Assembly: GCA_024137785.1 (NCBI GenBank)
Contig: JAHRHZ010000016.1
Span: forward strand, 38,811,305-38,875,304
Direction: 5' to 3'
Origin: Ginglymostoma cirratum
Taxonomy: Eukaryota
DNA: 64,000 bases
A program made the position numbers and the translations under genes. Of the stretch, positions 1 to 64,000 are shown piece by piece (position 1 is the stretch's first letter; each line of letters begins with the position of its first letter). The notes under the pieces are model-generated. The model had not been told where the DNA came from. It searched no databases and saw only the letters and a program-made list of their open reading frames with translations.

Positions 1-329
1 TCTGCTGCAAAAGCAAAATGGGTAAGAGGGTCAATCCATGGCTTACAAAGGAAATGAGAGATAGTGTCCGATCCAAGGAAGAAACACACAGATTGGCTAA
101 GAAAAATAATAAATCTGAGGATTGGGAGCAGTTTAGAATTCAACAAATAAGGACCAAGAAATTGATTTAAGAGGGGGACAATAGAATACGAAAGTAAGCA
201 TGCAGGGAACATAAAGACTGATGCTAAGAGTTTCTATAGGTATGTGAAGAGAAAGAGATTGGTAAAGACAAATGTAGGTCTGCTGCAGACAGAAAGGTGA
301 CAAAGAAATGGTGAGCAACTGAATACATA

Positions 330-601
330 GATAACAAGGTGTAGAGCTGGATGAACACAGCAGGCCAAACAGCACCAGAGGAGCAAGAAGGCTGACGTTT
401 CGGGCCTAGACCCTTCTTCAGAAAAAAGAAAGCACGTGGGATACAGGACTATTTATCTGATTGGAATTTTTTTTTTTCTGAAGAAGGGTCGAGGCCCAAA
501 ACGTCAGCCTTCCTGCTCCTCTGATGCTGCTTGGCCTGCTGTGTTCATCCAGCTCTACACTTTGTTATCTCAGATTCTCCAGCATCTGCAATTCCTGCTA
601 T
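330..601. mobile_element. Fold-back non-autonomous PLE derivative (family A): two inverted terminal-repeat fragments around a ~39-bp spacer
   Basis: 330-427 is the near reverse complement of 467-570. Both arms match the 3' end of the PLE at 3440-3534. TSD caactgaata(c/g)ata at 316-329 and 602-615. Confidence 0.88.
394..421 (-). ncRNA. Minimal hammerhead ribozyme motif of PLE type, intact core
   Basis: Minus strand reads CTGAAGA-A-GGG-TCTAGG-CCC-GAAA-CG-TC: CUGANGA and GAAA boxes, 3-bp stem II, palindromic ACGU helix III and a GUC cleavage triplet. Stem I is weak and activity is untested. Confidence 0.65.
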
Positions 602-2216
602 CAACTGAATAGATATTTTGGTTCTGTCTTCACAAAAGAGGACTCCAATCAGATACTAAAGTTGTTGGAGGAGGCAAGATTTAGTGAGAGTGAAGAACTA
701 AGGGAGATCGAAATTAGTAGAGTAATGGTGCTGGGAAAATTGTTGGGATTGAAGGCCAATAAATCCCCATGTCATGATTATCTATATCACAGAGTACTTA
801 AGGAAGTGGCTATAGAAATAGTGGATGCGTTGGTGGTCATCTTCCAGGATTCTATAGACTCTGGAACAGTCCCTGCAGTTTGGACGATGGCTAATGTCAC
901 TCCAATATTCAAAAAGGGAGATAGAGAGAAATTATAGACTGGTGAGCCTAACATCGGTACTGGGAAATTTTCTCAAATCCATTGTCAAGGATATTATAGC
1001 AGAGCATTCAGAAAGCATTGGCAGGATCAGACAGAGTCAGCATGGATTTATGAAGAGGAAATCATGCTTGACAAGACTGTTGGAATTCTATGAAGATGTA
1101 ATTAGTAGAGTTGACAAAGGGGAGCCAGTTGATGTAGTATATTTGGACTTTCAGAAAGCGTTTGACAACGTCCTGTATAAGAGATTAATGTGCAAGTTGA
1201 AAGCAAATGGAATAAGGGAAAGTGTATTGATGATTTGGATGAGGGAACAAAATGTAACATCTCAACAAGTTTGCAGATGATACCAAATTGGGTGGGAGGG
1301 TGAACTGTGTCAACGATGCAGAGACCCTTCATCATGATCTCGACAGGTTGGGTGAGTGGGCAAAACAATGGCAGATGCAGTATAATTTGGATAAATGTGA
1401 GGTTATTCACTTTGGAAGACAGAAAAAGAAAGCAGATTACTACCTGAATGGCTATTAATTGGGAGAAGGGAGTGGGCAGTAGGACCGGAGTGTCCTTGTT
1501 CGCCAGCCGCTGAAGGCAAGCATGCAGATGCAGTAAGCAATAAAGAAGGCAAATAGTATGTTGGCCTTCATTGTGAGAAGTACAGGAGCAAGCGTTTGTT
1601 GTTGCAGTTATACAGGGCCTTGGTGAGACCACACCTAGAATATTGTGTGCAGTTTTGGTCTCCTTTTCTGAAGAAGGATGCTCTTGGTCTCAAGGGAGTG
1701 CAGCGAAGGTTTACCAGGCTGATTCCCGGGATGGCAGGTCTGAAATATCAGGAGAGATTGACTAGATTGGGTTGGTTTCACTGGAATTCAGATGAATGAG
1801 GGGGGATCTCACAGAGACTTATAAAATTCTAACTGGACTGGACAGGGTAGATGCAGGAAGGATGTTCCCAATGGTGGATGTGTCCAGAACCAGGGGTCAC
1901 AGTATGAGGACTCAGGGTAGACGATTTAGGACGGAGATGAGGAGACATTTCTTCACCCAAAGAGTGGTGAGCTTGTGGAATTCATTACTACAGGAAGTAG
2001 TTGGTGCCAAAACATTGGATGAATTCAAGAGGCGCCTAGATATAGCACTTGGAGCGAATGGGATCACAGGTTATGGGAAGAAAGCAGGATTAGGCTATTG
2101 AATTGGACAATCAGCCATGATCGGGGCGGCACAGTGGCTCAGTGGTTAGCACTGCATCCACACAGCAGCAGGGACCCAGGTTCGATTCCATCCTCGGGCA
2201 ACTGTATGTGTGGAGT

Positions 2217-3534
2217 GAGAGACAATAGGTACTGCAGATGCTGGAGAATCCGAGATAACAAGGTGAGGAGCTGGATGAACACAGCAAGCCAAGCAGCATT
2301 ATAGGAGCAGGACCCAGTGTAGGGCCCTAAACCCCACCTCTTCCTCCGTACATTGATGACTGTATCGGCGCCGCCCCGTGCTCCCACATGGAGCTCGAAC
2401 AGTTCATCCACTTCACCAACACCTTCCACCCCAACCTGAAGCTCACCTGGACCATCTCTAACACCTCTCTCTCCTTCCTGGACCTCTCTGTCTCCATCTC
2501 AGGTAACCACCTAGAAATTGATATCCATTTCAAGCCCACCGACTCCCACAGCTACCTAGAATACACCTCCTCCCACCCAGCTGCCTGCAAAAATGCCATT
2601 CCCTATTCCCAATTCCTTCGCCTCCGCCGCATCTGCTCCCAGGATGAAGCATTCCACTCCCGTACATCTGAGAGTCCTCATTCTTCAAGGACCGCAACTG
2701 CCCCCCCNNNNNNNNNNNNNNNNNNNNNNNNNNNNNNNNNNNNNNNNNNNNNNNNNNNNNNNNNNNNNNNNNNNNNNNNNNNNNNNNNNNNNNNNNNNNN
2801 NNNNNNNACCTGCACATCTGCCAATGTGGTATACTGCATTCGCTGTACCCGTTGTGGCCTCCTCTACATTGGGGAAACCAAGCGTAGACTTGGGGACCGC
2901 TTTGCAGAACACCTGCACTCAGTTCACAACAAACAACTGCACCTCCCAGTCGCGAACCATTTCAACTCCCCCTCCCATTCCTCAGACGACATGTCCATCC
3001 TGGGCCTCCTGCAATGCCACAATGGTGCCACCCGAAGGCTGCAGGGACAGCAAATTATATTCAGCCTGGGAACCCTGCAGCCCAATGGTATCAATGTGGA
3101 TTTCACAAGCTTCAAAATCTCCCCTCCCCCAATCGCATCCCAAAACCAGCCCAGCTCGTCCCCGCCTCCCTAACCTGTTCTTACTCTCACCTATCCCCTC
3201 CTCCCACCTCAAGCCGCACCCCCATCTCCTATCTACTAACCTTATCCCGCCCCCTTGACCTGTCCATCCTCCCTGGACTGACCTATCTCCTCCCTACCTC
3301 CCCACCTACACTCACCTTTACTGGCTCCATCCCTGCCTCCTCGACTTGTCTGCCTCCTCTCCACCTATCCTCTCCTCTATCCATCTTCTATCCACCTCCT
3401 CCTCTCTCTCTATTTATTTCAGAACCCTCTTCCCCTCCCCCATTTCTGGTGAAGGGTCTAGGCCCAAAACATCAAGCTTTCCTGCTCCTATGATTCTGCT
3501 TGGCCTGCTGTGTTCATCCAGCTCCACACCTTGT
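2217..3534 (+). mobile_element. 5'-truncated Penelope-like retroelement (family A, probably Neptune-type) with an inverted 5' terminal-repeat piece
   Basis: RT motif YIDD at 2349-2360, then SFLDLSVSI...HFKPTDSHSYL...SSHP..CKNAIPYSQFLRLRRICS. The C-terminal GIY-YIG reads TCTSANVVYCIRCTRCGLLYIGETKRRLGDRFAEH...LGTLQPNGIN, with a stop at 3173. 2217-2312 is an inverted copy of the 3' end. TSD tgt(a/c)tgtgtggagt at 2203-2216 and 3535-3548. Degenerate hammerhead at 3446-3473. Confidence 0.92.
2708..2807. other. Assembly gap (100 N) inside the PLE ORF
   Basis: Run of N between the RT thumb and the GIY-YIG region. Confidence 0.99.
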
Positions 3535-3854
3535 TGTCTGTGTGGAGTTTTCACATTCTCCCCATGTCTGTGTGGGTTTCCTCCAAGTGCTCCGGTCTCT
3601 TCCCACAGTCCAAATATGTGCAGGCTAGGTGGATTGGCCATGCTAAATTGCCTGTAGTGTTCAGGGAGGTGTGGGTTATAGGGGAATGGGTCTGGGTGGG
3701 ATACTCTGAGGTTCGGTGTGGACTTGTTGGCCTGAAAGGCCTGTTTCCACACAGTAGGGATTCTATGATTCTATGATTGTGAAGAATGGCGGAGCAGGCC
3801 CAAAGGGCTGAATGGCCTCCTCCTGCTCCTATCTTCTATGTTTCTATGATTAGA

Positions 3855-4635
3855 TAGTCAGATAGCTGAACAATGGCAAATGGAGTTTAATCCTAAAAAG
3901 TGTGAAGTGATGTTTTTTGAGAATTCGAACAAGGTAAAGGAATACATATTGAATGGTAAAACCTTAGGAAGTGCAAAGGATCAGAGGAACTTTGGTGTGT
4001 ATGTCCAAAGATCCTTGAAGGCAGCAGGACAAGTTAAATAAGGTGGTTAGAACGTCATATGGGATACTTGCCTTTATTAGTCAAGGCATTGAAAATAAAA
4101 GCAAAGAGTTTATCATGGAGCTGTGTATGTTATCTAGGTCATACCTCTGGGAAAGATTTAATTGCACCAGAGAGGTTTCTGAAGAGATTCATCAGGATGT
4201 TGCTTCAGCTAGACTGATTCAGATATGAAAAAAAGACGAGATAGGCTGGTGGTGTTTTCCTTAGAGCAGAAAAGGATGAAGGGGATCTGAAACATACACA
4301 ATGTTTTCCATTGCATAGACAGGGTAAATAGGGTGAAATGTTTCCCTACTGGAAGTGTCAACCACCAGGGAGCACATGTTTAAGGTTAGGTGCAGGAGGT
4401 AAAGGGGGAATTTAAGGAAGCATTTTCTCACCCACAGGGTTATATGTTTCTGGAACTCTACTGAAAATAGTGGTGGAGGGATGTACCCTAAAGCCATTCA
4501 AGAACTGTTTCGATGTTTTTTGAAATGCCATAGTTTACAAGGCTGCGGGCCAAGTACTAGAACATGAGATTAGAAAAGGTGGATGTTTGATGATTGGTGT
4601 GGATATGATGGGCTGTAAAAATTCAATACTCTACG
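3855..4635 (+). mobile_element. CR1 LINE 3' fragment (decayed)
   Basis: Begins WQMEFNP.KCEVM.F, includes YGILAFISQGIE and the FLTHRV..FWNS region, and ends in a CR1-type 3' UTR. Confidence 0.85.
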
Positions 4636-4689
4636 ATTTAAAAAATATAAGAAAGCCATACCATCCTTGAGGATATTTCTCCAATATTG

Positions 4690-4970
4690 TACTCTGGCAA
4701 AGGATGAGCATCCAAAATGATAATCTGTCTCCTGTTGTCTTACCGAGTAGGAGTGCAGTGGCGAAGAGGTGAGAGTAGGAATGGCAGATTAAGTTGATTT
4801 CATGAACTGGTTGGAAACTAAAGTCACTTTTATGGGTAACTGAGGAGCTTTATGTTTGGACTGACCAGGGTGAAGAAAGCCTTGTTCCATAATGAATGCA
4901 GTACACGAGATTTGTGGAAGTACAAATACCTTGTGTTAGGAAGGAGCATTTGAGTCTCTAGACAATTTTG
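4690..4970 (-). mobile_element. Old PLE GIY-YIG relic
   Basis: tgaatgcagtacacgagatttgtggaagtacaaata...ggaaggagcatttgagtctct resembles the PLE endonuclease segment at 28939-29015. Confidence 0.5.
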
Positions 4971-7900
4971 TAAGAAGTGCATCATTGTCTTTAGTTCTGT
5001 CAGTTTGTCAATATCTCTATGCTTCTTTTCTTCGATAGATTGAACCTGGCTTCATGGTGTTCATCAATCTTCTTCAGCCTAGAATAATATCAATGTAGTG
5101 AAAGAATTCACAGGCTACGTAACAGTCTGACAGACCAGGATTTAAATTAACCTGTTCATATCTGTGATCATCCTTCTACCAGCTGAATAGGGTGATTACT
5201 TCATGAGAGTACAAGTTTATAATCTTGAACAATGCATATATGGTGGGGGACCACATTCTCATTCTAACTCCCGCTATGGCAACCCTACACATTCAAAACA
5301 CCAGAATTCAGAGCTAGTGATTTCCATGGAGCCATGCAGAGTATAATTCAAATGTTTACTTTCTGATCCAACATGAGGATCGTACTACCATACAATGTTT
5401 GCTGCATTTACATGATGAATAGGTTTCATTTTCTTGGTATATGTTTGGTCCAGAGGCATGTGCATTTTAACTGCATTTTTCATGTGTTTGCACTTTTCTG
5501 AATTTTGATTAGCTTACTGAGATCAGTTCTTATATAATCTAGTAATATTCTGTCTGCACTATTTTCAAGTAGTCATTCATGAGTTATTTTAAAAAAGACA
5601 TCAACTGGATTAATATAGACCAGAAAGTGATTTATCCAAATGTGCTAATTACTGTGTATTTACAGGGGAAAATAAAAACCATTATTAATTGTGGTAAGCC
5701 AGAATGTGTTCCCTTAAGCTGAAATTTTGCATTGATAGATCAGATTTTAAACACCTTACAGATTATTACATATTTTATCTTATTTTTAAAGATGTGATCA
5801 TTTTTTACATAAGCCAGGAGTTTCACTTGGGTCTTATTATAATCCATTTGACTGAGACTTATGAGAAAATAGAAAACTTAAGAGGTCCAGAGCAGCAGCC
5901 ACCTTCACAGCCACCAAGAGAGGATGTCCACCCATTTCTGAAGTCTTTGGTCCCATCCAGCATCCAGCATTGTTCTGTCGCACTGTCCCAGCACACACGC
6001 AGCTTTCAGTAACGCTGCATCTCACTTATCCCCAGGAAATGGAATTGGAGCAAAAACGTCTGGTCCTCCTGGAAACATCACACACTCTTTCTCTAACAGC
6101 TATTCATTTAGTATTCTGCTACCCTGCATTCTCACCGTAGACCCGCAAAAGTAAATCCCTTACGTTAAATATTTTGAGGGACAGCGCTAATGGACGTCAG
6201 CAAGACTGGAGATGATATCTTAATGTGGAACAGAATCCAAGGAATCATGGGACTTTTATGATGTGTCAAGGGCCAGCGAAAAGGAAACTGAATAGCAGGG
6301 GAGCTGCGATGAACTATAGTCCATAGACTGTGGACAGTAGTAGAAGAGTTGGAAGTCAAAGGAGCTTTGGATTGAGAGGCAGATGTGGGATTGAACAGAG
6401 ATGGTTTTGTCGGTGATTGTAGCCTCACAGAGGATTTTTCTTTGATCGAGGAATTAGTGATGATGCTAGCTGAAGCAGGTTGGCATCTTCTAAGTGACTT
6501 TATAATATAGAGAAGTATCAGCAACCTGTGAAGTGCAGCTAATGAGATTTTTTTCAGAACGTCTAAAAAGTCAATAAGGTTAAACTTCAGTTCATCAGCC
6601 TCACTGAGCTTTGTGCATAAAAATAGAAAGCGAAGCTGTCACTGTTATAAAGTGCAATCGTTCTGACTAACTACGACACCATCTGGTGTGGCACCACATA
6701 TTGGAAATTAAAGAATTTTGTTAACGTCCTTTTTTGCATTTGTCTGCCAATCCACAATCCTCTTGAGTCTGTCAAGGCTCATCAGTTGTGGTCAGGAGAA
6801 AACAAATATTGGCAATTATGAAATTCAGTTTGCTGACTTTGCCGTTTTATTGGATGATAGCAGAAATACATGATCCATTAATATTATACTTTTGTTTCAT
6901 ATTCTAACATTTCTGAAAAAAGGGACTTGGATACCATTGCACCGTGTATCAAAGTTATGGTTTCTGTTCAGGGTTAAGCTCCTTCAAGTGTGTCTAGGCA
7001 TTCTGACTCAACCTGTCTCCCCTTTTGTTGCAACTGTGCTCACTCGCTCAGCGGCTCACTCCTGCTGAGAATTACAACTGCACTACAGATAAGACCAGCT
7101 AACTTGAAAATGCAATCAGATTAGTAACTTTTGATTTCCCTGATTAAGTTGCATAACTGTTGGCCCGGATATTCCGATGACAAGCTAGTTATTGTAGCAG
7201 CACAGAATAGAGTTGTATATTGAGACAATGTGGAAATCTCGACATAGCTGACTCTGATGGAATTGCCCAGAAAACTGCAAATTCTGACAGGTGATTTCTC
7301 TTTGTCTGGGCCCCTCCCAAAAATTCCCTTAAATTTGAAACATTTAGAAGTTTCTGATTCACTTAAGGCTAATACTTACCCATGGAAAGATTATAAGTTT
7401 AAAATCCTACTCTAACGTCTGGTTAACTATGAAAGACACCTCCCAATTTGTCACTGATCCTTTGCCCCAACTACACCCGTAGCCCTTCGCCTCCCATCCT
7501 GAACCCAAGGTCCCAGCCCCCAACAGTCACCTGCCATTCCTAATCGCTTCATCCTGTCCCATCCTGATAATGTCCCTCCCCACCAGACCCAACACTGTCA
7601 CCGCCACATTACCTGATCCCATCACATCTAACCAGACTACACCACACCACCCCCACCCCTCAGCAGAAGACCCAAACTAATCCCCCTGGACCTGAACACT
7701 ATCCTGCTCCATACTCCCAAACATCTTTAAGCACTCCTATACTTAATCTGGCACCGTATCCCCTCACCCACCTCCAGCCCACTCATTTACCTCCTGTGCA
7801 AGAGTAAAATACGGGAGGTGTCAATGCGTCTGCTGAATATTTAACTTAAAAATATCTCACTCTGATATAAAAAGCAGTATGGTTTCAGCTGCCAACAAAT

Positions 7901-8049
7901 TTATTATTTTTGGGCAGGTATCTTTATCATTGATATACTGGATGAATCCACTTCAAGCTTTTAACTGCTTTGGTTGAATCTATAGTTTGAGACTATCAGC
8001 TCAGTTCTTCACTTTTTTCTCTTCATAGTCATTAGTAATTCAGCTTTCA

Positions 8050-9230
8050 GACTCTTTGGTTTAAGTTTCATAAAAACTAATTTAGCAGATATCGACTGAG
8101 ACAATAATGTCTCCAGCAACAAGACAGGGAAGGGATTTTGAGATTCTATCAGAAACTGTTTGTGATTTAATGCTTGCAGTAGGCCAATTAAAGGAAAATG
8201 CATTTGGATTTCAGTATGAGTAAAGAAATTATAAACTCCAACTGAAAGCATAGTTTGGATCTGTTGTGTCAGTGCAAATGGAAATTTGGAAACAGATTGC
8301 CCTCAATGGATCCTCTGGCGTGGCCTGCTCGTTGGACCAGCTTGAGACGGTCACACATACAGGCATATTCAGTCTGTGTTAGATGCAGTTCAACTTGTCC
8401 TACACTAATTTTACATGTCCCGATGTGACGTAATGCCCATTTTCAAAATGTAAACTTTGTGGGTCCATTGGATGAATTCAGTTGACATCTACGCACAAGC
8501 GGTTGAATCCCAATGCTAGATTTAGTTCTGAACAGCCAAGTTGAAGATAGAGCAATTTTGAATAAAATCTTCTTTGAAAAATTTTTGGAATTACTCTGGA
8601 GTGCATGATGAGTTTCTGGATTCAACAGAGAATATTGCTGCACCATCACAGGTAGGGAAGAAGCTTTGGTGCAATATACAATCAAGTATCGGGTCAGCAG
8701 TAGCAGTGCTTTTGGATCTGCAGCACAGCGGGAGATGGAACAGAAATGCTAGAAGGGGCATGTTCTGAATGATGACCTCTGCCAACTTAGTATTCTCCAC
8801 AGTCCTTGCGACAGGCAGCTGTGTGGCAGGTCAGTCAATGTACCCAATAATCTTGGTATTCCCGTCTGTCAGGGTTCTCCAAAATACACCCCATTCTCCT
8901 GAGTTCCGTATCTGAGTTGCCAATAGTAGAAATCAGATGTAATCTTAGTTGGCACTTGAACCATATTTTACCTCTCACCTGGCTGCAATCCACTCATTCT
9001 CTGTGACTCATCACATGTTGATCCTCTTTTGTATGGTTATAACAATGAAAGAATTAATGTTAGATGACTACATTAAACTACACCCAAGGTGCTAATGTCA
9101 GACAGCCTTAGATGAAGAATCAGGAGCCTACCTCAAGACCCTAATGAAGCAGACATGGCATCATTGGCTCTTGATAGTCATAGTAACTATGTCTAATGAG
9201 CCAGGATGAATTATTGCTTTTGTATAGTAA
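8050..9230 (+). mobile_element. Highly decayed Ty3/Gypsy internal region (gag to RT relics)
   Basis: RYRLRQ*CLQQQDREGILRFYQKL (~8087-8160) resembles gag ERYRF..R.Q..GESI..F...L. TMKELM...IKLHPRC*CQTALDEESGAYL (~9042-9135) resembles RT PTIEEL...SKLDL..Y.Q..LDEES. Confidence 0.42.
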
Positions 9231-9269
9231 ATGACAGCTGTTGTAAAAACAGACACATAATTTAAACAA

Positions 9270-10995
9270 ACAGGAGACTCAACAGTTATGTTATCTTCTT
9301 CTATGGAGAGAAATGTATAGAAAATTTCCTAGAAATACAAGACAGCCAAGGGACTTGTGAAACTAAAGACATGAAAGAAATTAGTATTAGGAAAGAGGTA
9401 ATCCTTGAAGAATTGTTGTATTAAGTGCTAAAAAATCTTCTCAACCAGATGATCTTAATCCTAGAGTGTTGATGGAACTAGAAATGGATATAATGAATGC
9501 AGTGCTGGTTATCTTTTGTAATTCTGTAGATGCCGGAAAGGGTCCTGCTGATTTGAAGGAGCAAATACAACTCCACTGTTTAAAAGGGAGGGAGAGTGGA
9601 GGAATACAGAACTGTTAGCTTCATACCCGTAGTAGGGAAAATGTTCCAAAATATTTTCAAGGATGCAGTCACTATTCACTGAATATTTAGAATAAAGTGG
9701 CAAGATTGGACAGAGCTAACATGGGTTTTTGAAAAGTAAATCATGTTTGGCAAACTTGAAGTTTTTAAGAGGAATCTTACTTGTACTATAGAAAAAGGAG
9801 AACTAGAAGATCTGATATATTTGGTTATTCAGAAGGTTATTTGATAAGGTCCCACACAGGAGATCTGTAAGTAAAATTAAAGAGCATTGGTTTTGAAGTG
9901 AGGGCTGTCAACTAGTCTGGATTGAGAATTGGCTAATAAACAGCAAGGGAAGGAATAAATGTGCTAATTCTCAGGAACGTTTGTTGTGACTAGTGGAGTA
10001 CTGCGATGGTTACTGCTAGGTCCACAACTGTGTGTGTCTGTGTAAATGATTTGGATGTGGATCCAATTGCATTATTTCCAATTTTGATTATGACATCAAA
10101 CTGGGAAGCAAAGTGAACTGTAAAGAGGGTATGAGGAGGCTTCAAGGAGACTTGGTCAAGCCATGTGAATGAGATAGAACATGGTAGATGAAATATAATT
10201 GATATGTGTGAAGTTATGGACTTTGGCAGAAACAAAACTGAACACAGAATATTTCTTAAATGCTGAGAGATTGGAAACATAGGTTTCGAAAGGAAGCAAC
10301 ACGTCCTTTACCGTGAGTGACTAAATGTTCAGTGTTCCATGCAGCAAACATTTAGAATGATAAATGATATGCTAGTATTCGTTTCAAGGAGATTTGAATA
10401 CAGAAGTAAAAACAACTTGCTGCAGTTGCACAGAGCATTGATGAGACTTTATCTGGAGTATTGTGAAAATGTTAATCTCTTTATCTAAGGAATAATATAC
10501 TTAACATAGAGGGAGATCAACAGATAGTCACCAGGTTAATCCTTGAGATAACAGGGTTGTTTTATGAGGAGCGATTGAGGAAACTGGGTCTGTCTTCCCT
10601 AAAGTTTTGAAGAATGGGAGGTGATTTCATCAGAACTAGCAAAAATCTTACAGCCCATGATGGGGTGGATATGTATAGGCTATTTCCCCTTTGCCCATGT
10701 CTCTGGAACCCAGGACTACAACCTCAGGATAAAGGACAGGATATTTAAACTTGACACTAGAAGTGATTTTGTTTATTGTTTGGATGGTGAATCTTTGGAT
10801 TTTGTACATCAGAGAGCTGTGGATGCTCAATGATTCAATATATTCAACACAGAAATGGATAGGTTTCTGGACACTAAACACATTTAGGGATATGAAAATT
10901 GTAATGGAAAAAGGCATTCGGGAGATGATCAGCAATGACCAAGAATAGTAGGACAATCTCAATGAGCTGAATGGCATGATGCTGTTCTTATGATC
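9270..10995 (+). mobile_element. Old CR1 LINE ORF2 and 3' UTR remnant
   Basis: Colinear with the CR1 at 600-2120 (PDDLNPRVL, ANTTPLFKRE, HGF.K.KSCL.NL, FDKVPH.R) with many stops, and has a CR1 tail near 10925-10995. Confidence 0.85.
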
Positions 10996-11635
10996 TTGTT
11001 GAACTGGGACATTGGCTATTGCAGGAGAAATGGTTCATTTTCATAGAGCGAAAAGTGTTCATTGGAGCTGGAGTCTACGATGCTCCCAGAGTTCACATGA
11101 TCCAGTTTGTGTGTAAAATATATTGGCTTTGAACACTGTCAAAAAGCCAATGGCCTTTGATCTCTTTCTGTGAAACCTCTCATGTCAGAGTTTCTAAGTT
11201 GTAAACCCACTTAAAGACAATTGTCACAAATGGAAGATTCTTCATAGAGAACACTGAATCCCTGCACCATTAACACCAGAAAAAGAGAATTCAGCCAGGC
11301 ATAAGTGATTCAGGAACAAACTGCAAGGCCAGTTGTTTGTGTGAACAGTGATGTGGGCTGTTCACAATCTGTGAATAAATCCCTTTTGTTACTTGTTCGA
11401 AGAACCTTTATGATAACACTCTGAAGAGTTTATTTTTTAGCAGGCTTGGGAGATCTGGGTGTGCTTGTGTCCATTCAAGAAGTGCGGTTTCATATACCTG
11501 CGTATGCATATTTTAAATAGCTTTCTTAATAATTTTTGCTTAAGTCTGTTTGTTGTATGCTAATTCTTTACATTTTTTTAATTAAAGGAACCTAGCTGAT
11601 TTGCTTCAATAATAAGATATATACTGAGTTAAAAA

Positions 11636-11870
11636 AGGTAAAACACTGTGGATACTGGAAATCTAAAACAAACACAGGGAGTGCTGGAGAAACATGGCAG
11701 ATCTGCAGCATCTGTGGAGAGAAAGAAACAGGGTTACGTTAGAACAGATTGTTCGGAAGAGACATACCAAACTCAAAACATCTCTTCTATCTCTCTCTCT
11801 CTCTCCCCCCCCCTCCACCTCAGATGCTACCAGACCTGCCAAGTTTCCCCAGCCTTCTCTGTGTGTGTTG
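11636..11870. mobile_element. Old fold-back PLE terminal-repeat derivative (family B)
   Basis: aacacagggagtgctggagaaacatggcagatctgcagcatctg is inverted relative to cagatgctaccagacctgccaagtttccccagccttctctgtgt. It matches the ends at 28301, 29490 and 38195. Confidence 0.7.
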
Positions 11871-12749
11871 TATGCAGCTAATAAATGTACAGACAATTGG
11901 CAATATCACCTTCCTTTTAAATTTTAACTTCGCTGTGACCGTGATGGAGAAGGACAAGGAAAGGAATCAGTCCACTCCTCCTGACTGGGGCACAGACCAT
12001 GATGCTGAATCTTCCCTGTGACAGCATTATTGTTATATCATGTGACCATCAGTGTGAAAGCAGAACTCAGTGTACGTTTTTAAATGCTAACTCCTGTCTT
12101 CCTGAGACACAACATTAATTGTATTAATGACAAATCAATGAAAAGACAGAAAGAAATGTGCATGATTGTGGGTCTTTGTCTCTATAAGCATGATAGAAGC
12201 TTCAGTCTTGTGACTTATTTTGTCATAAACCTCTGCATTCTGTTGTTATTGAAAACTGAGTGGCTTGTAAAGTGAAATCGACTTACAGCATCTCCATGTG
12301 AGATGAAGCAAGTTGGATTAGAGTTCAGAGACAGGCGCATCGAAATGTTTGACAAAGACTTAGCAGGAGAGTATTGATTGAGGTCTGTAAATCTGTCACA
12401 TAGATTCATTATTTTGTGTGCATATGTCATGCATTATCAGCTGTTCTTTTGAAGTAGCCAGTGATTTGTGACTTTATTGATAAAGGTTTGACCTATTGCT
12501 CCACTTCCTGGAGCTGTGCATACACCTAGCAGGATGATTTAACTATTGCTACTGAATGCAGGTACCCATATCAGAATAGTGAATCTTGCAAAGTGAATTG
12601 ATAGCATTAAATGCAATCATTCCACTGCAGTGAAGCTTTGGATAAAATCATCAGTGTTGTTGGATAAAACAGATGATGATCAGAAGAAGACAGAACTTGT
12701 GAATAAAACTAAATTAAAAACTGAAAGCTTCTATGTTTAGTTCCTGCTG

Positions 12750-12845
12750 TTTCTCTTTTCTCAGATGCTGCGAGACCTGTTGAGTATTTGTAGCATCTTA
12801 AGCTTTTGTTTCAAATTTCTGGCATCTACCGTATTTAGTGTTTAT
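12750..12845 (+). mobile_element. PLE family B terminal-repeat fragment
   Basis: cagatgctgcgagacctgttgagtatttgtagcat...tttctggcatctaccgtattt matches 38195-38270. Confidence 0.6.
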
Positions 12846-13554
12846 TTTAATTTCTGTTCAATTTATTGATCCCAGCTGATAAAAATTATAACAGAAAGGG
12901 AGGCCAATTTTCCATCTCTTGTACTAGATCTTCAAGTAGGTCCTGCTATTTCAATCCCATTCCTTTATCTTCTGTGTGACTTCTTTATTATTAAGTATTC
13001 AGTTCTATCCTTGATGATATACTTTTCATTTCAGCAATTAGTCAGAGAAGTACTTTACAAGTCCTCTGCATGTGGAACAAAGTATTTTAAAATCCGCCTT
13101 TATTTTTAGGTTGTATTTCTGAGTCAGTGCCACCTAGGTAACCAACTAATGGAAGCAATCTTTCACTATCAACACACAATTGAGCTTAGTGCTTTCATAT
13201 GGTTGAAGATTGTGGAAGTGGTCAGAAGAACAAGATCTCAGTCAGGCTTCGTAACCTTCATCACTATCAAGCAGTTCACATTGCCGAAAGTGTGATTATC
13301 TTTCCCTGGATAGTGGATGATCTAACCGATGATGCCGTTTGGGCTTCCACATTGTGACATCTCTCTCCAGGTTTGCACAACAAAGTGGAGAAAAGTTAAT
13401 AACTTTCAAGAAGCTATGCTTTCAGAATGGCAACCAGAGATCAGGTAGAATGTCAAGTATCTCACTTAAAACTGTATATAAATGTAAAATCAAAAGAGGA
13501 AAGCATAAATGACAACAGTAAATAAGGAAGGAATAATTGGGAACCTTTTTTATG

Positions 13555-14375
13555 AGGTTTGGCAGATGGAGTTTAATTTAGATAAGTGTGAGTTGCTGCA
13601 TTTTCGAAAGGGAAATCAAGGCAGGACTTATACACTTAATGGTAAGATCCTGAAGAGTGTTGCTAAACAAAGAAACCTTGGAGTGCAGGTTCATAATTCC
13701 TTGAAAGTGGAGTTACAGGTAGGCAGGATAGTGAAGAAGGCGTTTAGTACACGCCTTTATTGGTCACTGTATTAAGTACAGGAGTTGGGAGGTCACGTTG
13801 CAGCTGTACAGGACATTGGTTAGGCTACTTTTGGAATACTGTGTGCAGTTCTGGTCTTCCTACTATAGGAAGGATGTTGTGAAACTTGAAAAAGTTCAGA
13901 AAGTATTTACAAGGATGTTGCCAGGGTTGGAGAGTTTGAGCTGTAGGGAGAGGGTGAATAGACTGGGGTTATTTTCACTGCAGTATCGAAGGCTGAGGGA
14001 TGACTTTATAGAAGTTTATAGTGTCATGAGGGGCATGCAAGGGTAAATAACTCAGGTCTTTTCCACAGGTTGGGGGAGTCCAGAACTAGAGAACATAGGT
14101 TTAAGGTGAGAGGGGAAAGATTTAAAAGGGACCTGAGGGGCAACTTTTTCACACAAGGATGGTGAGTGTATGAAATGAGCTGCCAGAGGAAGTGGTGGAG
14201 GCTGGTACAATTATGTCTTTTAAAAGGCATCTGGATGAGTATATGAATAGGCAAGGTTTAGAGGGATAAGGGCCAAATGCTGGCAAATGGGACTAGATTA
14301 ATTTAGGATATCTGGTTGGCATGGACAAGTTGGAGTGAAGGGTCTGTTTCCATACTGTAAGACTCTATGACTCTA
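13555..14375 (+). mobile_element. HER1/CR1 LINE 3' fragment
   Basis: WQMEFNLDKCELLHF and LYRTLVRLLLEYCVQFWS...FTRMLPGLE. The tail gactctatgactcta resembles the HE1 SINE tail. Confidence 0.92.
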
Positions 14376-16049
14376 TAATTGTACAAGCATGCATGGTCTT
14401 TACTCTGATGAAGAATGATTGGCAGCATGCTGTATATAAAAATGCAGATTGTGGTCATTGTGACATAACATGTAAGTTCAATGTCTGTTTGTTATCATGG
14501 ACAAAGTACATAGAGGTTGTAAGACAGGTTGAATCTTTTGTTCTTTGTTTCTTTGCATACCCTATGCATTTGAATCTGTTCTTTGCAAACTATGCAGGTT
14601 ACTAACAGCTGGATGGCATGTGACAATTCTAAAATATTCATTGAACATCCTCAAAATTATTTGAAACATCGTGGAAAGAGATAACCCAGTAGTTGGTGGC
14701 TGAATAAAAAGATGGGAAGAAGTTATTACTGTTTGTTCAAACTGGGATGAAATGTTCTGCCTGCGTTGTACTGTTAATCTGTCTCCTGTAGAGATGACAT
14801 CTTAAGGTCCTTGTGAGCTTAAGATTTATGGAACATAAGCTGTCTTATTGAGGTAGAATCTAAAAGCGGATTTAGGTTAGCTAATTTTGGTACTAATTAA
14901 AATAATTGTCCCAACGAATTGCAATTTTGACATATCACAGACCAAACAATCTTCAATTATAGCTATTTGAACAAAGAAATGGCTCTATTTTTAATTTTGG
15001 AACTGGAAGTAATACATTGCCCACCCGTATTTCTACAGTAACTGTCTGACAAATTAGAATGTGTATAAAAATTTTTATTATTATACGTGATGTCAACGTT
15101 TCCTCAACTGATGCCAGTATTACTCACGTGATACCACTTTTGTTTTTTAGCTGGGAACTCTTAAGTTTGAACTTAAATCACAAATTCAACTCTTAATCCA
15201 GTCCAACATAGTGGGATTAGTTTTGGATTGTTCCCACAAAGAGCTGGGACTGACACAGCGAATTCAGCATTCTCCTACCATGCTATACACTTCCCTGGTT
15301 CATTGGTGCAGCAGTTCGGAAGCACCTCATTGTCAGACAAGCAATCCTCTTAGATAAGATATGGAACATAGTTCACATGGGTCATTGTTATAAAGCAGCT
15401 TTAATAAGAACTAGTACAGTTCTTAGTGCTCTGGAAGAATGAAGTGGTCCAGGTCAATTCTGTCTTGCAATTTTCTGTGAGTGAACAATAATAGAAGTGA
15501 CGCTTTGAATCTGATAGCTGATCTAAGAATTGGTTTTCAATCTGTGATAGCTTTCACATTCAGCGCTTTCTCTGATACTGTGACTCTGACTTAATATTTG
15601 TGTGTATTCATGATCTAGTTTTTGAATTTTAATGACCCAACCTGGTGTAATCAGGCACGTGTTCAGTTAAAATGTCTTGAATATCCTTCTCTTCCCTTCA
15701 CTTCTTGATGCAGCTGTCCACCGTTTGAGCATTTTTTGTTTAGATGGCTAAGGCATGGCCCAAGGATCTACATAAAAATGTGTAAATTGGTTCCTTTAAT
15801 GTTATTTGGGTCCCAATAGTATTTTGATGGCCTACTGAGATGGAGAGCCATTTTGGGTGCTCAATGTAGCAAAACTTGGCAAGACATAGAGGGCAACCTC
15901 ATAAAACAAGAATAAGCACTTTCCCTCATGGAATCAGGTGTGGTATGTAGGTGTTCAGACTGCACAAGGAAAATCTGCACCTCCAATGCCTTACAATCTC
16001 ACCAATGAGTGATCGTTACCCTGTCTCAGATGAACTTCAGTAGGGGGTG

Positions 16050-17415
16050 AATTAAGGTTCCGCATGGTGACTGGTTAGCAAGGTTATATAACATGGAATA
16101 CAGGAAGAGTTAGCCACTTGGATACAAAATTAGCTCAAAGTTAGGAGACAGAGGGTGATTGTGGAGGGTTGCTTTACGGACTGGAGGTCTGTGACCAGCA
16201 GCATGCTGCAAGTATCAGTGCTGGGTCCACTGCTTTTTGTCATTTATAGCAATGGTTTGGACGTGAATACTGGAAGTATGGTTAGTAAGTTTGCATATGG
16301 CACCAAAGTTGGTGGTGTAGTAGACAGCAAAGAAGGTACAATGGGAGTACAATGGGACCTTGATCAGATCGGCCAAAGGGACCGAGGAGTGGCAGATGGA
16401 GTTTAATTTAGATAAATGTGAGGTGTTAGATTTTGATGAGGCAAATTAGGACAGGACTTATACGCTTAATGGTAAGGTCCTGGGGAGTGTTGCCAAATAG
16501 AGAGACCTTGGGATGCAGGTTCATAGTTCCTTGAAAGTGGAGGAGCAGGTAGACACGGTGGTAAAGAAGGCGTTTGGTACACTGGCCTTCATTGGTCAGT
16601 ATATTGAATATATGAGTTGGGAGGTCATGTTGTGAACGTACAGGGCATTGGTTAGGCCACTTTTGGAATACTGGAAGCCAGGCAAAAACAGCGAAAGGAG
16701 CACGCTGCCTCACCAGTGCGCCACCCACCCCTTCCTGTGAACGCTGCTGGCCCCAAGTGTAACAGAGCTTGTGATTTCTGTGTTGGTCTGTCCAGCCACC
16801 TATGGACTCACCCAGAGAGTGGAAGAGAATCACCCTCATCTGTGAGAGACTATTAATGATGAATGCATTCAATCCTAGTCTCCCTGCTATAAGAAAGATG
16901 TTGCAAAACTTGAAAATGTCTGGAAAAGATTGACAAGGATGCTGCTGGGGTTGGACGGTTTGAGATATGGCGAGAGGTTGAATAAGCTGGGGCTATTTTT
17001 CCTGGAGTGTTGGAGGCTGAGAGGGGGTGGGTGACCTTATGGAGGTTTATAAAGTCACGAGGGCCATGGATAAGGTGAGTAGCCAAGGTATTTTTTTTCC
17101 CTGGGTAGGGGAGCCCAAAACTAGAAGGAATAGGTTTAAGGTGAGGGGGCAAGATTTAAAAAGGACCCTAGGGGCAACATTTTCAAGCAGAGGTTGGTGC
17201 GTATATGGAATGAGCTGCCAGAGGAAGTGGTAGATGCTGGTACGATTACAACATTTAAAGGGCATCTGAACTGGGATATAAATTGAAAGGATTTAGAGGA
17301 ATACAGACCAAATGCTGGCAAATGGGACAAGATTAATTAAGAATATCTGGCCTGCATGGACAAATTGGACCAAAGGGTCTGTTTCCATGTTGTACATCTC
17401 CGTGACACTATGTGA
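16050..17415 (+). mobile_element. HER1/CR1 LINE 3' part, interrupted by an RTE fragment
   Basis: KVPHG.L, QVSVLGPLLFVIY, SKFAYGTKVGG (decayed FADDTK) and WQMEFNLDKCEV. The 3' UTR matches 14200-14375. Confidence 0.92.
16674..16862 (+). mobile_element. RTE-clade LINE 3' end inserted in CR1
   Basis: Reads PKCNRACDFCVGLSSHLWTH, like the RTE C-terminal CP.C.R...S.IGL.SH.RTH finger, followed by a short UTR and an atgatga tail. It splits the CR1 LEYC|IQ motif. Confidence 0.75.
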
Positions 17416-18979
17416 CCTGACCTAATCACCAGCAGCTTAATTCTGGAATTGCTGATTTTACCTGATCCAAAGTTGTAACTTTCTGTCTCTTCCAGGCAGG
17501 CAGCTAGCCAGCAAGATAATAACATTTCCTAATGCACTATACTTGTAGCCAAATGCTGGCTTTAAAGAAAGAATGAATGAAACTGATGCAGTAGCACACT
17601 GGCAAATAATTGTGTACGTGTTTGTGCATTTGAATATAAGGTGGATAATGCAGGATGTAGGGATTAGCTACCTGATCTAAGCTAAATTTGGACAATATCT
17701 TAGTATCTTACAATCTGGCTGGATCACTGTGATAATATACTGGAGTGACTTTAATAAAATCAGTGTGAGACATCCCCCCCTTATGAACAGCCAGTTCTTA
17801 TCTAGTCATCTGCTGGTCAGTCTCATTGGCAGCTTTGTAGTCCCAGCAGTACTAAAAGATAGCACTGGTCATTGATGGGGCTACAAACAATCCCAAACTT
17901 GAATACTGAATTGAATACAGAATTGTCAGCCTGAAGAAATCGTCTGCTGACAAAGCCACAGTCATCCAAGGAGAAGAAAGCAGGAAAACAGTCCAGTTAG
18001 AAACCCAAAACTATATCTTTATTAAAAATTCGGCAACTCAAAAGCATGCAGAGCCTGTTAGCATGTGTGAAAGCAGCATATAGCAGATACAAATGGCTCA
18101 AGACTGCCTCTAGAAATCAAAACAGCTGGAAATAGTAAAAACAGAAGTTCTGAAGAGCACACAGTGTCACCAAAGCTACTGGGGGAACATTCTGAATCAT
18201 AAACCTGGGATGCGGCGTTTGACATCATGGAAGTTCAGTTTCTTAGAGGAGAGGTGAAAATTCTTACATTCTAAAATATTCTAGGCTGCAAAGCTAAAGG
18301 CTCTGTTGGCCTTAAACATTGAAAGTTATCTGGGAAAACTGTCAAAAATATTTTTAAAACCAAAGTCACTCATTAGAATATTATTAAAGTGGTAAAATAA
18401 TTCATCTAATTAGGTTGAAAATATTGAAGGAAGAAGATTGTATAAATGTCAGTGTTTTGAAGTGGAAGTGATTTTTTTTATTGTGCAATTTACAATATCC
18501 TTAAAGGCAGGATAAAACCCAACATCATTTGTTTTGAATTTAAAATGAAATGACTATCTCAGAAAATCTCGATATGCAAATTGTTCATTTGTTTTAAAAA
18601 AAAGGTGTGAAATCCATAAAGAAGGGCAGTGGGAGATTGGCCAAGTTGGGTTACACCCAGAAGTGGACAGAGGAAGTAGTTGTTGGAGTAATATGACTGG
18701 GTTCAGTGGGATTAAAGGAAGATAGAGCCTTAGATGGATTGTCAGATTAGGTTCTAAGAATGCCAGTGGTTAGCAGGAGGTGTATTTATGGCTATGTAAG
18801 ATAAATATGTGGTTAGTTTAATGATTACTCAGGTGTTTCCTGAGTAACAATTTTACTTAATTTCATTGCAACCCTCCCAAGTGTTCATTTTAGCTGGAGC
18901 CATTTAGAGACTTCCAGCCTGTAGAGGAATTGCCCAGTGAAAAATTAAATCTCCCGTTTAAAAGTCTTTCAGAATAGAA

Positions 18980-19262
18980 AGTAAATAGGTGAAATCAGAG
19001 TTAAGGGGGAATGAAGAAATGAAGCCTAAGCTAGGGTTACTATGCATAAATGTTAATGCACAGAGTGTAGTAAAAATAAAATGGAAGAGTTATGTTGTGC
19101 GAAAATATCATGATGAGACAAAAGCAGAGACCCATTTCAAGGAAGTGCTAGAATGGGTATTAAACATTCTTGGGTACAAGAAAGGAAGGAAAAGAAGACA
19201 GGTGGTGGTATTTTGTTAAGCAGAGCAACAGACTGTTAGAGGAAGAGAATGTCCCAGAAGGT
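18980..19262 (+). mobile_element. CR1 ORF2 N-terminal APE endonuclease remnant
   Basis: LCINVNAQSVVK...AETHF...EWVLNILGY resembles CLY.NARSI.NK...ITETWL...W.LNI.GY. Confidence 0.6.
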
Positions 19263-19263
19263 A

Positions 19264-19546
19264 ATAGAGTCATAGAGATGGTCAGCACGGAAATAGACAC
19301 TTCGGTCCAACTTGTCCATGCCAACCTAATATTCTACATTGATCTCGTCCCATTTGCCAGCATTTTGTCTGTACCCCTCTAACCCTTTCCTATTCATGTA
19401 CCCATCCAGGTGCCTTTTCAATGTTGTCATTGTACCTACCTCCACTAGCACCTCTGGCAGATAATTCCATACACGCACCACCCTCTGTGTGAAAACGTTG
19501 CCCCATGGGTCGCTTTTGAAATCCTTCCCCTCTCACCTTAAACCTA
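19264..19546 (-). mobile_element. HER1/CR1 3' end
   Basis: Reverse complement of the CR1 tail at 14095-14375. Confidence 0.88.
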
Positions 19547-20030
19547 CAAGGTTACAAGAATTGTTTCAGGGATGGGTAACTTCAGTATGAGGATATATTG
19601 GAAAGATTGATTCTCAACTGTTCTCTTGACTCAGTTGGTACTGAAGACTTAAGAGGAGATCTTATAAAAGTTTTCAGAATCATGAATGATCCAGATGCAG
19701 TTGATATGGTGAAACTTTTCCCACCGTCAGATCAAGAATGGGAAAAACCACAGATTCAAACTGCAAAAGTGGCAAATGTGATGTGAGAAGAAAAAAACAG
19801 TTCATCATGTAAACAATGGTTTGGGTTGAGAATGGATTGCCTGGAAGTGTGGTAGAGGCAGGTTTAATTGCATGATTATTTGGGTTATTTGGCAGTGGAT
19901 GATTATTTAAATGGAAACAATGTGCAAGAGAAATGGAAAAATACAGGAGTATGGCATTAAGTCATAATGCTCGTCTAGCGAACCACTGCAGACACAATAG
20001 ATTGAATAGCCTCCTTCTTAACATCCTGTT
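19547..20030 (+). mobile_element. Old CR1 3' fragment
   Basis: LRGDLIKVFRIM...VDMVKLFP, followed by a CR1-like 3' UTR. Confidence 0.7.
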
Positions 20031-21649
20031 CTTCCATTTTTTGACTAAGTCTTAATTGAGTGACTTTTTTTGGAAGGTTTTCTTGCTGTATCTACCAAAC
20101 TTGTCTCATCAGCTGTCTATTCTATGGTGTCCCACATGTCTGATTTCAGCCGCATGTACCATGCGTCATTCACTCAGCAGATACCACAGGATTTACCAGC
20201 AATCCTTGCTCCCTTGCTACCTTTGAAAGTCTATGGTGCAGTCCAACAAGAAATGTTAGTCTGGAGCTGCCCTGCACAGTTCCTTGCATTGAGGCGGGAC
20301 TTCATCTTCACTTGGCAGCGGAGGCCACAGTACTAGACCATGCCACCCTAGTCCATTGACTAAATAACCACTTGGCTAAAGCAGTCTCAGCCATCTGTAG
20401 CAATGCATATTGCTATAGGAATAAGGTCAACGACCTTCTCTACTCAGCCACAATAAGTGCTTCTTTCTGAAAGCTCAAACTCACTATAACTCTGCTACAC
20501 TTTCTACTTCCCACCAAGGCTCATGCACTATCAATGAATTGACTACAACATCATTTGTCACTTGCTGACACCCACTAAAACCCCCAGCACCGTTAACTCT
20601 GCATGCCCTCAGTGCAGCCTACTCACTCGCTCAGGACACCTTCCCACTCCCACTGTTAATAGCTGCACCACCCACTTTCATCTCCCCTAATTTCTGCTTC
20701 TCTATCATTCTAGGAGGAGATCAGGACCCAATAGGGTGGTGGGTACCTGCCATTCAGCTCCCTGCCCCTTATATGAGGAACATCATGAGGAATACTTTGA
20801 CTCTAACCACTCTGAGCGGTTGATTGGCTATTTGTAAGCCTCTGGGCTGGTATCAGTAGGCTGTCCTTGATTTAGTGTTTTGGGACCCACTAAATGAAGG
20901 TTGTCCTCCCCTTTGACTTGACTGTGCATGTTGACAGCCATGACAAGCTCCTAACTCTATATCTGCACTAAATGGTAAGATAAGCTGACCAAGGGTAAAT
21001 AAGTACAAGCAATAAATGTTGGGTGAACCAACTGAATCAGCTGGTGGCACCCACAGCCCGCAAGAGAATCAATGAAAATATGAACCTCATGTCTCTGGAT
21101 GAGAAGGTAAAGTGCAAAACGGCGGGGTGTTTGTAATATCCAGGTATCTAGTATTTAGAGTCACTTGCACTACTTTCCACATGGTAAATGATGCATCTTT
21201 CTGGATTTCTGCAGCTCCAACACTAGATTGCTGCCATGGTCACCCATCAGTCTTTATTAACTGCAATTTTTTTCCTCAAGGATTCATTGACCATCCTCAT
21301 TAAAATACAGTCTGCCTAGTTACAATCCCTTGTTGTAACCTTTGAGTGTATTTGCAAGAATAATGCATTAGTCTAACAGTCAAGTCACTCACCCAAACCT
21401 TCAACACCAGCCTATCTATTTGTTGCTTACTACTTTTCCCCTCCTGAATGCTCTAATTTTTAAGTTACTCTTGGCTTTTTAAAAGCTGTTATCTAATTTT
21501 GAAATCTGTCCAGAACATTACTCCCTTTTTAAACATTTACTGATCCACCAAAGGATATTTAAATAACGAGACTCCACAGTTCATTCAGAGTCAGCTCTGC
21601 AGAAAATCATCAGGTACTTGCTGGTTTAATAGTTCAAAACAGGCATAAA

Positions 21650-21855
21650 TATCACCATTGAACTTGAGGACTGCAACACTTCATTTATACTTGACCAGGC
21701 ATATTGGATGTTGATCTAATATCACCTTCAAGGAACAAGCTGTTTCTTCGTACTGCACTGGATGTCAGCCTAGATTATCCACTTTAGTCCTGATGCAAGG
21801 TTTGTACCTGCGTGGGTTTGATGTTTCAATAAGCATGCTACCAAGTGAACCAAGT
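21650..21855 (-). mobile_element. DeuSINE-like tRNA-SINE fragment
   Basis: gtactgcactggatgtcagcctagattat...tgctaccaagtgaacc resembles 30600-30700. Confidence 0.5.
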
Positions 21856-22407
21856 AATCGATGTATCCTTCGTGATGTATGAACAGTGTCAATTCCTAGG
21901 CCCGTTGTATGCACCATGACATGCAATTATGACTTGAATGCATCTTAAGCCTTCAATGAATTTGTATTTCGCAAATATACCATCAACACGTTTGAGTGCG
22001 ATTGATGGCAACAGAGACATAGAACTCTAATGTGCTGACACCATTTTGGCAATTTTAAATCTGAATTAATAGGTAAAGCAAGGATCCAGGAACACAGCAT
22101 AGTCTCTTAAAGATTCCTTAATTTAGTGAAGTCTGATTCTTAGAGGGAAATACTAAATCAGCTTTTGTTGTTCTTTTGTATGTATTATTATGTTTAAATG
22201 TTAAAATGGGCTCTGCTGGGAAAAAAAACATGGCCACTGCTAATCACATGATTTGAGTTGATAACAATATCTGTAAAGTTCCAATTGGTAGTTACCAAGT
22301 CAGAGCTCGGTATCCGAGTTCATTCTCTTGGACCCTCACACCCTTGCATCGTGTGGACCTCCTAGTCAACAAATGCGCAAAGAACAGGGGACAATGTATG
22401 TCTCCAG

Positions 22408-22527
22408 GAGACAATAAGACTGCAGAAGTTGGAAGCCAGAGTCTATAGGTATGAGGCTGGAAAAGCACAGCTGGTCAGATAGCACCTGAGGAGCAGGTAA
22501 GTCAATGATTCGGGCTGAGACCCTGTA
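22408..22527 (-). mobile_element. Short PLE family A terminal-repeat insertion
   Basis: Diverged copy of 2217-2312 and 62823-62945, truncated in hammerhead stem II. TSD-like gacaatg(t/g)atgtct(c/t)cag at 22390-22407 and 22528-22545. Confidence 0.75.
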
Positions 22528-22787
22528 GACAATGGATGTCTTCAGAAAGGTCTGACAAACTAAGGGAGTTGTTGAAGCTCATTATGCCTGAAGAACTGCT
22601 AATGGCTCACTGTCTAGTTCAAGAACAAACAACGTTTTTAAACTACTCCATCAACTAAAGGAACTCATCCTGAATCGGCTTGTCACATCTTAACAAAGAA
22701 GCTTTAATTTTCCTTTTATGAATCCTTGCCTCAGTACAGTAAATACATGAGCTATTATTAACATCATGGTCTGGCAAAAATCTAACT

Positions 22788-23712
22788 GGTGAGACTCAAG
22801 ATGGCGGCAGATTGAGATGCCCCTGTCGGAGCTCCTCTGCTCGCCAGTTCCTTTTCCTCTCTCTCTTTTTTTTTCTCCTCTTTGCAGTAGTTTTCCTTCA
22901 CAATCCCCCACCCCCACACCTGGAGAATGGAATCGAGGGATGAGTCATGACCAGAGCCCGGATAGGAGCTAAGTGCACGGGCCAAATCCCACAGTGGTAG
23001 CGGAGCGAGCATGAGCCCTGTCCTGGAGTGGTAGCAGCACAGTGAGCACGGGGCGAATCCCTGAGCAATGGCAGCACAGTGAGCACGGGGCGAGTCCCTG
23101 AGCGATGGCAGCACAGCGAGCATGGGGTGAGTCCCTGAACGATGGCAGCACAGCAAGCACGGGGCGAGTCCCTGAGTGATGTCAGCACAGCGAGCATGGT
23201 GTGAGTCCCTGAACGATGGCAGCACAGTGAGCATGGGGCGAGTCCCTGAACGATGGCAGCATAGCAAGCACTGGACGAGTCCCTGAGTGATGGCAGCACA
23301 ATGAGCATGGGGCGAGTCCCTGAGTGATGGCAGCACAGCGAGCACTGGGGCGAGTCCCTGAGTGATGTCAGCACAGTGAACACTGGGCAAGTCCCTGAGC
23401 GATGGCAGCGGAATGAGTCCTGGCCAGACACCAATGCACAGAGGTAGCATTGCCTCATGTTCTGAATCCAGCGGGCACAGTCTCAAGTTTTAGAAGTTAA
23501 AGTCCTTTTCCAACATAAGTACTTTATGGTCACTTTTGTTATCATTCTGGACTTTTTAATCCTGATTCTCATGCTTACCTTTCTTTTACTTTGTAACAAC
23601 ACATAAAGTAAATGTACCTAAGTATTCTGTACGTAAGATGTCTCAGAGAGGCAGCGTTACAAACTTTTCACTGCAGTCATTGAGTGTATATGACTATAAA
23701 GGCTAAAGGCTA
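22788..23712 (+). mobile_element. Non-autonomous retroposon with Rex1/Babar-like ends and an internal minisatellite
   Basis: 5' caagatggcggc (YY1-like motif), 3' cttttcactgcagtcattgagtgtatatgactataaa followed by a tandem aaaggct tail, and no RT. The family assignment is from recollection of Rex1/Babar termini. Confidence 0.55.
23034..23410. repeat. 37-bp GC-rich minisatellite, about 10 copies
   Basis: Unit gcagcacag(t/c)gagca(c/t)ggggcgagtccctgag(c/t)gatg starts at 23034, 23071, 23108, 23145, 23182, 23219, 23256, 23293, 23330 and 23368. Confidence 0.97.
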
Positions 23713-25431
23713 TTTGACAACACCAGAATTCAGATTTAGATAAGCCAGCTTCTCATCTAAATTTCTTTGAGACCTAGTTCCAGAAGAAATATTTTGTTTG
23801 CCTGAAAAATGGACCAGGCTTGTATGTCAATGTCATTTTTCTGGTCTTCTACTAACTTTAAAAAAATTGTCTAACTCCATCCAACTCCACCCACCTGAAT
23901 CCAAACTCCTACAAAAAAGAACCTTCATTTGATACTGACTTTATGGACTCAGGCAAAAATAAAGTGGCTTAATGTCTATAATGATAGTAATTGCTCAGAT
24001 CTTGAATGAACAAACCATGTTTCTGTTTTAACCCTAAAACAAGTTTGTTGGAAGTCTTTATTAAACTGGAATTTTAAAAATTGACAGTTTAGGGGAAACA
24101 TGCCACAACCCATTTTAAAGAGCAAAAGAAGCTTTTTTTAAATAAACTGCTGTTTATGGACAGAGGAGAAACAAACAATAATTGAATTATCTCCCTCACC
24201 CAATCGTAAAAATACATTTGAGTCTGCTGTCTGTTTGCTGCTGATCACTTAGGGTGTGTGAAGATTATTCGCCTGTGCATATGTGGAGTATTATTATGCA
24301 TATATGTTATTTATTTAAATAAATAAACTTCAGGAAAATAATGTAAAGATGGATTTAGAAACTCAAGGATGACAACTGGTGAGAACTTGCCAACGATTAA
24401 ATCAGAAACTTGCAAAGATCATGTTTGCACGCATGATAAAATATTTTGCCCTACAATAAGGCATTCTTCAGGGCCTAATAATGATTTTCTCACCTGTGGC
24501 TTCTTCCCTTTTGTCTCACTCATCTTTTACCCTCAGTTGCTGTTGCTCCTACGTTATTGGAAATAATAGGAATGCTGGCCATAAACTTAATAGCTTTAAA
24601 ATACATGGTTGAAATGGGAAAGATTTTCTGGCCATAAACTATGGAATGACAATTTGTAGTTCTTTTGGCAAACAGCTAAAATAACAAAATGCTGTCCTCA
24701 AATACGTTTCTGTCAAAGCTGATCTTTCAGCTTCTTCCTGTCTCTGCTCCATTGATGGGAGAAGATCCTTTGACCATTATCCACCTGCAGTGTGCAATTT
24801 GCATCCTAACCTCCTTCAACCTGCCACATCTCTCATCGCCTTCAAAAGCTTCCCTAAAACCTACATCATCAACTGCCTATTTCATTTCCTCCCAGACCCT
24901 TTCTCAAGCCTGTTTAGTGTTCAATCCTTCTTATGAAGTTCTTTGATATTTTGTGCAAATGTGGGTGGTTGTTGTTGAGTTGTGTGAGGCTGAAGGAAAC
25001 TTCAATGCAGTAAATCGTCTGCCTAAGATGACCCTTGGGACCCATTTGGAGAGCAAGTTAGAAAAGGTTTCTTACAGAGGAGGTGTTTTAAGTAGATTCT
25101 CTATTAGTAAGGGAGCCATAAAAAGTGCATTATGCACAGACAGCTGTAAAGCAGACATCCTTATAAAGAGACTCTGCTGAGTCATTCATCCAAAAGCTAT
25201 ACAATGATAAGAGTTTGTGAGTGTCCTGGTTTACTTAAGCACTTCACACAATTTTTGACACTTGGTAGCTTTAGCTGATTAAATTATAGAATTTTGTAAG
25301 GTGCCTTCAGCAACGTTAAAGATTTTGTTCCTTGTTCAATTTTTTTTTTCAAATTGTACAAAATGGTGCTGTTTCATCAGAAACAGCTTCAAAATAACCC
25401 CACATTTACCTAAGGGTGATAGGATACTAGC

Positions 25432-26200
25432 ACATGACATAGGAGCAGGGGTAGACCATTGAGCTTATGAGTTTGCTCGGCCATTCAAGAGGATTATGGC
25501 TGATTGCTTTGTGTTTTAAATTCTCATCAACAGAAACCGCCTTTGAATCTCATACCTGTTTTATATCTGTTGCTGCCTGAAAAATATTCCATAACTCACT
25601 TCCACTGTCTTCCAAAGTCGCACTACCCTTTATGAGGAAAAAATTCTCCTCATCTCTGTCCCAAAATTGTGACCCTTAATTTTGCAACCATGCTTCCTAG
25701 TTCTGGATTTATTCACATGAGTCCACCCTGCCTAGACCATTCCCTATCCTGTGCAGTTCAATCAAGTCACCCCTCACATTTCAGTACTCCAGTGGAAACA
25801 AACCATGTCTGTCCAATCTTTCTTCATAGGAAAACGCACTGCTGTTGTGACAGCTGTTCTATCCCTATGTCTGAGCCAAGAAGGCTAGATTAAGTCCTAC
25901 CTGTTCCAGAGGCTTGGCGTAATATCTCTGAACAGCTTGACTGGAAAATGTCTAAGGCAACATACTCATTTCAGGTATCATTCTGGTAAACTTCATCTGA
26001 ACCACCACCAATACATCTCCATCCTTCCTTAAATAAGGAGACATTGACTGGCACGTGATATTTGCGATGTGGTCTCTCCAACCCCTGTCTAATTGCAACC
26101 AAACATCCTTACTTTAATGTTCAATTCCTCTCATAATAAAGCAAAGCATTATATTAATTGTCTTGATTACATGTTATTACATATTAATCTTCTGACATCA
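25432..26200 (-). mobile_element. Old CR1 3' fragment with a small SINE-like insert near 25846-25955
   Basis: acataggagcaggggtagaccatt...ggattatggctgat is the reverse complement of a CR1 tail, and ORF2 C-terminal sequence follows. Confidence 0.75.
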
Positions 26201-26364
26201 TGTCAGATATTTGCAAGAAACGTCCTGCTGATTTCCACCTATCATGCCCACTTAGCTGATGAATTAGTGCTCCTCCATGTTAAGCACCAGTTGGAAGATA
26301 TACTGAGGGTAGCCAGCATACAGAATATACTGAACGGGGAACTCTTCAACATCTCCAGAGTTGA

Positions 26365-26762
26365 TAAAAATGACAGGAGATGTAATTGAGATATGCAAGA
26401 TGCTAAAGGGGGATTGAACAAAGTAGATTTAGAAAGGATGTTTCCTATGGCTGGGCAATTTAGAAGAAAGGTCATAGTTTTAGGCTGAGGGATTGCCTGG
26501 TTAAAATAGAGATGAGAAATTACTTCTCTCAAAGGGTTATGAATCTATGGAAGTCACTATCCGTGAGTGTGGTGGTTGCCAGGACTGAGTTAATTCTAAG
26601 GATGAGAGAGGCAGACTTTTAATTAGTAATAGTCTAACTATTGTGGAGAGCAGGCAGGCAAGTAGAGTTGAGGCTAAGAGAAGATCAGCCATGATCATGT
26701 TAAATGGCAGAACAGGCTTGAGGGGCTGAATTACCTACTCCTGTTCCTGGTTCTCATGTTCT
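26365..26762 (+). mobile_element. CR1 3' fragment
   Basis: GDVIEICKMLKG..KVDLERMFP, and the tail atcagccatgatc...ctactcctgttcctggttctcatgttct. Confidence 0.85.
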
Positions 26763-28300
26763 CTCTGGTTCCTTCAGCCCAGTTGAGTGATGTCAATGGT
26801 CCATGAGCACACATGCTTCTAGCAGCCTGTCGCTGATAGTTGACACCACGAGCTGCATGTACGTTGTAGACAGCACATAATATACTCTTAGAGGGGAACT
26901 CTTCAACGTTCTTTCAATTTAGAACAGTTGCAAGGTAATCTAGAAGAGAGGCCATAGTTTTCAGATAAAAGAATTACAACAGATGAAAATAAATTACATT
27001 TCTTAAAGGGTCATGAATCTATGGAATTTTTGTTAGCCACCAGTTTCTTTTCAAACTCTTTCTCTCTTTGTATCTCTTATTTCCTTTTTTAATTCTCTGA
27101 ACTTGTTGTTTTCAGTTTTTTCTCATTTATATTATCTTGTGCATGTCACAGGCATCCTTTTTGTGCTTCACCTTTTGTATATGTCTTTCAGTATCTAGGG
27201 TGCTCTGGTTTTGGTGACGTTACATTGTTTGGTACAGCCAAGGTATATTCTTAAAAGGAAAACAATCTCTATTTCAAACATAACTCAATATTCCGCTGCA
27301 GATTTTCCCAGCAAATTTAGATTGCAGTTTACTTGGGGCGAACACATTGTCGTCTCACTGAAATTGACATTTGTCAAATTAATTACTTTTACTCTAGATC
27401 ATTCCTGGTCCTTTTTGAATGTAAGATTATCCAATCTTCTCCACTGCTTTTGAACAACTGGAAACTAGTCACATTGAAAATTCCAATATCTGCATAATGC
27501 ATTTAAATATGAATACTCCAAGTAAATGCTGACTCTGTTTTTGATCTTGACATTTTACAGCACCTATATTACAGTTTGAAATACAAATCTGATTTATCAC
27601 CAAGTTTTGAATATTATTCAGTCATAGCGCTGACAGCTTTCACTAACTATGTGCTGAGCAATAAAATGTTCTTAGCAACTCCCAAGTCTTAATAACAATC
27701 CCTTCTTTGGGAGGCTTTCTTCTGGGGGCCCAATAGCTCCAGGAGGAGAGTGATTAACACATCCAGTCGTGATGTTATTCTATTGGTCCTTACAGAATAG
27801 CAGTTGTTTAAATTCATTGCCAGCTGAGTGTATGTTTTTACTTCATGCTCAGTAAGTCAGTTACATCTATATTCCAGTTACCTTTAACCTAAAACATTGT
27901 GGTAACAAACTAAACCAAAAAAAATGGACTTTTAATAATGCAGTTTTAATGAGGTTTTGAAAGGTGAAATAGTCTACCCAATGGATTTTGCGTTTAATGT
28001 AGACTTTCATGTGCCGGTGTCAAAGTGACTTATTTCAGCAGTTTAATGGATTTGGGATACTTTGCAGTTATGTTGTATATTATGAAGGCATCACAGTCAG
28101 GACATAAAGCCTACCACGTAAAATCAGACTAAAGTTGAAAATACCGGACAAAATGTCAAACAGGGAGTTACAAGTAGTTTCTGCTAAATTTGGATTTCAA
28201 AATCCTGCAAGTTATAATAGTAGTTAAAGGAAAGTAAAATGTTCAACGGTTTTGGAGAAGTATGAACTATAGTGGGAGGCATTGACACAATTCTTGAGGT

Positions 28301-29576
28301 CAACAAAACAGAACTTGCTGGAAAAACTCAGCAGGTCAGGCAGTATCTGTGGATAGAAAGCAGAATTAATGTTTTGGATTCAGTGACCCTTTTTCAGAAC
28401 AATTGCAGCTGGGAAAAGGTTGGTATATATGCCAAAGAAGGGGTGGGAAGGATCATGATAAGTCGACATGGAACTCAGAGAGAGAGAGAGAGAGAGAGAC
28501 AGTTGGACAGACAAAGGACTGTATAAAGGTCAGCCTGAGAGACTCAATAGTTACTAATGGGGACAGTTAGTGGCTGACAATGAGTTATTTGTGGTAGCAG
28601 CCCATGTGATGACAAGGCCTGGTGTGTAGGAGTTGACGTAAGGACACGGAAGAAGATGCTCAAGCCCTAAAATTGTTGAACTCTATATTGAGCCTCGAAG
28701 GCGGCAGGGTTCCTAAGTGGGAAATGAGATGTAGTTCTTCCAGCTTGCACTGACCTTCGCTGGAGCACTGCAGCAAGCCTAAGATTGAGATGTTAGTTGG
28801 AGAATATGGTGGTTGTTGAAGTCACAGGCAACTGGAAGCTTAGGATCATTTTTGCGGTCAGAACATAGGTCTTCTACAAAGTGGTCATCCAGTCTACACT
28901 TTGTCTCCACAATGTCGAGGAGACCACATTGTGAGCAGTGAATGCAGTAGACTAGATTGAGTGAAGGACAGGTAAATCGCTGCCTCACCTGGAAGGTGTG
29001 TCTGGGGCCTTTGATATTGAGGGAGGATGAAGTAAACGTGTAGGTGTTGCACCTTCAACAGTTGCAGGGGAAGGTATCATGGGGATGTGGGGAGGTGTTG
29101 GGAGTGGAGGAGGAGTGGACCAGAGAACTCCACACCTTTCTGGATTCAATATCAATTTCATCAATTTTAGAATTTGAACACTTTCTCTGAAGCCTTTACC
29201 CCAAAACCCACACACCAGGGTCCACACTGTGTTATCTCTTGTCATCACATGGGCTGCTACCACAAATAACTCATTGTCAGCCACTAATGGTCCCCATCAG
29301 TGGCTATTGAGTCTCTCAGACTGACCTTTATCCATTCCTTTGTCTGCCCAACTGTTTTTCCTCTCTCTCTCTGCTCCATTTCCACCTATTGTTTACTCTT
29401 TCCCCCTCCCCTCACCCCATCTTTAGCACATATACAAACGTTTACTCAAGAGTTATCAGCTCTAGAGGAGGGTCACCCATTTTCTCTCCACAGATGCTGC
29501 CAGACCTGCTAAGTTTTTTCTAGCAATTTCTGTTTTTGTTTCTGATTTTCAGCATCTGTAGTCCCTTGTTTTTTTT
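28301..29576 (-). mobile_element. PLE family B fold-back insertion: GIY-YIG region flanked by ~400-bp inverted arms
   Basis: Minus ORF 28779-28988 reads RQRFTCPSLNLVYCIHCSQCGLLDIVETKCRLDDHFVED (decayed GIY-YIG). 28301-28705 is the diverged reverse complement of ~29132-29540. Confidence 0.88.
28477..28499. repeat. (GA)n microsatellite inside the PLE arm
   Basis: agagagagagagagagagagaga. Confidence 0.95.
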
Positions 29577-30183
29577 CATTGTCAATTCCCCTTGGTTTCA
29601 AGCTCATATAATCTTGTGTATTACCAGTATTTATCAACATTTCATATTTCATTGAAAGGATGAATGCATAGATACACTCCTAACTACAAAAAAAATCAGT
29701 TTTATATCATATTCTTGCATCCCTTCAATTTTTGTGACCTTGTTGGAAAATTTTAAAGTTTACGAATTGTGAAAGAGACAGATCGCTTCTGTGTAATTAC
29801 AACAATTAAATCTACCATTTTGCCTGCATAGTATCCAAATAGACTGTGTTGCAATGTAAAAATAACTGTCTCTGCCTTCACTAATCCATTCATTCCAGGG
29901 TTCAAAGCCAGTATTCTTTCGGAACTAAGACAAAATCTAGTATTCTGATTTTTTTTCTTTTTGTACAAAATGATTTTTTTTCACAAACTGTAGGAATTCT
30001 TTTCTCTCAAGAGATATATTTTATTGGCAAATAGATTGGAGCTACAAACAGCAACCAGTATATGTTTGAGAGAGATGCTGCATGCATCAAAGAGGGTCAA
30101 AAAGACTTTGTGGGTAAACAAAACATAAAAGGCCAACATTACTTGTGGTGGCTATATTTATGCATACTAAAGATAAAATAATC

Positions 30184-30708
30184 ATTTATAAAGCATCTTT
30201 CAGGGCCTCAGAATATGCAACCACTTCATGCAATGAAATATTTTGACATGTCATCTTTACTGTAATTTAGAAAACATGGCAGTCCATTTACACACAACAA
30301 ACTCCTCAAAACAACCACATGACAATTTATGAAGAAGGGTCCCGATCCGAAACGTCAACTTTGCTGCACCTCTGATGCTGCCTGGCCTGCTGAGTTCCTC
30401 CAGCTCCACACTGTGTTAACTCTAATTTCTTTGTCTGGGATGTTGTTTGAAGAATTAGTACTGAAGAGGGTATCAGGATAACTCACTAATTTTTTTTTTT
30501 GCGAAAACCGTGCCAGAGGATATTTTGTGTTCACCTGAATGGGTACACATGACAATGTAACATTCCATGTGAAAGACAGGGCCTCCAACATTGCAACATT
30601 CCCTCAATACTGCGCTTGTATACCAATCTAGATTTCCTACTTAAGTTCAGCAGTTGGGTTTGAACCCCTCTTCTCCTGAATCAGCAGCAAGACTTATGAT
30701 TGACACCT
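30184..30708 (-). mobile_element. DeuSINE (SacSINE1-like) element, interrupted by a PLE fragment
   Basis: B-box on the minus strand (gggtttgaaccc), Deu-like core (gtgccagaggatattttgtgttcacctgaa...gaaagacagggcctccaacattgcaacattccctcaatactgc) and an L2-like tail near 30184. Confidence 0.7.
30329..30430 (+). mobile_element. Short PLE family A insertion starting at the hammerhead motif
   Basis: TGAAGA-AGGG-TCCCGA-TCC-GAAACGTC at 30330-30356, then tctgatgctgcctggcctgctgagttcctccagctccacactgtgttaactct. No clear TSD. Confidence 0.8.
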
Positions 30709-31108
30709 TAGATGTAAAAAGGGATCCTTAATTAATTGAGAAATGAATAATGATGCCTCTTGTGCAAGAAAATATAGAAAACTAAAAAGAGGACATATAG
30801 GGAAAAGTTAGTAGGTGATAGAAACCTTTTTAAAACAAAAATTACAGGAGAGCAGGAAAAACAGGATGGTAATCAGTTACAGTGAAAGGTACTGAAGTGT
30901 TTGATCAGGCATGGTTGTATTGAATCATGGAGGTAGGCTCAGTGACCTAATCCTGTTCCTATGTTCCTACATGGTACGTCATATTTATAGATTTGGAAGA
31001 GTAAAGGAAGAAAGTTTAGAATGAAGTGTGGTTGCCTTAAGGATGAATTTTAATGATAAGTGTTATGTACATGACTCTATTCTTTGATGATGCAAGTTGA
31101 AGCAAGTT

Positions 31109-31472
31109 GGGCAGCATGGTGGCTCAATGGTTAGCACTATTGTCTCACTGTGCCAGGGACCTGGGTTCAATTCGAGCCTTGAGCAGCTTTCTGTGTAGAG
31201 TTTGCATGTTCTCCCCATGTCTGTGTGAGTTTCCGCTGGGTGCTCCGGTTTCCTCCCACAGTCCAAGATGTGCAGGTTCGTTGGATGGACCTTGCTAAAT
31301 TGCCTGATAGCATCCAGTGATGTGCGGGCTAGGTGGATTAGCCATGGGGAATGCAGAGTTACAGGGATAGCACTGAGGTGTTGGGGTGGACTGGTTGGGA
31401 TGATCTTCAGAGGTTCAGTGTAAACTCAATGGGCCAAATTGCCTCTTTCTGCACTGTCAGGATTCTGATTCT
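31109..31472 (+). mobile_element. HE1-type V-SINE
   Basis: A-box tggctcaatgg, B-box ggttcaattc, V domain and CR1-like tail. Confidence 0.9.
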
Positions 31473-31799
31473 TTATTTCAGTGATTCTAAGCAGCCTGTG
31501 TGAAATGAAATTCAATGGAGGTAACTGAGCAAGAAAAGATATTTCCATTCAAGAGCTAAAACTCAAATCCCTAGTTAACCAACTTGATCCCTCTCTTTGG
31601 CAACTGTCTGAGGCAAAACCAGATTATTCGCAACCTTGGTGTTATATTTGACTGCTTAATGAGTTTTCATATTGAACATGGATATATTTATTGATCATAT
31701 TGCATCATGGCTATGTTACTAAACTCATAATCAAGAACACTGGGATAATGATCCAGAGAACTATGTTCAATAATCAAGGAGTTTGGTTGAACTAATGCA

Positions 31800-32420
31800 G
31801 ATATGGATATACAGTTGACATAATAAGTCAGTGCGAACAACATTCACACCATGAAAATGCCAGGCAACAGCAATTTCTAATAAGAAGTTTAACCAGTAAT
31901 GATAATATTAATCAATAATATTATCATCAATGAATTCCAATCTGTCAGCAGCTTGGCTCCCAGCATTAACCAGAAATGTTATTGAAACTCTGCATAAAAA
32001 TTATGTGACAAAAACAGTGTAAAACCTGAGCATTCTGCAGTGACTGTCTCCACAAAGTCATTCCATGATGTACAAAGCAGAAATCAGGGCTGTATTAGAA
32101 TATTGTCTGCATATCTAGATAAGTGCAGCTTCAGCGTTAGTCAGGAAGCTCAGTACCAACCAGGATAAAGCAGCCTGCTTGATATCCACAACTTCAAGCA
32201 TTCACTTCCTCCATCACAGATGCACTGTGTATGTGTATTGTCTCCAAGCTGCCCTGTAGCAACTCACCAAAGTTTCTTCAACACCTCCTTCCAAATCCAT
32301 AACCTTTAGCACCTGGAATGGCAAAGATTGTTGACCAATGGAAAACCACCATCTCAAACTTCATTTCCAAGATGCCTGTGATCCTGATTTGGAAGTATAT
32401 CTTTCATCATTTGGATCATT
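31800..32420 (+). mobile_element. Old fragment of the second LINE family (CR1/L2 superfamily)
   Basis: Colinear with 43330-43870 (caggataaagcagcctgcttgat...caagcattcacttcctccatcac). Confidence 0.65.
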
Positions 32421-33719
32421 CCCCTGGCTGGATTACTTCAACTGCTGCTGTCCTCTCCTCGTCATCTCTTTCTGGATAACTATAAGTGCTGCTGCCGTCT
32501 GCTATTCTGGAGTGACATCTCAAAGCAAAACATGAATGGCTGTGCAGTTTATCCATCCCTGCCTGTAGATTCTCTTTTTGACTCCACCTGAGATGAATGG
32601 GTAGTTTCCCTGTGATAGCAGATGGAGAATCTCCCTTCTGACATGGAAACGTATGACCAGTGATGCCTTGTACTTTGCATCATTCACACCGATTTCACAC
32701 ATCATGAACATCTCCTATATCCTTGATGTATGCTCCAAGGAACTCTTTATGTTCATGCAGCTATGTCCCTGGATACTCCCACATTGATCCCAGAGCTTGA
32801 AGCTATTACCTGCAATCCCCTTCAGTGCCTTTGATCTTTTTTTCATCACCCACATTCTGTTCCCCTCGACACTCAACACCTCATCAATAACATTTACGGT
32901 ATAACCTTGTTTCTCTTTCTCTACAATTATAATTCCCTTCCCTTTTGTAAATATTGACTTTCCTTGTTTCTTCCTCTTTCTTTTGTCAGTATTCTGTGAG
33001 ACCTTCTTTGGCCATCATACACTATCCATTTAATATCAAACTGGAAAATCAAATATTTTTAACAATTTTCCATTCTGACAAATATATGCCAGATTTTAAC
33101 CATTTAGATTTGATCAACACTAGGAGATGAAAAGCTTTCTCAAAGCCTTTCAAAGAGCTACTGTAGATTCCATGATGGGCTATGTAAGTCCCTCTAACAA
33201 AGGATACAAGAAAACTTTCCAACAAATATTCTAAGTATTACCTCAGGAAGAGAAACATTTTGCAAGATTTCAATATTCTTGTCAGAGGATATCTAACTCT
33301 CCTGAGATTTATAATTAAACGATAAAATTAGAGCTTTTAAAGCAAAACTTAAATTGCCCCTATCAGATTTCTTTTAGCCTCGTGGCAATTGTTTTCTTCA
33401 TCATCTTCATTCATCTGCTTCAAATAAGTGTGCCTCCTCATATCTTAGCTGTACAGTCCCTCATACAGAGAACATTCCAAGTGAAAATAAATCTTATTTT
33501 CGTACTTACTGAAGTAAAAAAGGGATGGAGGTGGCCAAATTAGATGATAAATCAAAATAAACAGGCTAATAGAAGAATTATTAATTGTTCCTAGATGAAC
33601 AGTTCAACAAAACTTGCAAATAAGCAAATAATTCCTTTGACAGTGGGTGGGGAGGAGCGATAGGAGCAAATATTTAATTTTAATTAAGATTGAACCCTGT
33701 ACATACTGGTCCAAACTTT

Positions 33720-33942
33720 GTGTTCACAGCAAATGCTTTTTGAAATTGCTGTGATGAATGAAAATGTTGAGATATACAGACAACAAGATTTTCGGTCAGT
33801 AAGGGAACTGAAGTTTTCGAGAGAAAGGATAGGAGAGTGGAGTTGAGGATTATCATATTACAAATAAACTCATTGAATGGCGAAGCAAACTGGATAGACT
33901 GAATGGTCTACTTCTGCTTTTACATCGTATGTTCTCTTTGAT
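33720..33942 (+). mobile_element. CR1 3' UTR remnant
   Basis: ctcattgaatggcgaagcaaactggatagactgaatggtctacttctgct matches the CR1 tails elsewhere in the window. Confidence 0.7.
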
Positions 33943-34547
33943 CTGTTAGACCCTGCCTTTCCAGGCAATAAATCCTACCATCTTCCCATAAATACCTACA
34001 GGATGACAAGACCTTATTACATCAATCTTACAGTAGGCAGTGGTGTCGTGGTAATGTCACCAGACTAATAATATAGAAACCCCAGCTAGTTTTCTGGGGA
34101 TATAAATTTAAATCCCACAGTGGAAGATGGTAAAGTTTGAATTTGGTAAAAATAATGTGGAATAGAAAGCTAGCCTAATGGTGTCCATATCGATTGTTTT
34201 AAAAATCCATCTGGCTCACTCATGTCCTTTAACAAAAGGACTTTTTTTAAACCTCATTGACGGGATGAGGGCATTGTTGGCTAGACCAAAATTTATTGCC
34301 CATTCCTAATTGTCCAGAGGGCAGGTAAGAGTGAACCACATTGCTGTGGGTCTGGAGTCCCATGTAGGCCAGACCAGGTAAACATGGCTGTTTCATTCCC
34401 TAGAGGACATTAGTGAACCAGATAGGTTTTTCCCAACAATCGACAATGGTTTCATGATCATCATCAGATTCTTAATTCCAGAATTTTATTGAATTCAAAT
34501 TCCACCAACTGCCATGATGGGATTTGAACATAGGCCCCCAAAACATT

Positions 34548-34641
34548 TTCTGATGAAGGGTCTAGGCCCGAAATGTCAAGCTTGCCTGCTCCTATGATGC
34601 TGCTTGGCCTGCTGTGTTCATCCAGCCCCACACCTTGTTAT
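34548..34641 (+). mobile_element. Short (94 bp) PLE family A insertion beginning at the hammerhead
   Basis: Perfect 13-bp TSD cccccaaaacatt at 34535-34547 and 34642-34654. The sequence matches 3444-3534. Confidence 0.92.
34550..34577 (+). ncRNA. Minimal hammerhead ribozyme motif
   Basis: CTGATGA-A-GGG-TCTAGG-CCC-GAAA-TG-TC. The catalytic boxes are intact and helix III has a C>T change. Confidence 0.6.
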
Positions 34642-37600
34642 CCCCCAAAACATTACCTGGGTCTCTGGATTAACAGTCCAGTGACAATACTGCTAGGTCA
34701 TCGACTCCCTGCATTCTACAAACATTACTTGGTCTAGACAAATGTGCCTGCAGATCCACAGCAAATGGCTGACTCTTAGCTGCCCTCTAAGCAATTAGAG
34801 ACGGGCAAAATGTGCTAGCTAGTGACACCCATATCTCATGAATGGCTGAAAAAAACTTTAATTGAATTGTAATTGCTGGATTCCCTCAGTGCAATTCTAA
34901 ACTGGAGAGGACTGGACACCAACCATTACAATATGTTCAATTCTTGATATGGGACTTGAACCAATGACCGCATGATTCAAAGACAAATGTGATATTAACT
35001 TGGCTCAACTGATGCCCAAGTGTTGGATGACCTTGCCTAGATAGCTGCAAGTTGAAAACCAGGGTCAGGAAACAAAGCCACATACTATGTAAGATTCTCT
35101 CCAAAATTTCTCGAAAAAATATCAAAAAAACTTTTCTCAAATATATCACTATACTTCAGCCATTTTAGCAAATACACTGGCAACACTTTTCTTAATTTGC
35201 TCAATCAACTAAGATTTAAAAATGTAGGCAGGTAACTATTGTAAAAGAGGGGAAGATGCTACAGTGATACACTGTCTGTGGTCAATTCTAACAGAAAATA
35301 TTATATTATAACTTTCAAAGTGTTTCACACGATACATTCCTATGAAGTGCAGTGACTCATGTAGCCAGATGTTGCGGGCCCGACCAGCAATATCTACACA
35401 CCACAAATTGATAAAAAAAAAGTGACACCTATTCAGCAGTTCGAGTATCAAGGAACAATAGTGAACTGAATGGACAGCTGGCCTCCTTGCTGAATTAGTT
35501 GAAAACAGCAGAAACCTCCCTGCTCTTCATCTAATCCAATGCAATAATTGATGCCCATCCGGATGGGAATTTCATTAAACGTGTCATCTAAATATCCATA
35601 CCTGGCTTCATTGATCATTGTGTATTAATTTTGCAACTTATATTACAGGTGTACCTTCTCAAATCCAGCTAACCAAAACTGGCATTGCCCAAAAACTGGA
35701 CATTCCTTTGCCATGCTGGAATGTATATTAACCCAGCCCAAAATTTTAGATAGCTGCTAAATATTGATCTTGCGCACTTGATATTTCCTGTGCTGGATTA
35801 ATGTATCCATTTTTTACTGAATGCATTCTAATCTTTTATCTTCTGACCATCACAAAGTTCCAAAAAAAACAGCATTGCCTTGGCTCTGAGGATGCTGAAT
35901 TTGAGACTGTGTACCTGTACAAAACAGAAAAAAGCTGTAGGTGCAAAACAAGCTTTTAGTTTAATATTACCATTGAGGCTAACATAGAAGTATATAAATT
36001 GGTTGAATGGCCAATTTGCATTCACCATAATTTTTATTCTAATAACTTGAGTTATAATTTTTGTAACTCTTTCATGATTCTTCGGACTGATTCCTCTGAA
36101 AACATGTGCTGGTTGACATTATCAAGCCTTTAAAACTTTTAAGCAATGACCTTTTAATGCACATAGAACATGGACAATGAAAAGTCATACTTCTAATCAA
36201 GCATTTATTTTTTATTGTTTCATTTATTTACAGAATGAAAAAATATCAATCGGTCACTATGGTTCATGTACTACTGTGTTCTGATGGCGGTCGATGATAA
36301 ATCACAGATTTTTTTGCTGTATTTAGCTCATGCTTCTATGAATCCAAGTCTGTTTCGAATCCCGTAAAGGCCTGCTAAATAATGACAATTATAACAATGC
36401 CTTATGGTATTATGTTTCTCAGTCCAGTCTCCTTCTACTTTACATGTACAAACATACCAATTTATAGGCCAGCAATAAATGCCAGATGGAAAGCTGGAAA
36501 GTTTTTAATCCCTTATGCAGCCACACCCTCCACACCAGTACCCCTTTCTCACCCACCCAAGAGGGCACAATTCTGTCCTGACATGAGAGGAAAGAAGCGA
36601 TTAATATATATGTGATGTGATGTGATAGGGAGCATCTGGTCTCAAACATCCACAGTATTTTGCCTTTATCAGGTCTTCCCTGATTAGCTCTGTTTATGGA
36701 GAATTTGAAAGCAGATATCAACATTATAATTTTACTGGATGGCTCCCAGTTGTCCCTTCAACCTTGGAGTGATGGAGCATCAATGTGGTTCTATGATTAT
36801 CTACGATTCTACAAGCAGTATGCATATCTGCAGCAAAGCAACAAAATCCATGAGCTTCTCAGAAATCTTATTCAAAGTGCCTGATAATCTGAGAGGTTTT
36901 TGTTTTATGTTTTCACTTTATTTTTCAGGTTTAAAGAAGTCTCTATGTCTGAGCTGTCATTTTGTCTGATGGCCTAGTGAGACTTGTCATGACAATCTTC
37001 TTCATGTTCCTTGTGGTTCAGTTCAAACCATCTATTCTTTAAAAGGACAGTGAATCTCTGAGCTTGTCTCCAGAATTCAATTGGATATCTCTAGTGTACA
37101 TTTTAAAGTTATAAAATAGAATGGTTTGGTATCACTGTCAGTGAGATGATACTTACAGAAATCTGTATTGCCAAGGACAACAAAGAAACAGCCAGTTACA
37201 ATCTTCTTGAGAGAGTGAGACTTACCAGTTCAAATAAAAACAAAATTGTCCTTGTTAATCTGTATCTAAAATAAATAGCGTTGACCTATGATGTTTTGTT
37301 TTATGTGGTGAACAATTAGCAATTAATTATTACGTATTTTAAAGGCAAGTACTTGTTTCACACTGAGTTATCAATATGAGTACGTTAGAATACGCAAGAT
37401 TTCATGATTATAAATTTGAAACTGATTAAATGCAAGTTGTATTATATGTAGCCATGGGGTGTGTTTTGAAATTCTGGGACACATGATTGGACCTTTGAGG
37501 GTAAAGCAGAACAAAGCTGTCTTTGAGATAGAATTGATACACAAATATGAACAAGGAGAAAAAGTAGGCCGCTTGACCTTTCGAGCCTGCTCCACCATTT

Positions 37601-37668
37601 AATAAGATCATGGCTGATCAGATTATAACCTCAACTGTACATTCCTGAATATCCCCAATAATAATTTA

Positions 37669-37972
37669 GGGTGGCACGGTGGCACAGTGGTTAGCACTGC
37701 TGCCTCACAGTGCTAGGGATCTGGGTTTGATTCCACCCTCAGGCAACTGTCTATGTGGAGTTTACACATTCTCCCTGTGTCTGTTCGGGTTTCCTCTGGG
37801 TGCTCTGGTTTCCTCCCACAGTCCAAAAATGTGCATGCTCAGTGGATTGGCCATGCTAAATTACCCCTATTGTTCAGGGATGTGAGAATTGGATAGGTTT
37901 GGGTGGGATTCTCTGAGGTAAGAGTGGACATGTTGGGCCAAAGGGCCTGTTTCCACACCGTAGGGATTCTTT
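37669..37972 (+). mobile_element. HE1-type V-SINE
   Basis: gggtggcacggtggcacagtggttagcactgctgcctcacag...ggattggccatgctaaatt...gcctgtttccacaccgtagggattct. Confidence 0.92.
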
Positions 37973-38144
37973 GAAATGTACAGTTGCATTCTTTCCAGCA
38001 TTGTACTGCATTTGCCAAATCTTTGCTCACTCATGCAACCTCTCTATATCCCTTTCTAGGCTTCTTCTGTCCTCTTCACAACTATCTTTCTGTCAGTAGC
38101 AAATGTAGCCCATCATACCTTCATCCAAGTCATTTATATACATT

Positions 38145-38274
38145 CTGAGGAAGGGTCACCGGACCTGAAACGGTAACTCTGTTTTCTCCTCCAGAGATGC
38201 TGCCAGACCTGCTGAGCTTTTCCAGCGACTTTGTTTTTGTTCCTAACTTACAGCATCCGCAGTTCTTTTGGTTT
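38145..38274 (+). mobile_element. Short (130 bp) PLE family B insertion beginning at a hammerhead motif
   Basis: Perfect 15-bp TSD tcatttatatacatt at 38130-38144 and 38275-38289. It starts CTGAGGA-AG-GGTC-ACCG-GACC-T-GAAACGGTAACTCT. Confidence 0.9.
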
Positions 38275-39370
38275 TCATTTATATACATTGTAAGGATTTG
38301 AGAGCCCAGCACTGACCCCTGTGATATACTACTCATGACATCCCACCAGTCCACACAAGACCTATTTATTCCTATTCTCTTCTTCCTATTAATCTTCATT
38401 CCATGTCAATAAGCTACTCTGTACACTATGAGCTTTTATTTTCTGCGAAGACCTTTGATGTGGCATCTTATTAATGCCTTCTGAAAATCTAGGTGCAACA
38501 CATTCGCAGGTTCCCCTTTATCTACAGCACAAGTTACTTCTTCAAAGAACTTCAATAAATTAGTTGAACATGATTTTCCTTTGACAAAACTGTGTTGTCT
38601 CTCCTTGATTACCTTGAACTTATCCAAGAGCTCTATTACAATTTGTTCAATAATATTTTCCCTATGACAGATTTAAGCTAACTGGCCTGTAGTTTCACGC
38701 TTTCTGCCTCTCATTATTTTTGAATAAAGGAGTTACATTAGCTATTTTCAATCTCAAGGTACATCTCCTGTACCTAATGAGTTTTGGAAAACTAAAACCA
38801 AAGCGTTAACGTTCTCACTACCTGTTTTGTCTAAGCCCCTAGGTTGAAATCCATCAGGACCTGAGGACTTGTCACATCGCAGTCCCACTTACCTGGTGTG
38901 TGTAATATTCTTGAGTTCCTCCCTTCTTTTCAATTCCTGATTTACAGCTATTTCTGGGATATAAATTTTATCTTCTCAAGTGAAGACCATAGCAAAATAT
39001 TTGTTCTGCCACCTCTTCATATTTCATCAGTAAACATTCATGGGTCCAGAAGAAAGACAAGTTAATTATTAAATTCCCACAAACACACAGCCGAAAAATG
39101 ACATGCCACTAGTTGAAAACCCAAACTGAAAAGTAAATAATATCATGCCATACATCACGTAATGCACGAGCAGAGAGGGACAAATATGGAATTGATAAGA
39201 AAGAATATTGAGGATAGAATTTTCCCCATCCCAGACGTAGTGAGGGAGATTGTGTAAAGGGATCTTTAATGGGTGAGTTGGCTCCAGAGAGATAATTACT
39301 GCCTTCTTACCACATCACCAATTCAGTTCTGGGTGATGAGGTCCATTTGGAAATTTCTCATACCATCACC

Positions 39371-39417
39371 AATTAAATTAAATTAAATTAAATTAAAGTA
39401 AAGTAAAGTAAAGTAAA
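39371..39417. repeat. Compound pentanucleotide microsatellite (AAATT)n(AAAGT)n
   Basis: aattaaattaaattaaattaaattaaagtaaagtaaagtaaagtaaa. Confidence 0.95.
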
Positions 39418-40084
39418 TGCTCTCTTAAGGGACTCAAATTGCTGCTGGCCAAATTGCCTGCCTTCCTAGCAGGCAAGGAAGGTGGCCGGTTGCCTGGTGA
39501 CTCGGCAACAGGGTGACCTGCTTGCCAGATTGGTTGAGGCTTCTAATTGTCCCAATTATGAACAGAAGGCTAAGGGGTAGTCTCTGAGAACTTCTTCCCT
39601 GCCCTTGTCTCTGATCTTCTCACGGCCTCCTCCCCACAACCTCATGACAGGAAGGAAAACAAAAAGGAGAAATTAACTTTGGATCCCTAGAGGAGTAGGC
39701 CTCAACTGATGGCCCTTTGGATCCAGTAGCTTCTGGCCTCTGAATGGCCAGGTATTTCTGATGACATGGATTGTCTCTGTTGAGGCCTGTCTTAGGTAGG
39801 CCAGAAAATCAACAAAAGTCTCTTCTCAACAAGCTAACTGGCTAATAATAGGTCTTGTTTTCACAGTGGTGGGTATAGCTTGTTCACCTGCAAGTAACAC
39901 ACTTCCACGCTTAATTCCAAAAAGGGAAAGTTGTGGTCATGGGTTTTGACAACTTGCTTTATAGACTATGTATATTTGGTCATTCGAGCTGCAACTGACA
40001 GTACATGTAGCTTTTTTTTCAAGAAAAAGGGCTGTTTGGAAAGTACATTTGTAAGGACACTGTACCTTACAATAGCCATAAAAC

Positions 40085-40300
40085 CTCAGATTAGTTGGCA
40101 GCACAGTTGGTTTGCAATGCAGAGTGATACCAACTGTGCAGATTCAATTTTCACACCAGGTAAGGTTACCGTGAAGATCCCACCATCTCAGCCTCACTCC
40201 TCATCTTAGGCGTGGTGACCCTCAAATTAAACCACCACCAGCAGTCTCTCTGTAATGAGAGAGCAGGCCTGTAGTCCTCTTGGATGATGACAACTTTACA
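40085..40300 (+). mobile_element. Short tRNA-derived SINE-like element (third family)
   Basis: Decayed A/B-box head (ttagttggc...gattcaattttc) and body ggtgaccctcaaattaaaccaccaccag...ctctctgtaatgagagag. Recognised by recollection only. Confidence 0.5.
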
Positions 40301-41609
40301 TATGTCCTCAGTTGTAGTTGCTTTCAGTTTAGAAGCAGCACCATTAAAATTTACTGAAGGGACAAAATCAATCTAGTTCCATGCATACTTACTGTGATTA
40401 CATTTAGGTATCAAACATGGTGGAGGACAAGATATGGGGCTGAAACTTCTATTCTGTTAGGTTTTTTTTGGTGCAATTTGCCTGAAATCCAGGTCAGCAA
40501 AGAAAATGATGAATTTTAAGCACAGATTACGTTTAGCAAATTAAATTCCTGTAATCTTTTGTGAGGCTGGCTACATCTCAAAGTTGGCCATATCCCCCAG
40601 TGAAATTCATCAACATTATGAGATTCCATGTATTGCATCTATTTGTGGATCTTGAGAAGATTCTTAACATTGTGTTTTTTTTAGAAGCAATATATGCACA
40701 CCCCACTTCTCAATACTTCATGCCCAGATGAGTGTGAATTCACATTGTAAGCTTACTACTGCACAGAGATGTCATGCACAAAATAGAATGGCATACCTCT
40801 CTATCAAATGTCTCGTGTGCAATTAACGTCTGTCACTGCACGGCAACTCCCAATGTTACACAACTTACACCACAGTGCTCCTGGCTCTTGCACAGCTGCT
40901 AGGGTTCACACCAAGTATAAAAGGAGCTACAACATTCAGCAGCACATTCACCACCAGCTCACTGATATTTTATCACAACCAGGAGAATGTGCACATCTGG
41001 CGTGGGAGAAGGACACCACCATGCTTTGGGTGCACACCTCATAAGAACCTCAGGCACACAGTTCAGATCATGCTTCATTGATTTGCATCAAGAGCAGCTT
41101 TTTGACAGTCCTGAACCACCTTCAATTAAAACTCTTTAATTCTGAAATTCCTGCATTACACATTCTTCTTAATCTTTCTGCACACTGTCACATCTCTGGA
41201 GATTGATATCTCTATTTATGTCTATCAATGCAGGCATTGTATTTACTATGTATCCGTACTACAGTCTCTTAATATTTCATTCCTTCTACTGGAGAAGTAT
41301 ATGCATGAGCGTATGGACTGATGGGGTAGGAAGGAATGTCTGACATAGGTTTCTCAACCATTTCAAGGAGCAGGCTGCTGATCTGGCAGCAGATAAAGGG
41401 GAATGTGGCTTTGCTGAAGGGCAGATTTGATACAGCCATTAATGTAGTTGTGGGCTACTGATTGGGAAATACAATACAAGTACTCTGTTGAGTTTTGGAA
41501 TGAGCTGGTGATGAGGAGGTACAATGCTGCTATGATCTTCAACATCATTTTCATTGTGCTTCCTCTCAAGTCATAGAGCTGTAGATCTAATTGCAGGGGG
41601 TGTCTGATT

Positions 41610-44578
41610 TTCCAAAGATACTTCCCATACTGATGGGTAAAGCAGTGGATGAAAAATGGGAGAATTTTATAACAGAAATGAATAACATGCAAACCGGGGA
41701 CAGACACATGAGAAATAAATATGAATATCCAAAGCCAGCATACCCTGGATGCCTAAGGATATTGATGAGAAAGAAATGAAGAAAAGGGAGGCATGTGATG
41801 TATATTGGAATAGTAATAGCAATAGAAGTCAGAAAGAATATGTCAAATGCAGGAGAGAGAGGCTCAGGTTGAAATAAGGAAGGCGAAGAAAAAACATGAG
41901 GAAAAATGGAAGGCTGCACTAAAACAAATAGTAAAATGTTTTACTATGGAGAAACATATTAATAGTAAAAGATCAGTCAAGCACAGAGTTGGATCCATAA
42001 GGAGAAGGAAAGGTCGCTGATCATTGAAGGAAAAGGTATGGCTAATTGAGTACTTTTCTTCTTTCCTTCCAAATTAGAAAACGGTGGCAATGGCCCAGTT
42101 GAAAATGTGCCTGTTGTGCGACTGAGCACAATGTTGATAGATAATAAAGAGTTGTAAAAATTCTGGCAGCACACTAGGTTTTTGATGTAGTGCCACCAGG
42201 CAGTTTGGTTAGCAAATTAGAAATGTTTGGGATTGAAGTGACCTTGGCAGCAAAGATTAGAAATTGACTAAAGGATAGGAAACAGAACGTAGGTATATAG
42301 ATGGACATTTCTCAGACTGATATATGTTGAAGCTGGTGTTCCCAGGAATCACTGTTGGCACCCTTGACTTTTTACACACTATATATATAATGTAAATGAT
42401 TTGGAGATGGGCTTGAGGATGAAAATTTCTACATTTTCCAATGAGTGAAAGAGAATAGTGAATTATGACAGCAATGCTGAGTGACTTCAGAGGCATATTG
42501 ATAAGTGGCCAAATGGGCAGACACGTGGCAGATGAATTTCAATGCAGAGCAATGTGAGATCATGTATTTTGGTAGAAGATACATGGAGAGACTATACAGG
42601 CTTATTGGAACAAATTTGAGGGGAGCATAGGAGCAGAGGGATCTTGGGGTTCACATGCATCATTCTCTGTAGATGGCCAGGCAAGTTGAAACAGTTGTTA
42701 AGAAGCCTTACAGGATCTTTGAATTCATAAATAGAGGCACAGGATATAAAAGTAAGCAGTGATGCTACATATCTTCAAATCATTGGTGGGGCCACATCTG
42801 GAACACTGTGTTTAGTAAAGTGATGGAAAGTGTCATCAAAAGTTACTATCAAGCAGCACCAGCTCAGCAATAACCTGCTCAATGTTGCCCAACTTGTTTT
42901 CTGCTAGAGTCACTCAGCTCCATCCAGCCTTGGTTCAAACATGGACAAAAGAGCTGAATTCCAGAAGTGAAGTGAGGGTGACAGCCCTTGACAGCAAGAC
43001 CACTTTCAACCAGCTGTGACATCAAAGGAGCCCTAGCCAAACTGGAATCAGTGGATCTCGGGGCAAAATCTCCACTGGTTGGAATCATACCTGGTATGTT
43101 GGAAGATGGTTGTGGTTGTTGCAGGTCAGTCATCTCAGCTCCAGGACAGCTCTGCAGGAGTTCCTCAGGGTTGTATCCGAGGACCAAATATCTTCACCTG
43201 TTTTATCAATGACCTTTCCTTCACCATTAGGTCAGAAGGGGGAATGTTCGCTGATGATTGCACAATGATCACCATTTGTGACTCCTCAGGTACTGAAGCA
43301 GTCCATGTTTAAATGCAGCAACATCTGGACAATATCTGGGCTTGGGCTGACTAGTGGCAAGTAACATTCACACCACACAGATGCTAGGCAGTGACCATCT
43401 CCAATAAGAGACCATCTAATCAGCTCCCTTTGGTATTCAATAATGTTGCCATTGCTGAATCCTCCACAATCAACATGCTTGGGGATACCCTTGACCAGAA
43501 ACTCAACTGACCCCACCACCTAAATTCAGTGGCTACAAAGGCAGGTCAGAGGAATACAAGTAACTCATGTGTCCACCAACTACAAGACACAGTCAGGAGT
43601 GCGATGGAATATGCCCCATTTGTTTGGATGGGCTCAGCTCCAACAACACTTAAGAAACTTGACACCATCCAGGATAAAGTAGCCAACTTGATTGGCATCA
43701 CATCTACAAGCATCCACTCCCTCCACCACCCATGCTCAGTACCAACAGGTGTACTATCTACGAGATGCCCTGCAGAAATTCACCTCAGGTCCAGAAACAG
43801 TACCTGCCAAACCCATGACCACTTCCATCGAGAAGGACAGGGCACTATCCTGCCTTGGAAATATATTGCTGTTCCTACACTGTTGCTGGGTCATAATCCT
43901 GCAATTCCCTCCCTCAGGGCATTGTAGGTCACCCTACAGGATGTGTTCTGCAGCAGATCAAGAAGGCAGCTACCATCATCTTCTCTAGCAAATACGGATG
44001 GGCAATAAATAACGGCCATTCAGCGATGCCCATGTTCCATGAGTGAATAAAAAGAAAAGCTCTGGGGACCTTATTTAGGGAGGGATGTTAAAGCCCTGGG
44101 GAGAGTGTAAATGAGAATTACTAGAATGATACCAGGAATGAAAAATTTAGATACAAGGAAAGATTAGAGAAATTGGGCTCATTGTCTTTGGAGCGGGAAG
44201 CTTGAGAGGTGACCTTATTGAGTTGTTCAAAATTATGAACAACTTTTACAGGGTCAAGAAGGACTTCTTATCTCCACTAGTTATTATGTCAGTAACTAGC
44301 GATCCCAATTCTAAGATTGTCAGCAAGAAAGGAGTGAGAGCAGAAAAATCGTCTTTACTCACAGTTGTTAGGATTTGGAATGCACTGCCAGGGAGAGTGG
44401 TGGAAATGGATTCCATGCAAGGTTTCAAAAGTGAGCTGGATATATATTTGAAAGTGATTAATTTTGAGGACTATGGAGATAGGGCTCTAGAATGTCAAAA
44501 GTTGTGTATGTTTTTTGGAAGTCAGTACAGACATGATGGGCCAAATGTCACCTTCTGTATTATATGTTTCTATTGTGT
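41610..44578 (+). mobile_element. Old CR1 LINE with internal deletions, interrupted by LINE family 2 at 42817-44059
   Basis: KWADTWQMNFNAEQCEIMYFG and SLVGPHLEHCV| resume at |SGDLI*GG, then RGDLIELFKIM...VVRIWNALPGRVVE and a CR1 tail. Confidence 0.85.
42817..44059 (+). mobile_element. 5'-truncated LINE family 2 (CR1/L2 superfamily): RT and 3' end
   Basis: AGVPQGCIRGPNIFTCFINDL...MFADDCT (RT core) and VRSAMEYAPFVWMGSAPTTLKKLDTIQDK. The tail is gggcaataaat...ccatgagtgaataaaaagaaaa. Confidence 0.9.
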
Positions 44579-44619
44579 TTCACTCATCTGTAAGTGACTG
44601 CAATGTCTTTGGTAAAATA

Positions 44620-47140
44620 TGTCTCGGTAAAACCACTCAATGACGTTGAAGACATTGGTTCTCCTCTTTATATGCCACTTCCTTGTCTGTAGCTGATAAC
44701 CCCTGCCCCCAAGTTCTGTGGTTCTTTTGTCACTGTTCATCTTCATCCATTCTTCTCATCCTCCCAAACCATCATCTTGGGCTAATACAACTGCATGGTT
44801 AAGTTGGTCAAACATCTTGCATGGAAATGCTGATATATGAAGAAATATCAGGAATAAAATATATGTTTTCCACTTGACAAGGTCAAGCTATCCTTTAAGC
44901 TTGATAGAAGTGTTTAGTTCTTGCATCACAGACTGCCTTATAGCAACTCTACATGATGAGATGTATCCTGTATGAGCTGTGACTGGTTTTCTCCAATCCT
45001 GCCATTTGCAAGCTATTTGTAGCCTTGATCTTTATGTTGCTTTCTGTACATGTGGCAATTAACTTACCTGCCCTCTCAGTGGCCTTCCTTTAACTGTCAC
45101 AATACAGATCTACAAACTCGGAATCTGCAACAAGCATAAGGTTTCATCTCCAAGCCCTTAACTTCCATGTGCATGGCCTGTAAATGATTCTGCTTAGCTC
45201 AAAATAGGAAAAACTCCCCACTACCCAGCACCATGCCACTGCTGATGTTTCTGAGGTACACTGCTCATCAAAGGTTAGTGAATGACAGGAAATGTTTTGT
45301 ATGTTCGTGTTTGAAAATGTAAGAGTTTATACATCTTTATTCTACAGTGAGTGTTTCCTTCGGTGCACAAACCTTCACTGGGTGTCCTCACAATTGTGTT
45401 TTCAGTTTCTGTTTTAATTCCATCAGTTTTGGGGGTTTGTGCTGTGAAGGACCATATGCAAACGCACCTGGGGCCATTCTCATTTGGTGACATTTTTTGA
45501 AAGGCCTTAATTTGAAAACCAATTTCGAGAAAGCTGGCAGTATTAAGTATTTCTTTTGAATCATTCACCCTCAAACCCTCTCTTTAAAAAAAATCTCCCC
45601 ACACCCCTGAATAAATGTTGATAGTGTTCTTCTTTCCATTGAGATCCCCTTTATCATCCTTTAATTTCCCCCAGTGACCATCATTCATGTTACCACCTCC
45701 CTTGATATTCCTGTTCTGCTCAATCTCACGCAGAACCTTATGCTCAGCATTGGCCTTATACGAACCCATATTGAGTTTACCTGCTCATTATCCCTCAACA
45801 AATTGAATTACTACATTATGTTCTCCACCTTAAATATGCAGCTATTGGGCTTGGGTACAGTAACCCACTTGATTGGTCACCAGTGAAATGATGTCATTTC
45901 CTCAAATTATTTCTGAAGTTGTTTGATTAAGGAACATGGATTCTTCCTGTTGTGTAGAGACAATGGCTTAGCATCTTTCCTTAACATCATGTGTATTCAG
46001 CATTCAGCATTGCATTTGCTTAATCCTGTGAATTTTTACTGTTGTGCTGTTGTAGCTTTTCAACTTTTCAAACAACATTTAGAGTAACACCTGCCAACCA
46101 CTCGAGGGAGGCTTCTTGATTTTGAATAATGCATGCCTTGTCTGGCACACGGCACTTTTTATGCTGTAATGAAACCTCTGTAATGTTGGGAGTTATTCCT
46201 CCTACCACATGCTGCTCAATATCTGTGGGCTGTAACCTTTATTCCTTCAACTATGGAAGCTTAAAAATAACAGTCCATTGACATTAGCAGGTTTTGCGAA
46301 TTTCCGATCACTTGGATCATCAATTTCCCTTTTGAATGCATGCAGTGGGCAGGAAGCCTACTGCATTGATATCTTTGCATGAGTGTTCCTTTGACTTATT
46401 TTTGATTCGGAACTTTTTTTTTCAGAATGTGCTTTGAAAGTTCTACAGAAATTACATTCTTTTCCCTAGTTGGGCATTGTTTGTATTCCTGAGGATTTAT
46501 CGTTCCATTGCATTGGCACTGTCTCATCACAGCAGCTGATTTAACTTTGTATTCTTGTATGTATTCACCAAATCTGTTGTAAATTAAACTACTGCAAAGC
46601 TTGCTAGACTCTGTACTATAGCAATGCTGCAGTCTTTCCTTTATTTGCCAGTCTTTGCAACACTGTACTTCTGTAATACAGTTCTGTAATTGTATTAAGT
46701 GGCTGTTATGTGGTAATTTACTGCTTTCAAGCTTTTTACAATCTGCTTCTTCGTAATACTCTATCTTTGTAGCACTTATTGCACTTTCATGCCTTTTGCA
46801 GGGCTGTTCTGCCTTTTGCAACAACCAAAATGGTAGCTATCTACTTCACCATTTTCTACCTTCTGCAGCCAATAGAGTTTTACCAATTCTTTTGTGAAAT
46901 CGATGTTTTCCTGACTTTCACAGCCTAAAAAAAAATCAAAGCGCTTATATCTGCACAAATCTTTCAACAGTTCTCTGTCTGTGACCTTTGCAAATATTCC
47001 TGTTAAATTGCATTTACTTAGAGGTGGAGTCCTTGCAAATCATTAACTTGTCCGGATTTTTATTCTTCTGTTTGATTCTTTCATCAGATTATTTCAATCT
47101 TGATTGATTTCGGCTTAAGTTAATTGTGAGATTTTCCCAA
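44620..47140 (-). mobile_element. Decayed Ty3/Gypsy internal region (gag, RT start, possible integrase end) with interruptions
   Basis: Minus frames: DFTKELVKLYW...DSYHF...RQ and KDWQIKERL (gag), QCQCNGTINPQEYKQCPTREK (zinc-knuckle relic), IHMMLRKDAKPLSLHNRKNP and VTVPKPN (RT start), and GRGYQLQTRKWHIKRRTN near 44660-44710 (integrase C-terminus-like). Confidence 0.6.
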
Positions 47141-50100
47141 TTATGTAGCTGTGGCACAAATGTCTCTCTTCAGCCTTTCACTTATCCCAGAATCTGAGAC
47201 CCATGGGACTGAATGTCAACAGCAACAGAGTTCATGGTCAGAGGTGTCCAATTCTCATTTTCATTTCCTGCTTCTCTTCCCTATCCCATCTATGCATCAT
47301 TTCTTCATAATGTTATTTCTTTTGCCCTTAAGGACCTCTATTTCTAGAACCTTCAGTTGCGCCTTCCAGGATCCACCTTTGCTAAGGCCTCTAAATGAGA
47401 CTGGCTTTTCTCTTTTGAACCAAGTCCATACCCTTACCACAGTGCTTCATACCAGCTTTTGAATGAAGTTTTGCTTTTGTAGTTTCCCACAGTTACTGCA
47501 TGCTCGTCCTCTGTCTCTCTCTGTCTCTCTGTTGATAATCAGGTTTCAGCTGCTGAATGTTTGACTGTGTCTTATGAATGCGGCAATGCTCTTAAAGTGG
47601 TAAACACATTTGCTTGATTTGTTTTTTCTTCTCGGTCTTTTTGATTTCTGCTCATGCTGGGGTTCAGATCTGCACAAGCACCATTACCAGGTAAGGTGAG
47701 GGTTGCATATGGGGAGAGCCTGCACCTGAAGTGTGCTGGTACCAGTACAGTTCTAGAAAGTTACATAAATAGGGAAGTTGACGGGGTTTAAAAGTAATAG
47801 TAAGGGCAAGGGATCCTATTTGATTTAGCATAATTACTTGGACTTTAGGGAGCTGATGCAGATACATCTGCTACTACTGAAAGCTGGAGTAGTACCCATT
47901 GTCACCCCAGACTGGTTGCAATATCAGTCGAATAGGCGTTACCTTATATAACAATAGTTTGATCAGTGGTGTGAACTTTGTAGGTCATGACCACTGGCTA
48001 GTGGCCTTTTTTATTAAATAGGGATGTATGAGGGAATCTCAAGTGGTTTGCTTCTCTATTTAATTTATGTTGTTTATGGAATCTCCATGGATCTTCTATC
48101 AAAGTTGTAATAGATCATCAGAAGAACACTTGCAGAAATTAATAGCCTGTGCTTGGAGGTAAAACGGTAAAAGTATGTGGCACTGGTGCTGCATCTTAAC
48201 GAAAAAAATCAAAAATATCAGTTAGCGAAGAGGTTCATAAGATGCACAATACAAACTGCTTTCCCAAATTCGGCAATGACTATCTTTCAAAATAAGTAAT
48301 TGAGGCATTTCTCCATAAGTTGCAAATGCGCTGATGTAGATGTACTTCAGCGACAGTAGTGTGACAATGATGCCTCATCCACCACCCCCCTCCACTGCCT
48401 TTCCCAACCTCTACACCCTTGTTGCACGCTGAATATCAGAGATATCTGCTTGTGTTTACATGCATTTTGCGTTCAAATATGAATAAAAAGCTCCATCAGT
48501 ATCCTGACTTGAGGTTACCAGAGCAGCGTTCATGTGCTGGCTAGCAGCAGAATACTTTCACAATGCCATCTGACAGTGCCCAGGTGCTGGTTAGCATTGT
48601 AACATCTAACATCTTGGTATTGGGAGTAGATTCTGGTGTTATTTAGACTGGAACATTCTTTTGGATTGTTTTAGCTCCCAAAAGAGATCAATCTTTATTT
48701 AACTTATCACTGTGTTCATTCCAAGAAAGGAGAAAATGGATGCTTTCTTATTAATGCAGTCCAAATGTAATGCAGTCCTCCTCCAACACCTGTTTGGATT
48801 TCCAACATCCACATTATAATGGATTTCAACTGTATCTTTGTTGTTTTATACATTGAATGCACAGAAACTTATCATTTATTATGTTAAAGTTTATTCTTTT
48901 CAATCTATTAATGTAAGTAAAAGCAGCTGATGTTTCAAAGTCTTAGTTTGTTGAAAGTGCATGTCATTTGGACAGAAGAGGATAGCTAGCGTTATTGCTT
49001 GTGCCATATTCTAGTATCTAGTGGACATCTACGAGTTCTGTCCAGTCCCCACCTTGATATTGGGAGAATACAGCCTGTAAATGTCAGTGTTCAACATAAT
49101 ATTTAAATGCTTAAACATGATTATTAAGTTATTCAAACTGTCATGTAGGCTGTAGACCAGCTGGCTTCTTTCACGGTTCAGCCTTTTTCATTGATGTGCT
49201 GATCCAGGCTAGTACTAAGTCATTTGTAATTGTTTTTTGGGGAATATTATTTTTCCAAACCTTTCTTTTCATACAAGTTTACCATTTTTTCTTGTTCTCC
49301 TCCTCCATATTGTAAAATCTTCTCAAATGTGTTTCCATTCTGATGAAACATGTAAATACTAATGACGATACAGTGATAAAAGTCAGTCATATTGATACAA
49401 ATTCAATGTCAAAAGTTATTTAATTGAATTGTGGCTTACAAAAGATAACAGAAAAATTAACTTGAGCTTATCACTACTTCACGTTCATAAATGAAGCTTA
49501 TAATGAAATAGCATTATTTTATGAAATGTAATGTTTTCAGAATTTTACATCATTTCATTCATCACAAAAGCAGAATAAATCTGTTTGGTCTTTTATTGAA
49601 CAAAACAAATGTATAGAAATGTATAGTGATCATGTTACTTTATGCATGCTAATACTACACCCTACTTTTCCAAGTTACTATTCACAAGTTTAGAAATTGA
49701 AAAATCTTATTGTTGTGGTCATTCTGATATTTCAGCAAGCTTAAATACGAAATTTCTCTTTTGTTGCACAATAGTTCCTCTGTTAATTGAAGAAAATTAA
49801 AAGATTACTCCTCTGATTTAATCTATGATGTGTACTTCCTCTATGTTTATTTGATATTAGATATTCGATACTCCTGGAATAGTAATAGAGATATTAGCTG
49901 CCTAGGCTATGGAAGGGAACATTGTGCTGCCTTCTTTTGCTGCAATCACATCTTGCTTGAATTGATATGTGCAGGGGTGTCATTTGACAACAGGATTGTG
50001 CTTGTGCTTAACTAAATGAAAGTTAATGTCACATCTGCAGATACTTGATGCCCAGGTTTTACACGAGAGAAATAGCCACTTAGGTGAGATGCCCTAGTGC

Positions 50101-50786
50101 TGTCATCACATTGAATCACACCAAAGCAATAGATAACAACCTGTAGAGAAAGGAACCAGGTAAAAATAAGTGTGTTAGTGGATTACGAAATGTGTTTTAT
50201 ATTCAATTGATTAAATACGTTTGCCAAAAAAAAGCATTTTTCTCCAAACAAAGCTTACTGTTGCTTGTTTTCTTTATTTCAAAGGGATTACTTAGCTTCG
50301 TTCTTGAAATCGTAGCTTGCTTAATTAAAGTTAACATATTAGTTATAAATAAAATGTCACAACAGCAAATCTGAAATAAAACAAGCAATTTTAATAAAGC
50401 ACTCAAGGTCTCTCAGCGTGAATAAAGAGCATGAAGATCTGTAAGTCTCCCAGTTTGGTGAAAGGCATGTACTTGAATTATTAATACGGTCTGCTTTGAA
50501 GATGTTGATCTGCCAATCATAAATTTTCAACATTTTTCAATGCTGTATATAAATGTCAGGTTTTGCATCTTTTAATAAGATGCCTCTGTGCAAATTGATC
50601 CTTGACATTCAATACTGAATCAGGCATTGTATGAATTTTGACATTATGTAACTCATCAAATCTGATTATATTGCTTTGTGTCATGAATGTTGGATTCTAT
50701 GTATAAAACATCGAAATGTTATGCTTCAAAACAACCAAGTATATTCGAGGGTATGTCACTTGCATTTTTAAAATAGAGTTCTGCTT

Positions 50787-51126
50787 TAGAATCATAGAAT
50801 CTCTACAGTGTAGTAAGAGGCCATTTGGCTCATCGAGTCTACATGACCCTCTGAAGAGCATCCTACCCAGACCCAGATCTGTGTCCTATCACCATAACTC
50901 TGCACTTTACCATGGTTAATCCAAATAGCCTGCACATCTCTGGAAAATACGGATAATTTAGCATGGCCAGTCTGCCTAACCTGCATATCTTTCAACTGTG
51001 GGAGGTAACTGGAGTACACAGAGGAAGCCGATACAGACACAGGAAAATGTGGAAATTCCACACATCGAACCCAATTCCTTGGTGCTGAGAGGCAGCAGTG
51101 CTAACCACTGAGCCACCTCACCGCCC
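50787..51126 (-). mobile_element. HE1-type V-SINE
   Basis: Reverse complement of the HE1 copies (ggcagcagtgctaaccactgagccacc, aatttagcatggccag, tail atcatagaat). Confidence 0.9.
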
Positions 51127-51231
51127 TCAATATAACTTTACATAACCTTATAAAACTAATTGCCAATTTTGTCAAAACTTGTCAAATAAATCAAAATGAA
51201 ATAAGTAAGTGAAAACATTATATGTAATTCT

Positions 51232-52047
51232 GGGAGAATTTTGATTTCTATTCCAAACGAACCCTCCTGTTTAAGGATAAGGTGATATTCTGTTACCAGC
51301 TTTAAGAGTTTACATGCATTATTTCTTCTCCTTAGAAGTGACAAGAAGGGGAAATAATGCTGTGAGTTGGTATTTGAGAGAAACTGACCTCCTTCTTCTG
51401 ACCTCAGCAATTAAGTGCTGGGCAAAAAAGGAACTTTGAGAGCCTTCTTGACTTCTTAGCACTTCAAGCAGTTAAGTAGCTAATTAGTCGTGACTTAAAG
51501 GTCTCAATCCATCGTCTCCCTGATCATCCACCATCCTGACAGGAGAAAAAATGTGGCTGTTTTCCCAACAAGGAAACCATATGGAAATGTGCCCATGCAC
51601 CTCCACCGCTCCCTGCACCCCCCCCCCACCCCCCACCAACCCCAGCAGCTGGAGGCACAATGGGAGGCCAGCAGGGTTCCCTGTCAAAGCCTGCCACCTG
51701 CTCTTGCTTTCTGTCCCTCTGAATAATTCTGAAGCCTGCAACATGAACGAAAAGGGACTTACCTTCTCACCATTAGATTAATTTGAATTAATTCTCACCA
51801 TTGAAATTAATTGACTGGCAAACTTTAAGGTCAGAAAGTCATCAACCTCCAAATGGCTGGCATTTTCTGGTGTTCTAGGTCGCCCATTCAAAGGCCTGTG
51901 ACAGGACATGATACTCACCTTCACTCACCTGCTAGCTCTTTATGAGCCTCGTGGCAGGTGATTAGATTTGTTATCTCCCATGGGGTGACGTGTTAGTCAC
52001 TAACTCACCCAACTCGCATTGTTTTAAGACGTGGGAAAATTTCACCC
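51232..52047. mobile_element. Possible non-autonomous DNA transposon (Harbinger-like MITE)
   Basis: Imperfect terminal inverted repeats gggagaatttt and aaaatttcaccc, a non-coding interior, and no convincing TSD. Confidence 0.35.
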
Positions 52048-52559
52048 GATGTCAATACTGAAGAAGTCTGCCTTGTTTCCAAAATTCTTTAGTTGCTGAA
52101 GATGAACGGTCAAAAAATCAGCAAATTATACGATAGAAATATGCACTGTCTCGTAATCTAATATTAGGTTAATTTGCCATTTTTTTGCTCTAAATAATTT
52201 TGTAAATACAGATGAATTGCTGTTTTTGTTCCATTCTGTATGTAATATTTCTGCTTATTTAAATGGTTCACTTGGGAAAAACTTTGCTCCGAATTTATAC
52301 TTAACCTGATTTGATGCTTGACGTGTTTCTGCATTTTGTGGAAAGAGAAAGAAAAATGACAGAAATGTGGGATCATAAGGAGCATTTGGTTCATCTGATC
52401 CAAGTTTTCTTATATCACTGAACAAGACAGTGGTACAAAGGAAACAAAACTGTAAACTGCATCAAATAGGAAATTAGTTGCTACACTCGTGTATGATAAA
52501 ACTCACCATTAACTCAATAACCAAGCAAAATTTAGGAATTTAGAAGAGTGAGAGATGAA

Positions 52560-52945
52560 TTGCTTGTAACGTACATGATTCTGATGAAACTTAACGATAG
52601 ATTTGGAGAGGGTGCTTCTTATGGAAGTATCAAGAAATAGCAGTCACTATTTAAAAATGAGATGTCCATTTGAAACACAAATGAGGTGACAATTTTTCCT
52701 CTGAGAATGGAAAGTGTTTGGAACTCTGTTCCTGCAAACGTGCTGGAAGCAGAGCCCTTAAATATTTTTAAGGAGGAAGTGGATAGATCCTTGTTAAATA
52801 AAAAGGTGGATGTCTATTGGGGATGTGTGGGAATGTGGATTTGAGGTTACAATCAGAAAAGCCATAATCGTATTGAATGGCAGAGTTGGTTTGAGGACCT
52901 GAATACCTTCCCCTACTCATTGCTCATATGTTTGTATGTATCTCT
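52560..52945 (+). mobile_element. CR1 3' fragment
   Basis: End of ORF2 (VWNSVP...AEPLNIFKEEVDRSL) and the tail gccataatcgtattgaatggcagag. Confidence 0.8.
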
Positions 52946-53189
52946 GTTATGTTTGTAACTCCAGACCCTTTTAATTTGTGATACAAAGGCAGGACTAATG
53001 TTATCACCAACTATTGTTGTGGCTTTAGAAAATGATGTTACTACTGTGCTTGTAAATGTAATTCTGCAGGGTATTCGAAACACAGTGAATAGGTTTGATA
53101 AATTTGTCACTGAGCTACTTCTCTAAAGTTTTGAACATGCCATCAATCACTTATTTCATTGGCTCATGCAACAAAATGCAATATTTCAT

Positions 53190-55262
53190 CACACACTTCA
53201 TCCTTCAAGGATTATCTTGGGTTCTTCCAGCTTCTCAATCCCTGTCACATCTGTTCTGATGATGCAACCTTCCATATCAGTGCTGTGGATAAGTCTTCCT
53301 TTAGCCTCAATTGCAGATTCACCCACCATAGTTGAGAGGGCCCTCATCAGAATATATTCCATTTCACACAGTTCCGCACTCATCCTTTCTTGTCCCTCCC
53401 AGAACCATGATATGTTTCCCATCTCACGATCCACCTCAGCAGCTCTCATATTCAAATCTTCATTATTTGGAAATTCCTCCACTCTCTGTGAGATATATCC
53501 CAAATGCATCTTCCCCACACTTTTCAACAATCTGATTCTGCAACACCCACTCTTCAATCATCCACAGCACCTCTACCCTTACCAATGCATCTTCCCAGGG
53601 AAATGGCAGAGTTGAAAAGCCTGCTTTTTCAACCCTGTCCTTTTACACTGTCTTGACATCATTCCACCATTATACTGAAAAGCAATGCTCAAGAACTAGC
53701 CATCCTCTAGCTCATTTGTTCCAGTGCAGCCACAGCACTGGCAACTGCCCAGTAATCAGAAAATTACTCCTTTCTGTCCTGTTCACAAAATGCAAGACAA
53801 ATCCAAGACTGCAAATTATCTTCTAACACCTACTATCTCTGTAACAATTTTAACCCCACTGCAAAGCCTCTTCTCAGTCCTACTATCACTGCAAATTATC
53901 AGCCCATCAGTCTACCCTCAACTATCAGCAAAGTGGTAGAAGGTGCCATTAATAGATTTTTTTTTAATGAGACACTGTTCGCAAACCTTCAGTTTGGGTT
54001 ACGCCAGGCCTAGTCAACTCCTAAGTTCATTACAACTTGGTCCAACTGTGTACACAGCAGATGAATTCCAGAAGAGACTGCCCTTTGTCAGTGCAGCATT
54101 TGAAAGTGAAAGAACAAGAGGGAAGGTCTCTGAGTTAGAAGGTATGAGAAATTAAATGTCAAAAAACTCAGTAGCATAAGGTCCAATGAGGAAAACATTC
54201 AAGATGCTTGAAATCTTCCAAAACAAAGCAGCCCATTTGATTCACGCCATATCTAAAGCCTTCAGCCTTCAATCTCTTCACTGCACAGTAACAGCAATGT
54301 GTACCATCAACAACATTCACTGCAGTAACTCACCAAGTCTCCTTTGATAATACCTTTCAAATCCTCAACATTTACCACCTAGAAAGACAAGGAAGGCAGG
54401 TACATTGGGAACACCACTGTCCAGGTTTCTCTCAAAGCCTTACATCATTCTAACTTGGAAGAATATAGGGATTCTTTCACTGTCACTATGTCAAAATCTT
54501 GGGATTTTCTCCTCAGCTGCCCCTGTGGGTGTATCTACACCACATGGACTGCAGTGGTTCAGGAAGACAGCTGGGGATGGGCAATTAATGCTGATCTATC
54601 CAGCAATGCCCATATACTGAGTGGATTTAAAATAGGTCCAAACACTTTGTCCAACTAAAACAGTGGTTTACTTGTACTTTGTTGATTACATTAGTCCCTG
54701 CTTATGATGCAAGGTCTGCTGAAATTGGGAGATCAAAACCGATAGGTTGATCGCTTTTTGGAACACGTCTATCCAGTCGACATGAATAACCCCAAGTTTC
54801 TTACTGCCTGCCATCTTAATTCTTCATCATGCTCCCGCTCTGAACTCTCTGTCTTTGGCCTCCTGCACCTATCAAATGCAGCTGTGTGTAATTTCAGGGA
54901 GCAGCATTTCATCTTTCAATTCAGCATCTTACAACCTTCTGGACTCAGCAGTGATTTCAACAATTTCAGGTTGGAATCTCTGCTCATATTTTGCTTCCTT
55001 TTCCTTTGCTGCAGTTGGTTTGCTATCACGTTTTTCTTTTGCTTTTGGATAGAAGCTTTTCATAATTAAGTCATTCACATCTCTTATAGACACATCTTTT
55101 GTTTCTTTATTTGTTCAATTGCCACTCCTCATTGGAACTGATGTTGTTGAGATTTTTGTCATTTAATTTCTCATGCTTCCTAACTCATCAGAGACCTTCC
55201 CTCTTGTTCTTTCATTTTCTCTAAAACTATCACATTTCATAATTTTTCCCAGAACCTGAAAC
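53190..55262 (+). mobile_element. Old PLE (linker, GIY-YIG and 3' region) split by a LINE family 2 fragment at ~53655-54625
   Basis: SPTIVERALIRIYSISHSSAL..S.PSQNHD (PLE linker). It resumes with FLEHVYPV...ACHLNSSSCSRSELSVFGLLH...EQHFIFQFSILQPSGLSSDFNNFR, homologous to the C-terminus at 2900-3115. Confidence 0.8.
53655..54625 (+). mobile_element. LINE family 2 remnant
   Basis: PVHKMQDKSKTANY (CR1-like PV.K...KS...NYR), and the tail ggggatgggcaattaatgctgatctatccagcaatgcccatat matches 43995-44035. Confidence 0.75.
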
Positions 55263-56109
55263 ATTAGCATTTTTACCATATAAACCCCTGAGCATCTATC
55301 ACATTTGATGTATTTCTTTCAACTTTCCAGAATTCATAACGTTTTACTTTTGTGAAGTGAAACATTTTTCTACCGAAATGTGGTGGAGATTCTGTTGGTT
55401 CTAATATTGTACTAATGTTGTAAATATAGTTGCTCAAAAAACCTAACTCAAAATTAGGAAGAAGGAACAAACTCCAACTCAGACAGTAGCAATTTTGCTT
55501 GTTTTATTCTACGATAGCCAGAAATTTCTGATTGTGTCTGGAAAATTTAGGGAGCAACAGTAATGTTTTGAGTATATCCTGACAAACTGAAATTTTCAAC
55601 AAGTGACGATGAATTGAGTCGAGCTATACGGAGATGAGTTAAATCATTGGGAAGTCTTGGGAAGGTAGATTTTACTGATTAGGTTTTGTTGTTAGAAAAG
55701 AATGTAAGAATCCAAAGCTTTGCACACAACAACTAACTGCTGCAAACTTGCTGATAATTTAAATTTTGAACTTTTATCGCTGGTAAAGGCTCAGTAAATC
55801 CAATATGTACTGTCAACATATACAGACAATATTATTGTCACACGTTCAATTCTCTATCTTTTAATCAATAAATTCACTTATATTTACTTCCTTTTAAAAA
55901 TGGAAGAAAACTTCTGAGACAAAGGTTTTCTAGTTGTAATATTATCAGAGATTTGCTTTGGCTGTAGAGAATTAGTACTCATCCATCAGAACAACTTATA
56001 CATTCAAAACTGAAGTATCTAGTGTCCATCTCAAAATCCTGATAGCTGAGTTTATACTATTCCCATTTTCAAGATCAAGTTACTTGAAATCAGACACAGA
56101 ATAAAATGT

Positions 56110-57308
56110 TGGGAAGTGGCACATAAGGAATAGATGGGTCAAAGGATAATCCCTGGGGTCTCCTGAGGTGATTGAATTTGAGATGGAACGAGAAGCCATT
56201 GAGAGAAATTCTCTTACTGTAATTAGATCAGCAGGAATGAAAACAAACAAGGACATTGTCAACAAATTAGATAACAGAAAGGAAAAAAAAGAGATATTTG
56301 ACAAGATGATCTGATTGACCACTTGGAAAGTGCAGCAGAAGTAAGGAAGGAATGAGGTGTAGTTCTAGTGAGTGTTGCATGTGATATTTTTCTGGATTAT
56401 TTTGATAATACATTCCAGATCACTGTGAAGAAAAGGAAAGTATAAATAAGGCAATGGTTAGTAAATACAGAAGAATCAAGTCTAGATTTGCCATTTAGAC
56501 ACAGATCCTTAGTGACGTTGTCTAGAAACAAATCAGGTTCCATATTTACACTGATGACACTAAGTTCTATATCACCAGTCCTTTGACCCACCTGTCTACC
56601 CACTTGATGTTGCCTATTTGTCACAATACCACTTTAACATTCAGAACTGGATAAAAAAAATTCCTACAACTGAATATCACAAATATCAAAGCCCAGGAAA
56701 AACTCTATTCCCAAGCCACCAACTCAGTCAGTCTCCATGGCAACAGAAGGTGAACCAAACTTTTGCAATCTGTGGTCATTTTAACCTGGAGTTGTCCATT
56801 TATGCTCCCTTACCCAGACCACTTACTTCTAACACCATATCATTGCCCAGCTGAATTCCTGCCTCAGTTCATTAGCTGCTATAGTTTTGTTTGAGGCATT
56901 AGACTGAACTATTCCAATACTCCTCGAAATGCCCCCCATCTTTCATCCAACAAGTAGCTCCAGAATTCTGCTACAGGCCCCATCCCTATATAACTCTAGT
57001 CCCCATTTCATTGTGACCATTGTTCTCATTGAACAATATTGGCTCCTGGAACAGTGACGTTTCAATTTTTAAATTCTGATCCTTGTTTTCAAATCCCTCC
57101 AAGGGATTCCCTCGATAAACCTTGACAGTCATCTACCACTCTTTCCTCCTTTAAAGATACTTTTTAAAAACCACCTCTTTGATGAAGTTTTCCATCATCA
57201 ACTGAACATCTTATTTGATTCTATGTCAGATTTTGATGATAAAACTCATATGCACTCCTTTGGGTAATTTTACTAGATTAAAGACACTGTTGAAATGCAA
57301 GTTGTTTT
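56110..57308 (+). mobile_element. L2-clade LINE 3' part with a probable inverted 5' segment (56110-56400)
   Basis: FHIYTDDTKFY at ~56538-56570 (FH.YADDTQLY), RLNYSNTP (RLDYSN.LL), FNF*ILILVFKSLQG and an L2 tail. The minus strand at 56140-56220 reads SRSISNSITSGDPRDYPL (SGVPQGS.LGP-like). Confidence 0.75.
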
Positions 57309-57469
57309 CAGGTATTTTGTGAAGGGAATTGGACATGACAGATTAGAAAGGAAGGGGGACGATGCTGTTTAGACTGAATATCACTTTGAAATCAAGGCAG
57401 TGTTTGATCAAGTGTAGAGCCAAGGATCTATAGCAAAGATGAAATTAATGGGAAATGAATGAAAAAAAA

Positions 57470-58070
57470 AGCCCATTGTCTTGACCTTTCAAATATGTGC
57501 TTGGAAAGGAGGATGGCCATGGTTGCCAGTAATCACTGCATCCAAAGATTTCTGCAGGAGTTCTTCAAGAAAAGGCTCTAGGTTCAACTGTCCTCAGTTC
57601 TTTCATCAATGAAATTCTGCCTATTATAAAGTCAGGAGTGAGACCATTCACTGATGATTAATTCCATCATATTAAATTCCATTCAAAACTCTCCTCCAAA
57701 TGAAGCAGTACAAGTTAGTCTCTGATAGCATCTACAAGACATTCTGACTCATAATGACAGGAAACACTGATGCCTCATAAATATCTCATACTGTTGAAGA
57801 AATGAGATTAGTGACTAATCCACTACCAACAATTCAAAGCCATTATTGACCAGAAGTTGTCTTATTAAGGCTGTGGCTAAAAGAATAAGGAAGAGTTTAA
57901 ATTCTCTACAATGAGTGACCCGTCTTCTGGCTTCTCAAAGCCTTTCCACCATCTGCACATGTCAAGTCAGAGGTTCTGTCCACGGACCTTAATGGGTGTG
58001 GCTGCAATGTCCGTCAAACATTTTAGCACCTTTAACATCTGTAATCTATATTTCTTGCACTGGCATGCCA
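57470..58070 (+). mobile_element. LINE family 2 RT remnant
   Basis: tctgcaggagttcttcaaga...ttcatcaatga...ttcactgatgat is colinear with 43150-43260. Confidence 0.7.
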
Positions 58071-58149
58071 ATTCTCTACACCATATATGATGTCTCAATT
58101 ATTCTTTTGTTTGCAGTTTTTCTTTTGTTGTAGATATTCTATATCATAA

Positions 58150-60700
58150 CCCTTTTTGTGTGGTTAGCTATTTGATTGGTTTTCTGAATCTGTGGCCCAA
58201 TTCTGTATATATTTCTGAAAGTGACCTATTGTGTGACAGATAAAACATTCACTTTGTACAGTTGGATGCTATCTGTGCCCATGAAGTTTCTCTACCATAC
58301 AGTGCAGGCTGGCTGGTGCCTGTCACAATAACTATGCTGGTTTCTCAAGTATCATTTGTGGTTTTTCTACATTAAGAATTGAATGGAGTCTGCTGATCTC
58401 TTGTACCAAGGCTGTTCTACTCCTCTTAGGATCAATCTACCTTGCTAACAGAACTCTGATTCACTCACCATCTGAACAACTTCCTTTCGAGTCAGACCTG
58501 TTTTAGTCTGTAATAAATCTGACACATACTCATCACCCATTCTGACAAGAATTCTGACTATTATGAATTACCAGTTGAAGTCACTACAATTGGCTTTTCT
58601 CCAATAATCTGTACAGATATTTAACAAAACAATTCATAGATTCTCCAGGGTACTAAACTCTTCTGTTAAATTTCAGTCTTACAAGCATTTTATCAGTGTT
58701 GGGGGTGAATTAACTTAGAAGCTTTTAAAGTACCTGTTCAAAGTGCCTATTACTTGTTTTACTCCTCGTGAGCTGCCATGCCATCAGCTATGCTTCCAAA
58801 TCCAGACTGAAGTGTGTTTAGTTGTTCAGCCTCTCATTTAATGTTGATTCTGTACCTCAGAAATTGGTTTGTCCAAGATGTCTAACTCTGTTCTGTTTGG
58901 CCTACTTCTGAAATCCGTTATTTCTTTCAATATTATTATTCATAAAATGTCTTTCTAATGTGGTTGTATATTTTCCTTGCTTAAAATACTTGTTACATTA
59001 GTGTAAGAGCTTAACTGAAGGGTTTTCCCATCAAAAAGGAGGATTCAAACCTTTTGCAGCAAAAATTAAGATTCCCACATTTGACAGGCAAAATGAAGCA
59101 TTCCAATATTTTTCATGGCTTCACTGTATGCATCCCAGTGTTCACATCTTTAATAAACAATTCTCACTTTAATTACGTTTCTTCTGATGAATTCCATTGA
59201 CGATACAAATGAATGATTTTTTGCCTTTATTGAGGCTCTAATGAATAATCCCTATTTTTGCAGCAGACTGAATATTGTCCCCTTTTTCTGTATGCATGAG
59301 GTTTTTACTCACACAGCCTTCAATGTCTGTTCACTCACTACTAAACTCCCAACTTGGGACACTTCCCACAGAGACCATCTGTGATGCAGCCTGTTTCTGC
59401 TTTGGAGTTACTAATTTTCTTTATCCAGGCATTGCTAACTCTCATGTTGCAGTGTGCCTTTTATCAGGCCTGAAATGCCTTTCCCATTCACTCCTATATT
59501 CATCCTTGTCAACAATTACCATGAGGGATTCTTTGTAAATCTTCAGCTTTTCACCATTGCTGATCATACTGTATGAGTCAGTGACTTAAAGGTGAGTCTG
59601 AAGATCTAACATTTCTGCTCATTAAGCAGTCAAAACAGATCTCCACTAATGCTTACCATGATGTATGGGTATACCAACTCACTATTCTGTATGAGTTGCT
59701 GCTTATGATGAAGACTCCTGCCAACATCCTCTTTAATTTTAAGAAGCTACAGGCCTGCTTTGTCTATGTGGCAGAGGAATGTACTTCCTGGTCTAAGAAG
59801 ATTTTCTTGTGGTTAACAAGATATAGTTGATTGCATTTTACAAAGTAATTACAAATTATAGTGATGTGATAAACTCTGTTACATAGACTTTGAGAAGAAC
59901 AGATGTTAGGACTTATTCTTTTGAGATCCTGAACTTTTCAGCCCACAGCTCCATAGGATGCCATGCATAATGCTTCTGTCATTCCTCAATATTGACCTTC
60001 TCTGATCCATATACAACAAAATCTACCATTACCACAACTAGTGCACTGTAAGTGTACAATACACAAGTAGTGCAGCAACTCTTCAAGCTAATTTCACAAG
60101 TATTGCTTTCCTCTGAAACCTCTGCTCAAAAACAATGCTTTGAGAGCATGAATTTCACAAACCCAATAATTTTCAGACCTTACAGCCACTGGTGTTATCC
60201 TGGAGGTGGCCACCACTTCCATAGTGGGAAAGGTGACCTTCAATCTCTGTACAAAGCCTTCTGTTACATTTCAGCAGAAATCCTCCATACTCCTTGCCAG
60301 TGGCAGAAAGCTGTCTCAGTGCTTCCTCATGTACCAAACATGTTGTTGTGAATCCTCGTCAACATTCTCTTGTAGACCACCTCATTGAAATTCTCGTCTG
60401 ATTCCTCATTAGCTAGTCTGGTCTGGGACTTTGATGTCCAGTGATCTGGCACATATTCTACCTTTTCCCCTGGCATGGTTATAGTTCACTCCTGCCCAAT
60501 GGCTCACTTTTGCTCATTTCAACCCCAGTGTATCCTCCTAATGTGTGCAGTGCCACTGTCTGAACTGCTTGCTCTAAGTACCAGATCAAGCAAATTTCTT
60601 CTCAGCACATCATCGTTGCTTTGTCTTGTCCTTCTTGTGTCATAGTATCTAGCAAGCCACAGTTCTTGGATGTCTGACAGCATGAATTCAGCACTGGAGT
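58150..60700 (-). mobile_element. Highly decayed Ty3/Gypsy pol (RT, RNase H and integrase relics)
   Basis: Minus frames, in Gypsy order: KALYRD*RSPFPTMEVV, VVVMVDFVVYGSEKVNIEE (YxDD region), IDKAGL, VVSEQTLKAV...LLQK (TDHKPL-like), ICTDYW (VDYYS-like) and SDG. All matches are weak. Confidence 0.5.
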
Positions 60701-61309
60701 GTTGAGGCAATGGTCACATGATCAGTAGCTCACACTTCATGCTAGGGAGCAAGATTTTGCAACAACACCAGTTGCAACAGAATCTGTCACCGTCAATGCT
60801 ATGATACACAGCACCTTCTTGTCCAAAGGGCTGAGGAGGTGTTGGGGTGCCCATTAGTTGTTTGCTGTTCCCTTTGATTATATGCCACATTATCTTTGAA
60901 GAGAGTGAGATTATCAAAATTTGTGTTACACTCTAATTGTTGTAGGCATACGTGAATAGCTGGAGATTTGTGGGTGCAATGAGAAGTGGGTGTGAGGCTG
61001 TTACCGTTGGAAAGAATATACAGGTGAGGAGCAATTTGTGAATGTTAGGCCAAACTTGTGACTGCTGGGACTGCTGATAGTTGAGTGATAGGTGTTTGGT
61101 ACATTGAGCAATGTGGAGGTTGTTATGAGATGTTCTTTAAAGATGTACTCGTTGACATCGACCACCTGTCCAAGGCTACCGGAATCTTTCCAGCCTCTGA
61201 AAAATATGGCCAATAGAGAGAAAGTTGAGAAAATCATGAGGGTTGGCTAGTGAGGAGCTTCTTTACATGGAGAGCAAAAAGTCCCATTTTCCAACCAAGT
61301 TTTGAACAG

Positions 61310-61941
61310 TGTTATGATACCGTTGCTTTAAGAGGCGTATCTTGACCTGATTTTTTTACGAAGAAAGGTTGATACAGAGGTGCTGAGCAGTCTGCTTAAA
61401 AACCAGTAAAGTAAATAAAGAGGTCTTGGGTGTGTTTTTTTTTTAAGTTGGAACAACAGAAGCAGCCTGAATGGGTAAGGTCAAGAACTAGTATTTTCTT
61501 TCAGTTTTAGCCTTCAGTAGCAGTTGCTAGGGTCTTGAAATTGGATGTAGAAGTTTGTATTCTTCTCTCTGTTACAACTAAAAACTGGGGCTCTCTTCCT
61601 GCTGCTAGAATTGCACATGAGACATTTTTTTTTATTGAATTTGCCTTTGCCAAGGGTGTGTTTATAGGATGTAACAATATTGGAGCAATTAGTTAGTAGT
61701 AGCTAATACATATATTGTTTTGTTAAGCATTTTGATTGAGACAGAATGAAGCCAATTATTTTATTTTTACTTTGTCTGCATTTTAACAATAGTGTATGAA
61801 GAGTTTGTTTTGCTTCAAGTCTGATAGTTTGACCAATCAAATTGCATTTGGAACACAACACCTTACACTTACCTTTAAAATAAGAAAAGGTTATGATTTA
61901 GATTGCCACCTTTAATATACTTTGAGTGGGTTTTGTCTGGT
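61310..61941. mobile_element. Probable solo LTR, truncated at one end
   Basis: Starts TGTTATGA, is ~630 bp and non-coding, and resembles an elasmobranch LTR family as I recall it. The terminal CA is missing. Confidence 0.5.
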
Positions 61942-62180
61942 GAGCTGAAATATTCATTAGTGAGTGATGAGGGGCCTATTTATATGTATTAGTCTACATT
62001 AACATTTCATTATTACATAATCCCACCTCATTAATATGCATGCTGACATCCTCTGAATGGAAAACAGATGCTAACAATTTGTGACATGAAAGCCAAAGTG
62101 ACTCCAGCTCACTGCTTGATTCTCCAGACCTCCTCCTTGGACAAGTTACCAATACCTTGGAATACCTCCATGGCAGCGAC

Positions 62181-62466
62181 CATAGAGTCATAGAGTTGTA
62201 CAGCATGGAAACAGATCCTTCAATCTAAATCATCCATAATGACCAGGTACCCTAAATTAATCTAGTTACATTTGTCAGCATTTGGCCCATAAATCTCTAA
62301 ACCCTTGATAACAAGGTGTAGAGCTGGATGAACACAGCAGGTCAGACAGCATCAGAGGAGCAGGAAAGCTGATGTTTCGGGTCTAGACCCCTCTAAACCC
62401 TTCCTATTCATGCATCCATCCAGATACTTTTACAATGTCGTAATTGTACAAGACTCCATCACTTTC
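62181..62466 (-). mobile_element. HER1/CR1 3' end interrupted by a PLE fragment
   Basis: Reverse complement of 14190-14375. Confidence 0.88.
62307..62390 (-). mobile_element. Short (84 bp) PLE family A insertion truncated within the hammerhead
   Basis: Perfect 12-bp TSD ctctaaaccctt at 62295-62306 and 62391-62402. The minus strand begins GGGTCTAGACCCGAAACATC. Confidence 0.92.
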
Positions 62467-62822
62467 ACTTCATCACCACATGCAACTCCTGTCCACAGAG
62501 CTTGGCATCTGACATGTCCAGCCTCACTGAATTATTATGCACTTTCCTGATCCACTTACAATATGGTACTGCACTTCAAAGCTCACCATCCCCTTTCATT
62601 GAAAGGTTGCTGTGAGGACACTTTGCACAAGGTCAGGAAACCATCTCGTGGATTGGACCAATGTGTGTTTCTCCAGGATCATCGCTTGCTGTTTTTGATG
62701 CCCACTTGTTTTGTGCTTGCCAAGAAAAGTCCTCTTTTTCTCCTGGGCCTCTGTTTAATTAGCTTCTCCTTCAGCTAATTTCATTACGGACAATTAGCAA
62801 AAGCTACCTGCTAATGAGTGTA

Positions 62823-63465
62823 TCAGAGATAATAGGAACTGCAGATGCTGGAGAATCCGAGATAACAAGGTGTGGAGCTGGATGAACACAGCAGGCCAAG
62901 CAGCATCATAAAAGCAGGAAAGCTTGACGTTTCGGGCCTAGGCCCTTCATCTGATGAAGGGTNNNNNNNNNNNNNNNNNNNNNNNNNNNNNNNNNNNNNN
63001 NNNNNNNNNNNNNNNNNNNNNNNNNNNNNNNNNNNNNNNNNNNNNNNNNNNNNNNNNNNNNNNNNNNNNNNNNNNNNNNNNNNNNNNNNNNNNNNNNNNN
63101 NNNNNNNNNNNNNNNNNNNNNNNNNNNNNNNNNNNNNNNNNNNNNNNNNNNNNNNNNNNNNNNNNNNNNNNNNNNNNNNNNNNNNNNNNNNNNNNNNNNN
63201 NNNNNNNNNNNNNNNNNNNNNNNNNNNNNNNNNNNNNNNNNNNNNNNNNNNNNNNNNNNNNNNNNNNNNNNNNNNNNNNNNNNNNNNNNNNNNNNNNNNN
63301 NNNNNNNNNNNNNNNNNNNNNNNNNNNNNNNNNNNNNNNNNNNNNNNNNNNNNNNNNNNNNNACCCTTCATCAGATGAAGGGCCTAGGCCCGAAACGTCA
63401 AGCTTTCCTGCTTTTATGATGCTGCTTGGCCTGCTGTGTTCATCCAGCTCCACATCTTGTTATCT
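62823..63465. mobile_element. Young fold-back PLE family A insertion spanning the 400-N gap
   Basis: Perfect 15-bp TSD ctgctaatgagtgta at 62808-62822 and 63466-63480. The arms on either side of the gap are reverse complements. Confidence 0.9.
62963..63362. other. Assembly gap (400 N)
   Basis: Run of N. Confidence 0.99.
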
Positions 63466-64000
63466 CTGCTAATGAGTGTAGCCAACTTAAAGAGTTGGAG
63501 ATCCTCAAGAATATGTGCTAGCCTCACATGCTGCCTGGCCAATGCTTAGCTCAACATTGCATTCTTTGAAAAGCGACTGCGCAAATATTTGTGCGCTGAT
63601 GTCTTAACAGGGTCTAGCCTGTGTAGGTCAGGAATCATGGCTTTTAAGCTCAAATGGGAAAGCAGAACAAATTTCTCCCATTATCCTTCACTATTTCCTC
63701 AAACTATTAAGGTAATAGATTTGCATCCATAATTTTTATAGGCCTCCAGTGCTTTACAACTTAATATTTTGGTCTGTGTTGTCACTGTAGTACAGAGATT
63801 AGCAAGGATCAAGGCTTGATCCTTAGTTCATTGGTCTGAACTATCTGCTCTTTATCCAAAGCAAAGAGATGTCATGATTAGCCCAGTGCATCTACAGTAA
63901 GGCAAAATGAAAATCAAAAATAGCATACATTCCTATATTGCTGTTCATTGAAAGTGACACATTTTCAGGACTATGGAAGAAGGCCAACAGAGTGAAAATA

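Follow-up and report, generated by a model that had tools for sequence, protein, structure and literature searches.

The window, the whole 64,000-nucleotide stretch of Ginglymostoma cirratum DNA analysed here, contains seven short non-coding insertions, a long copy and a longer fold-back of Penelope-like elements (PLEs), and promoter-like motifs. Throughout, positions within elements are numbered relative to hammerhead C3 as 0.

330..601, unstranded: family A fold-back stub with an inverted arm at 329-424 (-3..+93), a 50-nt spacer and a direct, tailed arm at 475-603 (-3..+126); the 5' boundaries are -3 and -3 for the two arms, with a 14-bp target-site duplication (TSD).
2218..3539, plus strand: long 5'-truncated family A PLE copy with the RT end, GIY-YIG, 3' UTR, hammerhead (C3 at 3446) and short end at +93; an inverted tailed arm at 2218-2312 belongs to it.
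3411..3417, plus strand: putative TATA-like heptamer whose first base lies 31 nt upstream of the predicted start A (3442).
3440..3446, plus strand: putative initiator-like motif; its A at 3442 is position -4, the stop point of stub 5' ends.
22408..22527, minus strand: old diverged stub, about 71% to family A, starting at about +7 by eye; 18-bp TSD with 2 mismatches.
28301..29580, unstranded: longer fold-back of a B-type PLE with the hammerhead on the minus arm (C3 at 28397); outer limits by eye.
28424-28429 (-32), minus arm of this fold-back: TATA-like hexamer in sequence.
30325..30422, plus strand: older family A stub, -4..+94.
34548..34641, plus strand: family A solo stub, -2..+92; perfect 13-bp TSD sharing letters with the element end.
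38145..38274, plus strand: family B solo stub, C3 (0) through the tail; perfect 15-bp TSD.
62307..62390, minus strand: family A solo stub, about +8..+92; perfect 12-bp TSD.
62823..63465, unstranded: family A fold-back with a tailed arm at 62824-62954 and a short arm at 63371-63466, both reaching -1; perfect 15-bp TSD.

The initial annotation had listed seven non-coding insertions, and all seven are present where it placed them. Letter-by-letter comparison agrees with its six TSDs of 14, 18, 13, 15, 12 and 15 bp (one mismatch in the 14-bp repeat, two in the 18-bp repeat, none in the rest) and with its view that they are long and variable in length. No TSD was found at 30329-30430 (best score 7), where the alignment begins at 30325. 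The fold-back at 62823-63465 contains a 400-N gap across which its halves are 100% complementary, and its real length is likely about 240 nt rather than the coordinate span. In themselves, the inserts are unremarkable dead fragments of repeats. Their proposed PLE origin is borne out: all are end pieces, 85-135 nt long, of Penelope-like elements of the Neptune/Nematis type. The long copy at 2218..3539 reveals the sequence upstream of the stub portion; by consensus, we take its heptamer at 3411..3417 to be TATA-like and its motif at 3440..3446 to be initiator-like.

Domain evidence identifies the parent elements. A single open reading frame (L141) matches RVT_1 (E 9e-6, below the curated cut-off) and then GIY-YIG (E 9e-5, above the cut-off), and GIY-YIG also occurs within the window at 2331-3170. 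The translations of L141 and a second locus, L142, contain Cys-X4-Cys-X2-Cys, which fits the CX2-5CxxC zinc-finger linker before the endonuclease. Near-full-length copies follow the order hammerhead, tail, ORF, and the pLTR repeated before the ORF, the tail and the inverted 5' copy are all found in these elements. EN+ PLEs are described with a pLTR before the ORF, an optional 30-40 bp tail and an inverted 5' copy (PMC3846280; PMC8557442). The elements are EN+ Penelope-like elements of the Neptune/Nematis type, the two types being taken together, and their layout is already published.

The hammerhead motif reported earlier is real, although the inserts at 22408-22527 and 62307-62390 lack the first core box. 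Across 18 hand-picked copies, the CUGANGA/GAAA core boxes are kept, with core columns invariant or nearly so and stem II 97% paired. Covariation analysis found no two-sided change in stem II and two pairs in stem I; a score as high arises in 125 of 500 shuffles, and slid controls score lower. A search with the Rfam hammerhead models gave no hit in the window at E 5, only two weak snoRNA hits. The motif folds weakly (z -0.37 and -0.10), and whole stubs form no stable structure (z 0.75 and 0.02). By its core boxes and pairable stem II, the motif is assigned to the minimal type I hammerheads, a class of self-cleaving RNAs.

The 5' ends of the inserts form a sharp cliff. In a random genome sample of 720 kb, from which 40 of 115 sampled 10-kb stretches were excluded as wholly N, the tally was restricted to 87 family A ends bounded by neither N nor an edge. 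The truncation hazard at -7..+5 reaches 0.057 per nt, whereas the other nine bins range over 0.001-0.006; per base this is about ten times the neighbouring bins, and the peak exceeds the pooled six neighbouring bins with a Poisson p of 4e-25. Instead of a smooth decay, the breakpoint plot thus peaks at the motif, as had been proposed for two PLE families, and the listings of both agree. Among the matches listed for family A (100 rows, 5 long; short-enriched and read by eye), 88 of 95 non-long copies end at 0..-6 and 7 at -7..-29; among those for family B (100 rows, 6 long, with the same enrichment and reading), 91 of 94 end at 0..-6, none at -7..-19 and 3 near -20. The sharp cliff lies at -6 in both families. 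The first 30 core matches, unselected, comprise 11 short and 19 long copies for A and 23 short and 7 long for B. The claim that the boundary lies at the motif in every case holds in the window (all -4..+8) but not beyond it, since 35 of the 87 sampled family A ends (about 40%) fall at -7..+5 and 52 outside. Subfamily switching as an alignment artefact was ruled out: in long copies the upstream sequence of older subfamilies can be aligned, and the ends are borne out by TSDs.

Junction sequences refine this picture. At 40 fetched junctions, the element begins at -2..-6, either directly or after filler. The A at -4 is followed by a T-run of 4-6 in 24 of 54 short A copies and 2 of 19 long ones (Fisher p 0.011), and several junctions carry repeats of the first 7-15 nt, with terminal heptamers re-copied. 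Among 24 ORF-bearing loci, two of the seven copies reaching beyond +41 start at -5 and -4. A G excess at -5 (16/29 in A, 11/18 in B) was dropped as a cap signature, as many of these G's are part of a TSD, an inverted arm or a re-copied heptamer. The 3' ends fall into two classes: of 109 family A arms, 35 end at +92..94 and 56 at +125..130, sites that bound the known PLE tail. Of 37 candidate fold-back pairs, 27 combine a short arm with a tailed one (27 of the 30 classifiable). TSDs were detected for about 12 of 47 solo arms in the random sample, and 17 of the 40 fetched junctions have TSDs of 11-16 bp (score 10 or more). Arms bounded by N, nested insertions and fold-backs whose partner is distant are among those that lack a TSD, and target deletions may be as well.

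The earlier reading overlooked a TATA/initiator-like promoter that places the predicted transcription start at -4. Family A has a TATA-like island at -32..-36, as do 7 of the 10 copies from other subfamilies that were listed as long or probably long; most of these also have initiator-like letters at -6..0. A clear TATA box is missing from one small subfamily, and in one copy the box sits at -22. The cliff falls at the initiator-like A at -4, which is about 30 nt downstream of the TATA-like box. TATA and initiator-like motifs are also reported in the Adineta pLTR (PMC3846280; PMC8557442), and the D. virilis Penelope is described with an internal promoter without TATA (PMC2377424). Neither poly(A) nor 'other' RNA runs showed reads piling up at a start or an end on families A and B, a weak test because the reads come mostly from copies inside host transcripts; read depth changes in a step at the cliff, which the genomic copies would produce in any case. 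In the same libraries, which are not suited to circular or monomeric RNA, there was no dominant back-joint among those listed.

The inserts are TSD-flanked PLE end pieces. They were probably generated by reverse transcription that began internally, at either of two sites, and continued off the 5' end of its template, an RNA whose predicted start lies 4 nt upstream of the hammerhead core. Pol II would start at -4, giving an mRNA that opens with the -4..+129 segment, which is repeated at the element 3' end. A GIY-YIG nick would prime cDNA at +94 or +129, and this cDNA would be complete after about 98 or 133 nt and then joined through microhomology or filler. In fold-backs, both target strands would be primed, one per start site. 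The stubs have no TATA box and would be dead on arrival. The 3' ends at +92..94 and +125..130 support this scheme, as they correspond to the tail of Anolis PAc and its two internal RT starts, and the T-run stutter and re-copied heptamers at junctions support run-off at a template end.

Hammerhead stem I begins at position -4 as well, which leaves some room for a structural or protein-footprint cause. RT might be blocked or released at the hammerhead 5' edge, within a longer RNA, by structure or a bound protein; the many copies that read through (A 19/30, B 7/30) and the protein-assisted hammerhead described for PAc (PMC11167929) are compatible with such a block. Yet a folded motif is expected to stop RT at its 3' foot, near +31, where the hazard is background, and the stalling proposed earlier would have to act at -6..0, after the entire motif had been copied. 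The weak fold, a weak stem I in family A with no change in cliff position, and the fixed spacing of the TATA-like box, which a block leaves unaccounted for, further make this explanation unlikely. Slightly less credible still is a real RNA end at -4 made by processing through a nuclease, splicing or a circular-RNA junction rather than initiation. End-of-template stutter suits any physical end, and a D. virilis Penelope intron ends at helix I, but hammerhead cleavage would yield +28. The hazard over +6..+45, which spans the cleavage site, is 0.005-0.006, and the DNA shows no 5' end peak at +28. The earlier inference of an uncleaved template was right. Sequences upstream of the junctions are mutually unrelated, with no common exon or circle partner, and the TATA- and initiator-like motifs suit initiation; a splice junction at the cliff was rejected because there is no common upstream exon and family A has no AG there.

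A non-autonomous retrozyme or SINE-like family that propagates itself from master copies of its own, akin to the retrozyme-like unit raised at the outset, is already largely refuted and highly improbable. Fixed length classes with TSDs, a high copy number (an estimated 4,400 A and 2,200 B stubs by exact core alone) and a clade of 7 older rows, all short, with support 86/77 in the tree favour it. Against it, short copies are intermixed with long ones, and some are identical to them: the tree (61 rows, 87 columns, low resolution) has 14 short/long label changes against a shuffled mean of 16.9, with 37 of 500 shuffles as low, and two identical-sequence sets span both groups. One hammerhead cannot release a monomer, and the stubs have no TATA-like box. 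Tandem arrays are nearly absent, with just 4 same-strand neighbour pairs among 83 motif-bearing arms (candidate arrays at most) and a single 38-nt tandem triple in 200 listed rows. The inserts show neither a tandem array of at least two hammerhead units nor a lineage apart from the autonomous element.

Run-off at an RNA 5' end also raises a broader, tentative possibility. In retroviruses, minus-strand strong-stop DNA is a short cDNA that starts internally and is extended through a terminally repeated segment as far as the RNA 5' end. Penelope-like replication may include a similar stage, in which RT primes in the mRNA 5' repeat and extends as far as the cap; a long copy would then require a jump to the 3' repeat. 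The stubs, tens of thousands in the genome, would be integrated failed jumps, and the hammerhead would mark the mRNA start. Five of 24 ORF-bearing copies have 5' ends just beyond the RT start sites (three at +95..98, two at +133..137), a hint of such strand jumping. Unlike retroviral strong-stop products, the inserts are target-primed and integrated, with no tRNA primer, and strand transfer here is hypothetical. Penelope-like elements are the closest relatives of telomerase RT, and these findings bear on how they complete insertion and on the purpose of the hammerhead. A base-precise 5' cliff in thousands of copies yields a predicted transcription start, template end and two priming sites, and many solo hammerheads in such genomes are explained without a new element class.

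Comparison with known systems places these inserts among PLE products. They share 5' truncation, an inverted arm, a tail at one end and TSDs with EN+ PLE insertions (Arkhipova 2013, PMC3846280; Craig 2021, PMC8557442), but many retain no more than the final 85-135 nt and show a sharp 5' cliff, a feature not found in the portions of those accounts considered here. Metazoan PLE minimal type I hammerheads have the same core, an extra base before stem II and a palindromic minimal stem III (Cervera and De la Pena 2014, PMC4209133). That study describes solo motifs by the thousand, along with pairs on opposite strands spaced 100-700 bp apart, and attributes them to truncated PLEs; the parts considered contain no breakpoint map or promoter link and do not name sharks. 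Non-LTR retrozymes are likewise PLE pLTR-related, hammerhead-bearing and non-coding (Cervera 2020, PMC7229834; Li 2026, bioRxiv 10.64898/2026.07.22.740005), but are described as tandem arrays with at least two ribozymes and circular RNA, whereas the inserts here occur singly or head-to-head and carry a minimal motif at their 5' edge. The species covered by Li 2026 include one cartilaginous fish, and related units may be catalogued there. In Anolis Poseidon PAc, the ORF starts inside the hammerhead, whereas the main ORF here starts after the tail, and the AT-rich target preference reported there is not obvious in the TSDs seen here (Frangieh 2024, PMC11167929). In vitro, PAc has two internal RT starts that bound the tail, cleaves and extends both strands and takes uncleaved RNA as its template, all of them points of likeness to the present elements.

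The initial annotation had proposed at least seven non-coding insertions of Penelope-like element (PLE) ends. The seven it lists are all present in the window, and the target-site duplications (TSDs) claimed for six of them, of 14, 18, 13, 15, 12 and 15 bp, are borne out with 1, 2, 0, 0, 0 and 0 mismatches, respectively; a TSD sought for the insert at 30329-30430 is absent. On a scale with hammerhead C3 at 0 and cleavage at +28, all seven inner ends (two placed by eye) fall within -4 to +8.

330-601, PLE-end insert, inside a LINE copy
22408-22527, PLE-end insert
30329-30430, PLE-end insert
34548-34641, PLE-end insert
38145-38274, PLE-end insert
62307-62390, PLE-end insert, inside a LINE copy
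62823-63465, PLE-end insert of 643 bp, a short fold-back made longer by a 400-N gap
482-2101, 13554-14376, 16384-17412, 19264-19520 and 62182-62469, LINE fragments, presumably CR1/L2-like
2124-2216 with 3535-3770 (one copy), 31109-31470 and 37669-37974, tRNA-like SINE copies, the first interrupted by a long family A element that is flanked by a TSD of roughly 10 bp
11651-11724, 11813-11853 and 12751-12827, decayed B-type PLE end fragments, additional to the initial annotation
22962-23386, 37-nt minisatellite

An N gap often marks the hairpin centre of fold-back stubs (many sampled loci, e.g. L072, L060 and L017), and assemblies likely misstate the length of such stubs.

Breakpoints were mapped in a sample of 115 stretches of 10 kb, 8 of which adjoin the window; 40 consist entirely of N, and 720 kb could be used. 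From 148 matches, 109 arms of family A, one of the two main PLE families (A and B), were kept (3' end intact, identity at least 85%), 22 of them bounded by N or an edge. Their 3' ends are bimodal, with 35 at +92 to +94 ("short-ended" arms) and 56 at +125 to +130 ("tailed" arms). The hazard of a 5' end reaches 0.057 per nt at -7 to +5, compared with 0.001-0.006 per nt in nine other bins (p = 4e-25, Poisson, versus six pooled neighbouring bins), and therefore the ends do not follow a smooth length decay. That bin takes in 35 of the 87 usable ends, while 52 lie elsewhere. Among the matches listed for both families (200 rows, filtered against long copies, tallied by eye and retaining a few rows that show a single insertion on both its strands or stem from segmental duplication), 5' ends at 0 to -6 make up 88 of 95 non-long rows in A and 91 of 94 in B. 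TSDs of 11-16 bp flank 17 of the 40 junctions retrieved from these 200, chosen as non-fold-back ends near -4/-5. Seven of 24 ORF-bearing loci extend past +41, with 5' ends at -4, -5, +9, +40 (N-bounded), -52, -351 and -599. Five ORF-bearing copies (L186, L199, L205, L189, L196) have their 5' ends at +95 to +98 (three) or +133 to +137 (two), just beyond the two putative reverse transcription (RT) starts, as if a long cDNA had halted where a further RT had been primed.

Hammerhead cleavage as the cause of this cliff predicts ends at +28, and RT stalling at the folded ribozyme, as the annotation suggested, predicts about +31; hazard is at background at both. The uncleaved template proposed in the annotation is supported, and the lack of excess at +28 agrees with the Anolis Poseidon element PAc, whose template is uncleaved RNA (PMC11167929). 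Upstream of the cliff, long family A copies carry an A/T island that starts at -35 (window 3411-3417), other subfamilies one that starts at -32 to -36 in 7 of 10 copies listed, and both main families an initiator-like motif with its A at -4. The spacing of 28-32 nt fits a Pol II core promoter. TATA and initiator motifs are likewise reported in Adineta PLE terminal repeats (PMC3846280 and PMC8557442, in part). The junctions look as they would if the template ended there: in family A, 24 of 54 short copies, compared with 2 of 19 long ones, have an extended T-run following the -4 A, and several junctions show a second copying of the opening 7-15 nt. These motifs point to a predicted transcription start at -4, which stays a prediction since the RNA-seq reads show no start pile-up. 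cDNA ending at this start would lose the upstream TATA box, and the read-through copies among the ORF-bearing loci would restore it.

Near-full-length copies run hammerhead, tail, ORF, with the hammerhead-tail segment recurring at their 3' end. The 4.36-Gb genome, by its size and repeats probably that of a shark, holds 12,264 exact core matches for A and 3,009 for B (reversed controls, 0). Short copies account for roughly 36% (A) and 72% (B) of these exact-core copies genome-wide, in agreement with 11/30 and 23/30 among the first 30 core matches per family. Young family A copies (L183, L185, L195, L203; segment +43 to +130) carry an upstream ORF of about 28 codons that stops exactly at the tail end, with the main ORF about 35 nt further on.

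In favour of a separate retrozyme-like family, one of the options first envisaged, is a single clade made up of 7 older rows, all of them short. It appears in a weakly resolved tree built from 87 columns, with 41 short and 20 long arms among its 61 rows and 2 intermediates left out. Short and long labels interleave (14 switches, 16.9 when shuffled), and identical sequences occur among both. Retrozymes are defined by tandem arrays (PMC7229834, in part), whereas arrays are nearly absent here. Among the 200 rows listed, a single locus resembles an array, with the family B hammerhead present three times in tandem as 38-nt units (13624956-13625094 of contig G000:C8). The inserts are real and regular, but they are a PLE by-product of a known sort and no new element family.

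The motif at the PLE ends is a putative hammerhead by its sequence. Core and stem II are conserved across 18 hand-picked copies, but compensatory change does not exceed shuffles; Rfam models run on the window gave no hammerhead match. In 27 of the 37 candidate fold-back pairs, one arm is short-ended and the other tailed; 7 pairs are unclassed, and 3 of the same class look like neighbouring insertions. Initiation of cDNA on both strands of the target, one from each putative RT start, would fit this pairing, and purified PAc extends both strands (PMC11167929).

Neither the 5' cliff nor a connection between it and a start site turned up in the openly available papers searched, and the cliff tied to a predicted start site is the one informative feature beyond those papers. 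The rest has precedents in the portions of the sources available: solo minimal hammerheads and opposite-strand pairs, as in these stubs, derive from truncated PLEs (PMC4209133); tails with inverted arms, as in these inserts, are described for PLEs (PMC3846280, PMC8557442); and the two RT starts published for PAc (PMC11167929) have their counterpart here in two 3' end classes.
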